Shown here piece after piece: positions 1 to 64,000 of a stretch of DNA of 64,000 bases. Both the position numbers and the translations under genes were made by a program. Source of the DNA: Mobula hypostoma (lineage: Eukaryota); NCBI RefSeq assembly GCF_963921235.1, contig NC_086097.1, positions 173,912,001-173,976,000 of the forward strand, in the 5' to 3' direction. Numbering within the stretch: position 1 is the first letter of the stretch; the number at the start of each line of letters is the position of its first letter. The notes under the pieces were generated by a model. The model searched no databases and was not told the origin of the DNA. It worked only from the letters and a program-made list of their open reading frames with translations.

Positions 1-560
1 AAATAGTATTTTCCCTTGTAGGTTCACTAATATGCTGTTCAAGAAAGCCATCACGGATGCATTCTATGAAGTCCTCCCCAAGACTTCCTTGAGCAAAATG
101 ATTCACTCAATCTGTGTGGAAGTTAAAATCCCTCATGACAACTGCCGTTCTGTTCTTACAAGCCTCAGTTATTTTTTGGTTAATCGCCTCTGCCACTGCA
201 ATATTTTTATTAGGTGGCCTATAGACAACACCCACCAGTGATTTTTTCCCTCTTTTACTATTCTTAATCTCTACCAAGATGGACTCAACATTCTGCTCCG
301 TATATCGTCTCTCACAATCGCCCTGATCTCATCCCTAATCAAGAGCACCACCCCACCTACTCTGCCTTCCTGCCTATCTTTCCATATTACCTGATACCCT
401 TGGCTACTTAATTCCCAGTCACCTCTACCTTGCAACCAGGTTTCTGTAATGGCCACTAAATCATATGCTTTGGTACTGATCTGCGCCACAAGTTCACTAA
501 CCTTGTTTCTAATACTACGGGCATTTAGATCAAGTGCCCTTATACTCATTGTCCTTTTGG
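1..560 (-). mobile_element. CR1 LINE fragment, ORF2 AP-endonuclease N-terminus
   Basis: LNARSIRNKVSEL...YDLVAITETWLQ...DRQEGRVGGVVLLI; downstream MGDFN and DSFLEQHI-like motifs on the minus strand. Confidence 0.85.
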
Positions 561-588
561 AATCTTGTGACCTATTGTGATGTTAACC

Positions 589-1575
589 ATTTTTACTGAT
601 GGACCAGAAGATAATTTAATGAGGAATGTCAGTGTGGCTGTTTTTGTACCTGAATTACAGGCAGCAATAAAGAAACTTCTTACTAACTATTTATCAGTGT
701 AAACTGCAGAACTGGTTACCATCATTTGGGCTTACAGTGGGTGGAGGAAATCTGTCCTTGCAAAATTATTTGTTCAGATTCCTTTTCAGCTTTGACTAGC
801 CTTAAAACAGGTCATTCTAGCAGTAGGTCAGATTTACATCTGGAAGCTCTTCAAACTTTATTTCACGTTCAAATTATTGGTCTACAAGCCTTCTTCTTAT
901 GGGTCCCTGCACATAGAGGTGTTAAGGGGGATGAGCGGGTTGATTGTCTGGCAAAAAAAAGCAGTTAAAAGTTTATCTGTGGGTATAGCCTTTAGCAAGT
1001 CAGATGCTAAGGGATTGATGGGGTTAAGAATTAGGGGATTATGGCAAGATTTGGGGGAAAATGGGCATGAGGGGAGACACATTTACAGAATACATAAAAC
1101 TGCAGAATTGATGGGAGAAGGGGGCAAGACAAGAAGGGAAGGAATTATATTGACTAGACTTAGAATTGGGCATACAATGCTTAATTATTCCTTGTATCTT
1201 GATGGAAAATATCACTCTGGGGTTTGTTGGTTTTGTCATCATTATGGAACAGTTTAACACATTATTTTACAATGTAAAGCATATAAAGGTGAAAGAAAGC
1301 AAATGCAGGTTGCACTAATAGCTTTGAGGAGTTGACAGTTTTCATTTAAAAACTTTAAGTTATGGAAGTGACTTTAATTCACAATATTGTTTTTCATTAT
1401 TTAAAATCTATAGGCTTTTTGGGGTAATTTAGTTTTCATTTGATAAGGAACTAGTTGAGGTTTTATTTCCCAACTCTCGACACCACACTCCAGTTCAGAC
1501 AGTGGTAGTAATGCACCTTTAAATTGGACTGCCAACTGCCATTAAAAGTCAAAAGAAAAAGAACAATGAAGAGGG
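589..1575 (+). mobile_element. 5'-truncated RNase H-bearing non-LTR retrotransposon (I group, Nimb-like), decayed
   Basis: RNase H motifs FTDG, TAEL, ICSDSFSAL, WVPAHRGVKGDERVDCLAK, then TRLRIGHT and a CxxC...H...C knuckle. 3' end ccacactccag...gtaatgcacc...gccaactgccattaaaa followed by a GAA-rich tail. Stops and frameshifts present. Confidence 0.8.
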
Positions 1576-4344
1576 AGAGAGGGTGTGGCAAGATACGGTG
1601 TTAATACTTCAGACTGATGTTTTGGAGCTGCAGTCCTAAAGGTCTGATGGCATATTTCTGCATTTTCTCTTTTTGTCATTTATGTTATTTTGCCATTTTT
1701 TGCACCGTAAATATTTTTGCAATGTAAATATTTTTGCAAATTTTCTAAGAAAGTTTTGCACCTCTGGCACAGTATAAATGCCTCTCTACTGAATTGTGCT
1801 ATTGCAGCTGGCCGTCCGATTTTTTTTGAAGTCCACACCTTCATAACGGCACATGACCCTCACCAAAACCCACGGTGTGACACTATTATACTTCATTCCA
1901 GTTTTACACACCAGTGACTGACTAAATACAAAGATCGGGAATTCTTTCTGAACCTTCATCAACCTCTCATCTCCACTTAATACAAATATTTCAACATAAT
2001 TAATAAAGTCACCTGGAATTTCAGCCCAAAGATCATCTATTACGTTAATGAGCATACACAATAACAAAACTTTTATAGCTATCAGTGGCTCAGTTGACAT
2101 TCATAAACCACTTCAATCACAATTTTAAAGGTGTAGCCAGATTTGCTGCTAATATAAACATAGCAACTTCTCAGGACACTAAGAAGCTGCAAAGGGATGT
2201 TAAGTGTGTAGGCAACAAGATGTTGGCAGATAGAGCATATTACAGGAAAAGGGGGATTATTGACTTCAAAGGAAAAACAAAAAAAAAACAAATCAAATGA
2301 AGGGATGCCATAAAATATTGTGGTACAAAAGTTCCTGGGATATGAAGTACAAGTATTTAGAAATACTAATGCAATATTGGCTTTAATTTCAGAGCATTCT
2401 GAATCATTGCACCTTTGTCTGATCTGCAGCCTCCAATGCACAGGACTGAAAAAGGCTGCAGAGGGTTATAGATTAGATTAAGTCAGCTCAATCATGGACA
2501 CAAGTCTCTCCAGCATTGAGGACATCTTCAAAAGATAGAATATCATTAAGGACCCTCACCATCCGCAGATATGGCCTCTTCCCATTGCTACCATAGGGGA
2601 GGAGGTACAGGGCCCTGAATGTTTTAGGAACAGCTTCTCCCTTTCTGCCATCAGATTTCAGAATAGTCACAGCACAACACAGAGAAGATTGACTGAGTTA
2701 GTTCCTGAGATGGAGTTGACATGTCTTACAGAAACATGTGAAGTTTTCAGCAGATGTTGGGAGGATGTTACCCCCGTGGAGGTTCATACAGCTAATGGGA
2801 ATAGTTTCAACATGAAGGTTCACCCATTTCACAAATCTTTGAAATTCTTTATACCAGAGAGCTGAAAAAGCAGTTTTTAACAAACACTTAAACAACAAAG
2901 GAATCAAATAGTGGGGAGAAAGTCGGGCTGAGAACCTAAGGTTGAATCAGCCATGATCTTTGCAATCGAGAGAGCAGGCTTGAGTGACCAACTGGCGTAC
3001 TCCTGCTTAAGTTCTCAATAACTTGAAAATATGTGAAATCATAATTGAAAAAATCTTTCCCCCCAGAGAGATATATAAGCATATACTTAAATCACCAAAA
3101 CGTTTTCAATGAATAAAAAAACAATTCAAAGTTTTAGCTGGAGGAACAAGTCATGTCTGGCTTGTTATTTAGATCCTTTTTTGACACAAGTATACCTCAA
3201 TGAACACTAAAAAAATAGAAATAGTAACTATTCTTGACTTTGGACCGGTGCAAATAGTGGTCCTGTTAAATGAAAAGTTAAAAAATACTCCATTCACACT
3301 CAAATTAGGCTACAAGTTTGCTCACAAAACAAACTTCAAAATTTCAAACAAATCAGTTACATCCCCTCCATCAGACTTAATTGAAGCTTCCCCATGAAGC
3401 AACATGCTCTGTCCAACTCTTATAACAGCAAACATCCCCCAACATAAGCAAACTCTGAGCAAATGACTGCTCATCTTTGGAGTCTGGGCCAGAGTTCTTA
3501 AATACTGAGATAGACATCAGGTTACATTAACTGGAAAGAATAGTTTCCTCAATCAAGAACAAAACACAATCTGTCAGTGAATGTCACCAAACAAGGAAAA
3601 GCTAAATAAACCATAGAAGTCAACCCCCTGCAGATTACATCTGTGTTTAAAGAAAAAAACTATAGAAAGGCAATGAAGTAACAACTGCAATCTGAAGTAA
3701 TTACAAACATACACCAGTGATGTGAAATTATGCACCACAGGTCTTAAACACAATAGCTACTGACTTAGTTGAGACAATGCAATTCAGAGCAGAGAAGATC
3801 TGGTCTGCAACACTCTATGAAGGAATCACAACTTAAATGAAAGAAAACCAAAACAAATTATTCCCTGCTTTTTAAAACAAAATTGCACCTAATATTCAGT
3901 TGTAGAATCTGAAAAAAAATCCACTAACAATACTTGAGGCATAAGCAAACTTCAAGCACAAAGAGGCAAGTTTTAAAGAATGTTTTAAAAATAATAATAG
4001 GTAACTCCAGAGCTTTGGACTTGGCAGTCAAAAGTAAAGTCTTTTAACCACGACATTTTTGGTCAACTTGAGTCTAACTACATTTTTCAATTTTCTTAAT
4101 GTATTTGAATTCATCAAACAAACAAAGCCAGCCTTCAGAAAATAGACAAACAGGAAAAGGGAAGGGACACTATAGGAAAGATGGCATTGAAAATGTTTCT
4201 CAAATTAAAATTTTATCATAATATTATCATGCTCCCTCATTACAGTTACCGAAGAATGATTCAGTGCAGAAGATTCAGCACATTATGCCAATACTGCCAC
4301 TTAGAAAGAAATATCCACTTTGCTTCACTCTCAAAGGACATTAA

Positions 4345-4950
4345 GAATGGGAGTTGTGAGATAATGTTGCAGTTGGAATATTATATTCCAGTTGTACAAG
4401 ACAATGAAGCCACACTTAAGAGCTCTGTGTACAGTTTCAGCACTCTGTTATAGGAAAGATATGGTTCAACTGGAAAAAGTACAGAAAAGATTTATGAGGA
4501 TGTTGCCAGGACTACAGGACCTATTTTATAAAAAGAGGTCTTTATTCCTTGGAACGTAGGAAAATGAGGGACAACATCAGAGAAGTGTTTAAAATTATGG
4601 GAAACACAGATAACGTGAATGACAACAATTCTTTTTTTTCTCTCCCCAGGATAGGGGGAGTCTAAAACTACAGGCATAGATTTAGGGTGGAAGGGGAGAG
4701 ATTTAGAAGGAACCATAGGGGCAATTTTCTTCTTGCAGAGGGTGATGAATTAATACAATGAGCTGCCAGAGGTGGTGGTTCAGGCAAGTACAGAAGTATC
4801 GTTTATGAAGCACTTGGAGAGATACATGGAAGGAAGGGGCCTGGATGGATATGAGCTGAACGTAGGAAATTGGGATTGTCTAGGTGGACAAGATGATCAG
4901 CATGGACTTTTTGGGCCAAAGAGCCTGTATCCTTGCTGTACTGGTCTATA
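4345..4950 (+). mobile_element. CR1 LINE 3' fragment
   Basis: Degenerate CR1 ORF2 C-terminal and 3'UTR sequence (gagctgccagaggtggtgg; gggccaaagagcctgtat), similar to other CR1 ends in the window. Confidence 0.7.
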
Positions 4951-5536
4951 AAAGACCACATGCTCTTTTCCTATCAGCCTTAAAAATTCATCCTTCTTAC
5001 TGAAAGATATCTCTGTATTTGCTTTCACTTCACTTTTGAGCAATGCACAAATACAAGCCAAATAATTTCTTTCCTTCATTTCACCTTGTATTATTCTGTC
5101 ATATATACAGTATGTCCCCCGATTATTGAACTATACAAATGTAAGAGACAATTATTTGTTCCATATAAACTATAGGTATTAATGAGTTTGAACCCAATCA
5201 AATCTTCTCCAACTCATAAACAATCATGTTTCTAATCTCTCCATTTAACTAAAATACCTCATTTTTGTTGTTTTCTTTCAAAGGCAGTGAAATCTTCCAA
5301 TTACCTATCCATTAGTTAATAGTATCTTATAATGCTTACATGTAACATCTTTGTTTTTGTAATCCATGCCTTTATTTTATAAAATCCACAATTTTATAAT
5401 TTTTAATAGTCTTTATCTATTTGACTTTATTCTTTTAACTTTTCAGGAGATACACACCTTCTACCCCAGCTGCTCCAATTCCATTCCCACCAGTTTACCT
5501 CCAGTTCCTACATCATCTTAAAAACTCTATATTCAC

Positions 5537-6680
5537 AAACATGAGAAAATCTGCAGATGCTGGAAATCCAAAGCAACACACACAAAATGCTGGAGGAACT
5601 CAGCAGGCCAGGCAGCATCGATGGAGGAGAGTAAACAGCCGACGTTTTAGACCGAGACCCTTTTTCAGGACTGAGAAGGAAGGGGATAAGTCAGAGTAAG
5701 AAGGTGGGGAGAGGGAAGGAAGAAGTACAATATGGCAGTTGATAGGTGAAACCAGGAGAGCGGGAGGGGCGAAGTAAAGAGCTGAAAGTTGATTAGTGAA
5801 AGAGATAAAGGACAGGAGAAGGGGGAATCTGACAGGAGAGTATAGAAGACCATGGAAGAAAGGTAAGTGGGAGGAGCACCAGAGGGAGGTGATCAACAAG
5901 TAAGAAAATAAGGTGAGACAAGGAAACAGGAATGGAGAATGGCGAAGAAGAGAGTGGGGGAGGCAATTACCAGAAGGTCGAGAAATTGCGGCTACCCAAA
6001 TGGAATATAAGGTGTGGGAATGGGAAGTGGAATTGAAATGGGTGGCTACAGGGAGAACACATTTTTTTCTGATGGACAGGGCATAGGTGCATCCCTTTTA
6101 ATTCCACTTTCCATTCTCATTCCAACATGTCAGTCCATGGCCTGCTCAACTGCTGCAATGAGGCCACACTCAGGCTGGAGGAGCAACACTTTATATTCCG
6201 TCTGGGTAGTCTCCAAACTGATGGCATGAACATTGATTTCCTGAACTTTCGGTAATTGCCCTCCCCCCTTCCCTCACCATTCCTCATTCCTGTTTCCCTC
6301 TCTCACCTTATCTCCTACCTGCCCATCACCTCCCTCTAGTGCTCCTCCCCTTCCTTTTCTTCCCTGGTCCTCTATCCTCTCCTATCAGATTCCCCCTTCT
6401 ACAGTCCTTTTAACTCTTTCACCTATCAACTTCCCAGCTTTTTACTTCAACCCCCTCCCCCTCTCCTAATTTCAATGATCACCCACCACCTTGTACTTCT
6501 TCCTCACCTCCCCCCACCTTCTTACCCTGACTTCTCCCCTTCCTTTCCAACACTGTTACATTGTTTGTTAGGAAAAGGAATTAACTTCTTTACTTGGATG
6601 CTGTCTGGCCTAGTGACCATTTCTAGTATTTAATATTTTATTCCAGAGTTTTAGCACCAGCAGTTTTATTTCATTTGCAC
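5537..6680. mobile_element. Penelope-like element remnant with inverted terminal portions and GIY-YIG C-terminal fragment
   Basis: Left arm is the reverse complement of the right arm (purine-rich then pyrimidine-rich). ~6095-6240 encodes FNSTFHSHSNMSVHGL...RLEEQHFIFRLGSLQTDGMNIDF, typical of a PLE GIY-YIG end. Confidence 0.75.
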
Positions 6681-6788
6681 TATTTTGAAATTGTAACAAA
6701 CAGAGTAAACAGTAGATGTAGTTTATAATAATTCCCTAAAGGCTTTCAATAAGGTGCCACATACAAGGTTACTGCTCTTGGTCTTGGT

Positions 6789-7381
6789 CAGTGTTCCCCA
6801 ACCACCGGGCCACGGACCAGTACTGAGCCGCAAAGCATGTGCTACCGGGCCATGAGGAAACAATATGATTTGGCGATATGAAACGATGAGTCAGCTGCAT
6901 CTTTCCTCATTCCCTGTCACGTACTGCTGAACTTGAAATAACCTACCAAATCATACCAAATAACACATAGAACCTAAACTAACACTAACATATAGTAAAA
7001 GCAGGAATGATATGATAAATACACAGCCTATATAAAGTAGAAATAATGTATGTACAGCGTAGTTTCACTTAACAGAATCAGGAAGATTCAGCCAAAACCG
7101 ATCTATAGGAAAAAAAATGGCACATACACGCATGCGCACATCATGTATGTGCACATCACACATACGCACACAGGTGGCCGCGCAAGGCTTCATGGTCATG
7201 GCGGTCTTTCTCGGGGTAAATACAAGTGTCCCGTATTTGACTGCTACTTTTGTCCCTTACTTGGGAGTGAGGAAGTTGGCAACCCTACTTGAACACCGCC
7301 CCCCACCCCCCCACCACCGGTCAGCAAGAACCTTGTCAATATTAAACCAGTCCGGGGTGCGAAAAAGGTTGGGGACCCCTG
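6789..7381. mobile_element. Non-autonomous hAT (Charlie/MER1-like) element
   Basis: TIRs cagtgttccccaacc / ggttggggacccctg. Perfect 8-bp TSD GTCTTGGT at 6781-6788 and 7382-7389. Inserted into an old CR1 fragment. Confidence 0.9.
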
Positions 7382-7419
7382 GTCTTGGTAGTACCACATT
7401 AACATGGACAACAAACTGG

Positions 7420-7572
7420 ATCTCCCCCTCCCCCTCCCACTTTCAAATCTCTTACTATCTCTTCTTTCAGTTTGTCCTGACGAAGGGTCTCAGCCCGAAA
7501 CATCGACTGTACCTCTTCCTATAGATGCTGCCTGGCCTGCTGCGTTCACCAGCATTTTCTGTGTGTGTTGGT
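7420..7572 (+). mobile_element. Penelope-derived terminal repeat with hammerhead-like core
   Basis: gtc-CTGACGA-agggtctcagccc-GAAAC-atc-gactg followed by the family tail tagatgctgcctggcctgctg. Confidence 0.75.
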
Positions 7573-10500
7573 TGTGAAAAGAAATTAGTTCAGATTGACA
7601 AGTTGAAACTAGTGGGGTATTACAGGAATCTATGTTGGTGCCACTATTTCCATTAATTTCTTGGATAAAGGGACCCAGAGTATCACAGCCAAATTTGCAG
7701 AAGATACATACAGTATATAGCTAAGAAAACAGGTTGTGAGGGGGAACTCCATGGAAAAAAAACAGGTATATGTCATTAATGTGATTGGTATATGGAAATA
7801 ATGCAGCCTATTCATTTTTGATAGGAACAACATAAATGTAAAATAATGCTTAAATGGCAAGAGAAAGCAGAATGCTCCTGTTCAGAGGGATATGTCTATC
7901 CAATATGTTCTAAATGTAAACGAACACAAAGTTGGCATATTGCAAATAATTACAAAAACAGATGGAATATTGACCCTTATCACAAAACATATCAAGGTGT
8001 AGAAAAAATATGCTTTTTCTTTTCATAGTCAAATTTGTTAAAACTGTAAAAGTATTTTTCTCTCAAATAAGAAGCAGTTTTAATATGAAAACCATGATCT
8101 TTTAAACTAAGATCACTAGGCACCACAATGGCAAATCTTCTTAGTCATATCAGTGCCATTCTATTAGCAATTTCACAATTGGGAGAGCCATTGTACCAAA
8201 TTAAAAAATTCAAAACAATTAAGATTTTGCAATCAAATTCATGCAAAAACCAATTTCAGTCACGTTACATTGGATATATTACTAATTGCAATAGAGTCTA
8301 TGGAGATTGGAAATCCTTTCAAAATGCATTGAAAAGTAGCATGGACTTAACTTTGTGAGTCAATAACTCTAACCAGACAAAAGATAATGCCTCCCCAAAA
8401 TGTAATTGTAAAACAAGCTAGGTAAGTCTAAATTTGGAAATTAAGATGTATTTATTTTCATTCACTTCCTTTGCAATGGCCATGGAGAATAGCCAATGGT
8501 GGTGCGAATTAATTATTTTTCCTTTTGTTCGCATTTGACTAGCAGAGTTGCATTGAAAACAACAGCCAATGCCATTCTCAGAAGTAATTTTCAAAAATGA
8601 AGCTTTATTTGATAACTACTAAATTAATGGCAAGGAGTACAATGGAGGTAAAAAATATTTTTCATGAAACTTTAAGTTTCTTTGTAATCTCAGTAGCTGA
8701 AAACTGGCTAAAGTGTGAAAAATAAAACTCAGCTGCCTCCACTGTCCTTCATTTAATTTAAATTTCCCTTTTTTAATTGCTAATCTCTATGTTAGAATAA
8801 TTATTGAGTAGTCAATATTGACAAATGTATTAAAACCCATACAGTCAAACCTCAGTTCCAAATGATGTCCTCAGCAATAAGAAATATATACAGTAATTAC
8901 CATAACAGCTCCAAATAAACATTCAAATCCAAAACAAACTCATTCAACAATTTTCAAAATATGTCACATTATCCCAACTGGAAAATCACTATTTTTGTGT
9001 ATTTCTGGTTCTGACAAATCCAATAACTAATCCTTTCCTCAGTATAATGCATCACCCTACCATCTGATTTACTCCTTCATGTAGACAATATTTATTGTAC
9101 ACAAGGTGCTTCCACATGATTTATTTTATCAGAAAGTCAATTATTCATTCAATGTACTAACTAATTGAATTAAAAAATAAGATTGGGGAAGAGGCTCTAT
9201 CCCTCAGCCTAGGCAATCTTACTATGTGTCAAACTTCTAAAATTTTGCTTTCAATGTAGAAATAAAATCACTTTCTTCACATAATTTCTCAAAAAAAAAT
9301 TTCAGTAAGTTGAATGATTCAATCTCAATTAGTTAAAGTGGTTTAAGTGTAGTCAACAAAGAAAGCCACATAATAATTTAAGAACCAGGAAAAGAAATGG
9401 AAATAGGTGGGTTTAAGAAAGAGGATTGGAAAGAGGCGCAAGTGAGGGTAGGATAAGAAAAGAAAGCAATCATAGAAGGCCGTTTAAAAAAAATCAGTGA
9501 TAAATTGCAAAAAACTCAATTCCCCAATTCTGGCAATTTGCTCAAAGAAACCTTGAAAGCAACAAACACAATATAGAAGCTCTTACAGTTAGGCCTATGA
9601 AACAAAAACTAAGAGCGGGGGGAGACAAAATTGGCAAGGCTGATTTTGAGGGCACAAAGTAATAACAAATGTAGCTTTATAAAAAAAATTGTTGAAGATT
9701 TATAAAAATGAGTGCATGATAGAATAAAAAGTAAACATCTCTTTTGAGGAAATAGCTCATAAAACTATCAAAAATATGATCAGTGAAATCATGAAAGAGG
9801 TCAAAAAGAAGGAAATACCAAGAGATTATTCAGCATCTCTAGCTACCCTGAACTTTTATACTGTGAAGTGTCAAAAGAACCTTGGGTGGCACAGCAGCAG
9901 AACAGGTGACACTGCTGGCCACTGCTCCATTGGACTTGTCTTGATCCTAACCTCAGCAGCTGTCTGAGTGGAGTCAGCAAGTTGTCCCTATGATCGCCTA
10001 GATTTCTCAGATCAAAAAAAGGTTAATCACTGTTGTAATTTATTCCATGTGACTCAATAGAAGGAAAACCAGGAGGACATACGTTATAGAGATATTGGTA
10101 GCAGGAACGGGATTGTTCCAGGAGCTTGCATAAATTTATTGGGTTTAGTGGCCTCCTATGCTGTAAGGAATAATGAAAATATGAACAACTAATGATCATA
10201 GTTCAAATACTCAAGGTAAAGGATGGCTGTCCATTAGAGGCAGTCAAGGAATGCAAGGCCAAAATCAGATCCAATTGAATGATTAGAAGGTAAAAATGAT
10301 GCCTGCTATGGATCTCCTGAGACTTCAATCAGTTATTGGGGCCAGTAGGCTTGGCAGCTGGGGTTGACATGATCGTCAGTACAAGTACACCACAGAAGCT
10401 GTAGGGTCTGCAGATCAGTGGATGGGAAGAGCAAATGCCAGGGGATCTTGCTCTGGGAATTGCCAGTCAAAATTGTGTTTATTGTCCTATGCATAAGTGC

Positions 10501-10641
10501 AAGTACATATGGGTTGTGAAAAGAGTCCAAAAGAGAACCAAGCAAGTAAAGAGAATCTAGCTGTTTGGTATGAGAGGATTACTAAAGAAAGTGGCATTTA
10601 GATATGTTTTGCATTATAAATGCCACTGTTCGCACCCAAGT

Positions 10642-11060
10642 TAGTCATAGTCATAGTCATACTTTATTGATCCCGGGGAAATTGGTTTTCGTTACAGTTG
10701 CACCATAAATAATAAATAGTAATAGAACCATAAATAGTTAAATAGTAATATGTAATTTATGCCAGTTTCATAAGTCCAGGACCAGCCTATTGGCTCAGGG
10801 TGTCTGACCCTCCAAGGGAGGAGTTGTAAAGTTTGATGGCCACAGGCAGGAATGACTTCCTATGACGCTCTGTGCTGCATCTCGGTGGAATGAGTCTCTG
10901 GCTGAATGTACTCCTGTGCCCACCCAGTACATTATGTAGTGGATGGGAGACATTGACCAAGATGGCATGCAACTTGGACAGCATCCTCTTTTCAGACACC
11001 ACCATGAGAGAGTCCAGTTCCATCCCCACAACATCACTGGCCTTACGAATGAGTTCTATC
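10642..11060 (-). mobile_element. Rex1/Babar-type LINE 3' end
   Basis: HPLHNVL...STFSQRLIPPRCSTERHRKSFLPVAIKLYNS; (ATAGTC)n tandem tail at 10642-10660. Confidence 0.8.
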
Positions 11061-14000
11061 CCTGCTTGAGAGATACAGAGCAAAAATTATAGACTAATCA
11101 GAAGTCCCCAGTTTGCTACCATATTTCATTCTAGTGCACAAAAATATCAGTGGGTAGCACATGTCCAAAAAGCACGTCAGAGCAGGGAGATGAACATAAA
11201 AGGACAACAAAAAAACAGAGCAGAGAAACAAAAATATAAAAGCAAATAAAAGGTGGGAAACAATATAAAATGCAATGTGAAGGGCTTCTCTAAAGTATAT
11301 ACTTGTTTGAAAAAGAAATCAGAGAAAAACCAGGGTTTGTTAAAAATCTTAGTGATAGCTGATATCCCAAACTATTTCCCCCTCAGTGTTCAGGACACAC
11401 AAATATACAATATATCCGATACAGATTTACATTTTTCAGGAAGAGTAGGAAAATAATTTTGACATGCTAGAAGAAAAATCTAAATCAAAAATTTGAAAGG
11501 TGAATGGTGTTTTTTTAAATAAAGAATTAGATTCAGCTCTCGGCAAAAAAGGGACACAAAAACCTAATCCCAATTTGCATTTGTAATTAAATACCTTGTG
11601 AGGGAATAAATCATTTTATTTAAAATTTATTTGCAATAAAATGTAGTTCACATTCTTTGTGTCATACTTTCCAAAATCATTTTGAAACTATTTATTTCTT
11701 GCCAGTAACATCACTCAGACATAATACCTGAAAGTTAAGATGGCTTCCACTCTTAAGGATGAAGTAGTTTACACATTTTGAGTATCGTGAATAAAGGCAA
11801 AGATATAAAAAACTGAATTGCAAGTAGGTAGATAGAAATTGTACTATGACAGATAGAATGTAAATAAAGGGGAAGGGAGAAATCTAAATATAATGCCAAT
11901 TTCAAAAATTGATAATCTGGTCTGCAGAATGGATACTTATTGTAGCCATAAACTACTTCGCTGGTGCTTTTGGTTACCTTCACACGTGCATCATAACCCT
12001 TATATCAATTTTGTTTTCTTACTATGCAATTTCCTCACTACACATCAGAAGTGCTGTAGTGTCACTTTTTAAAAGCTCAATGAACTCAAAAGCTCAAAAG
12101 CTCTTAAAAGAAAAGCCTCCTGCTGGCCCTCTACACTGTGACAGCAGATTTTCTGTTATTCATTTATCAACTTTGTATTATTCCAGCTGTGTTAAGAAAG
12201 TTGAACTATGCAGAATGGATACAGAATAGATTTGCAAAAACTTTTTAAAGAAATCTTACTGAGTTTAGCAGAGGAAGGCATGACTTCAGTTCCTGCCTAT
12301 TTTGAAATGTTTTCCGGTTTAGTTCTAAAGAAACTATAATCCTTTAGATGTCTTCATCAGGAAAGCAAAACCCCAGGCACAGCATGTGCAACATCTTGGC
12401 ATCAGTCACAGGTACTCATTAATACGCAAAATATGTGTGCCTGGAAACAACTGAAGACAACAATGCAACAATTCTACTCTACTACATTTTGAAAAGCTGT
12501 GAAATTAGTGGTATGAGTTTCTCAATGTGCATTTTAAACACTTGTATAAAGTCTCAAGAAGAAAATTCCACTTCACAGGAAATTAAAATAAAATTCCTTC
12601 TATTTGAATTTGAGGTAGCAATGCGATAAAAATACAAGTAAAATTTATGGAAAACTTGCACACAGATCTCTGTACTTATTAGTATTAAATGCATTTGTAT
12701 GAACAACACTTTGTTGGAAAAAAATGTCAAATACATCAGTGCATACACCACATTAAGCCATGAAAAATATGCCGCTAAAAATATAGTTTCTAATATCAGA
12801 GTGCCTTTTTCATAAAAAGCTTTGTGTCATTACAGTTGCTAACAATAAGCATTGTTGGATAGGTTTCTATTTTGGGTACCACCAGAACAGTAACAATTTA
12901 AGATGTTTTACCCTCTAAGTTTCACATATAACTGGGTACAATAATTGCCATAAACTGATCCAATTGTTAATTTAAAATGTAACATAAAAATTACACAAAT
13001 ATACACAATAATTGAAATCTGAAATTTACCGCTTCTTCAGGTGATAAAAACTGAATTAAGAAGTACCTTCAAAAGGGGATTAGAAGGGCAATTGAGAATT
13101 AACAATTTTCAGGGAAGAAGAATAGAAAATTGGACATGCACCATTGCTCTTTCAGAAACCGGCATAGATGACAGTCCAGAAGGATTCTTTTTGTGCTATA
13201 ATGACTCTATCAAAACATGGGTCAGACACTTTTTAAGAAAATTTTAAGAATTAGATTCAAAGATTCTTATTATGTAAATCAGATTCCTTACACCTAACTT
13301 AATATTTCTGGCCTCCTCAGCATCCTGCAAATGAGCATGAGTGGAAACTCACAATCATGATTAAGTCACTCTGAGAGCATGGACATTTGTAACACAGACA
13401 CAAAGGATAATTGTTTTTAAAACTCATGCAAGTCAGAGAAATATAATTTACATGGAAAATAATATGTACAGTACAATGGCCAAATTTCCCAATGTCAGGA
13501 ACCAACTTCTCCAACAATATTATACTAAAAGAGTAAGAGAACTCCTTGGAAAACTCCAGAGAATTCTAGATACCCTCACGTAAATTCCTCCTGACACATA
13601 TTCGTGGCACAGCCCAACATATATCACCTCATTTGAGCACTTGGCTATTCATCAGAAGATTATCATGATTTTTCATGAACATCAACATCCTTAGCATCAC
13701 TGATTCTTGAGAATTTGAATAAAACAGGTTTTAATTTTGAAGAGAAAAAATTTTAAATGTTAATTCATCTAAACTTATATTTTATAGAACAAGGTCTCAG
13801 CAATCAAGCAATATTTCGGTGCAACCTCCTGATTTTGTAATTTTTTCATAAGATATGTGTTTTTCCTGTCATTAAGTTTTTGGCAACACAGTCAGACACA
13901 ATAAAAAGCTAATTATTCCTATTCATTCAGTCTTATATAGATTTAGAGCTTTTAAATCATTGTGTCTACACCATAGGTACACATATATGCTGTTAAATGT

Positions 14001-14515
14001 TGAATATTCACTTTTGCTCATTTTTTAAACTATTTCACGTGTACTTTAAAAACTCTTACATCATGCAACTTTTATCATTAGCATTAAATATACAAAGTAA
14101 CAATTTTGGACATAAAAACATATTTTTAATTTTAATGAGACAATTGCTTTAATAAATCAACTATTTTGGAGGAACAGATTGTAAGCATATTAATTTAAAA
14201 CAAAGGAAGTTCCATCTGACGGTGGTGACTGAGACCTGACGGTGGTGGCAGTGGCCTAATTACAACAAACAATTCCAACCTTTTCACCACTCAAGTCGAT
14301 GCTTCCTTGCTTAACAACTTTACTTAACAATTTGGTACAACAGATAACAATTTGTCATGTACATTTTATCCTTCTGTAAATATTACCAACAACTGTAAAC
14401 AGCAAAATAAAAACTACCGTACAACTGCAATTTTTAAGCATACACATCAGAAAACAAACCAGGAACTAAAAAAAAAATTCTACCCATTTCTGGGCTTGAA
14501 AATTTTCAAAAACGT

Positions 14516-17089
14516 TCAGTCAGCTTTATCAGGAAGTAGACGATTAATATGCTCCTCCTCTATGAAGTCCATGACTTCAGTAGACAGGTGGTAGATCTCC
14601 CTCATCCTGCTTGCACAACCCAGTGATGATGGCTCCATCAGTCTGACCAGAATATCTTCCACTGGTACGAGGCACATATCCTTTCCACCTGGTTTTGGAT
14701 GGAAGCGCATGTTGGACCCATGAGGGTGGAAAAACTCCACTTGAACATCTTGATGATGAGCATGCACAGTGACAGTCTTTGCTAACCACCAATTTTAGTC
14801 ATAAATGAATGCAAGCCCATCTCCGCAATTAATGACACCAGCAAATATATCTGTCCCCTTCCCGTCAGGACCACTCTGGGGTTCCTGCTCCATTTTCTCC
14901 ATCAGCATTGCCAAAGTCACCACCGTCAGATGTAACAGTTCTTTCCCATTCTGGTAGGGCCATCATTCTCCTCAGCCTGTACCCTAGCAAGTGTATTTTC
15001 AGTCAACTGAAATGTTGTTGGGCTGAAACACTGACACATCTGTGGCTCACTGCAGAAACATAACAATGATCTGCAATGGATGCTGTTTCTGTAAGGTATG
15101 ACCTGATGGATTTTCCTCATTGTTGGTACAGGTTTCAGTAGTTGAGAAAGGAGTGCATCATATGGCTCCATGTCACCTTCAGCAATATGATAGAGCTGAG
15201 TACTGCAAAGGCTTCTCCCAATCATCTCATGGAAGATCTTGCCATCCACAATGTCATTCCCCCGTAGTACAAGGCTGTCTGCAGTCCTTTTCACAGTTCC
15301 CCCAATGCCATCTGGAGCTCCCTTCTCATGTGAAGTGGTGAAGAAGTTCCAGGCTGTTCTCTGGAAACCCAGAGTTGGAGGGACATTGCAGAGGAGAGAG
15401 AAGTTCTTCTTGTTTTTGTATTGCTTTCTGGGGCCATCTGACCATAATTGAACGGGATCAACTTTTGAAATTTTTAAACAAATATCTCTGAGGACTGGTT
15501 CCATGCAAGTCCAAATGGCAGAAGCATCCTGTCAATTGGATTCTGATATTGTACAAAATCCTGCTTTCTCTTTGTTTGTGTAGTACATGCCAGTATGCAG
15601 ATTGAGCTTGGGAGGTTCTGCCCAAAATGGCATGCCTGTACCTCAGAACTGTATTTGCATTTCCATGCCTCAGAAAAGTCCACATGCACAATTACAGTGC
15701 TTTCATTGCAGTTCTGTATCATGCTCCTGTATTCCCTGGACTGGTTCTGAACCAAGCACATGTGTTGCTGTTTCACTCTTTAGTTTGTCTTCATACAGTT
15801 TGATGAGCTCTGTCAGTGTACCATTGTGCTTCACAAGTCTTGTATTGTAGTGAATTCCATCTGCTGTTTGGTCCTGAATTCGTTCCCATTGCTGCCACTC
15901 AACATTGGTCAACTCTTACTGTGGGGTGGGAAGTGTGTGCTTGTGGAGACACCAGGTGCAGGAGCGCAAAAGGCATGCCTCGCTTGTCTGAGAACAACAC
16001 ACAAGGTCAAAACTATCCTCCAATTTGCTAGACTTGACAATACCATATGCTCTTAGGACCTCAAACATTTTCATGGTATTGGCATTGGCATGTCTTTCAA
16101 TCTGATAGTTTTGGTGCTGTGACATAGAATGGACGTAAAGCACAGAAGGATGAATAACTGAGTTTTACAGTTGGTTCCTTTTTAATGAACTCCCTGTGGA
16201 GGTTGAATATTGTGTCAGTTAGAATTATTCTCTGATGCTTTACTTTCTTCCCTGTTATCATGTCCTGTTTGTCAGTCGTCATTTGTGCAGCATTATGGTA
16301 GAAATCCTGAACCATCTGGGTTATTGTTTGAATGTAAGTGGGTTTTTTGTCAGTAGTTCTTCTCTTTCGCAGTGTGTTGTATGTCAGCCCGAACTGCTTT
16401 GTCTGTTGTATCAGGCGATATTTCTTTAGAACCCTGCCTGACAGAGTCAAGTTCTTTGATTTTTGAGCAGACTTGCGGGATGACTGTAAATTATTTTTAT
16501 TTTGATTAAATTCTTGAATGAGACAGTTGTGGGAGAGCAGGGTTTTCTTGATGGAGGGGTTTTTGAGTTCGCTTCCTTGTAGAATCTGCTGGTTTTTTTC
16601 TTGGTGATTCTTGTGTTTTTTAATTTCTAGTTTGCTCTCATCGCCAAGGCTTTTTCAGTTTATTCCTATCTTTTACTATCTCTTGAAGTTTATTTTTCAA
16701 AGCTTTCATCTCTCTCAAGTATCTTGATCTTCTTTTCTTTCTTTCTCTTTCCCCTGCTATAGACTGCCTACTGTGATCTGGCTCCTGTATAGCCTGATCC
16801 AATGGACTATCTGGGGGAGTTTCTGGGTGTTCTGGGCCCTTTCTCTTACGCTCTCTTATCTCTTGCTGTCTACGTTTCCACGCCTTCTCTTACTCCTCTT
16901 TTCCCTTTCATTCAAATCACCGATAGTTTTTATCTTCCCATCCTCTACTCTCTTCTTCCATCTTTGCTTTTCCTTGCTCAGGTATTCCTCCTTTAACTCT
17001 GGTTCACTATATATTTTCTCTTTCCGCTTTTTCTGGTATTCCCTGTTTCTTCTCCTTCACTCCTCCACTGATAGCTGTTGCCTAGCCAT
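14516..17089 (-). pseudogene. Disrupted DDE/D-type transposase
   Basis: Joined frames give a basic N-terminus (MARQQLSVEE*RRRNREYQKKRKE...GKIKTIGDLNEREKR), VKLSYSSFCALRPFYV, a C-x-C...H cluster, HVDFSEAWKCKYSSEVQACHFG, WSDGPRKQYKNKKNF, WNFFTTSHEKGAPDGIGGTVKRTAD, and ...LLPDKAD*. Several stops and frameshifts. Confidence 0.85.
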
Positions 17090-17511
17090 AACTTCCTAAA
17101 ATACATAAAAGGAAGGTCAGAACTTAATGGAATTACTATGAAATGGTGCAAAATTACTATGAATTTAATTATGTTTAATTTGGTGAAACTTTATAAAATG
17201 ATTATGGAATGGTGCATCTAAATTCATTTATGGTTTTAGTCATTGGGGATTAATATAGTAAGGAAATATTGCAGGCCTGTGTGTGGAAGAAATACAGGGG
17301 AAATTATGTATATTATAAATAAAGAGGTTAATGAAACATTACAAGCCATATTACTATTTATTGTGATCATAAATTATATTCAAGTCTCCACTGAGGATGA
17401 TTTGGATGTTTTAGTCAACACCGTCAAACTATGTGTCACCATTGTCAAGACAGAAAACCTGACGATGTTGACATCTGACGGTGGTGACAAAAACACACTT
17501 TTTTACATGAC

Positions 17512-17690
17512 GTAAACACAAGGAATTCTGCAGATGCTGGAAATTCAAGCAACACACATCACAGTTGCTGGTGAACGCAGCAGGCCAGGCAGCATCTCTA
17601 GGAAGAGGTACAGTCGACGTTTCAGGCCGAGACCCTTCGTCAGAACTAACTGACGAAGGGTCTTGGCCCCAAAACGTCGACTGTACTTTT
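17512..17690 (-). mobile_element. Penelope-derived fold-back element inserted in the DNA transposon
   Basis: Same family as 7420, 28231, 36169 and 39734; back-to-back inverted hammerhead motifs at 17611-17683. Confidence 0.8.
17611..17648 (-). ncRNA. Minimal type I hammerhead ribozyme motif (Penelope type)
   Basis: Minus strand reads tagtt-CTGACGA-a-gggt-ctcg-gcct-GAAAC-GTC-gactg: stem I tagtt/gactg, intact core boxes, stem II, palindromic ACGT in place of stem III, and a GUC cleavage triplet. Confidence 0.7.
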
Positions 17691-18227
17691 TTATATGACA
17701 TGCATGAGCTGTATACAGGAGCCACCCTGTTTTCCTTCTGTTGCTAGCTGCCTCTGGCCGCTACTTAAAATGCATAAATTTATGTCATATTTTTAAAATA
17801 ATTCTTTCCATACAAAAGAGACAGTGTTGACACATCATGGTTGTGACAGTAGCAACATCAATAAATATGTAAAAATTACTGAAAAAATAGCAAACTTACA
17901 AAAACTTGTTTGACCTTGTTGCATTTAGCAGATGTGGAGGGTGGAAAGGGGGTCCTCAGGAATATAGTTGACCATGTGGTTGCCTGATTTTATTGCTTTT
18001 TTTAAAATAAATATCTGACGGTGTTGACAAAAACTTGGGGCACATTTTGAGCAACCGCAAAATAAGACTAAATATTGTTGAAAATTCACTGCTTTTAGTT
18101 TTAAAGAGGTCTTTCATCTGGCAATACATATTATACATTTTAAATGATTTTTTTCACACTTTTTTATCAAATTGAAATGATAATCTCTTGTCTGAGGACA
18201 ACTGATTTTGTGGGTACTGGGCTATCA

Positions 18228-18735
18228 TATACTTTATACTTTATTGTCGCCAAACAATTGATACTAGAACGTACAATCATCATAGCGATATTTGATTCTG
18301 TGCTTCCCACTTCCTGGATTACCAATCGATAGTAAATATTAAAAATTCAAATTATAAATCATAAATAGAAAATAGAAAAATGGAAAGTAAGGTCGTGCAA
18401 AAAAACCAAGATGCAGGTCCGGATAGTTGGAGGGTACGGCCCAGATCTGGGTCAGGATCCGTTCAGCAGTGGGTTGGAAAGAAGCTGTTCCCAAATCTGG
18501 CCGTACGAGTCTTCAAGCTCCTGAGCCTTCTCCTGGAGGGAAGAGGGACGAAAAGTGTGTTGGCTGGATGGGTCGTGTCCTTGATTATCCTGGCAGCACT
18601 GCTCCGACAGCGTGTGGTGTAAAGTGAGTCCAAGGACAGAAGATTGGTTTGTGTGATGTGCTGCCCCGTGTTCATGATCTTCTGCAGCTTCTTCCTGTCG
18701 TGGACAAGACAACTTCCATACCAGGTTGTGATGTA
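18228..18735 (-). mobile_element. Rex1/Babar-type LINE 3' end
   Basis: RIIKDTTHPANTLFVPLPSRRRLRSLKTRTARFGNSFFP; tail seen as tactttatactttattg on the plus strand. Confidence 0.75.
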
Positions 18736-20919
18736 ATCATATAATTTATAAAATTAAAAACAAACCTATGTAAAAACATTGCATTTGTGCAAAAGACCCT
18801 CAGGTGACCAACCCCAATTATTTTAAATAAGAAAATGTTACTCATTTTCAACAGAATTAGCACTTTTCTTAGTGGGACGTGTTTTCACCAAAGTCTCAAG
18901 AACCAGTGGCATCAGTCTTTCTTTACAACTAAAGTACAATCTAACCTATTAACTTGATTGACTTTATTTATATTTTACCCAGAGCTAGAACAATTCATTC
19001 AATAGTATATATGATCAATATATTCAAGAATCAAGAAGTTATCAAACTGACTGTTTCTTCTGAGACTTATCATTGATCTCTCAAATTACACAATATACCT
19101 GCTTCACCACAAGTCCAAACTGTGCTGATAATAAAAACTGACTTTTGAAGGGCCACTATGTAATTCTACAATTACCCAACAGCACATCCACCACCATAAC
19201 TACTTCTATTAAATCGCTTTCCTCTTGCCATTTCTTGAAATTAGTTCGCACCTGAGGTCCTCCATTGGTCAGGGCCAACCTCAAATGCTGCGTCCTGGCT
19301 GTCATACGCAAGCCAGAGCAGTATGATATGGAAAGCAAGCTGTTGCCCATGGTAATTTTCTGTTTCTCTCACAGTTTTACTCTTATTCAATTGTATATGT
19401 GTGTGCTGCCCAATAAAGCGCGTGGAGCCTGGAGCAATATCCTCACCCCTGTATTCAATTGCAGCAGGCTCCACCTCTCCATGCAGCAAATGAATCCGAA
19501 GGAACAGCAGAGACTGATATAATTTGACACCAGCGACGTTGCAGGAGTTGCCAGTCAGCGCTGAACTAAATGTAAGGCTGCCTTGGAGACTCCAGCTCTA
19601 GATTTCTCCTCAGGGTTTACTCCTGAAGCTTTCCCCATGATTGGGTATAGCTGTAAGGCAACGGGTACTTATGGTACTTTTCTGTTTCTCATTCAGTTTT
19701 ACTCCTATTCAATTGTATATGTAAGTACTGCCCAATAAAGCACATGGAGCTTGGAGCAATATCCTGACTCCTGTATTCAACTGAGTAGAGTTTGGCTTGC
19801 TGCTGAATTGTGTACTTCCTACTTCACACACAAGGAGAGAATGCAGCTTCAATACTCATTGAGCTATGTCATCTTGCATCAAATGACCAACAATTTCCAA
19901 GGACTGCATTGGGGCAACCCGCAAGTGTCATCACACTTCCAGCACCAACATAGCACGCTCACAATTCACTAAACCTTACCTCTTTGAAAAGTGGAAATAG
20001 CTGGGAGCACCTGGAGGAAACCCACATGGCTACAGGGATAACATACAAACTTCTTACAGTCAGTGGTAGGAATTATTGGTGCTGCAAAGCAATTGCACTA
20101 ACTGCTATGCTACTGTGCCGCCCTAAGAACATGAACACATACACTTAATGATTTAGGGACACTTTCAAACTCTTTACCATCAGGTTTTTGAATAAACTCA
20201 CAAACACTACTTCGTGTTTCTTATTTTTGCACTATTTATTTATCTGGAATTTATCACAATGTTAAACATCTTTGAACTTTACTGCTGCTGCAAAACAAAT
20301 TTCTCCTCACACAAGTCACTGATAAACCTGATTCTGATTAAGGTATAGTCACTGGATTAAAATGTTGAAAATACAACTACTGATTTACACACAGCAAGTT
20401 TCCATAAATATCTATGTGAATGTGACCGGAAACTCTGTTTCAGTAGTGTAGAATCAACACTGGGCCTTATTTTACTAAATATGAAATTCTAATGTCTGAA
20501 TTTAATGCCATGTTTTGAAAGGTGGAATTTCTGAAAGCACAACACTCCCTTAGAGCAGTACTGCAGAGACAGCCTAAATTTCATGCTAATATCCCTCAAT
20601 GTGCTACTCAAGCTGTGGTGATATCACATGTCATGTGTAAGAATGTGACTGGACAGAGTTATGAGCGTGCACAGGAATGTCAGAATGATCAAGAAGCTTG
20701 TATGTTAAGACGTGGTTGCTGTTTGCTGTTAATTAAAAGTTCTAGTTATGTTCTTCCAGAATATATGTCTTTAGGAGTAACCCACGGTACGTATAAAGAA
20801 CACAACATGGTGTCAGAAGTCGGTCTGGAAGAATAATTCGTTTCGCTAACACAGGAGAAGTGAAGATAATTGAAAAAAAAGAGTGCAAACTTTTTTGTTG
20901 TTTGCTAACAGCTTTAAAA

Positions 20920-22083
20920 ATGGGAGCTTTGAAACCCCATCAATGCTTCAGCTGACTGGAAACGTAGCTGACAGCTGGAAAAGACTTAAACAGCATTTTG
21001 AAATTTATTTATCAGCGATCGGAGCAGATAATAAAACAGAGGAAATGAAAGCTGCAATTCTACTCTACGTGATAGAGAATGATGCAGCTGAGGTATATAA
21101 CCATTTCACTTTCGAAAATGGAGATAATTTGAATCTAAAAGCGATAATGGACAAATTTGACGCATTCTGTGTACCGAAGCACAATGTGACATATGAACGA
21201 TACAATTTTTTCAAATGTCGACAAAGATCTGGTCAAATGATTAATCAATTTGTTACGGAGTTGAGAAACCACAGTAAAAGATGCGAGTTTGCAGAGCTTA
21301 CAGACTCTCTCATTAAAGACAGAATCGTTTGCGGCATTCTGGATAATGGTCTACGAGAAAGACTGTTAGAACAAGATTTGAATTTGGAAAAAGCTATGGC
21401 ACTCTGCAAAGCTTCTGAGACTGTGACATCACAGGCTGAAGAGCTTTTTATTGAGAACTGCAACATACATGCTGTGCGCAAACATATTAGAAAAAATAAT
21501 AGAACGGCAATGGAACTGACAGAGGACAAGACGTCATCTGAAAGAAAAAAACTTTGTGATTGCTAAGGGTGGGAGTACCGACCTAAAAAGTGTCCAGCAT
21601 ATGGAAAAATGTGCAATCACTGCCGTAAGAGTAATCATTTTTCATGCTGCTGAAGTAGAAAGGAAATAAAACACGTAAATACAGTGCTTGAAAATAAACG
21701 TGAGGAATTTTATATTGACGTGCTTTGTGAAAACAAACAAAGTAAGAATAACTGGACTATGCCATTGCAAGTGAACCAAAACATTATCCTGTTTAAATTG
21801 GATACTGCAGCACAAGTAAATGTTCTTGCAGAATCTGAGTTTAATGCATTAAAGCCAAGACCAAAGTTACATCAGAGAAATATAAAAGTGACTGGGTATT
21901 CAGGTGCAGACATTCCAGTTAAAGGAATATATGTGGCAAAAGTATCACACAAAAATATTGAACACATACTTTCATGTACAGTCAATATTGGGTTCACCTG
22001 CCTGTGAGAGACTGAATTTGGTAAAAAGAATTTTAGTCCTGGACAGTGACACAGAGTCAGAATACAGAGCCTTGACGAAAGAG
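20920..22083 (+). pseudogene. Gypsy gag and aspartic protease, disrupted
   Basis: MGALKP/SMLQLTGNVADSWKRLKQHFEIYL...YERYNFFKCRQ...IKDRIVCGI, knuckle CPAYGKMCNHCRKSNHF, protease FKLDTAAQVNVL, linker ILGSPACERLNLVKRI. Frameshifts and stops present. Confidence 0.9.
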
Positions 22084-22357
22084 CAAGAGAGAACAGAATT
22101 TGATTCCAACGCAACAAAAGTAAAAGAAGTCATAAAGAAAAGTCCTAGACCCATTCCTTTGTTACCAGCATCCGACAAAGCACTGCCACCAAAACCAAAC
22201 TTGCCAGTACAGTACAATACTAATCTGAAACCAAAGAGTAACAAGAATCAGGATCCAACTGAAGAAGTGAAAGCACAAGTGAAGGAATTGAGAAGTTTTA
22301 TTGAAATGATGAAGTCTCAGCATAAAAAAAGAGATTACACAGTTAATGAATGAATTG
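22084..22357 (+). pseudogene. SH3KBP1: SH3KBP1/CIN85-like C-terminal coding fragment captured inside Gypsy element
   Basis: KKSPRPIPLLPASDKALPPKP...KPK...EEVKAQVKELRSFIEMMKSQHKK(+1 A)EITQLMNEL resembles recalled CIN85 SDNKASLPPKP...KPK...[32 protein letters not shown]. Confidence 0.75.
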
Positions 22358-22743
22358 CGATTTCTTCTCAAAGACCTCAAGAAAGAGCCAACTTCAGAGT
22401 TTCAGTTAACTGAAGCAGACCAGACGAAACAGGAAATAACAACAAAACACAAGAACTGTGTGAACCACTTAGAAGGTCCACTCGTGTTCGTAAACCCCCC
22501 AGAGAGACTGATAGAGACATGTTAAATTATGCATTTGTTTTGATTAATGTTGCCAATTGCTTTTCTTTTTAAGGAAAGGAAGATGTGGTGATATCACGTG
22601 TCACATGTAAGAATGTGATTGGACAGAGTTATGAGCATGCGCGGAAATGACAGAATGATCAAGGAGCTTGTATTTTAAGACGTAATTGCTGTTTGCTGTT
22701 AAATAAAAGTTCTAGCTATGTTCTTCTAGAATATGTGTCTTTA

Positions 22744-23225
22744 CAAGGGGTGATTGATAAGTTTGTGGCCTAAGGTAGAAGGAGTCAATTTTAGAAAACA
22801 TAGCACATTTATTTTTCAACACAGTCCCCTCCTACATTTACACACTTAGTCCAGCGGTCGTGCAACATACGGATCTTGGACCTCCAGAAAGTGTCCACAG
22901 CATGCACGAGGTGATTGATAAGTTCATGACCTAAGGTAGAAGGAGATGAGTTATACAGCTCTCATTACACGCACATGCAGTTCAACTCTTTGAGTGATTA
23001 TGCAGAAAGCTTGAAGTTAATAACTCGTCTCCTTCTACCTTAGGCCACGACCCTATCAATCACCCCTGCTGCGGACACTTTCTGGAGGTCCAAGATCCAT
23101 ATGCTCCACAACCACTGGACTAAGTGTGTAAATGTTGGAGTGGACTATGCTGAAAAATAAATGTGCTAGGTTTTCTAAAATTGACCCCCTCTACCTTAGG
23201 CCACGAACTTATCAATCATCCCTCG
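22744..23225. mobile_element. Tc1/mariner-type MITE, near-complete palindrome, inserted in the 3' LTR
   Basis: TIRs caaggggtgattgataagtt / aacttatcaatcatccctcg. TA at left (22742-22743), AA at right. ~160-bp arms plus an internal second TIR pair. Confidence 0.88.
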
Positions 23226-23789
23226 AATGAGTAACCCACAGTACGTATAAAGAACACAACACAAGCCATCAGCAATCTGACTCAGAAATGAGACTGCTAC
23301 TGAGCATCCACTGACATACACCATGAGACATTAATAGTTTACAAACCTTAATAAAAAGCACCTGCAACTCTAGTTGGTAACCTTTCAGGGAGCTTCTCGC
23401 TCTATTCATATAGCTTATTTCCTTTAAACTATACTCTTGGGATCGGAAATCTTGTTTATTCAGGAACAGAAAGGTTGAGGGGTTCAATCAACCAAATCCT
23501 GCCTAAGGATCAACACAATAAAAAACTTGGAATGCAGCTAAACAGTTGCTAGAAAGAGATTAAAGTACTATAGCACGAGTGTTATAACCAACATTTGAAC
23601 ATTGATTATAAAGATAGATTAGCTTTATTTGTCACATGTACATCAAATATCAAAACATACAGTGAGATGCGTCATTTATGTCAATGATCAGCACAGACCG
23701 AGGAATTGGAAGAGGCAGTCTGCAAGCGTCACCATGCTTTGGGCACTGACATTACATGCCATCAATTTATTAATCCTAACCCAGATGAC

Positions 23790-24070
23790 ATAGGACTAGA
23801 ATTACCATTTGGCCTATCGAGTCCAATTCATCATTTCATCATGGCTGATCCAATTTTCCTCTCATCCCCAATCTCCTGCCTCTTCCCTGTATCCTATCAT
23901 GCCCTGACCAGTCAAGAATCTATCAACCTCTGCCTTAAATGTACATAAAGACTTGGCTTCCACAGCTGCCTGTAGCAAAGAATTCCACAGATTCACCACT
24001 CTCTGGCTAAAGAAATTTCTCCTCATCTCTGTTCTAAAAGGACACACCTCTATTCTGAGGCTGTGTCCCG
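23790..24070 (-). mobile_element. CR1 LINE 3' end
   Basis: TEMRRNFFSQRVVNLWNSL...FKAEVDRFL motif. Confidence 0.8.
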
Positions 24071-24870
24071 TATACTTTTGGAACATGGGAGGACACCCAA
24101 ACAGCCAGAGGAAATCTACACAGTCACGGGGAGGACATACCAACTCCATACAGACAACAGTAGGAACTGAATGTCAAACACTGGCACTGTAAACAATGTA
24201 CACTAACCACTATGCAACATTTTATTAATACTATTATCATGGTCTCAACCGGCAAAGCAAAAGACAGTTGGTCTCTAGCTGTACTCCTCTCCTCACAGTC
24301 TTTTTGAGATAATTAACAAATGATCCTAGCCTATATAGTGTTGGAATCTCAGAAAAACTACGCTGACAAGAATGAGAATGTCCTTATGTCATGTTTTAAA
24401 AATACGTTCATAGAAATATTTCCAATGTAGCCATATTTTTAAACAGCTTAATAATTTATTCCAGCTTTGGTTTTATCAGGCAAAATTCTGATTTTGGCCA
24501 ATACTACAATCCAATTTCATTTTGCTACTTAGCATATCCTTAGGCTGTTTACAACATGTGACAAAATCTTTTCTACAGAACAGTCAATAAAGCAGGCTGG
24601 AAATTATAACTGTCACAGATGTGTGAAATGGTTTAAACAATTATATTCAAATTACAAATTGTGTGAATTCTTTAAAATTTTACTAATTTAAGCAGCAATG
24701 TGGTATTTTTCAATCTGTGTGGTATGTATCTAACAATATACCAATGTTTATTATTCTTTCAGTTGACCATGTGTGAGAAAACTTTCTTCCATGGCAAGTG
24801 ACAACCTAGCCTATTATTCTAAGTTAAACCACATTTTTCTGTTTCTGAAAAAAAACGCAAACACACATAC

Positions 24871-24871
24871 A

Positions 24872-24934
<63 letters not shown>
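24871..24934. repeat. Compound (CT)n(CA)n microsatellite
   Basis: Visible directly. Confidence 0.95.
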
Positions 24935-24938
<4 letters not shown>

Positions 24939-26144
24939 TATTAAACAAGAGCATTTTTACTGAAATCTTTCAATTTCTCTTAAATTAATTTTCATGTTTA
25001 TAAACAGGTAAGCAGTTAGTATCTTCGTCACCTCTGACAATTTTCAAGGATACAAAGGGAAAATTGATAATTAGGGGAAAGAGTATCAACAGGTATGACA
25101 TATAGGCTGATTGTGAGCTCTTGGGGGAAGAAAATATAAATACTTTAGTAAAAATAAGACTGACTTGATATTTTTATTGGTCCTCTACTAGGCTCAGGAA
25201 CAAGAACTTGAGGACACATGACCAAACCCTTCACCATTTTATCACTAATTCTGTCCACTTCACTGACCCCATAACTCCCAAACCTTCATCTTTGTGCTTG
25301 TCATTTTGTTACTTCATCCTTCCACATCTTTGTAATCTCGTCCTACACTGTAATATATCATTTTTCAGTCTATTGTTCTAATTCTAGCTTTTTGTGCATT
25401 CTGCCCTGTTCTTTACTTGATCATTCATGAGAGTGCTGCTGTTGCTAAAGTTTCATCACCAGATTCCTCTCAAATTTCCTCCTTTTTCTACTTCCCTATC
25501 GTCCTTCAAGACACTTCATAAAACCCACCTTTTGACTAAGTTTGGAGTCACCTGTTCTTATTTGGTAATACTAACTTGATTTCTACACATCTTTCAGAAA
25601 TACTTTGAGGAATTTCTCCGTGATAAAGCTGCTACATAAATTAAGTATTGTTGAAAGAACATGCAACATAAAAGAGTTCAAAAATGCCTTAAAAAATAGG
25701 ATCAATGTCACAGTCAGTTATATCCAATTCTGGTCACATGTACAGTTAAGAAATAAATTCCAAAGATAATTTAAAGCACAAATCAGAACAAAGCTAATCT
25801 TGTTCAAATCCCTCTGCAGTTTATTTTCCATCTATTACTCTAATTTCCCCTAGCTTGACACCTTCTCCAATCTCTGTATTAAACCAAAACTCCTAGCCTT
25901 TCTACTCCATTGCTTTGTTAACAGCAAGTGTTCAACTGCGCAGCCAAAAAAGTTTTGAAAATCCTTTCTTAAGTTTCTCTGCCTCTTCACATTCTTTTAG
26001 TAGTTGTTTAAAGTTTTTTATCTTTGACAAAACCTTTAGGTGCCTATTGTAATATCTGTACACAACCTGGCATGAAATTTTGTACAATACCGCTCCTCTG
26101 CATCTTTTTGGAACTTCTAATTACTTCAAAAGAATTGCAGTTAC

Positions 26145-26680
26145 CCTCCATCCCCCAACCCCCACTTTTTATTCTGGTACCATCCCCCTTCCTTCTATGT
26201 CCTGAAGAAAGGTCTCAGCCAAAACATCAACTATCTATTCATTTCCATAGATGCTGCCTGGCCTGTTGAGTTCCTCCAGTATTTTGTGTGTGTTGCTTTG
26301 TACTTCCAGTATCTACAGATTTTCACGCGTTTATGACTTCCTACTCCACTGTGAAGTTACTTCGAGGAATGCCTACACTGAAGAAATTAAAATTTTCTCT
26401 TTGACAGGGGTTCAGTGAAACCCTCTCTCACTGCTTCCCCTCTATGACCTCTACTGTCCTCTGTCTCTTCCACCACATACACACACAGCTAGCCTCCTTC
26501 TTCTCCTCCAACCTTTTTATTCTGGCACCGTCCCCCTTCTTTCTCAGTTCTGAAGAACAGCCCAGCCAGAAACATCAACGATCTATTCATTTCCATAGAT
26601 GCTGCCTGACCTGCTGAGTTCTTAGAGCATTTTGTGTGTGTTGCTTTGGATTTTCAGCATCTGCAGACTTTCTCATGTAT
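26145..26680 (+). mobile_element. Two tandem Penelope-derived terminal repeats (degenerate hammerhead cores)
   Basis: Two copies (~26150-26335 and ~26500-26680) of ctgaagaa...aaacatcaac...catagatgctgcctg...ttttgtgtgtgttgctttg. Confidence 0.7.
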
Positions 26681-28230
26681 CAATAATGATACTATCCTTG
26701 TCATAAATCGAGATAATAAAACTCATTCCCATTCATATGTATGAAAATCAAAAAGGAATATTAAATCAGTATGGATTGCTTCAAGTTTAACATAGCTAGA
26801 TACAAATTCAACATGGACTTCCAACAACTAAATCAAAACATGTTAAGAGAGCACATTTGTTTCACTCAGGATTTCTGCTAAAATTGGAGTTTCTTTCATA
26901 ATCTGACACCACTTGAGTTCTGCCATCCTTTCCAGGAAATTTGTTTAATTAAGTTTTACAACTAGAATATGAGAGTTTTTCTGTTATAAAAATAGAACAA
27001 AAATCAAATGAGGGAACATATAAAAGAGTGTACAAAGTTCAGTATATTGGAAGGACAGGAAGGTACTCAAAGTTTAGTATTTTCAGTCAACAATCAAAGA
27101 CTTGAGGTCATGTGCCTAAATGAAAATATATCTTTATTTTTTAAATAGTTCAAAATTTTCTACCCTTTTTTCTAGAAATGCCACTAATTTTGAATGACTC
27201 AATCTGGCAATATTTGGTATATCAAAAAAACTATAAACTAAAGTTAGAACTTGATTACATTTTTACATATCAATTTAATTATCAATTAACTAAAACAAAA
27301 GAACTGAAAAAACACAATCCAAAGAAATTATGTACACTTCCCTGTTGCATTGCAGAATAAATAATTTTCTTTATTCTTCAAGTGAGAGATTTATTAATTA
27401 TATAAGTACTTAAAAAAATAAATCACTCAAGTAATACCACTTGGATCACATCAAACACCAACTGAAAAATCATTCTATATTAAAGAAAGTTATACTAATT
27501 TGTACAAGCCATGAATTAGACCAACATTTCCTCAGAGTTATTATCTCATAGGGAATATCCAATTTCCAGCCTTTGGTTATGCATTAACATTTAAAATTAA
27601 AATTGAATCCTGGCTTCTTCTAAAGCCAGTCATGCAATAAGATCTTCTCAATGGCATGAAAGATGAGAGCTATTATAATAACCTAAACCAAAATTCTTAA
27701 AATCCCTGAAGACACTGTAGGAAATGCCCACCCTCCCTGTGATCTCACTTCTACCCCCAACCTAACACAGCTCTTCAGCACGACTATCAAAGATTCACGA
27801 TGGAAAATTCAAATCTAATTAGTTGCCATTGGGTAATTTGGTTTAGACTTAAATATATACTGTACTTCCAAAATCTATATGTGCTCTAAAACCAATGGAG
27901 ATAGGCATGCAGATAAACATTCATGCAAAAAAAGTCCAATTACCTTGACCAAATAAATAGACTGTCCCAACCTTTTTTTCCACAACTCTCTTGCCCCATT
28001 TATCTTTCAAACACTCCCACTTAAGAGCATTTTTTTGACAAAAAGGAAGAAAAGAACACATGCATTTGACAGTACATGCTAGAAACCACTTTGTTTTCAA
28101 AATAATCTCAGAGTAGTTTTATTCCACACAATTAGAACTTTTTTGTAAAGCCTCGAAGTCAATTGTAAAGGTACCCGGTTCAGAAAAATGTTTCAAATTC
28201 AAACCAAACATAGAAGAATAAATTAGGTAA

Positions 28231-28432
28231 CACATACAAAATGCTGGAGGAACTCAGCAGGTCAGGCAGCATCTATTGAAAAAAGTACAGTCAAGGTTTC
28301 GGGCCAAGACCCTTCGGCAGGAAACATTGACCGTACTTTTTCTCCATAGATGCTGCCTGGCCTGCTGAGTTCCTCCAGCATTTTGTGTGTGCCACTCGTC
28401 TTTCCAGCATCTGCAGATTCTATCTTTTTTTT
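28231..28432. mobile_element. Penelope-derived fold-back element with 16-bp TSD
   Basis: Inverted arms; direct repeat AGAATAAATTAGGTAA at 28215-28230 and 28433-28448. Confidence 0.85.
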
Positions 28433-30229
28433 AGAATAAATTAGGTAAATCTTTTGTTTCCTGAATACATATTTTTGAAATAATAATTTTAAATCATCAG
28501 ACTTCTGACACCACTGATTTATTTACCAGAAGGTGATCCTAAACATCGCCCTTTCTGTCTTTTACTACTAACCAAGATTCAACAACTAAAGACTTGAAAG
28601 CTCTAGATTGGGAATGTGCATACAGAACAACATCTTATTCATCTGTATGCTGCTCCTGCTTCATACCAGAGTGAAGAGACATTTTCTCTGTTCATTGTTT
28701 GTGAGTTTTCCTTTTCGTTCACTTGATTTTCTTTTGTAAGAACCATAAGGCAAAGTAACAGAGCTTTCAATCCACTACGTCTGTAACAACCATCAAGCAC
28801 CCATTTGCACTAATTCTTTTTACCCCTTGCATTCCCCTAGAGTGTGAAAATTCACTACTCCATTTCTTTAGCACCTGCACTTCAAAGTACTTGGGAAGTT
28901 CCCAAGGTCTTGAAATGCTGGACAGATGCAATTTTTCATTACCACACTATATTTTATCCAATCACAATTTGCAGCTATAATTGCATTTACTGTAGCAAAA
29001 TTTTCAAAGACATTGAAAAGAATATTATGAATAATTATTTGACACCAAGCCATAGAAATAAACATTAGGCTTAATCAATGCGACTGGTTTTCAGCAGCAT
29101 CTCAATGGACGAAGGAGGCAGATACAACAACAAAGCATTCAGGTGCGGGATAAAAACTGAACTTAAAAGCTTGTCAAAAACACCAGCCTTCTCCAAACCA
29201 GCTGCAGAAAAAAATTATTCAAATTTAAATGCAAGTTATATTTCTAATAACTTGTAGTTTTAGGTGGCAGAATAGGACCCTGAACCACCAATAGATGCTG
29301 GGAGGAAAATATCTTTGCAGCTCAGTTCAGCATGTATATAAGGAAATAGACACTGAGGAAGTATATTGCTGAGGACCCTCAATGGGGAGGCCAAAAGAAT
29401 AGGATGATCATTATGACTCAAGATTAAATTTAACAAGCTGTATTTATAAAACTACCACTGTAAATTTAATGTTAAATGTATTCTATTGCTGCAATTTAAT
29501 CTAATCTCAGTTTCATCTCAAGTTGAGTTATGGTATTGAAATATTTTAAGTGGTAAATGAGGCCTGTTAATAACATGTAATGAAGCATTTAAACACAACC
29601 ATGCATTATAAGAAAATATTGAATGAAATATCAGGGCTTGAAAAAAAGACTTGCATTTATACAGGAGCCATGATAGCCGCAGGACATTTCATGCAACCTG
29701 GAGATATACCAAAGCATTTTACAGCACGTTACTTTTGAATTATACTCACTATTGCAATGTACGAAGTGAAACAGCTAATTTGTACAGCGCAAGCTCTCAC
29801 AATTGCATGATGCAACCAAATAATCAGCTCTTATATCGAGGCAAGGGAAAACTTAATTAGGACAAAGATGTCTTAGTCAAAAGAACAAGTGCAATTAAAT
29901 TTTTTTTAAAACAGTACAGGTTGATACGAGTTTCTCAAAACACAAATGGAAAACTTGCCAATGCTCAAAGTGACACTAATGTTGGATCCAGAGATGTTAT
30001 GATCCAGTGATTCTTTGGAAGACAAGAATGAGGTGATTGCTACTGTTTTATTAAATGTTAAATAGCAAAGGACAAACAAAAAAGTCTTGCTCATCTTATA
30101 CAAGGGAGATAGATAAAGCACATTCCAGTGATAAGAAATAACCTATGAAATAGCTTTGGTGGTGAACTGCAAAACACTTCTAGAAAAATACAGAATCAGC
30201 TGGAACACTTGGATAATGAAGATGCATAC

Positions 30230-33130
30230 ATCAGTTTGATCCTCAATGACCACAGCTCCTCATTCAACACTGGGCCTCAATATCTCCTTATGCAACTGGA
30301 TTCTCAATTTACTCACTTGCAGCCTCCAGTCAGTATAGAATAGCAACATCTTCTCCACAAACACCATCAACACAGGTACACCACAAAGCTGTGTGCGTAG
30401 CCCCATATTCAAGTTTGCTGAGAACACCACTGTTGTTGTCCAAATCAAAGACACTGACAAATCAGCAAGCAAGAGGGAGATTAAAAATCTAGTTGATTGA
30501 TCATCATGTCAGAGTATCTGTTCTGGAAGCAGCACACAAGTGCCATCACATAGAAGACACAGAGCGCCTCTACTTTTCAGATATTTGCACAGATTTAGCA
30601 TGTAGATTTGACAAACTGCCAAAGATGCATCGTGAAGAGTATTCAAACTGGTTGCATCCTGGCCTGGTACAGAAACACAAATGGATGGGAATGGAAAAGT
30701 CTACAGAAAGTGGTGGATATAGCCCAGTGCCTCACAGGCAAAGTCTTCCCCACCATAAAGCACATCAGAATCAGAATCAGGTTTATTATCAATAACGTAT
30801 GCAGTGAAAGTTGTTTTGTGACAGCAGTACATTGCAATACATAATAATAAAAACTGTAAATTACAAAAAGTATACTGTACATAAAAGAAGAAAATTAAAT
30901 TAAGTAGTACGAGTATAGAACAAAAAGAAAGACCAGGTCTTGTTCATGGGTTCATTGCCCTTTCAGAAATCTGATGGCAGAGGGGAAGAAGCTGTTCCTG
31001 AAACATTGAGCGTGTGTCTTCAGGCTCCTGTATCTCCTCCTTGATGGAAGCAATGAGATGAGAGCATGTCCTGGGTGATAAGGAAGCTTAGTGATGGATG
31101 CAGTCTTTTTGAATCATTGCCTTTTGAAGATGTACTCTATGCTATATATACAGTGGCTACATTTCATTCAGAGTTTGAGGAGATTTGGTATGTCACCAAA
31201 GACACTCGCAAATTTCTACAGGTTTACATTCTAACTGGCTGCATCACTGTCTGGTATGCGGATCGGGGGTGGGGGGGAGGTCTACTGCATAGGATTGAAA
31301 TAAGCTGCGAAGAGTTGTAAACTTAGTCATTTCCATCATGGGCACTGGCCACCATAGTATCCAGGACATCTTCAACGAGCAATACCTCAAGAAGGTGGCA
31401 TCCATCATTCAAGACTCCCATCACCCAGGACATGCCTTGTTCTCATTTTTACCAGAGCTAGCAGACTTTACAAGCTTCTGCAGCTTTTTCTGATCCTGTG
31501 CAGTGGTCCCCTCCATACCAGATGGTGATGGAGCGCTACCACAACAAAACAGCATCTATCATAGTTCAAGTTTAATTGGCATTCAACCCATGAATACAGC
31601 CAAATGAAATAGTGTTACTCCAGAACCAGGGTGTAAAACACAGTTCCAACAGTCATACACAGCACAATGCACATATAAGGTAGCAAGCATATATAAGATA
31701 CCAGTAAAATACAGTCACACAAAAAAATAAATAATCCAAGACCCTGGGCCCATGAATGTTGCAACAGTCTACAGTTGAACACAATATGGCTTGTCTTCTG
31801 CCAAGTGAACACAGGGGTGGGGCAGCTTGGATGCCTTGCCACACCCCCAGCAAACCAGCAGAGTGGACCGATTCCAATGCCTCTCTCCTGGGTGGCTGTA
31901 AAGAGGCAAAACTGTGGCTTGAGGCCTAGTCCTCGCGACAACCAAAGCAATGTAGCTCCCTTGCCATCCACCAATAAATCAGTGAATCGGACACCCAACA
32001 TTCCACATTAACAATGTGCAACAGCAGGATCTTACAATCACAAGAAAAGCAACTGAAGCAATCAGTCGCTGTCAGACTGCACAACAAATTTGTGCATCAA
32101 CTCCTCTAATGACTCTCTGATGCAGGCTGAAGCACAATCCACACCCAAGTCCAGCCCCTTCAGTTTCTCCACCAACGAGCAACTCGCTGATGTGGTCGAC
32201 CTGTGGTACTTTAACTTCCTAATACACAGCAGGGTCTTGCAATTGTTAAAAATACATTTAAAAAAAGACAATAACACCTTTGTTTGACTCTGTAGAAGCT
32301 GCTACAACCAAACACGCTGCCATCTTACCCTCACCATCCAGATCATGCTTTTTTTCTTGGACAGGAACTATAGGAGCCTTAGGACCCACACTATCATGTT
32401 CAGGAATAGTTATTAAACTAAAACCATCAGGTTCTTAAACCAGCATGGATAACTTCACTCACCACAACTCTGAATTAATTCCACAACCTACAGGCTCATT
32501 TTCAAGGACTCTACAGCTCATGTTCTCAGTATTTTTTTTTGACAATTTGTCTTCTTTTACACATTGGTATTGGTTGGTCTTTATGTTTTGTTTTTCATAA
32601 ATTCTATTGTATTTGTATATTTTCCTGTAAATACCTGTAAGAAAATGAATCTCAAGGGAGTATGTGGTAATGTATATGAACTTTGATAATAACTTTACTT
32701 TGACTTTGATTATAAAATATTTAAGCAAGCACAAAGGAAATTAAACTATGAGAAAAATAACAATATTACATTATAATCTCTAACACTGCTGCAAACAAGG
32801 CACTACTTAATTGATGCCTCCTGACCAGTTGCATTGTGGTTTGGTATGGCAATTCAAATACACAGGAATGTAAGAACTTGCAAAGTAGAGAACTACATCA
32901 AACACATCACAGGCACATCTCTCCCCACCATTAGTACCTATAGAAGGCGCTGTCTTGTCAAGGCAATATCGATCATCCAACGTCATCTTCTCACAGCTAA
33001 TATTAAGCAGGAGTCAAAGAGCACAGAGGTACAGAAGCCTAAATTCCCATACCACCAAGGTTCAAGTACCATTCAGTTCCTGATCCAACCAACAGAAACG
33101 CCACTTACGACTGTTTGATGACTTTGATCA
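30230..33130. mobile_element. Cluster of nested, old Rex/Babar-type LINE fragments in both orientations
   Basis: RT remnants (INTGTPQSCV, KFAENTTVV, ILTGCITVWY, KDSHHPGHALF) and short tandem tails such as atcagaatcagaatcag. Internal boundaries not resolved. Confidence 0.65.
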
Positions 33131-35439
33131 CTTCACACTAAAATTTACTATTGTGTTCTAGTTGTCTTCTTTCTTGTAAAAATTGTGTATAATTTATGTT
33201 TATGTTTTGTTTAAGATCAGTGACTAATGACAACTCCATCTACCCACAGTAATCATCTCCTCCCTGCTTGACAAATGTCTATCCAACTCGGCCTTGAAAA
33301 GACAGCTGTAAAGACAAAGAACATCCACCTTATTTTCCCAGGACCTTGTGTGTCTAATTCAAGTCCAACTCACCCTTTTAAAGACCAACAGTCACAAGCC
33401 CAGACTGTTAAGACATTCCTCATGAGACAACCTCCAACCCCAACAACTGCAGGTTAGAATTTAATTTCAATTTAGTAAATCTTCTCTGAACTGCTTCAAA
33501 TACATTAACATCCTTCTTTAATTAAATATACCAATACTGTATACAGTACTCTGGATCTAATCTCAGCAATAACCTACAGAACTATAACTTAACTTCCCTA
33601 CTTTTGTATTGAATTTCCCTACCAACAAACAATACCACTATTAACGTTCATAGTTACTTGATCTACCCCCACATGGTAATGTTTTGTGAATCATGTATCA
33701 AGGCATCAGAAACCTCCCCATCTCAAAGCTCTGCAATCTGTCAGCATTTAGATAACTTCCCTGCCAAAATGGATAAGCACACATTATATTCAATTTGCCA
33801 GATCATTGCCCTCTCACTTAATCTATCTATATCCTTTTGCAACCTTTTTGTGCCTTCTTCACAACTCAACATCTTTTGAACATAGAACAACATACAGCAT
33901 ACTACAGGCCCTTCAGCCCACAATGTTTTGAAGCTGAAAGTTACTGAAATTTGTTGGGGGAAAGTTCAAAGAAAGTTAATAACACATCCGCACTGTGTTA
34001 TACTTGATCTCAGCACATCTGATGTGCCAAAACCTTTCATTCAGCAGCATTAATTTTGCTTTTAAATAGCCCTTAGCAACACTGCTGATTGCATCTAAAC
34101 AATGAACAAAATATTACTCCTTCAATCATCAACAGAGGGAAAAAAGCACCATTCTGAATTATACAATTAACAAGAAGTACTCAACAATTCAATAATTATA
34201 GAAAATAATCTTGATGAAGGTTTTGGATTGCAGGCAAAATGTTGAAAATTGTGTTGGGAGGTAATTGAGAACTCCAAACATGTAAAAAACTGAAAAGTCT
34301 CTGAAATTTAGTTAATGAAAAAATGATCTTGCATGAAACATATGAATAGTTTGAAGTCCTACAGAGGAAAATACAGAGTTGGCATACTCCTTCACAGAAA
34401 AATAAGAACGGGAGGGAGTGGAAGGAAAGAAGAAAAAGTAAAGAAGTCAAGCATTGGCAAGACCCAATCATTGGCCTCTAGGGATGTGCATACCACAGAA
34501 TAATTTGTCCAAACGTCATAACTAATTTTACAATCTCAAACGTTAACCAAGAGTTTAAAAGCATCTGTAACAAATACTTGTTTTTAAAGAGTTTTCTACT
34601 TTGTTGACCTTTGATCCAACACTGAATGCAGCACGAAATTCAAGTTCAAATTTTTTTCGAGGAGGAAACCTGATCTTTATGCCAGTAGCCATCTGCATGG
34701 TACAACATCAAACGCTGGTTCTGTAATGTTCAAACTCATATGTTCTAAATCTATTTCTGCTGCCTGTATATTTATCTATAATTGGCTTCACCAAAAAAAA
34801 AAATCAGCTCCCCTTGGGACATCTGGCCTTGAAACAGTCACCTTCACACTGCAATACTCTGAAACCCAAAAGGTCTTTTTCCTTTTGTTAAAAAATACCC
34901 TTTTCCAAAAGCTTCACGGGTGGCATACTTTTTATATATTATTTACAGCTTTAAAAAACACAAATCAGCTTTTAATCATTTAACAAATGTACAAAGACCG
35001 TGAAGTGTCATGTTTTGGCTTCAAATTTATGCACAATTAGAAGTTTTCATGAGGTGCAGTAAGCTTTTAAATTTTTATACTAAAATTAAACTCACAGCAA
35101 TAGAACAATATTTAAAGCCAATTAAAACACTAAGCAAGGATCAATCACAACAAATGCTTCAAGTTATACAATTACATAAAGTCATTCATGTCTTTGTTGG
35201 ATAATCAGCAGCAGACCAATTGAGACACAGCCGATTCAAACAATGAATGTTTGGGATCAATGATAATCTGTGCTGGAAACTCAGGATTAATTTTCCTCAA
35301 ATATAACTTGGCACCCGTCCACCAATTGTGAGTGTATTCACTTCATGGGATTACACAATACAGCTAATTATGATAGAAGGTTCGACAAAGAGCTTGAAAA
35401 AGCAGCAAGTTTTTCGGCAGGAACTATTGATTGGAGTAC

Positions 35440-37040
35440 AAAGGAAAAAGTGCAAGGCACAGTCAAAGGTCTTAAAGTGAGTAAGTCACCTGGACCACAT
35501 GGACTACATCTCAGAGTCCTGAGAGAGGTCACTGAAGAGGTAAGATATGCACTGGTCATGATCTTTCAAGAATCACTTGATTCTGGCATGGTCCCAGAGA
35601 ACTGGAAGATAGCAATTATCACTCTAATCTTTGAGAAGGGAGGAGGCAATAGAAAGGAAATTATAGGCCAGTTAGCCTAACCTCAGTGGTTGGGAAAGTG
35701 TTGGAATCTATTATTTAGGATGAGGTTTTGAGGTATTTGGAGACTAATGATAAAATAAGTCAAAGTCAGCATGGGTTCTGTAAAGTCTTGCCTGATAAAT
35801 CTGTTAGAATGGACATGGAGAGGCAGTGGATGTCATTTACTTGGATTTTCAGAAGGTATTTGATAAGGTGCCACAGATGAGGCTGCTAAACAAGATAAAA
35901 TCCTATGGCATTACAGGAAAGATACTGACATGAGAGTGGAATGGTTGACAGGCAGGAGGCAGCGAGTGGGAATAAAAGGGGCCTTTTCTGGTTGGCTGCC
36001 AATGACCAGTGGTGTTCCTCTGGGGTCAATAATGGGAACACTGTTTTTCAGATTGTTTGTCAATGATTTATATAGTGGAATTGCTAGCTTTGTGGCAAAG
36101 TTTGCGGACAATATGAAGATAAGTGGAGGGGTAGCTAGTGCTGAGGAAGCAATGCAATTGTAGCAGGAACATAAACACGAGGAATTCTGCAAATGCTGGA
36201 AATTCAAGCAACAAACATCAAAGTTGCTGGTGAATGTAGCAGGCCAGGCAGCATTCAATTGTAGCAGGACTTAGACAAATTGGAAGAATGGGCAAAAAAG
36301 TGGCAGATGGAATACAATTTTGGGAAATGTATGATAATGCATCTTGGTAAAAGGAACAATAGTGAGGACTATTATCTAAATGAGCAGAAGGTTCAAATAT
36401 CAGAGGTGCAGAGGAGTCCTCATGCAAGACTCCCAGAAGGTTAATTTGCAGGTTGAGTCTGTGGTAAAGAAGGCAAAAGCAATGTTGGCATTTGTTTCAA
36501 GGGCAATAGAACATAAAAGCAAGGAGATAATGCTAAGCCTTTGTAAAACACTAGTCAGGCTGCACAGAGTATTGTCAACAGATTTGGGGCCCTTCTGTCA
36601 GAAAGGATGTGTTGTCATTGGAGACAGTCCAGAGGAGGTTCAGGAGGATGATTCCAGGAATGTAGAGGGTAACATATGAGGAGCGTGTGGAAGCTTTGGG
36701 CCTGTACTCACTGGAACTTAGAAGAATGTCAGGGGATCTCACTGAAACCTACTGAATGTTGAAAGGACTAGATAGGATGGATGTGGAGAGATATTTCCTA
36801 TGGTGGGTGTATCCAGAACTAGAGGGCACAGACTCAAATTGAGGGGCAGCCTTTTAGAACAGAAGTAAGGAGGAATTTCTTTAGCCAGAGAGTGCAGAAT
36901 CTGTGGAATGCTCTGCCACAGACTGCAGTGGAGGCCAAGTCCATAGGTATATTTAAGGCGGAAGTTGATAAGCTACCTGATCGGTCAGGGCATCAAAGGA
37001 TACGCTGAGAAAGCAGGTGTATGGGGTTGAGTGGGATCGC
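35440..37040 (+). mobile_element. CR1 LINE, RT and 3' end, decayed
   Basis: KSPGPHGLHLRVL, VPENWKIA, YLDFQKVFDKVP, SGVPLGS, KFADNMK, RRNFFSQRV. Confidence 0.9.
36169..36255 (-). mobile_element. Short Penelope-derived insertion in CR1 with 14-bp TSD
   Basis: CAATTGTAGCAGGA at 36155-36168 and 36256-36269 flanks the family terminal sequence. Confidence 0.85.
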
Positions 37041-37281
37041 ATGCACTTGCATGGCCTTTAGAATTAAACCATGCTTAAAGCAAACACTTTTAAATAGTGT
37101 CAATTCTGTTTCTGTTCAAAAAGTAGTGATTTTTATCACTGATAGTTGGTGACAAAGAAGCAGCAAGACCAAATCAGAACTGTTGTGCTCACCGCATTTT
37201 CAAGCATTCAAGCTTGGAGTTGCCAGAAATGGCCAGGAGTGAAAATGAAACAATTTCTCTACTTCAACAAGAGAGGAATTA

Positions 37282-38847
37282 CAGGTGTCCCCCACTTTTC
37301 GAACGTTCGCTTTATGGAACCTCACTGTTACGAAAGACCTACATTAGTACTCTGTTTTCGCTTTCAGAAGGTGTTTTCACTGTTATGAAAAAAAAAGCAG
37401 CGCGCAGGGAAAATCTGCGCGCAAAAAAACCAGCACATGATAAAAGGCAGCGCGCGCTCTGAGCAGCCACTCTCCCCCGGATTTGGAACTGCATTATCGC
37501 CGGCATTGCTTTAACACTTGCCTGTAAGCAGCCGTTTGCAAGATGAGTTCTAAGGTATTGGAAAAGCCTAAAAGAGCTCGTAAGGGTGTTACACTTAGCG
37601 TAAAACTAGACATAATTAAGCGCTTCGATCGTGGTGAACGAAGTAAGGACTAAGTGAGTTTGGCTTGTGGAAGCTGACGAACATGATGTTGAAGAGGTTT
37701 TGGCGTCCCATGACCAAGAACTGATAGATGAAGAGCTGATGCAATTGGAAGAGGAAAGAATAACAATTGAAACCGAATACAGTAGCGAACAGACCGAAGG
37801 TGAAGTCGTCCAGGAACTGAACGTGAAGCAACTGCATGACATTTTCGCTGCAATGATAAAGTACGTCTTTAATTTTGAAAGGGTACGTAGGTTTAGGGGA
37901 TATTTGCCTTATAAACAACTATATGATAGAAAAATGCACGAGGCTCAGCAGTCAAGCAAGCCTTCCGCATCAGCCACAGCAGACGACGAACCTCGACCTT
38001 CGACATCGAGGCAGGCAGTCATAGGAGAAGATGAGCTGCCTGCTCTAATGGAAACAGATGACGAGATGACACCCCAGTGTCCCACCACCCCGTGATTCGC
38101 GGAGAATACAGCGGCAGCCAGGAGGCACACAGCACATCTTGAAGAAAAAAGCTGAAATAAACATGCTAATTAATTAGGTGCAGTCTGACACGTAATTAAT
38201 TAGCAAGTTTATTTTGGCTTTTTTCTTAAAGATGTGCTGGATGCCTCCTGGCTACCGCTGTACCCCTGCATGCTTCACTGTTCAGTATCTGTCGGCGGCC
38301 TGGAGGGTGGGGGCCACTGCACCAGCCAACCGGCTACAACTCAGTCTAACACACCACCATCAGTGTGCTCGATGCGATCTTCCCGATTCCAGTAAGTGAT
38401 ACTACACTGTACATACATTATTTCTACTTTATATAGGCTGTGTATTTTTATGTGTTATTTGGTATGATTTGGCAGCTTCATAGCTTAAAGGTTACTGGAG
38501 AGCGCTTGCGCCGTGTTTTTGCCAACAGCGCTTGCATGAGATTTTCTGCCGACGGCGCTTGCGTGAGATTTTCACTACAGAGAACAGTGCAGTAATGATT
38601 GTGGAAAAGTATTTCTACTTTATATAGGCTATGTATTTATCATATCATTCCTGCTTTTACTATACGTTACTGTTATTTTAGGTTTTATGTGTTATTTGGC
38701 ATGATTTGGTAGGTTATTTTTGGGTCTGCGAACGCTCACAAATTTTTCCCATGTAATTAAATGGTAATTGCTTTTTCGCTTTATGACATTTCGACTTACG
38801 AACCATTTCATAAGAACGCTTTACCTTCGGATGGCAGGGGAAACCTG
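37282..38847 (+). mobile_element. Internally deleted Tigger/pogo DNA transposon
   Basis: TA|caggtgtcccc...ggggaaacctg|AA ends. From ATG 37543, HTH-psq MSSKVLEKPKRARKGVTLSVKLDIIKRFDRGE is joined to the acidic C-terminus DVEEVLASHDQELIDEELMQLEEE; the DDE core is missing. Confidence 0.85.
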
Positions 38848-38849
38848 AA

Positions 38850-39253
38850 CAAAGAATTTGACGGTATCAACAATCATCTTGAACGTTACAATGAAAATGA
38901 ATATTTCGAGGATACAATAATCGAAAGCGGTGTCTGAAGGCAATCCATTATTTATACTAGGTGTCTGCACTGATTTTGTTAATTTACAATCAATCAAAAG
39001 AACATGGCAGCGTACACTGGATTAATTACTATTAGGAACTAATACACAGTTTTATAATACTGTTGTAGTATTGATAGTGTTCTAACTTGTTTTTCATTTA
39101 AACACATACCTTATTCCTGAGTTAAATGGTAGTTTTCCTTTTTTTATATATTTTTATAACTATTTCCATGAAACTTTATTAAATTGGAGCAGCCACTTAA
39201 CTGGGCCAAAATATACTGGTCCTGGTGTGTTTCAATTAACTAGAATCCACTGT
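38850..39253 (+). mobile_element. 3' part of an older Tigger-like element hosting the 37282-38847 insertion
   Basis: Ends in TIR-like tgtttcaattaactagaatccactg|ta. Sequence probably continues from ~37120-37280; left TIR not found. Confidence 0.5.
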
Positions 39254-39733
39254 ATATACAAGTCTGGGCTGTCATTTACATTCCACATGAGCCTCCCTAT
39301 GGGATTCTTCATCAAAATCTATTAGCATAAACATTTCTTCTTTCCTCCTATGTGCTTGCCCAGTTTCTTCATAAATACATTTATATTATTGACTTCAACT
39401 GCTCTACATGCTAGTGATCTTTGGGTAAAGATAATTTTCGTCAGAATTGACATTTGATTTCTTGATGACTTTCTAACAATGGTGGCCCCTACTTGTGCTC
39501 TTCTAGGAAAATCTTTCATCTTTTTGGAGACCATTAGGTCATTGCCCTGCCTAATCTGTTGAATCTTCTACCTAATAATGTATATCCTCATATTTATTGT
39601 GTCATCCTTGTAAATCATCTCTGCACTCTCATCAGGGCCTTTATAAATTCACTTAACAGTACAGTGACCAGAAATGCATGAAGTAGAAGTGTGTGGCCAA
39701 GCCAAGATTCAATACATGCTTGGCATAACCTTT

Positions 39734-39903
39734 CACGAGGAAATCTGCAGATGCTGGAAATTCAAGCAACACACACAAAATGCTGGTGGAACACAGCAGG
39801 CCAGGCAGCATCCACAGGAAGAAGCACAGTCGACGTTCGACTGTGCTTCTTCCTATGGATGCTGCCTGGCCTGCTGCGTTCCACCAGCATTTTGTGTGTG
39901 TTG
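39734..39903. mobile_element. Young Penelope-derived hairpin element with 14-bp TSD
   Basis: Near-perfect arms of ~65 bp centred on cagtcga-cgt-tcgactg; TSD TTGGCATAACCTTT at 39720-39733 and 39904-39917. Confidence 0.9.
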
Positions 39904-39992
39904 TTGGCATAACCTTTGTAAGTTTCAACTGTACCACTTTGAAAACAAACCCTGAGTGTCAGCTTTGCTTTCTTTATGCCTTACTAACATTT

Positions 39993-40268
39993 GGGGCAGC
40001 ATTGTAGCATAGTAGTTGGAACAACACTTTACTGTACCAGTGACACCAGTTCAATTCCTGCCACAGCTTATTAGGAATTTGTATGTTCTCCCCATAACCG
40101 TATGGGTTTCCTCCAGGTGCTCCGGTTTCCTCCCACAGTCCAAAGGTTAATTGGTCATTGCAAATTGGCCCATGATTAGGCTACAATTAAATTGTAGAAT
40201 TGCTGGGGGCATGGCTCAAAGGGCTGGAAGGGCCTATTCCATGCTGTATTTCAATAATTAAATAAATA
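39993..40268 (+). mobile_element. tRNA-derived V-SINE (HE1-like)
   Basis: A/B-box-like head (gttcaattcc) and V-domain core gtatgttctcccc...tgggtttcctccaggtgctccggtttcctcccaca, with a CR1-like tail. Confidence 0.7.
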
Positions 40269-40939
40269 TGAACACAAGAACACAAAACATGAGTCGTATG
40301 CCATAGAAGTAGGAGTGGGTTATTCAGCCCATTGTACGCGTTCCATTGTTCCATGGGATCTTGGCTATGCACTAGCACTATATCCCTTAAATCAATTTAT
40401 TTCTTTAAAAAAGACTCTCAATCTTGAATATACGAAGTAACTGAGCGTTTACAGCCTCCCTAGGGTAGAAATACACCACATAACCACATAGTACATAATT
40501 TTATGATAGGTATATCTGTACTCTAACATTTCTACCTAACATGAATTTGTATTCAGTCACCTCCCTATATTCCCCATTGAAATACAAAACCTCATATTTA
40601 TCTGTGCTGAACTTCATCTGCAAATTCATTACCCACTGCTCAAGTTTATTAATGCTGTCATAAAATATCACAGTTCTCTTCGGGACTCACCACTTGCCCC
40701 TGTGAATTTGATACTACCTCCTAACTAAAAATTTGATCTCCATTTCAGAGTCTAAATCTTTAATACAAAATGATTATGAAATAATAAAGAGACACAGCAC
40801 AGAAATGGGTCCTTAGGCTCAATGTGTCCATACTAACAATTACGCACCCAATTTACACTAATACTACACTAATATATTTTATTCTCCCCACAAAGACTGA
40901 TGTGTAATCTTAAAGAGATTTATACAATTATAATGGGTA

Positions 40940-41262
40940 TAGATAAGGTAAAAGAAAGGGGAATCTAAAACTAGAGGGCACAGATTTAAGGTCAGTGGAA
41001 AAAGATTTAAAGGAGATCTGAAGGGTAAGTTTTCAATACAGAGGGTGGTGGGTATATGGAACAAGCTGCCAGAGGAAGCGGTAAAGACAGGAATACTGAC
41101 AACACCTTAAAGAAATTTACACAGGTACATAGAAATGAAAGAAATTGAGGAATGTGAACTAAACACAGACAAATAGGATTAATTTAGATGGGCATCTTGG
41201 CCAGAATGAACAAGTTCGGCTGAATGCCTGTTTCTGTGTTGTATAACTGTACAACTCTAAAT
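40940..41262 (+). mobile_element. CR1 LINE 3' end
   Basis: SKTRGHRFKVSGKRFKGDLKGKFSIQRVVGIWNKLPEE. Confidence 0.8.
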
Positions 41263-42239
41263 TCCCATCAACTCCACACAAATTCTGTCACTCATCTACA
41301 CACTACGTTAACCTACCAACCTGCACATCATTGAGATGTAGGAGAAAACTGGAGCCCTAAAGGAAATGCATACAATCACGGGGGAAACATGCGAACTCCA
41401 CAGAGGTCAGGATTGAACCCATATTATTGGAGCTGCAAGGTAACAGCACTGTTGTGCTGCCAGTTCTAATGGAACATAACTACTCAACATCTTTATGATA
41501 ATAATACACTAGAGACACACACGCACACTGGCAACGAATTGCCATTTTGGAATTCATTCTGTGCTTTGTTCTCTGATTTTATTCATTAGTTAATTATAAG
41601 GTTTCTACCAAAGGCCACTGGAAAATCCAGATAAATTACATACATTGTCCTCTCTTACATTAACTCTGCACAAAATTCAAGACCAGTCCATCCTGCCAGC
41701 CTATTACTTTTCTTTCCATAATAAGCATGGCATAATTGTGTAGAAAGGACTTGTCTATTCAAGTTCAGAAACAACAGTTATTTACTTCATGCATGTCACT
41801 GTGCACATGAAAATACAAATGTGTCTTTCCAACTGGAAATTCTCCTCACATTTTTCCCTACATTTCTATCAACGCCCACTAGATTTCACCATTTACTAAA
41901 ACACACTGGAATAACTTACAGTGGCCAGTTGACCAACCAAGTCTTTGTGAAGCAGGGAAAAGCAGACCACTCAGAAGAAACACACACTATAAACAGAAGA
42001 ACATGTAAACTCTGCACGGACAACACCAGACATTGGGACTGAGCCAGGGTCATTGCAACTGCAAGGCATCAGCTTCACTAATTGCATTACTGTGCTGATC
42101 CTTTTGTACACATCAGTGAAGAGCAGACTATTTCTTGAATGGTGGAAGATTGGGTGGTGTTGACATTCAGAGACCTATGTGTACTTCAATAGAAGTAACC
42201 AAAGGCTAACATACAAGTGGTTCAAGTGATCAAGAAGAC

Positions 42240-42842
42240 ATCGGTGAGACATGACGAAGATTTGGAGACTGCTTCGCCGAGTACCTACGGTCCATCTGTC
42301 AGAAGAAGCGGGATCTCCCAGTGGCCACCCATTTTAATTCCACTTCCCATTCCCATTCCGACATATCCATCTGTGGCCTCCACTGTCCTGATAAGGCCAC
42401 ACTTAGGTTGGAGGAACACCACCTCATATTCCGTTTGGGTAGCCTCCAACCTGAAGGCATGAACATCGATTTAATCAACTTCTCAAACATCCAGTAATCT
42501 CCCCCCCCCCCACTTCACCCACTTCCCATCCCCTTTTCCCTCTCTCGTGTTATCTCCTTGCCTGCCAATCATCTCCCTCTGGTGTCCTCCTCCTTTTTAC
42601 TTTCTTCTAATGTCATATGTCTCTTTCACCAATCAACTTCCCAGCTCTTCATCCCTCTCCCTCCAGATTTCACCTAGTACCAGGTGATTCCTTCTCCCCT
42701 CCCCATACCTTTTGAAACTACTCCTCGGCATTTTTTCTCCAGTCCTGCCAAAGGATTTTGGCTTGAAAAGCCAACTGTACTTTTTTCCATAGATGCTGCC
42801 TAGTCTGCTGAGTTCCTTCAGTATTTTGTGTGTGCTGCTTGA
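42240..42842 (+). mobile_element. Penelope-like element 3' fragment (GIY-YIG endonuclease and terminal repeat)
   Basis: IGET*RRFGDCFAEYLRSI...LPVATHFNSTSHSHSD...RLEEHHLIFRLGSLQPEGMNID followed by the same terminal repeat as the hairpin elements. Confidence 0.82.
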
Positions 42843-42914
42843 AGTAATGATTTTTTTTCTGGCTTGTCCAGTACTATTTCCTTTAATCTACTGAAACTCA
42901 TGTCACTTTTAACC

Positions 42915-43525
42915 AGTACTGAGTTTAGGAGCCGAGAGATAATGTTGCAGCTATATAGGACCCTGGCCAGACCCCACTTGCAGTACTGTGCTCAGTTCTG
43001 GTCATCTCACTATAGGAAAGATGTGAAAACTACAGAAAGGGTGCAGAGACAATTTACAAGGATGTTGCCTGGATTGGGGAGCATGCATAATGAGAATCGG
43101 TTGAGTAAACTCAGCCATTTCTCCTTGAAGTGACGGAGGATGAGAGGTGACCTGATAGAGGTGTATAAGATGATGCGAGGCATTGGTTATGTGGATAGTC
43201 AGAGGCTTTTTCCCAGGGCTGAAATGGCTAGCACGAGAGGGCACAGCTTTAAGATGCTTGGAAGTAGGTACAGAGGAGATCTCAGGGATAAGTGTTTTTT
43301 TTTACGCAGAGAGTGGTGAGTGCATGGAATGGACAGCCAGCAACAGCGGTAAAGGCGGATACAATGGGGTCTTTTAAAAGACTCCTGGATAGGTACCTGG
43401 AGCTTAGAAAAATAGAGGGCTATGGGCAACCCTAGGTAATTTCTAAGGTAAGGACATGTTCGGCACAGCTTTGTGGGCCGAAGGGCCTGTATCGTGCTGT
43501 AGGCTTTCTATGTTTTCTATGTTTT
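42915..43525 (+). mobile_element. CR1 LINE 3' end
   Basis: REIMLQLYRTLARPHLQYCAQFWS; tail ttctatgttttctatg. Confidence 0.88.
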
Positions 43526-44871
43526 CATTAAGCAAACACTGATAAGCAAACCCAGCACACACACACTTAATAATACTCAGTACAATATTTGGAGAGTATT
43601 GCTATTTTTAATACATTTTTTGTTTCCCCTTCAATTCACTCCCAGGTATTGCATATTTTTTCTATTTTAATTTTTTGACATAACAGCAGAATTAGGACAT
43701 TCAGCCTATTGAGTCTGCTCTGCTATTTGATCATAGCTGATTTATTTTCACTCTCAACCCCATTCTCCTGTCTTCTCCCCATAATCATTAACACCCTTAC
43801 AAATTAAAGTAACATCAATCTCTGCTTTAAATATACCCAATGACTTGGACTAAAGTAACCTTCTGGACTTCAGTTAATTTCTAAGCTCCATTTATCCCTA
43901 GAATCTCAATTCAAAATGCCTTCTCCCTTGTAACGTCCTATTGTTAATTCGCATCTTCACAAGCTCCATAGTTCGAAGTATCCCTTTGTTATTTTGTAGT
44001 CTTTTGTGGCAATTCCTATCTTCACCTTACCTTCGAAGTTTAGAACTCACCTTAAGGAAAAATAATCATTTGAACATAAGTAGGTAACCACTATTTACTG
44101 ACCATGCACAATATCTTTACAACATCTGACCTGAACCAATCTGATGGCCTTTTTATTGATTAAGCGTATTCTTTTCTATTTTAACTTCTAAAATGAACAT
44201 TATGTTGATTTTGATAATATGCATCTATCTGCATATTTTATTTTCAAACAGAACAAAAATGAAGATAGTGACTTCAGGAAAAGATATATGGACAATAAAA
44301 AGCAGGTCAGTATGAAGGACAAGTTGGAAGAACTCAGCAGGTCAAGCAGCATCTGCAGGGAAAACATCCGACATTTCAAGACACAACCATTTCTGTCTCC
44401 AGTTCAACAGGCTGTTGTCCGTATTGGAGGACTTTAGCTATGGGAGAGATTGAACAAACTAAGTTTGTTTTTGCTTGAGGAAATGAGGCTAAAGGATGAC
44501 CTGATAATGGTACATAAAAATTATAAAACGAAACATATATGAGAAAAGTAGCCATAAACTTTTTCTTGTGGCAGTAGTATCAAAAACAATGTGCAAGAAA
44601 AGAGTTTTAAAGGTCAACTGAGGAGAAAGTTTTTTTTCTAAAGAGTGCTTGATATCTGGAACTCACTGCCAGAGGCGATGGTGGCATCAAAATTATTTAA
44701 GAAACATTTAGAAACACTCTTAGACAGGCAAGGTATAGAAGGATATAGAACTAGTGCATAAAAATGAAATCACTATAGATGGACAAAAATGTCAGTCAAA
44801 TAGGCATAGGACACATACAATAAACGGTACTGTGGCAAGGAATGCTCATTAAAAGAGGAACATGGTAGACC

Positions 44872-45500
44872 GGTAGACCATAAGACCATAAGACATCGAA
44901 GCAAAATTAGGCCATTTGGCCCATCAAGTCTGCTCCAGAATTTAATCATGGCTGATCCTTTTCTCCCCTCCTCAGCCCTACTTGCCAGCCTTCTCCCCAT
45001 AAGCTTAGGTGCCGTGTCCAATCAAGAACCTATCAATCTCTGCCTTAAATACACCCGGTCTCCACAGCTGCCTGTCATAATAAATTCCACAAATTCACCA
45101 CCCTCTAGCTGAAGAAATTTCTCCGCATCTCTATTTTAAGTGAATGCCCCTCTATCAACATTTATCGTATGATAACCCTTTCATTCCCAGAATCACCTTT
45201 GTAAACCTCCTCTGAACCCTCTCCAATGCCAGCACATCTCTTCTTTGATGAGGAATCCAAAACTGCTCACACTACTCAAGGTGCTCCTTGCTCTTGTATT
45301 CTAGACCTCTTGAAATGCTAACATTGCATTTGCCTTCCTCACCACTGACTCAACCTGCAAGTTAAGCTTCAGGGTGGTCTACACAAGGACTCCTAAGTCC
45401 CTTATCACCCCAGATTTTCGGATTTTCTCCCCGTTTAGAAAATAATCTGCATATTTATTTCTAGTATCAAAGTGCATGGCCATGCATTTTCCAACAATGT
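44872..45500 (-). mobile_element. CR1 LINE 3' end
   Basis: Tail (accataag)n and CR1 ORF2 C-terminal sequence matching the reverse complement of ~57950-58745. Confidence 0.82.
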
Positions 45501-45504
45501 AGAT

Positions 45505-45648
45505 CAACAAATATACGGGACTGATGAAGGGTTACTGCCCGAAACATAAATTGTATTTTTTCCCATGGATGCTGCCTGGCCTGCTGAGTTCCTCCAGCAT
45601 TTTGTGTGTGTTGCTTGGATTTCCAGCATCTGCAGATTTTCTCGTTTG
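45505..45648 (+). mobile_element. Penelope-derived terminal repeat with hammerhead-like core
   Basis: CTGATGA-agggttactgccc-GAAAC followed by the family tail. Confidence 0.72.
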
Positions 45649-45649
45649 C

Positions 45650-46170
45650 TGCAATAGGAATAGTCAGAATGGCTTTGTGTAGGGGAAGTCATGCCTGACA
45701 AATTTTTTGGAGCTTTTGAAAGAGGGAGCTGAGTGGTTAGGTGTTGGTAGGACAGTGGGTGTTGTCTATACAAACTTCTAAAAAGTCCTTTGACAAAATT
45801 CCACATAGCAGGCTGACCTGGAAGGTTAGATCACATGGGATTCAGGGAAAGCTTGCAAGGTGAATTCAGAATTGGCTCAATGATAACTATCAAGTGATGG
45901 TTGAAGATTGATTTGCCAAATGAAGGCCCGTGGCTAGTGAAGTGCCCCAAGGGTCAGTGTGGGACTCATACTATTCATTATTTATGTTAATTATTTGGAT
46001 ATGAATGTAATGTATATAGCATGCTTCACAAATTTGCTGATGATACTAATTTAGTGGTCTTATTGATAATGAAGCAAGTAATAATGAAATGCAAAGAGAT
46101 CTTGATCAGTTAGACAGATGGGTTGAAAAATGAAAAATGGATTAGAGCTTAGATCAATGTAAGGTTATGA
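45650..46170 (+). mobile_element. Old CR1 RT fragment
   Basis: GKSCLTNF, FDKIPHSRL, VPQGSV, KFADDT remnants. Confidence 0.75.
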
Positions 46171-48538
46171 ATGCCCACCTTACAAACAAGCATCGGGAAA
46201 CCTTGCAAGATGAAATTGCCAGCTACAGCAGCATTGCAAGTGTCTTCTACCATGTGTAAATCCTGTCTGTGGCAAAATCAGTGCCACAGAGAATCAGAGA
46301 AATTTGAATTAAGTTTATTGCCCAGGTTTAAGTGCACATTGTCCTTGGTTGGCCTATATTTTTATTTAAATATATTGCCGGACTGGCATATTTCTGACTT
46401 GCAAACTGTTCAAGTTACAAACAATTCTCAGGAACAGAGCCCTATCGTAAACAAGAGAGGGGCTATATTCCTGAAACCCTTCCAGCAAGTCTTTTGTTCA
46501 ACCCCACTAGACCTTTAATTTTTTTCTGAAATACTTTAACCGAAATTGTGTGCAATACTCCTGTTTGGCTTTATCAGTGTTACATAAACATTCAATTTTT
46601 TTTTCAGCTACCTTTTAGGTGACAGATTAATCCAATACTTCGTCTGTTCCCTGCTAGATAAAAATGAGCAACTCCATAACAACTTGAACCCATATAGAAC
46701 CTTCAACATAATAAAACAACCCAAGATGCTTCACAGCAGCATTATCAAACGAAATTTGACACCAAGTCATGGAAGCAGAGAATAGAGCTGATGGCCAAGA
46801 GGTCAACCGAAAAAAATGGTTTAGAGAAGGACGATAGCTTAAAGGTAAAAAGGTTAACGGAAAGACATGTTAACAACAAAATACTACAAGTATAGGATCT
46901 GCTAAATATTCATTATTCTCAAATATACTGCTAACTTATGCCCTCACTTGTACATTTTAATCCATTTCATGATCCTACCTTGTATCATTACCCTTCACAT
47001 AGGAAGTAAAACATTTAGGAATTTTTGGCAAGAATCATCTTCACTCCAGTTGCTGATCTCACCTATTTTCACATATCCTCTCCTCATAAAGATTAGCCTT
47101 ATTTATCACATGTACATTGAAACACTGAAATATAGTGTCATTTGCATCAATGACCAACACAGTTCAAATATGTGCTGGGGGCAGTCCATAAGTTTCTGAC
47201 ACCAAAATAACATGCCCACAACTTACAAACTCTAACCCCCAGGTCTTTGGAATGTGGGATGCTCCTGAGCTGAAGAGTATTTATTTTTAGCATTTTCAGT
47301 TCTTATTACTATCTACAACTAGCTCTCCCAAAATCTCTTACCCTTCATGGTGCCTGCAACCCCAATTGCTGTGACATGATCTCACGTAATTCTGACATAC
47401 AAGCATCATTGTGCATTCATTTCTTTTCTTCAAAACTGGTAAGTGATCACACAGTATGACAATTTATTAGTTATCATCATTATGTGCCATATCGTATGAC
47501 ATGGGCGATCATGGTCTTCCATCCATGACAATAGTTGTTTTTTTGCAAATTTTTCAGCGGAAGTGGTTTGCTATTGCCTTCTTCTGGGCAGTGTCTTTAC
47601 AAAACTGGTGACCCCAGGCACAATCAATACTCCTCAGAAACTGTCTGCCTGGCATCAGTGGTCACATAACCAAGACTTGCGATATGCACCAGTTGCTCAT
47701 ACGACAATCCACCACCTGCTCCCATGGCTTTATGTGACCCTGATCAGGGAGCTAATCAGGTGCTACACCTTGCCCAAAGGTGACCTGCAAGCTAGCAGTG
47801 GGAAGGAACACCTTACACATCCTTTGGTAGAGACATATCTCCACCCCACCAACCAATTATTACTATAAAACTATTTAAGTTTGGTAACTTTTTCAAAAGC
47901 ATATTTTAATTAACCTTGGAACCGCCTCCCGCCCCCCCCCCACTGTTGTTCTAACTCCCACTCTTCCTAGTTTTTAAGTATTGATACTTAAAGAAACAAA
48001 GATTGTCCACGTTATTCAGTAGTTATTCCATACAATTCAATGTATTTAATCTCTAATTAAATCTTCCAGACTTCAGTTTAATCTCATTATTATATTGACT
48101 GATTCCTTCATATGATGATTCTATAAGCACAGGAATAATTTGTGTTAATAAATAAGGGACCAACTGCAGATACATCCTGTATGTTTTCAATTCCATTCCA
48201 AACAAAATATTTTTCCTAACTTTGTTGCAATGTTGACCTACTTTATTTCCACACGTTTCAATAATATTCAAACAGTCCTCATTCATAAAATCTCATCAAT
48301 AGAAAACCAAAAAATATTAGTTTTTATTATACTATTTGTACCTAGTAATTTCACTATATTCCTTGGGTGTTGGCCATTTCAATAAATCTTATTGTTTTCT
48401 TATTGCTTCTCTTATCTATCCGTGCCTTAAAAAGTAGTTTTCAGTCAAAGGATGACTTAAGAATTCAAAAGTTAAAGGAAATAATTCACATTTTGACAAT
48501 AGTAAATAAATGAATATAAATATCCAATGCTAACTTAC

Positions 48539-48682
48539 ATGTGCATCATCTTTTAGCTTTAGAATACATTCCATAGTATTTATGGTGATAACAACAGGCT
48601 CAGAACCCAACTTTGTCCATGGCACATGAATCCTTAACTCATGAATTTGTCCACTCAAAAAGGTGAATGGTAATTTCAACTC
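48539..48682 (-). CDS. VPS13B: VPS13B second coding exon (exon 3)
   Basis: ELKLPFTFLSGQIHELRIHVPWTKLGSEPVVITINTMECILKLKDDAH, 144 nt, phase 0/0. Acceptor ttttacag|GAG at 48683, donor CAT|gtaagt at 48538. Continues the exon 2 frame. Confidence 0.97.
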
Positions 48683-49367
48683 CTGTAAAACAGTACATTT
48701 GACATTAAATGTTTTGTTCACTGTAAAACAACATACAATACAATGATCAACTATTGAAATAAAGGACTTCAAATTTCAAACAAAAATTGTTAGGTATATG
48801 TTATTATGTGGCAAGGTGTAAAGAAGCGGAATATGAAACCTTGCTTACATAGTATCTGTGAAGGTACGTTCACTAATTTAGCAGAAAAGTTTTAGGTTCT
48901 TTTTACATAAATGTAAGTATTCCAAAATTCAAAGAAGTTTGAAATTTAAAACACTTCCAGCCCCGAGTATTTCAAATAAGTGGTGCTTAACCTGTACTAT
49001 CTCCATTTATAATCAGCAGCCAGAAACATGTCTCCCTGGTCATTCACCAGTGGGTGCTCAACCAGCAGCTCTCTTATAGTATCTATCAACAACAGAACTG
49101 ATGAAAAATCAGAAGTGAAGGAGTTTCAAAGCAGTACTCAATGCTTGGAAATAACTCAAAGCAGAGAAACAGTAGTCAGGGCCTAAGTTCTCCCGAGTGC
49201 TTTTGTTGTTCTTTTGTTGATTGCAGAAGGAGGGAAATGTAGAGGGAACAGAAGGGACAAACAAATATAGTTACTGAGAAACCTGGTAGAATTCCAATAA
49301 CCCACTATCCTGTTGTTCAGGAATCCAGACAGTTCAGCATCTGACTAATTAAGTGCCTGTTCTCATC

Positions 49368-49800
49368 CAACACACACAAAATGCTGAAGGCACTCAGCTG
49401 GTCAAGCAGCATCTATGGAGGGAAATAAACAGTCAATGTTTCAGGCTGAAACCCTTCATCAGGATTGGAAAGGAAGGTGGCAGAAACTAAAATAAGAAGG
49501 CAAGGGGAGGGGGAGAAGTACAAGGTACATGATAGATGAGGGCAGCTGAGGGGAAAGGTGGGTGGGTGGGAGGGGGGTGATGATGTGAGAAGCTGGGAGG
49601 TGAAGGGTGGACGAGGTAAAGGGCTGAAGAAGAAAGAAACTGAAAGGCAAGTATCGTGGACTATGGAATAAAGGGAAAGAGGTGGGGAACCAGAGTGAGG
49701 TGATGGGCAGATCATGAAGGTGGGGGAAGGGAAAATAAAGGGTGAGAGCGACAGCAAAACAGAGAAAAACAAAAAGTGGGGCAGGTGAAATGGGGGGGGG
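49368..49800 (-). mobile_element. Penelope-like element terminal portion
   Basis: Reverse complement of the family tail; minus-strand ctgatgaagggtttcagcctgaaacattgactg at ~49430-49463; purine-rich body. Confidence 0.72.
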
Positions 49801-50556
49801 GGGGAGTGATTCCCATACTCCCTTCAACACACCTGGAACTGGTTCTGACACTTCTGTTGTCACACCAGGGTTCCAGTTCCCATGCTCTCTTCATCACACC
49901 AGAGCCCCGGTTCTGGTGCTCCCTTTGGTACATAAGGGCCCCGGTTCCCATGCTTCTTGTAAACATTTCAGATTGACTAGAAAATGTATCACACTGTTAT
50001 ATTACACTTGAACAATCTTTTCTTACATCTCCCATATGCATAATTATGAAGTGGTACTGTGACAGACACTATACAAAAATAATTACTTGACATTTGTTTT
50101 CAATGCACCCAAAGAAATGTGTGTGAAGTTTAAATATAATCTTTGAAAGGAATGTACATTGAGAAAGAAAAGTGGAAACAAGTGACCAAGGCTGATAAAT
50201 TAATCAAGGTGGCATCCATTACTTCTTGGAATTATTGTAGGCAGGGAAGTAGCCTAATTGGTAGATGGAAAATATATTTCTGGTTACAATAGCAATTACA
50301 AAGTGTATGAAATGCCCATAGAGTAAAACAAGGACCAGGAAAGACATACAAGTCAGATTAATAATAATTATCATTCTGAAGCTGACATACCTACAGATAC
50401 CACTTGCTCCTTAAAAAAGAAAAACATTGTATTAAGAGTAAATGTATTCTTGGAACAATTATTTGACTCTTTAAATTATCTCACTTTTTTTTAGTTATAA
50501 AGTTCATATACTCCAAAAATGTAAATTTCTCTCTCATCCTTGAAGTCAAGAGCTAT

Positions 50557-52580
50557 TGTTATGTCTTGTAACTTCAAAACATTAAACTGATTCAAAGGAA
50601 GCCACGGGAGTCTAAAATGCGGGTCTAACTTCGAGTTTACGTTAGGCAAGGCATGGATGTATTACATGGTAACTTGATGTATGCATTTCACATATTTATA
50701 CATGTAACCTGCAATGAGTTATTTAAACTAAGAGTAATATATGTACAATATTGCTGAAATATTAAATGCCTAACACTCCTCCCTGCTTAGCCATAAGCTC
50801 CAAGTCAATAGAAAATGCATCTCAACTATATACAGACATCCACAGCAAGTTAAATTTAAGATTGTCCCATTCAGGCCTAAAGATTTAATTACTGTAGAAG
50901 CTTTCCTATTCTTGTGGGATAACATCTTCTCTGACAAGGGAGGTCACTCTGCTTGCAGGTGAGACTTGTGGCTGTGAAAACAATCACACACTTTGGGGCC
51001 TCCTCCTTGGTGGTTGTAAGAGTTGACTCTGAAACTGTAGGAATTAGCACTGACAGCTCTGGATACCTTTCTTCTCCTTTTCTCTCTCTGGATCTACTTC
51101 GATCCCTTTCTTCTTTCTTTCTCATGTTCCTTCTCTTTTACATCATTCTCTTTCTCTTCACATTCCTTCTCTCCATCTTTTCCCTCCTTTTTCTTCTTCT
51201 AGTTTGTGCATCTTGAACTTGGGAAGGTCCATTTAGTTCACTTGAGTATTCTCTTATTAATCTTTCTATTGCTCCCTTTACTTTTGGCATAAGCCAAATT
51301 GCTTGTCTAGTGTTAGTTTTCACCCTGTAAATCTCACGGTTGCTTAGTCCTGTGTAACTCTCATTGTTATCCGATTTTTCATCAACAGCATTAGATTAGT
51401 GCTTTTTTGAAATTGCAAATTGGCTTTTCAATCTCTTTCTCTTCTCTGTGCAATCCATTTATCTTTGCCTGACATACTCTTTGTAGGTGCCTTACTTTGT
51501 AGCACTTTCCGTAAGTTTTGCCTTTAAACCTACATTGGTCTGGTGCACATGAGCTACTGCTACAATGGTAACACAATTTGTTCAGCCAGGCCAGTTTCTG
51601 TTTATATGTTGCAATTTTGTTTATGTTCACTTTCATTCCTAACTGCAACTCAGCTGTGTCTCTATCTGAGGTTTCCATTGAAACAGCAATTTCAACTCCT
51701 CTTTTAAACGTAAACTGTTTTTGAATGCTTTATTGTAAGATTCCACAAACTAAATGATCTCTTAGTGTATCATTAAGCCCATTACCAAACTGACAATGCT
51801 CAGATGAGCTCTTCAATTCAGCCACGTACATAGAAATGGACTCCCCTTTCTTTTGATTCCACTTATGAAACCTAAAGCGTTCTGTAATCAACAATGGCTT
51901 CGATTCTAAATATTCCTGCACTACTTTGACAATAGGTCATTTCTGCTCGTTTGGTCGGAGCAGTTAAACTTCAAAGCAAATTCTATGCCTTTAAACCCAA
52001 TGCACTCAGCAAAATTGGTACTTATTTCTCATTGCCCATTTCATTTGCTTCAAAATACTGTTAAATTTGCTCAGTATATAAAGTCCAATTATCTGTTATG
52101 TAATCGAATGTGTCAATCTTTCTGATGCTGCCAGCCATTACTGCATTTTTAAATAGATGGTTATCACCCAGAAGTCATTCTTCATGAGCCATTGAATTTC
52201 AGTTTTCTGACTTTTTTTTAAAAATTTGATCATGTCTTCCCTTCCAAAGAACAAGTGCTGCTCTGCTTTTATTTTTAAACTCCAACAGCCTCTGCGTATT
52301 CTGAGCTGTGTTTCCTTAGTTCAAACGTTTCACAGTACATCATGTCGCTAGCCGTTTCGAGTTTGTTTTAAAAATACTTCGTCACCAATGCTATGTTTTG
52401 TAACTTCAAAACAAAGGAATTTACTTTAAGTGAGGTGCACACATATCACGTGGAAGATTGATGATGTATGCAATTCACATATTTATACAAATAACATCGT
52501 GAGTTATTTAAATGAACAAAAATATTTCACAAAAAATACATTTATCGAAGATTACTCAAATATTCGAAAGGCAAGAACAG
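50557..52580 (-). mobile_element. Second Gypsy LTR retrotransposon, non-autonomous, with captured host-like fragment
   Basis: LTRs at 50557-50775 and ~52389-52580, both beginning tg(t/c)tatgt(c/t)ttgtaacttcaaaaca on the plus strand. PBS TGGTGACGAAG on the minus strand next to 52388; PPT AGGGAGGAG next to 50776. gag ERFRFHKWNQKKGESI...LRDHLVCGI and pol C-terminus RCYPTRIGKLLQ. Possible TSD GCTAT. Confidence 0.88.
51080..51281 (-). pseudogene. RBM25: RBM25-like coding fragment captured inside Gypsy element
   Basis: VKGAIERLIREYSSELNGPSQVQDAQTRRRKRREK resembles recalled RBM25 IKGAIEVLIREYSSELNAPSQESDSHPRKKKKEK. It is followed by a decayed E/R/K-rich tract and ERDRSRSRE, like the RBM25 RE/RD-rich domain. 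Confidence 0.85.
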
Positions 52581-53125
52581 TGCTATACTTTTTTTTCGAT
52601 TAAAGCCTTGCAAAACAAATTGAAAATACAGTATTCACATTGTTATGTTTAACAAATTTAACTGCAGTTAATTTTTCCTCCACTAGGGCAACTAAAAATG
52701 GTGAAAGTAACCCAAGTTCAACTAACCATAAAATAGTATGATACAAATTTTATTTTATTGTGGAAATGATTTTCAACCATATTCATAGAGCTATAAATAG
52801 TAGCAAACGATCACTGATCAGCCATTCTAACATGTCCAAGGAGGCTTCAGCTCGAAAGAAGCATGGACTCTGAGTAAGTTTCTGTAAGGTTCCTTTTTTA
52901 CTCTCTTACTGTACCTAGTGTAGTAAATGGCTGTTGTGCATTCTCCATGTCAGATGCTAGAGTCCTGGGAGACCAAGAGTCTCCCAGGTAACTATATCAA
53001 TGTGAAGTGTATCCAGCTGCAGCTCCTCAAACACCGTGTTAGGGATCCAGAACAGCAGCTAGATGACCTTCTGCTTGTACAGGAGAGTGAGGGGATAAAT
53101 GATCAGAGCTACAGGGAAGTAGTCA

Positions 53126-54832
53126 TAAGAACATAAGAAATAGGAGCAGGAGTAGGCCATCCAACCCATCGAGCCTGCCCCGCCATTCAATAAGATCATG
53201 GCTGATCTGTCCGTAAACTCAGCTCCATCTACCTGCCTTTCCCCATAACCCTTAATTCCCCTACTTATGTAAAAATCTATCTAACTGTGTCTTAAATATA
53301 TTTAGTGAAAAAGCCTCAGCTAATTCCCTGGGCAGAGAATTCCACAGATTCACCACTCTCTAAGAAAAACAGTTTCTCCTCATCTCTGTCCTAAATCTTC
53401 TCCCCTGAATCTTGAGGCATTGTCCCCTAGTTCTAGTCTCACCTACCAATGGAAGCAACTTTCCTACTTCTATCTTATCTATCCCTTTCAAAATGTTGTA
53501 AGTTTCTATAAGATCCCCTCATTCTTCTGAATTCCAGAGAGTATAGTTGCAGGCGACTCAATCGCTCCTCATAAGTTAACCCCTTCATCTCTGGAATCAA
53601 CCTAGTGAATCTCCTCTGCACTGCCTCCAAAGCCAGTATATCCTTTCTCAAGTATAGAGACCAGAACTACACACAGTACTCCAGGTGCGGTCTCAACAGT
53701 ACCCTGTATAGTTGCAGCATGACCCCCCCCCCGACTCTTGAATTCAATCCCTCAAGCAATGAAGGCCAATATTCCATTTTCCTTCTTAATAACCTGTTGC
53801 ACCTGCAAGCCAACTTTTTGCAATTCATGAACAAGTACTCCCAAGTCCCTCTGCACAACAGCATGCTGCAATCTTTCAACATTTAAATAATAATCTGCTC
53901 TTCTATTATTCCTTCCAAAGTGGATGATCTCGCATTTACCAACATTGTATCTCGTCTGCCAGACCTTGGCCCACTCACTTAGCCTATCTATATCCCTCTA
54001 CAGACTCGCCACATCATCTGTACAATTTGCTTTTCCACTCAGTTTAGTGTCATCAGCAAATTTTGCTACCCTACACTCCGTCCCCTCTTCTAAATCATCA
54101 ATGTAAATGGTAAACAACTGCAGGCCCAGCACTGAGCCCCGCAGCATCCCACTCACCACTGACTGCCAAATGGAGAAACACCCATTTATACCAATTATCT
54201 GCCTTCTATGGTTAACCAATCCACTATCCATGACAATACGCTTCCTCTGACTCCATGCATCCGTATCTTACTTAAAAGTCTCTTGTGCGGCACCTTATCG
54301 AACACCTTCTGGAAATCCAAGTATAAGACATTCACCTGTTCCCCTCTATCCACTGCACTCATTATGTCATCAAAGAACTCCAATAAGTTTGTCAAACAGG
54401 ACCTGCCCTTTCTGAATCTGTGCTGCATCTGTCTAATGGAACCATTCCTTTCTAAATGTTTCATTATTTCTTCCTTAATGACAACTTCAAGCATTTTCCC
54501 GACTACAGATGTTAAGCTAACTGGCCTATAGTTGCCCGTCTTTTGCCTATATCCTTTTTTAAAAAGTGGCATGACATTTGCCGTCTTCCAATCCGCCGGG
54601 ACTTGCCCAGAGTCGAGAGAATTTTGGTAAATGATTACCAACGCGTCTACTATAACCTCCACCAATTCCCTCAGCACCCTGGGATGCATCCCATCAGGAC
54701 CAGGGGACCTATCTATCTTCAGACCCTCTAGTTTGCTCATCACTATTTCAACACAAAATAGTCGTTCAATGCCTCAGCCATTTTCTTATCACCCAATATC
54801 AATTTCCCCTTCTCGTCTTCCAAGGAACCTAC
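53126..54832 (-). mobile_element. 5'-truncated CR1 inserted antisense into ORF1 of the previous CR1
   Basis: SPGPDGMHPRVL, GNYRPVSLTSVVGKMLE, KFADDTKL; tail (cataagaa)n at 53124. Host ORF1 reads YREVV|TPKLQE across the insertion. Confidence 0.92.
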
Positions 54833-55040
54833 GTCACCCCTAAGTTGCAGGAGGTGAGGAGCTGGGTGATTGTCAGGAGAAATATAAATGTGAATAGGCA
54901 GTTAGCGCAGAGCACCCCGTGACCATTCCTCTCATTAATAAGTATACCATTCTGGATACTGTTCTGGGGGATGACCTACCAGGGGAATGCTATGGAGACC
55001 AAGTTACTGGCACTGAGCATAGGTCTGTGGTGCAGGATGG

Positions 55041-55240
55041 GGAAGAGGGGGGAAGAGGGGGGAAGAGGGGGGAAGAGGGGGGAAGAGGGGGGAAGAGGGG
55101 GGAAGAGGGAGGAAGAGGGAGGAAGAGGGAGGAAGAGGGAGGAAGAGGGAGGAAGAGGGAGGAAGAGGGAGGAAGAGGGAGGAAGAGGGAGGAAGAGGGA
55201 GGAAGAGGGAGGAAGAGGGAGGAAGAGGGAGGAAGAGGGG
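55041..55240. repeat. 10-bp all-purine minisatellite, 20 units
   Basis: (GGAAGAGGGG)6 (GGAAGAGGGA)13 (GGAAGAGGGG)1. Confidence 0.97.
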
Positions 55241-58200
55241 GAATCAATACTCAGGAAGTTCTGTGGATGTGAACGGGATGCCCTAATGGTATGCTGCCTC
55301 CCTGCTGCCAGGGTCAGGGACATCTCAGATCGCATCCACAGTATTTTGGAGAGGGAGGGAGAGCAGCCAGATGTCTTCGTATATATATTTGTACCAATGC
55401 CATAGGAAGGAAAAGCAAAGAGATCCTGAAAAGAGAATTTACAGAGCTAGGTAGAAAGCAGAGAAGCAGGACATCCAGGGTAGTAATTTCTGGATTGCTG
55501 CCTGTGCCACATGCCAGTGAAGGTAGAAACAGGATGATTTGGCAGATTAATACATGGCTAAGAAGCTGGTGCAGGGGACAGGGCCTCAGGTTCGTGAATC
55601 ATTGGGATCTCTTCTGGGGGAGGTATGACCTATTCAAAAATGATGGGTTGCACCCTGACTCTAGAGGGACCAATATTCTCATAGGCAGGTTTGCTGGAGC
55701 TGATGGGGAGGGTTTAGAATAATTTGGCGGGGGGGGTGGGGGAGAGACCAAAGTGAAGGGCCTCAGGATAAGACAGATGGTAAAAAGGCAAAGATAGCAT
55801 GCAGTCAGATTGTGAGGAAAGGGAGGCAAATGATAGGATGAAAATACAGCCAGCAGCGTGAGTAAAAGTGCATTAGGGATGCAGAATGAAAAGGATAGCA
55901 AATACAGTACTCAAAGTGATATATCTCAATGCACAAAGTACAAGAAATAAGTCGGATGATCTTGTTGCACTATTACAGATTGTCAGGTATAATGTTGTGG
56001 CCATCACTGAATTGTGGCTGAAGGATGGTTGTAGTTGGGAGCTGAACATTCAAGATTACACATTGTATTGGAGGGACAGGAAGGTAGGCAGAGGCCATGG
56101 CGTGGCTCTGCTGGTAAAGATTGGTATCAAATCAGTGGAAGGATGTGACATAATATTAGAAGATGTTGAATCCCTGTGGGTTGAGTTAAGAAACTGCAAG
56201 GGTAAAAGGACCCTGATGGCAGGCCTCGCAGCAGTAGCTGGGATGTGGACACAGATCACAGTGGGAAATACAAAAAGGCATGTCAAAAGGGCAATGTTTT
56301 GATTGCCATGGGAGATTTCAACATGCATGTCAATTGGGAAAATCAGGTTGGTAATGGATCTCAAGAGAGAGTTTGTTGGATACCTGCAAGATGGATTTTT
56401 AGAGCACTTTGTTGTTGAGCCTACTAGGGGATCAGCTGTATTAGATTGGGAGGTATATAAGGAACAATTATGTTCTCCAGTAATGAACAATTACTGAAGG
56501 CAATTAGGGAGCTTAAGGTAAAAGAACCCTTAGGAGGCAATGATCACAATATGATTGAGTTTAACTTCAAATTTGATAGGGAGAAGATAAAGTCTGACGT
56601 AGCAGTATTTAAGTGGAGTAAAGAAAATTACAGTGGTATAAGAGATGAGTTGGCCGGAGTAAATCGGAAGCAGACACTGGCAGAGATGACAGCAGAACAG
56701 CAATAGTGTGAATTTCTGGGAAAAATGAGGAAGATGTATTCCAAAAGCAAAGAAACACTCAAATGGCAAAATAGTACAACCATGGCTGAAAAGGGAAGTC
56801 AAAGCTGATATACGAGTAAAAGAGAGAACATAAAACAAAGCAAAAATTAGTGGGAAGACAGAAGATTGGGAAGCTTTTAAAAACCTACAGAAAGTAACTA
56901 AGAGTCATCAAGAAGGAAAAGATGAAATATGAAAGCGAGCTAGCAAACAATATTAAAGTGGATAGTAAAAGGTTTTTCAAGCATGTAAAAAAATAAAAGA
57001 GGGATGAGAGTGGACATAGGACCGCTAGAAAATGAAGCCATTGAAATACAAAAGGGGAACAAGGAGATGACAGATGAACTAAATGAGTATTTTGCTTCAG
57101 TCTTCACTGTGAAAGACACTAGCAATGTGCCGAATATTGAAGGGGGTGAGGGAAGAGAAGTGAGTGCAGTTACTATTACAAGGGAGAAGGTGCTCAAAAA
57201 GCTGAAAGACCTAAGGGTACACAAGTCACCTGAGCCAGATGAACTGTACTCTAGGGTTCTAAAAGAGGTAAAAGTTAAGATTGTGGAGACTTTAGAAATG
57301 ATCTTTCAAAAATCATTGGACTCTGGTATGGTTCCAGAGGACTGGAAAATTGCAAATGTGACTTCACTCTTTAAGAAAGGAAGAAGGGAACAGAAAGGAA
57401 ATTATAGACCAGTTAGCCTGACCTCATTGATTGGGAAGATGTTGCAACCAATTGTCAAGGATGAGAGTATGGAGTACTTCGTGACATAGGACAAGATAGA
57501 ACAAAGTCAGCTTGGTTTCCTTAAGGGAAAATCTTGCCCAATGAACATGTTGCAATTCATTGGGGAAATTACACATAGGATAGATAAAGGGGATGCAGTA
57601 GATGTTGTATAATGAGGCTGCTTACCAAGTTAAGAACCCATGGTATTACAAGAAAGTCACTGGCATGGTTAGAGCACTGGCTGATTTGTAAGGGGCGGTG
57701 AGTGGGAATAAAAAGATCTTTTTCTGGTTTGCTGCCAGAGACCAGTGGAGTTCCATAAGGTCGGTTTTGGGACCACTTCATTTTATGCTGTATATCAATG
57801 ATTTAGATGATGGAATAGTTGGCTTTGTTGCCAAGTTTGCAGATGATATGAAGATTGGTGGAAGGGTAGATAGTGTTGAGGAAACAAGTAGGCAGCAGAA
57901 GAACTTAGATTGAGAACGGGCAAGAAAGTGGCATATGAAATACAATGTGGAAAATGCATGGTAATGCACTTTGGTAGTAGAAATAACTGCGCAGACTATT
58001 TTCTAAATGGGGAGAAAATCCAAATGGGGAAATGCAAAGGGACTTGGGATCCCTTGTACAGAACAACCTAAAGGTTAACGTAGGTTGAGTCATTGGTGAG
58101 GAAGGCAAATGCAATGTTTGCATTCATTTCAAAAGGTCTAGAATACAAGAACACAGATGCGATGCTGAGGCTTTATAAGGCACTGGTGAAGCCAGTGCCT

Positions 58201-58865
58201 TGAGTACTGTGAACAGTTTTGGGCTCCTCATCTAAAAGATGTGCTGGCATTGGAGAGGGCTCAGAGGAGGTTCATAAGGATGATTCCAGGAATGAAAAGG
58301 TTATCATATGAGGAACATTTGATAGTTTTCAGTCTGTACTCGCTGGTGTTTAGAAGGATGAGGGGGATCTCTTTGAAACTTTTTGCATGTTGAAAGGCCG
58401 TGATACAATAGGTGTGGAAAATATGTTTCCCATGGTGGGTGAGTCTTGGACAAGAGGGCACAGCCTCAGGATAGAGGGGCATCCATTTAAAACAGAGATG
58501 CACAGAAATTTCTTTAGCCAGCGGGTGGTGAACTTGCGGAATTTATTACTGCAGGCAGTTGTAGAGGCCAGGTCGTTGGGTGTACTTAAGGCAGAGCTTG
58601 ATAGCTTCTTGATTAGACACAGCATCAAAGGTTACGGGGAGAAGGCTGAGGAGGGGGAAAAAAGGATCAGCCATGATTGAATGGCGGAGCAGACTCAATG
58701 GGCCAAATTGCCTAATTCTGCTCCTATGTCTTATGGTCTTATGTTCAATCTGAAATCTATTGTGCTTATTAACTTAGATAATTTCTAAAACTTGTTAACT
58801 TTAAACTTATTTACTTCAAACAGCAGTGATTATCATTCAAATTAAAATTGAAACCAAGTCTGTAC

Positions 58866-59012
58866 CTGTTCCAGTACATCAAGTTTCAATTCCAGTTTAC
58901 TCAGCACCACATCACCTCCCCATAATGACAGCTGAAGATCAGATGGTTTCAGATTCTTGATGTAACGATTCACATAACTCATCAAGATCGGAGTCACGTA
59001 AGACTCCAACAT
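58866..59012 (-). CDS. VPS13B: VPS13B first coding exon (exon 2), N-terminal chorein domain
   Basis: Hand translation from ATG at 59012 gives MLESYVTPILMSYVNRYIKNLKPSDLQLSLWGGDVVLSKLELKLDVLEQ (147 nt, 49 codons), the recognisable VPS13B N-terminus. Donor CAG|gtaca at 58865; polypyrimidine tract and acceptor cacag at 59031-59035, leaving 18 nt of 5'UTR in the exon. Too short for the ORF track. Confidence 0.97.
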
Positions 59013-59268
59013 TCTGGAAATCTTCTAATGCTGTGAATACAAAAAGAAATGTGAAGTATCCATTACTACATAAAAATATATCGCTATTTCCAATTTCATC
59101 TGAATTCATCCATTTGAAAATAATTTGACTTCCACTTGAATACTTGTCTAGTCTTTATTTTAGTACGCCATTGTTCAAGTGCTTTCAGTTGGCAAGAGGT
59201 CTAAATAATTGCTGAAAATTGCCCATTAAACATTGCTTCTGAAGTAACCCTACATTATTTTTCATGTA

Positions 59269-59947
59269 CAGGTTGAGTACCTCTTATCAGAGACTCCAAA
59301 ATAAGAAAGCCTCCAAAACCTGTTTTTGTTTTTAGCACAGACATGACGTCACAAATGGAAATTTGCACAAGGTTTCCAGGGGATGCACAGGTCTCTGTGT
59401 GCCACAGACAATTCTGAGAAGTGACCCACCAATGTCATGAACAGAAGATAAAGAAAAATAGAAAAACACTGCATAAAGCAAATAAACGAAGATCTCCATT
59501 GTGTATTGAAGGAGTGGATTTGTCAGCAGAGTGAACGTATGCTGTTTAACTGTACGTTGATCATGAAACAAGCAAAGATCTACCACGATGAACTGAAAAT
59601 TGATAGTAACTGGATATTCAGCAGGCTGGTTGCAGAAATTCAAGAAAAGGGACAGCAGTATTTTTTTTAAAGATTTGCAGTAATAAAGCATCTACTATTC
59701 TCAAAGCAGCAGAGAAATTCATTGATGAGTTTGCCAAGATCGTTGCTGATAAAAATCCAACAGTACATCAACTCACATGTGTGACGAACAAGTGTAAGAC
59801 AAACACTGCTTACCAGTAGCACATAAATTCAGAGTCAGAAATTGTGGTGATCACAAGCTAAGTCATTATATATTACAAAGTCCAAGAAAATCTAAAATCC
59901 AAAACACTTCCAGCTCCAAGCGTTTCAGATAAGGTGTACTTAACCTG
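59269..59947 (+). mobile_element. Internally deleted Tigger DNA transposon in VPS13B intron 1
   Basis: TA|caggttgagtacc...gtacttaacctg|TA; CENP-B-type HTH remnant RKTLHKA...LKEWI...KQAKIYHDEL...SAGWLQKFKKR. Confidence 0.88.
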
Positions 59948-60502
59948 TAGTTTACACATAACACTGTAGATTGACAATTGCTCTTGGTGTTTTATATAGA
60001 TGGATAGATATACTTTGAACAATTATTTATTAAAACAGGGCATTTTCTTGTGAGTCAAAAATCATTTCAAGGGTATGACTTCCAACTCAAAACTACTATT
60101 TGTGCAGCTGCTCAACTCATGGGTTATCATGTCTTTGACTTGGACTTTTAATCAGATAGTAAGTACCTTTCTGGTTAGGAAACCATGTTGAGCTGATGTA
60201 ATCAAGCCACGAGGTATTGCATATTATTACACTGTTATTCTACCATCGCCCTAGTAAGGCTTCACATTTAAACAAAAATGTAAATTAATTATCATTCACT
60301 GACAAATAGGGAACAATGGATTGTGAAATAGTGAAGTCAGTGCTTATCTTTGTCCTTGTGGACACAATGTACAATTCTGCAAAAGCTCCTATTCACTGAT
60401 GCATGAAAGCTGAATGGTAGGTATTTATGGAGTAATAAATGACAGAGATAGGTACTTTGGATTATTCAGTTCATGCCTATCAACAAGTACCCCTATACCA
60501 TC

Positions 60503-61169
60503 AGAACCTAACATTTGATATATGCTTGATCAATTTGAATTCAACTGTTGAACAACTTCTCAGACGAACATGCTAAGTTCAATTATAAGACTAGTAAGTC
60601 TTATCCATGGTAGTTGGCAAACATGACTGTGCTGCTAATGGACTAGGATGTGAACTCCCTGGCCCTGGGCCTGGTCCTGGTCCTGGTCCTGGAACAAATT
60701 GCCACAAAATGTTGTGCTCGCAATCAATAGTAATCATTAGTCTTTTTATGGAGATCAAATGAGATGAGCAAGTGTTTAACACCCCACCCCAACCCAGCCA
60801 GCTTGCCTGTCTGCAATCAAGATCTTATGTGAATAGTAACACTTCAGTAAATATACCATAGTGTGACAACTTGCTCTGATTTGATGTGACATAATGGAAC
60901 TTTTTAAGAAGACTTTAAACACAAATGTTCTGAGAAGGCAGTATATTTCAATTTAAGACTCTACCATCAATAAAAGAGCTAATCGAGAAATAGGTTTCTA
61001 TTGAAAAGTAATTTGACAAACGATAATAAAGCAAGCAGCCTGCTTTTAACAATGGTGGTGATGTTACTGGCATGTTTGAATTAGAGACATATTCGATCTT
61101 GTGCATAAGAACCTAACATTTGATATATGCTTGATCAATTTGAATTCAACTGTTGAACAACTTCTCAGA
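60503..61169 (+). repeat. 62-bp exact direct repeat (60503-60564 and 61108-61169)
   Basis: agaacctaacatttgatatatgcttgatcaatttgaattcaactgttgaacaacttctcaga occurs twice. Confidence 0.9.
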
Positions 61170-61859
61170 ACATGCCAGAGCCAGCCGATGTTTGCACGTT
61201 TAGATAGTTGAAATACCATGCAACTGTATTCTGCCCCTTGCTAATACAATATTCCCATGTCCTCGCTCAGTAAAGAAGAACAGCAGCTTCCTCGGAATGA
61301 TTCCTAAAACACTGTGAAAGTATAATCTGATAACAGCATTGGACATTGAGTGACATCGAGTCACGTGTATTTTCTTCCTCCGCTATTTGGTTCTTTATTA
61401 CTTTTAAATGGCCAAAATAAATCAAACTTTTATTTTAATTTGCTAACATAGTAGGTTTTCCAAGCGCAGTATTTGCAAAATAATTAGCAACAATAAAGAT
61501 TCAAGCCATAAAGCAACAGGTAGATGCTTCCGGAAAGGAAATGTAAGGAGGTCCTAGTTTTTCTTACAGAACCAGACATGAACCGAGGAAGTTGAAATCA
61601 GCATTTAAAGATCATATTGTATTTTGATACTGGAAGAAAGCCACTTAACTGCGGCCGAGACTGACTGCAAAACGAATGCATCGGTCTCGCAATCCTATGC
61701 ATCTGTCATAAACAATCTACATGTCTAAATATAATAAAGTCAGGTCCCACAATATGTGCTGATACGAGGGATCAATTTAACCAGTTGTTAAGTTGCTTCA
61801 GATATATTGTAAATTAACAAAAAAAAGTACTACAGAGGTATGCGTCATCCCTTAACCGG

Positions 61860-62520
61860 TCACTGGGTCAAACCAGGTCTCCCTGGGGTTAAGGAGCAGA
61901 GTGAACAAGGCCTCAGAAAACTCCTCAAGAGACGCACCTCTGCCTGAGATCACAGGAGCGCGGCTTGTCATCGGGAACCGCCAGGCCACCAACGGCCAGC
62001 CAAAGTTAGGGCCTAGTTCCGATCACACGTTGAAATGCCGCTTCCTCCAACATCCTCCTCCTGCTGTCACTAACGCTTCCCCACAGGAGGACCAACGCCA
62101 GTCTCTTCCAATATCCCGAAGCGCAACGCTCCCGCGCGGCTGCGCCTGCGCAATCTTTCAATTTCGGCCAGAGAAAGAGGCAGGTGGCCACTGCGTTCAA
62201 CGCGATGCCAAAACGAAGCGCGTCATTTCCGACGGCCCGTTACCTCCCCCCACCCTACCCGTAAGAGGCGGGACGATTATGGTGGTGTTGTACGTGTATT
62301 GTGTTCAGGGAATACATATATGGTGGGAATCGGGACGATTGTCGAGCGTGAACAATCCTTTACACAAACGTTATAGCAATGGCCAACGATGCTGCTAGTT
62401 CTCCTGTCTCCTCAGTATCCGGGAACTGGAGCTCGAGACCCCTACCGCCCGGGGCTCTGACCGATACCCTCTGACAGGATCTTCCATTGAACCGGGGCTG
62501 AGGTAACACCCCTTTCATCC
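61860..62520. promoter_or_regulatory. CpG-rich island, probable VPS13B promoter
   Basis: The largest strongly CpG/GC-rich non-repeat stretch, about 3 kb upstream of the first coding exon. Contains NRF1-like TGCGCCTGCGCA (62141-62152) and ETS/CRE-like CGGAAATGACGC on the minus strand (~62219-62231). Confidence 0.75.
61938..62110 (-). other. VPS13B: Putative non-coding exon 1 of VPS13B (5' boundary uncertain)
   Basis: Donor-like GAG|gtgcgt at 61937 on the minus strand inside the CpG island. Exon 2 has an acceptor upstream of the ATG, so an upstream exon is required. Confidence 0.5.
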
Positions 62521-63624
62521 ATTCCCCGGTTCCCGTTGAAGTCTTGTTTCTCTCTCCAAAGAGGCTGATTAACAGCAATTTCTAGTTTTATTTCAGCTTT
62601 CCACCATCTATTGAATTTTGTTTTTGGGTGCTATGCAACTGGGTTTTTAACCACAGGAATGTCGCTCTCATGCATTCATTTGAAAGGGTAAAGGGATCTT
62701 TTTCAAACACACAACTCAGTTTGAATTTTACATGCAATCTTTGCTGGTAAGAGTTGCTCGTTTTACAACCAAGAAACTGCAAGAGTTTAAAACAATGTCC
62801 TCTTCGTCGCAAAGTTCAATCCTACAATTACGTTAATACTTTTTGTACAAGCTTACATTTTTAACATAGTTTGAAGAACTTTGAAATAAAAGTTGCATTT
62901 CATTGCAAAGCTGAATACATGTGTATTGAACTGGGTTGATCAGACCCAAAAAAAAACAAATAATTTGAGTGTCCAGGAGATGTGGTAAGAAGTGTACACA
63001 ACAGAGTAACTTAAGCCTAATTATCATAAAATAGAAAACACAAATAATCCACATAAAATACTACGTAGTATTGTCACAAAGATTTCAGGGTTCTTGGTCG
63101 CTCCTCGATTGTCGCTTCTGTCAGGGGACTTGATTAGTGCTGTTGTTGGGGGAACTCCGAATTGTGACTCGTGAAATCACCGTGTCCGTCCTCGGCATCG
63201 ATCGCAATCTCTCGGTCTGGGTGAAGTCCCAAGAACTGAGCGAAAGGTGCCTCAATAAATAGGTGTTCAATACATAAGCATAGCGAGACAGAGACAGGTA
63301 AATTATTTCACCTTTTGTTCTCATGCCCCTAACTCAGCATGGTTTCTTTCATTCAAACAACTTGTGTTAGGCAGACATCCTGATGCCACTGTGCCAGGGA
63401 AGACTCCAGCTGCTATCAATAAACATTAGATATTAACAATCCTGCAGTGTTAATGCTTGTACAGACACAGTGACACCTTACATTTTGCGAGCTAACAAAG
63501 TGTCACTTGGAGCTCTTCAGATTTTCATCCAATATTTGACAAAATTTAATACATCAGAACAACTTGTATTAATGTTCAACAGTTTTATTTGAAAAGTTTA
63601 TGTGAGAAACTATGTAAAGTTTTA

Positions 63625-64000
63625 ATAAGACCAGAAGATATAGGAGCAGAATTGGGCCATTTGGCCCATCCAGTATGCTCTACCATCCTATTGTGGTTGA
63701 TTTGTTATCCCTCCCAGCCCCATTTTCCTGCCTTCTCCCTGTAACCTTTGATGCCCTGATTAATCGAGAACCTATCAATCTCCACTTTAAATGTACTCAA
63801 TGACTTGGGCTGCAGAGCCATCTCTAGCAATGAATTCCACAGATTTGCCACCCTCTGGCTAATAAAATTTCTCCTCATCTTTGTTCTTAATGGATGTCTC
63901 TCTAGTCTAAGACTGTATCTTCTGGTCCTAGACTCGATCACAATAAGAATTGTCCTCTTGAGATCCACGCAATCTAGGTCTTTCAATATTCGATAGGTTT
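63625..64000 (-). mobile_element. CR1 LINE 3' end (runs off window)
   Basis: KMRRNFISQRVANLWNSL...FKVEIDRF and CR1 tail. Confidence 0.85.

Follow-up and report, generated by a model that had tools for sequence, protein, structure and literature searches.

Replication-defective transducing retroviruses carry gag-oncogene fusions in which host sequence stands in for replication genes, and they depend on helpers. In metazoans, LTR-mediated retrocopies have been described in which spliced mRNA lies in sense orientation between discontinuous parts of an element, with microsimilarity at the joints; mosaics occur, and the copies are re-mobilized non-autonomously (Tan et al., 2016, PMC5131818). The same paper cites maize Bs1, with pieces of three genes, and HERV-K/FAM8A1 as host sequence in LTR elements. 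Crocodilian ERVs that captured KIT-ligand and nectin3 are reported to number 6-9 copies, with separate and nearly complete ORFs that are subject to purifying selection (Chong et al., 2014, PMC4299795). Plant TR-GAG elements are described as non-autonomous, with a single ORF that supplies Gag and help from an autonomous relative (PMC8704663).

Here we analyzed two elements in a window of 64,000 nt from the genome of the ray Mobula hypostoma, the window being the whole stretch of DNA under study. Both are decayed copies of cargo-bearing Gypsy families. We consider it probable that in these families spliced host mRNA replaced reverse transcriptase (RT), RNase H and integrase, that the elements amplified together with their cargo, likely using helper enzymes, and that their own frame is likely translated. 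Element A (20614-23261, + strand) has TG...CA LTRs, a primer-binding site (PBS), a polypurine tract (PPT) and an integrase-type target-site duplication (TSD), the last three read from the sequence:

20609-20613 (second copy 23262-23266), + strand: target-site duplication CAAGC, 5 bp
20614-20807, + strand: 5′ LTR, 194 nt, TG...CA (K2P of the LTR pair 0.107)
20808-20819, + strand: primer-binding site TGGTGTCAGAAG, which we take to be of the tRNA-Leu type
20920-21760, + strand: gag with zinc knuckle, its frame broken by stops and a frameshift
21760-22083, + strand: aspartic protease and protease-RT linker in the gag frame, with a small deletion near 21976 (assigned by Pfam PF13975 and siblings)
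22079-22356, + strand: cargo A, 278 nt of spliced 3′ coding exons of SH3KBP1 (CIN85)
22355-22368, - strand: inverted 14-nt copy of the element's own neighboring pol sequence, at the 3′ junction
22369-22524, + strand: pol C-terminal tail (KDLKKEP...RRSTRVRKPP)
22570-22583, + strand: polypurine tract
22584-23261, + strand: 3′ LTR with a MITE-like palindromic insertion (~480 nt) at 22746-23226

The protease matches Pfam gag-asp_proteas (PF13975) with E = 0.004. The inverted 14-nt copy, common to 35 of 62 loci, is a strand-switch scar. Element B (52579-50557, - strand) also has LTRs, PBS and PPT; its TSD is not clean:

52389-52579, - strand: 5′ LTR
52376-52387, - strand: primer-binding site TGGTGACGAAG, presumably of the tRNA-Ser type
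51310-52140, - strand: strongly decayed gag with zinc knuckle
51277-51310, - strand: start of protease (~7 codons), joined in frame to RBM25 by a secondary deletion with GTAAA microhomology
51080-51281, - strand: cargo B, ~200 nt of spliced RBM25 pieces
50878-51078, - strand: pol C-terminal tail (EERYPELS...RCYPTRIG)
50776-50786, - strand: polypurine tract
50557-50775, - strand: 3′ LTR

K2P of the element B LTR pair is about 0.31, a noisy value taken over 135 aligned nt. The two lineages share no similarity in pol DNA, and their RNase H and integrase are only 24-37% identical in amino acids. When core queries for RT, RNase H and integrase of both lineages were used, nothing matched within element A or B, and the tail of element A was the only part of its pol found by lineage pol queries. 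A search for the integrase H2C2 domain returned 30 loci, none of which matches either element. An Rfam scan of the window gave no match; remains of CR1-type LINEs are abundant in it.

An initial annotation had placed two unrelated Gypsy elements at these positions, lacking RT, RNase H and integrase and carrying a sense, host-mRNA-like insert at the pol gap. All of this was borne out, as were the LTRs, PBS and PPT, and both inserts have lost their introns. Its statement that each keeps gag, the start of pol and the end of pol holds for element A; for element B it fails at the protease, with only ~7 codons left.

Cargo A joins three exons of host SH3KBP1 (G000:C18:80902122-80902210, 80906391-80906641 and 80907729-80907758) at 90-100% identity; the intervening host introns of 4.2 and 1.1 kb are missing, and a 93-nt internal deletion at 22195-22197 is in frame and has CCA microhomology. 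Cargo B is 80-90% identical to host RBM25 (G000:C1:99.809-99.820 Mb) and consists of part of one exon, two RE-rich exon pieces and the next exon-exon junction. Its internal deletions are common to its family, and siblings of element B hold up to nine joined RBM25 exons. A search with the Pfam PWI domain found other PWI exons, which we take to be SRRM1- and PRPF3-like, and not RBM25, which was located with a C-terminal protein query. A third gene, RABEP1, is present in mosaics of lineage A, spliced across a 9-kb host intron.

In each case the cargo is flanked by discontinuous parts of one LTR family, and ~2.4 kb of pol is missing compared with full-length relatives. The 5′ switch of cargo A lies at AAGAG within a 10-nt GATGAAAGAG match, and the 3′ switch of the lineage A founder has the microhomology AGAAAGC. 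In lineage B, the 5′ switch has TGCCACA and the 3′ switch a GGAGAAGAAA match. Microsimilarity at the founder junctions spans 5-10 nt of raw match length. Reverse transcriptase likely switched templates at such short matches, onto spliced host mRNA that may have been co-packaged in virus-like particles. The joined exons and the microhomology at the switch points support the template switching proposed in the initial annotation. Contigs of host SH3KBP1 mRNA were present in three sequencing runs guessed to be RNA and in one unlabelled run; in these same runs a few contigs, which may be DNA, bridge junctions of the type in the window. In the search of sequencing runs, no RNA data set was among the matches listed, and six organisms matched 0.28-0.43 of the query words.

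Could LINE-made processed pseudogenes instead have landed in LTR elements and been trimmed later by DNA deletions? CR1-type remains are plentiful in the window, and a vertebrate survey connects retrocopies outside mammals with non-LTR elements (bioRxiv 10.64898/2026.06.26.734816). However, the junction sequences around the cargo contained neither poly(A) nor TSD, the L1 hallmarks. The cargo consists of internal coding pieces only, it replaces pol with microhomology at both ends, and one nested cargo is joined to the other at matching words. We consider this origin very improbable.

Beyond the window, the 621-nt cargo region of element A was matched over its full length, at 84-89%, in 24 of 40 scored candidates, and the cargo and tail of element B match 39 copies. 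Among the top 93 protease hits of lineage A, 57 copies bear cargo, 34 the start of RT and 2 neither, with 23 of the 93 rows classed by coordinate overlap with other hit lists; the 45 protease-selected copies of lineage B split into 22, 22 (RT) and 1. The copies sampled were the best-scoring hits to a single query and not random draws. Full-length relatives that encode RT, RNase H and integrase carry the same LTRs as the cargo copies and have the Ty3/Gypsy domain order protease-RT-RNase H-integrase. In lineage A, Pfam recovered RT, RNase H, integrase zinc finger and integrase core in order; in lineage B, it recovered RNase H and integrase, and RT was read from translations. The single gag-pol frame, short LTR and 5-bp TSD resemble those of the Mag clade of Gypsy. 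A perfect and distinct 5-bp TSD was seen by eye in 18 of 23 sibling copies with both LTRs, all of lineage A. Each family has multiplied with its cargo, likely by trans-complementation from the full-length relatives, and recombination with helper elements may have contributed. Element B has in addition its own deletion: its protease is gone, together with ~500 nt from the start of a longer RBM25 cargo that siblings keep, and none of the other copies among 40 scored spans the resulting protease-RBM25 junction.

The many differing junction variants could suggest that every copy is an independent capture and transduction very frequent. Founder junctions and deletions are, however, common to the variants, and other species have these junctions too, so that we give this reading almost no credence. 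It is refuted for the two elements in the window and valid only at the level of lineages, where three Gypsy lineages took up no fewer than four host genes: SH3KBP1, RABEP1 and RBM25, mapped exon by exon, and SUDS3, which lies behind the protease at 30 loci of a third lineage, C, and was identified by Pfam and frame only. Later changes within the families comprise serial deletions, RABEP1/SH3KBP1 mosaics and the nesting of one cargo inside another at matching words. The same junctions recur in predicted proteins of two stingrays, Hemitrygon (P0012 and P0015) and Hypanus (P0138), and the captures are therefore old. No chimeric protease-RBM25 protein was found in other species in a weak search (2 homolog hits, 113-361 aa searched), so the age of the RBM25 capture is read from divergence only.

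The outcomes that the initial annotation named as counting against it did not occur: the inserts correspond to host genes and not to pol, and they recur across the genome. Of the checks it proposed, the comparison of shared junctions with different cargos points to amplified families; junctions are common to many copies and occur also in Hemitrygon and Hypanus. Its non-autonomous families mobilized in trans agree with junctions shared by dispersed copies with their own TSDs and with the existence of full-length relatives. Frequent capture is right for lineages (at least four genes in three of them) and wrong per copy. The weight it gave to finding two such elements out of two is misplaced, because around half of each lineage, or more, consists of cargo copies; the proximity of the elements within 30 kb needs no special explanation.

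We then considered the reading frame across the junctions, tallied at 62 of 67 loci after removal of the duplicates L016, L018 and L021 and of L166 and L249, which carry SINE insertions. In lineage A, all 14 large junctions common to several copies, RABEP1/SH3KBP1 mosaics among them, read in a single frame through gag-protease, cargo and pol tail, although selection may have acted jointly on 5 of the 14, which belong to a single mosaic subfamily. The chance of an in-frame junction, from the phase of all shared k-mers, is 0.37-0.45. An automated count in which small neighboring deletions were pooled gave only 16 of 20 in frame (P = 6e-4). The 5′ junction is in frame in 27 of 27 cases in lineage B and 28 of 30 in the SUDS3 lineage, and a natural copy has one 472-codon open frame from gag through protease and cargo into the tail. 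Exceptions exist: three A copies share a frameshifting 5-nt deletion, and in the commonest lineage B variant the frame is lost on entry into the pol tail (modal spacing 182 nt; shift 2 in 11 of 25), the reading ending in a different frame just short of the normal stop. A frame open to the natural stop is not universal, which argues against a needed tail peptide.

If the cargo copies were passive passengers, short defective RNAs with intact cis signals would out-replicate their helpers, and the frame would be kept by in-phase coding microhomology. Such passengers would fit the neutral decay of copies after insertion, the loss of the tail frame in lineage B and the rise of the in-phase share with match length (0.37 to 0.45; 0.6 for 7-mers, from one donor pair). 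They fit poorly with the contrast between shared large junctions (14 of 14 in frame) and single-copy ones in lineage A (6 of 12), with several in-frame junctions that have just 0-3 nt homology or the 14-nt inversion, and with in-frame 5′ junctions in all three lineages. This explanation is improbable in our view. The frame data favor elements whose gag-protease-cargo frame is likely still translated.

Lineage A gag shows purifying selection: amino-acid changes are under-represented among the variants that copies share. In cargo copies, such variants were 45 synonymous to 48 nonsynonymous, against 83 to 291 for singletons (P = 1e-6); for variants private to cargo copies, as judged against only 23 RT copies, the figures were 10:12 against 135:549 (P = 0.007). 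These tests left out loci that were repeated or had arisen by tandem or segmental duplication (L016, L018, L021, L168, L169, L174). The bulk of the signal (53:50) lies in variants also present in RT-bearing copies, and it can therefore be inherited by recombination; in a star-like, weakly supported gag tree, cargo and RT copies are interleaved. In protease and cargo, shared and singleton dN/dS did not differ significantly (P = 0.27, 0.12, 0.51 and 1.0, with low power for cargo). Singleton omega was 1.0-1.6 (2.35 in one small set), so the site model is rough. Copies decay neutrally once inserted. The window copies are broken and singleton omega is at least 1, which does not fit a domesticated retrogene with an orthologous, intact copy under purifying selection. 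Selection may act on continuous translation of the RNA, giving its own Gag-protease in cis with no early stop, and not on the function of the cargo protein.

It is conceivable, if rather unlikely, that the cargo protein itself helped, coiled-coil or charged-helix pieces behind the protease oligomerizing Gag-protease in place of the lost RT, so that captures of this kind were those that multiplied. The C-terminal coiled coil of SH3KBP1 (PDB 2N64/5ABS match) is fused within ~10-40 codons of the protease in lineage A, as are a Rabaptin region of RABEP1 and SUDS3 in lineages A and C, and RBM25 occupies the equivalent position in lineage B. The first half of the coiled coil is kept in 58 of 60 SH3KBP1-bearing copies, with loss of the proline-rich part; a common core would remain anyway, however, after serial deletions from either end, and half of the sample was chosen with the coiled-coil region. 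In HIV-1, a leucine zipper behind the protease is reported to raise Gag cleavage, and also to cut particle yield (PMC3291649). Cargo codons gave no selection signal, at low power. Cargo B consists of an RRM and an RE-rich tract, part of which the main B variant reads in another frame, and purine-rich mRNAs also share more microhomology with a purine-rich element. The wider claim that stingray-order Gypsy lineages repeatedly gave rise to semi-autonomous elements, with RT-RNase H-integrase exchanged for a host coiled coil in frame behind the protease and selected because it takes over the part of RT when Gag-protease is assembled or activated, the chimeras equalling or outnumbering their helpers, seems to us equally doubtful. 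If it were true, coiled coils would have been shuffled among chimeras that form much of the counted retrocopies of cartilaginous fishes.

LTR-mediated capture in a vertebrate here involves entire families and not isolated events, and cargo copies have persisted through the divergence of ray families. With hundreds of copies and their serial junctions, nature has in effect tested which parts a defective LTR RNA needs in order to be copied; an open frame running from gag through the foreign sequence appears to be among them. Retrocopy surveys are affected too: SUDS3 is listed as one of the leading parent genes of retrocopies in cartilaginous fishes (bioRxiv 10.64898/2026.06.26.734816), and the 30 SUDS3 loci examined here adjoin a Gypsy protease, 28 in frame, as against the non-LTR link drawn in that survey. 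Such elements are annotated as host-like genes in the stingray assemblies (P0012, P0015, P0138). A literature search that left subscription journals and repeat databases mostly uncovered found no paper describing these families from cartilaginous fishes; the genes may be listed in supplements of the bioRxiv survey.

The ray elements share spliced cargo, microsimilarity, sense orientation, multi-gene mosaics and remobilization with the LTR-mediated retrocopies of PMC5131818, and differ from those portrayed there in making up half or more of the sampled copies, across ray families, and in their in-frame gag-protease fusion. Like the crocodilian ERVs, they go back to old germ-line events in which an LTR element captured host mRNA, and they have amplified and occur in more than one species; unlike these retroviruses, as described, they are Gypsy elements in which coding fragments replace pol, with no detected selection on cargo (PMC4299795). 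They resemble TR-GAG in supplying Gag and, compared with the gag-only form reported, also have a protease, a pol tail and host exons (PMC8704663). Unlike transducing retroviruses, Bs1 and FAM8A1, they show no env and no sign of cargo acting on the host, and their cargo exists in hundreds of germ-line copies, as opposed to one event. The route of capture, LTR-mediated retroposition, is already known; what is unusual is the family scale and the kept reading frame.

Each of the two Gypsy LTR elements in the window carries a cargo, that is, a piece derived from spliced host mRNA that lies in the element's own orientation and replaces reverse transcriptase (RT), RNase H and integrase:

20614 to 23261, plus strand: element A, with TSD CAAGC, 194-nt LTRs, PBS, gag, protease, a 278-nt foreign stretch, pol tail (the C-terminal end of pol) and PPT
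52579 to 50557, minus strand: element B

The foreign frame of element A matches the SH3KBP1/CIN85 coiled coil (E 0.002, PDB search) and batoid SH3KBP1 proteins (best E 1.5e-33, protein search). The host gene is located on contig C18 of Mobula hypostoma, and the exons used match the predicted protein of this species, P0001, at 91-100%. Three consecutive exons (92%, 90/96% and 100%) are joined at splice sites, with introns of 4.2 and 1.1 kb gone; a 93-nt in-frame piece is missing as well, the gap lying at a CCA repeat. Comparison with full-length relatives places the 5' switch at AAGAG, inside a 10-nt GATGAAAGAG match. The 3' junction includes 14 nt of adjoining element sequence in inverted orientation; it is secondary, because the founder-like form of this family (lineage A), present at 15 loci, still has a fourth SH3KBP1 exon, with AGAAAGC at its switch into the tail. 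A palindromic MITE-like insertion of ~480 nt, with inverted ends that we take to be of mariner type, lies inside the 3' LTR (22746-23226).

The cargo of lineage B, the family of element B, comes from RBM25, whose gene is on C1; up to nine spliced exons are matched at about 80-90%. Siblings retain protease and 600-800 nt of RBM25, RRM included. Microhomology again marks the 5' switch, in TGCCACA, which occurs in pol and also where an upstream RBM25 exon ends; the 3' switch lies in GGAGAAGAAA. A deletion private to the window copy, at a GTAAA match, took out protease together with the leading part of its cargo. Lineage-B cargo contains a 48-nt exon (VSMLYTMNRCPTEGKQ; C1:99832586-99832633) that is absent from the bony-fish proteins viewed, and a specific splice isoform was therefore captured. 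Judged by LTR-pair K2P (about 0.31 over 135 nt vs 0.107 for element A, with 24 lineage-A copies at a median of 0.096), element B looks older than element A.

Outside the two elements, this part of the 3.48-Gb genome contains SINE, LINE and DNA-transposon debris. The following features lie there:

14926-16654, minus strand: broken ORFs with likeness to DNA-transposon transposase, no significant Pfam match
37658-38095, plus strand: acidic ORF, no Pfam match, presumably resembling the tail of Tigger/pogo transposase
54195-57489: LINE fragments (RT, Pfam RVT_1; a GDSL-esterase ORF1 piece; an endonuclease-like piece)
55041-55243: 10-nt purine repeat
60499-61175: 75-nt direct repeat (95%), spacing about 530 nt, with a CCTGGT repeat between
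61850-62500: CpG-rich island, a candidate promoter or first exon; it holds a frame of 180 codons free of stops and matches nothing in Pfam or Rfam

The initial annotation had offered, as one of two readings, amplified cargo-carrying families mobilised in trans; amplification is borne out, and mobilisation in trans is likely. The cargo region of element A is matched at full length by 24 copies besides the window (among 40 scored candidates) and the region of element B by 39; the candidate totals at first look, 1,043-13,469, should not be read as numbers of copies. Protease queries were used so that copies were sampled without reference to cargo. Among the 93 top-scoring lineage-A matches, a non-random sample that takes in the window copy and three segmental duplicates, 57 carry cargo (46 SH3KBP1, 9 RABEP1 plus SH3KBP1, 2 RABEP1 only), 34 carry RT and 2 neither; 70 were read directly, and 23 were classed by coordinate overlap with earlier cargo-search matches. 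Lineage B, sampled likewise from the top and with the query copy included, gave 45 matches: RBM25 in 22, RT in 22 and neither in 1. With cargo this frequent, the two elements in the window are no lucky pair, and their proximity is unremarkable. A perfect and distinct 5-bp TSD was seen by eye in 18 of 23 sibling lineage-A copies, which were therefore integrated singly, without an integrase of their own. Helpers are present: relatives with the LTR and gag of element A run on into RT at 30 of 30 loci, with RNase H and integrase following as is usual for Gypsy elements, and every RT-bearing relative read has stops or frameshifts.

Some cargo-bearing copies are tandemly or segmentally duplicated with shared LTR arrays (C22, 4.06 and 5.77 Mb; C18, 182.5-182.7 Mb), a DNA-level route of amplification. 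Locus L027 (C12, 196.28 Mb) has RT before its SH3KBP1 cargo and again after the tail, as a nested insertion or a recombinant. In five lineage-B loci (L223, L268, L277, L278, L285), RT and some of RNase H remain, and the tail is joined at similar points without integrase; they are a probable cargo-free deletion family.

By jump alignment, 67 lineage-A segments were split into pol, SH3KBP1, RABEP1 (exons mapped on C71) and tail pieces, and 62 loci were retained. Among these loci, fourteen large junctions recur in 2-35 copies, and the modal shift is zero in all 14; k-mers shared by the same donors are in phase in 37-45% of cases, and of 12 large junctions seen in one copy only, 6 keep the frame. 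Serial deletions occur as well. With two truly shared small deletions added, 15 of 16 are in frame, the sole exception being a 5-nt loss in 3 copies, and automated counting, in which small neighbouring deletions are pooled, gives 16/20 (P 6e-4). In one natural lineage-A copy, a frame of 472 codons runs across gag, protease and cargo and on into the tail. All 27 lineage-B copies that could be measured keep the frame at the 5' join, as do 28 of 30 loci in a third Gypsy lineage, whose SUDS3 cargo is known here by Pfam and frame. In the commonest lineage-B variant (11/25) the frame is lost on entry into the tail, with a stop shortly before the normal one, other lineage-B variants keep it there, and one SUDS3 copy terminates at the host stop; the tail peptide is thus not generally needed. 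Common to the three lineages are an intact gag-protease with an in-frame join directly behind it and, where examined, a frame open to near the 3' end.

At L319-L348, SUDS3 is fused in frame behind protease, with several 3' variants; genome-wide, it has 119 Pfam matches. RABEP1 cargo occurs in lineage-A loci L177, L232, L235, L236, L242, L251, L259, L263, L264, L233 and L244, in nine of which the coiled coil of SH3KBP1 sits within RABEP1 with the frame kept, a mosaic also found in Hemitrygon and Hypanus proteins.

With CpG sites left out, amino-acid changes are depleted among gag variants present in at least 3 cargo copies (45 : 48 vs 83 : 291 for singletons), also when the count is limited to variants absent from 23 RT copies (10 : 12 vs 135 : 549, P 0.007). 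Protease and cargo gave no significant shared-versus-singleton signal. Cargo and RT copies are intermixed on the weakly supported gag tree. Established retroelement biology suggests that host mRNA would be co-packaged in the particle, that two template switches would yield a short chimeric RNA, and that this RNA would be copied by the RT and integrase of full-length elements. Further switches among co-packaged RNAs could create new junctions, such as SH3KBP1 nested in RABEP1. The frame and gag data suggest that the chimera undergoes translation and so would make Gag-protease for itself; early-stop variants would rarely multiply, through RNA surveillance or translation-coupled packaging, both of which fit the data. 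A bolder and much less likely explanation is that coiled-coil cargo substitutes for RT as a protease oligomeriser: zipper fusions in HIV-1 demonstrate that this can happen, but they reduced yield (PMC3291649).

Predicted proteins of Hemitrygon akajei (P0012, P0015) and Hypanus sabinus (P0138) have junctions in common with Mobula hypostoma, namely the 5' join at VIKK, the 3' join at KKA|TVLEE and those of the RABEP1/SH3KBP1 mosaic. Residues of element copies agree with Mobula and Hemitrygon against Pristis, and at a site with D in the Mobula hypostoma host gene, 26/32 copies have E, as in Hemitrygon and Pristis. Because of these shared junctions and residues, SH3KBP1 was likely captured once the sawfishes had branched off but before stingrays and devil rays separated; PMC6485097 places myliobatiform diversification in the late Late Cretaceous. 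Alternatively, there may have been horizontal transfer between rays.

A literature search of limited coverage found no account of such families in cartilaginous fishes. In the main text of a 2026 survey (bioRxiv 10.64898/2026.06.26.734816), SUDS3 is a top retrocopy parent in this group, and SH3KBP1, RBM25 and RABEP1 do not appear. The exchange of pol for cargo noticed initially is real, and events of this kind are already known as LTR-mediated retroposition: both families have its spliced cargo, its discontinuous flanks from one LTR family, its microsimilarity at the switch points and its lack of poly(A) and TSDs around the cargo (PMC5131818, where mosaics and re-mobilisation are also described). 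The interest of these families rests on their scale, persistence and frame rule rather than on the pair in the window. TR-GAG elements and defective transducing retroviruses work in a similar way, but the families described here are members of neither.

Follow-up and report, generated by a model that had tools for sequence, protein, structure and literature searches.

It is confirmed that the window, that is the whole 64,000-nucleotide stretch of Mobula hypostoma DNA that was analysed, holds a decayed non-autonomous Gypsy LTR element (20614-23261) whose core has been swapped for spliced SH3KBP1 (CIN85) mRNA. It is one member of a multi-subfamily group of a few hundred copies, in which selection kept the reading frame. 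The reading judged best, at a probability of roughly one half, is that the family spread because the encoded Gag(-protease)-coiled-coil fusion gave an advantage. From the window alone a reader could not have seen a family of many subfamilies, its hundreds of copies or the two further host genes that it captured.

The window element and its SH3KBP1 insert

TG...CA LTRs, a primer-binding site (presumably of tRNA-Leu type), a polypurine tract and a short target-site duplication are all present, as expected of a Ty3/Gypsy LTR retrotransposon (Table 1); the assignment is based on these hallmarks and on the domain order of full-length partners. In a full-length relative, the Gag-Pol protein P0018 (1285 aa), Pfam domains for protease, RT, RNase H and integrase stand in Gypsy order, the order being read from the sequence. 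Relative to P0018 the window form lacks aa about 398-1229, that is RT, RNase H and the integrase core. Gag and the coiled coil were not recognised at the cut-off of the Pfam search. Both LTRs are present, and a poly(A) tail and L1 hallmarks are absent at the insert, as in LTR-mediated retrocopies. The copy is dead, as the initial annotation had recognised: its zinc-knuckle region is interrupted by stops, the frame breaks near 21975 and the A-run is frameshifted. At the 21975 site, contigs of other sequencing runs have extra bases.

Table 1. Features of the element, in window positions
Feature	Position	Strand	Remarks
Target-site duplication, 5 bp	20609-20613, second copy 23262-23266	.	
5' LTR, 194 bp, TG...CA	20614-20807	+	19/194 positions differ from the 3' LTR (9.8%)
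Primer-binding site	20808-20821	+	
gag, including zinc-knuckle region	20874-21653	+	Stops from 21564 on; homologous to the N-terminal part of full-length Gag-Pol P0018
Aspartic protease and protease-RT linker	21654-22078	+	Frame break near 21975; weak Pfam PF13975 match, E 0.004, below cut-off
Captured SH3KBP1 mRNA, aa 524-563, ends in LPPKP	22079-22197	+	Exon A/B junction at 22167/22168
Captured SH3KBP1 mRNA, aa 594-647 (linker and N-terminal part of coiled coil)	22195-22356	+	Exon B/C junction in A-run 22325-22331, where the window copy is frameshifted
Inverted 14-nt piece of integrase tail at 3' junction, encodes RFLL	22355-22368	-	Junction common to 49 copies
Integrase C-terminal tail, P0018 aa about 1230-1285	22369-22525	+	Natural stop kept
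Polypurine tract	22571-22583	+	
3' LTR	22584-23261 (parts 22584-22743, 23228-23261)	+	Split by later insertion
Miniature inverted-repeat element inside 3' LTR	22744-23227	.	157-nt arms, 90% complementary

The starting point was an ORF (given as 21904-22353) said to run without a stop out of the protease-RT linker, through LPPKP and on into a heptad segment. Such a frame is present, from 21892 to 22353 (153 aa); its start does lie in the linker, but its first part is not in the protease frame, which is broken near 21975 in this copy. RFLL had been taken for the resumed integrase and has to be reassigned to the inverted piece of integrase tail, the true tail restarting at KDLKKEPTSEF.

The top 10 of the 17 protein matches to the insert frame are SH3KBP1, with E values down to 7e-33 (9 are so named, and 1 that has no name shares their SH3 domains), and no match named CD2AP occurs among the 17, so that the preference for SH3KBP1/CIN85 over CD2AP as the donor was well placed. 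The two best PDB matches are the CIN85 coiled coil. When the insert (22079-22356) was compared with host DNA it aligned in four pieces to three exons on G000:C18 at 90-100% identity, skipping two introns; the longer form in copy L031 skips three. It is nearly certain that the insert is a capture of spliced, intronless, sense-strand SH3KBP1 mRNA, standing in place of RT, RNase H and integrase, and the initial annotation, which had supposed an intronless mRNA piece with an exon junction at HKK/EI, was right on the latter to within a codon, the junction lying inside the A-run of HKK. The best protein match, P0001 (Mobula hypostoma SH3KBP1), translates exactly from the G000:C18 exons over aa 505-671; therefore the donor gene is present in the same genome. 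The similarity goes beyond generic coiled-coil composition, an explanation that is rejected on the DNA identity to host exons. CD2AP was also rejected as donor, a likely paralog exon on C2 having only 58% identity to the upstream region. A match to the capping-protein-interaction motif (PDB 3lk2_T, E 0.64) is taken as chance, because the known motif of SH3KBP1 precedes the captured segment.

A 93-nt part of host exon B (about aa 564-594) is missing from the insert. The gap is an internal deletion shared among copies and not the product of alternative splicing, since both of its ends fall inside one exon. The A-run frameshift was seen in 15 of 180 copies from several subfamilies, and because it recurs in this way it looks like slippage rather than a family trait. 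Window-type copies (window 22085-22125; L120, L129, L139, L140 and L142) have, at the 5' end of the insert, 46 nt of SH3KBP1 beyond what is found in the form whose junction is at RT aa 449, a difference which means that a second switch, to host or partner RNA, is needed in one of the two forms. Residue 540 is E in 36 of 38 window-type copies, as in sawfish and stingray SH3KBP1, and D in the present host; judged from these sequences, the capture likely predates the host E/D change.

Elsewhere in the window, broken ORFs at 14926-17056 (- strand) presumably derive from a decayed DNA transposase. There are also 113-nt direct repeats (19349-19461 and 19671-19783, 88% alike, with AATAAA), possibly the remnants of another LTR, and a common short interspersed repeat that is present several times, in either orientation (26138-26672, 28229-28391 and 17516-17692).

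A family with three host cargoes

The first look at the genome returned 434 candidates for the insert, 260 for the RABEP1 piece and 589-656 for backbone queries, figures which are not copy numbers. A set of 180 copies was mapped: 30 via DNA search, 20 chosen for their long frames, 15 chosen in part on that ground, and 115 picked by working down the hit lists. Most were found via cargo peptides, and L031-L050 and part of L055-L070 were the ones selected for long frames. L020, L024 and L026 are DNA-level duplicates of L015; they were left out of the N:S counts and the gag tree and are still in the junction and frame counts.

The second cargo is RABEP1 aa 60-173 and the third SLU7 aa 430-491; host exon junctions are crossed three times in SH3KBP1, once in RABEP1 and twice in SLU7. 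Five forms can be distinguished: A (RT449>CIN85 540-667), B (the window type), C (CIN85 from 591), D (RABEP1-CIN85-RABEP1) and E (Gag-RABEP1-CIN85-SLU7, protease lost). The original form lacks P0018 aa about 450-1208, an internal part of the ORF having been replaced, not interrupted, as in retrocopies. Cargo copies keep Gag and protease and have lost RT and integrase, subfamily E being without protease as well. In natural sister copies an open frame runs through Gag, protease, CIN85 and the integrase tail (for example 563 aa in L031, a copy chosen for its long frame), which bears out the supposition that a Gag-PR-coiled-coil fusion was originally made.

Subfamily E (L064-L070, L181, L184 and others) reads Gag-RABEP1-CIN85 followed by the SLU7 lysine run, and in the three copies printed (L065, L066 and L068) the ORF stop precedes a duplicated integrase tail and the first polypurine-tract-like stretch. 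In around 40 copies (L055, L056, L058 and others) a double crossover at the alike EAVE/EEVK/MEVE codons has placed CIN85 aa 616-662, its coiled coil, within that of RABEP1 to give a chimeric coil. The parent form with RABEP1 only was found at just 3 places (L059, L159 and L221). One single-copy locus, L021/L087 (G000:C12:196.28 Mb), has window-type cargo in frame after RT at about aa 630 on a full-length backbone, and is a late recombinant of a partner and a cargo-bearing RNA.

Of 20 loci fetched by RT search, 19 are RT-bearing partners, collinear with P0018 over the RT region, and the twentieth is this recombinant (L087). The partners match the cargo copies in LTR, gag and tail and fall into about three backbone groups; where both LTRs were seen, the integrase tail lies directly before the 3' LTR, with no env. 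Median LTR divergence is 7.5-8.9% for the cargo forms and 9.0% for the partners, and from this similarity it follows that helpers and passengers were active over the same period: the family rose to a few hundred copies alongside full-length partners of the same age. The gag tree (149 copies) resolves few backbone groups only, and the subfamilies are star-like with little linked variation. Cargo is present on several backbone lineages, and the same backbone family received host sequence by primary capture at least twice independently. At the original junctions of SH3KBP1 and RABEP1, 5-8 nt are common to both parents (a plain count), as in capture by template switching, and some derived junctions share little. 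Capture of mRNA with short shared sequence at the original switch points is thus shown, as are the further captures of RABEP1 and SLU7 and the exchange of cargo between backbones. The same fusions are found as stingray proteins P0011, P0016 and P0017; family junctions occur in contigs of coded organisms A, B and E, and the window junction region is covered by contigs of coded organisms C, D, E and F.

In an unrelated Gypsy lineage (L301-L324, e.g. L302, L311 and L319), with 24-36% protein identity to P0018, SUDS3 lies behind the protease. It is fused in frame to Gag-PR in three of the four loci read, and of 331 candidates 150 were scored, which gave 119 matches.

Selection on the reading frame and on gag

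All 21 junction or deletion types between coding parts that are common to at least 2 copies are modally in frame (180 mapped copies). These comprise 18 junction types, two backbone deletions (150 and 27 nt) and POL386>SH325; 14 of the 21 are located before the CIN85 coiled coil or where it begins, and 7 downstream of it. On inspection the POL399>SH105 junction was present in 4 copies, others of that class carrying the 150-nt deletion. By comparison, only 23 of 83 single-copy backbone events of at least 10 nt are in frame (Fisher p 4e-10). Chance microhomologies are in frame in 38-45% of cases and so the mechanism alone leaves the frame pattern unexplained; 0.45^14 is about 1e-5 and 0.45^21 about 5e-8 on the assumption of independent junctions, although the junctions are not fully independent. 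The fact that the shared junctions are in frame shows that translation was under selection, and that selection kept the reading frame.

Two shared changes downstream depart from this. A one-base frameshift after aa 661 is present in 17 of 121 copies; a linkage test found no linked variant among 57 copies, which is compatible with either a shared or a recurrent origin. Subfamily D has lost the natural ORF end and uses a new stop, and many copies have a coiled-coil frame that ends 29-47 nt short of the polypurine tract.

Gag is constrained in the cargo-bearing copies, with N:S of 37:43 for shared changes against 1064:361 for rare ones. When variants absent from 46 RT-bearing copies were taken, N:S was 11:11 after hand-merging of repeats (p 0.011), although unsampled partners may be their source. 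The protease has the same trend (10:14 shared, 611:185 rare) and the zinc-knuckle stretch is without it (9:2 and 269:29). No shared stop was found in gag across the cargo copies examined. Shared inactivation of gag or protease was considered and rejected, since RT-bearing copies show the five frameshift hot spots at similar frequency. Of the rare mutations in the copies, around 75% are non-synonymous, as expected of neutral decay after insertion. In the cargo, shared point changes stand at 16:10 and rare ones at 1373:465 (p about 0.10), with few sites and without polarisation by other species. Constraint across sister copies, the signature that the initial annotation had in mind, is thus found in gag but is not significant for the cargo amino acids.

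What the cargo may do

In a sample picked by backbone only, 40 of 72 places hold cargo, 27 keep RT and 5, cut by insertions, are unclassifiable; cargo-free deletion derivatives number 0 of the 67 classifiable places. A coiled-coil piece is held by 38 of the 40 cargo-bearing places in this sample. Shared deletions into the SH3KBP1 cargo remove aa 540-612 or 648-667 and never 616-647, and POL386>SH325 retains little beyond CIN85 616-647. The SLU7 piece is a linker and lysine run with no evident coiled coil, and L300, a single copy, is also without one. The CIN85 coiled coil trimerises, according to the available part of one report (PMC10786037), and in human CIN85 residues K645, K646 and R648 are described, again in the part available, as required for binding of phosphatidic acid and c-Cbl (PMC4096430). 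The matching basic residues, mapped by C-terminal counting, are deleted in 49 copies including the window copy, and so it is not for membrane binding that the piece is retained; on the same deletion, subfamilies B and C were judged not to have been selected for phosphatidic-acid binding.

We infer an oligomerisation role for the CIN85 piece in the element. In outline, the host mRNA would have been captured by template switching of reverse transcriptase inside the particle, and full-length partners may supply RT and integrase in trans. The coiled coil could help the fusion Gag to oligomerise, or to co-assemble with partner Gag-Pol, and through such co-assembly the element's own RNA might be packaged more often. 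In favour of an advantage of the fusion are the backbone-picked sample, the shared deletions that spare CIN85 616-647 and the SUDS3 fusion of the unrelated lineage. Several things weigh against it: an active protease might cut the cargo off Gag, the 7 in-frame junctions downstream of the coiled coil fit generic read-through equally, and to these must be added the SLU7 cargo, L300, the cargo point changes, the aa 661 shift, the lost ORF end of D and the way in which the mapped copies were sampled.

Much of this would also suit selection on translation as such, a possible if somewhat doubtful account in which Gag made in cis and a frame open to near the 3' LTR are favoured, through RNA stability or translation-coupled packaging, and lysine/glutamate-rich host pieces are simply the easiest stop-free filler. 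The 7 downstream junctions, the frames that end shortly before the polypurine tract or, in D, at a new stop, the cargo's want of significant amino-acid constraint, the SLU7 piece and the microhomology that A-rich coding sequences share with pol are all in keeping with it. However, a cargo-free in-frame deletion would suffice for such a purpose and should arise more easily than a capture, yet none was found among the 67 places. Moreover, a cargo of only around 165 nt is kept in some cases, which makes length an unlikely reason, and the aa 661 frameshift (17 copies) and the tail arrangement of subfamily E place the stop well upstream of the LTR.

That the cargo is a neutral passenger, kept by the descendants of a few founders that by chance were highly expressed in the germ line, is improbable and is largely refuted by the frame test (21/21 against 23/83). 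The star-like subfamilies with little linked variation and the lack of significant constraint on the cargo would suit it, and captured elements have been retroposed again as non-autonomous ones in the cases described in the available text of Tan et al. (PMC5131818); but gag is constrained, cargo occurs on several backbone lineages and primary capture into the same backbone family happened at least twice independently. Host domestication of the fusion, for example as a dominant-negative CIN85 fragment with the window or a sister locus as a host gene, is very improbable. Stingray annotations do list the fusions as proteins (P0011, P0016 and P0017), and element junctions occur at low depth in the contigs of four runs labelled, by guess, as RNA; against this, the RNA label of those runs is a guess and contigs alone cannot show transcription, the window copy has several stops and frame breaks, its LTRs differ by 9.8%, and the rare mutations have the non-synonymous share of neutral decay. 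Returning to the advantage of the fusion, a broader version of it can be put forward tentatively, at less than even odds: ray Gypsy elements may repeatedly have taken host coiled coils (CIN85, Rabaptin-5 and, in the unrelated lineage, SUDS3) as Gag oligomerisation modules, letting enzyme-less elements out-compete their helpers for particle assembly, and may later have tuned them by recombining coils into chimeras.

The layout recalls that of the acutely transforming retroviruses, in which a defective genome has a spliced host coding piece in place of pol, in frame with gag (gag-onc), and a helper supplies the enzymes. The ray family shares this layout but is Gypsy, has partners without env and spread in the germ line; an env-bearing helper and infectious spread were not found, and there is no sign of transformation or infection in the ray family. 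In the LTR-mediated retrocopies of animals, a stretch of the internal ORF between the LTRs has given way to an incomplete, intronless mRNA in sense orientation (Tan et al. 2016, Genome Res 26:1663, PMC5131818); as far as the available text goes, short sequence is shared at the switch points, several parent genes can be combined and the products are re-retroposed as non-autonomous elements. The ray family agrees with such retrocopies in the features compared: intronless sense mRNA, a replaced ORF part, microsimilarity at the switch points and both LTRs. However, the cases described there are young, single or few-copy loci (PMC5131818), whereas the ray family numbers a few hundred copies, has cargo on several backbones, shows 21 or more shared rearrangements and bears measurable signs of selection on Gag and on the reading frame. 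Maize Bs1 is an LTR retrotransposon whose chimeric ORF contains pieces of three unlinked host genes (PMC5131818, PMC13317346). In the parts of these sources available it is present in 1-5 copies with identical switch points, and of its three pieces one is out of frame, in contrast to the three in-frame cargoes, high copy number and many junction variants of the vertebrate family; with hundreds of candidates and neutral decay after insertion, the latter is not a low-copy, intact chimeric gene kept by the host. Plant TR-GAG elements (PMC13570524) likewise keep Gag (and protease) without RT and integrase, but host cargo is unmentioned in the part of that report available, whereas in the ray family a cargo-free form was not found (0/67), and each of the 40 non-autonomous places sampled by backbone contains host cargo rather than a plain Gag-only interior. 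The capture mechanism is thus already known, from LTR-mediated retroposition and from maize Bs1; it is the scale, the serial captures and the selection on frame that are unusual. No publication on SH3KBP1- or RABEP1-carrying LTR retrotransposons, or on this ray family, was found in a literature search that was thin on subscription journals and did not extend to supplements.

One practical consequence is that copies of the family give rise to spurious gene models, named 'RABEP1-like' or 'uncharacterized', in the annotation of rays (P0011, P0016 and P0017). Further, the capture of host genes by LTR elements is usually viewed as a series of single accidents, and here a captured piece reached hundreds of vertebrate germ-line copies. 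The dead copies record both the selection on frame and the absence of cargo-free derivatives, and an old question, whether captured host coding sequence can benefit the retroelement itself, is thereby made testable from sequence.
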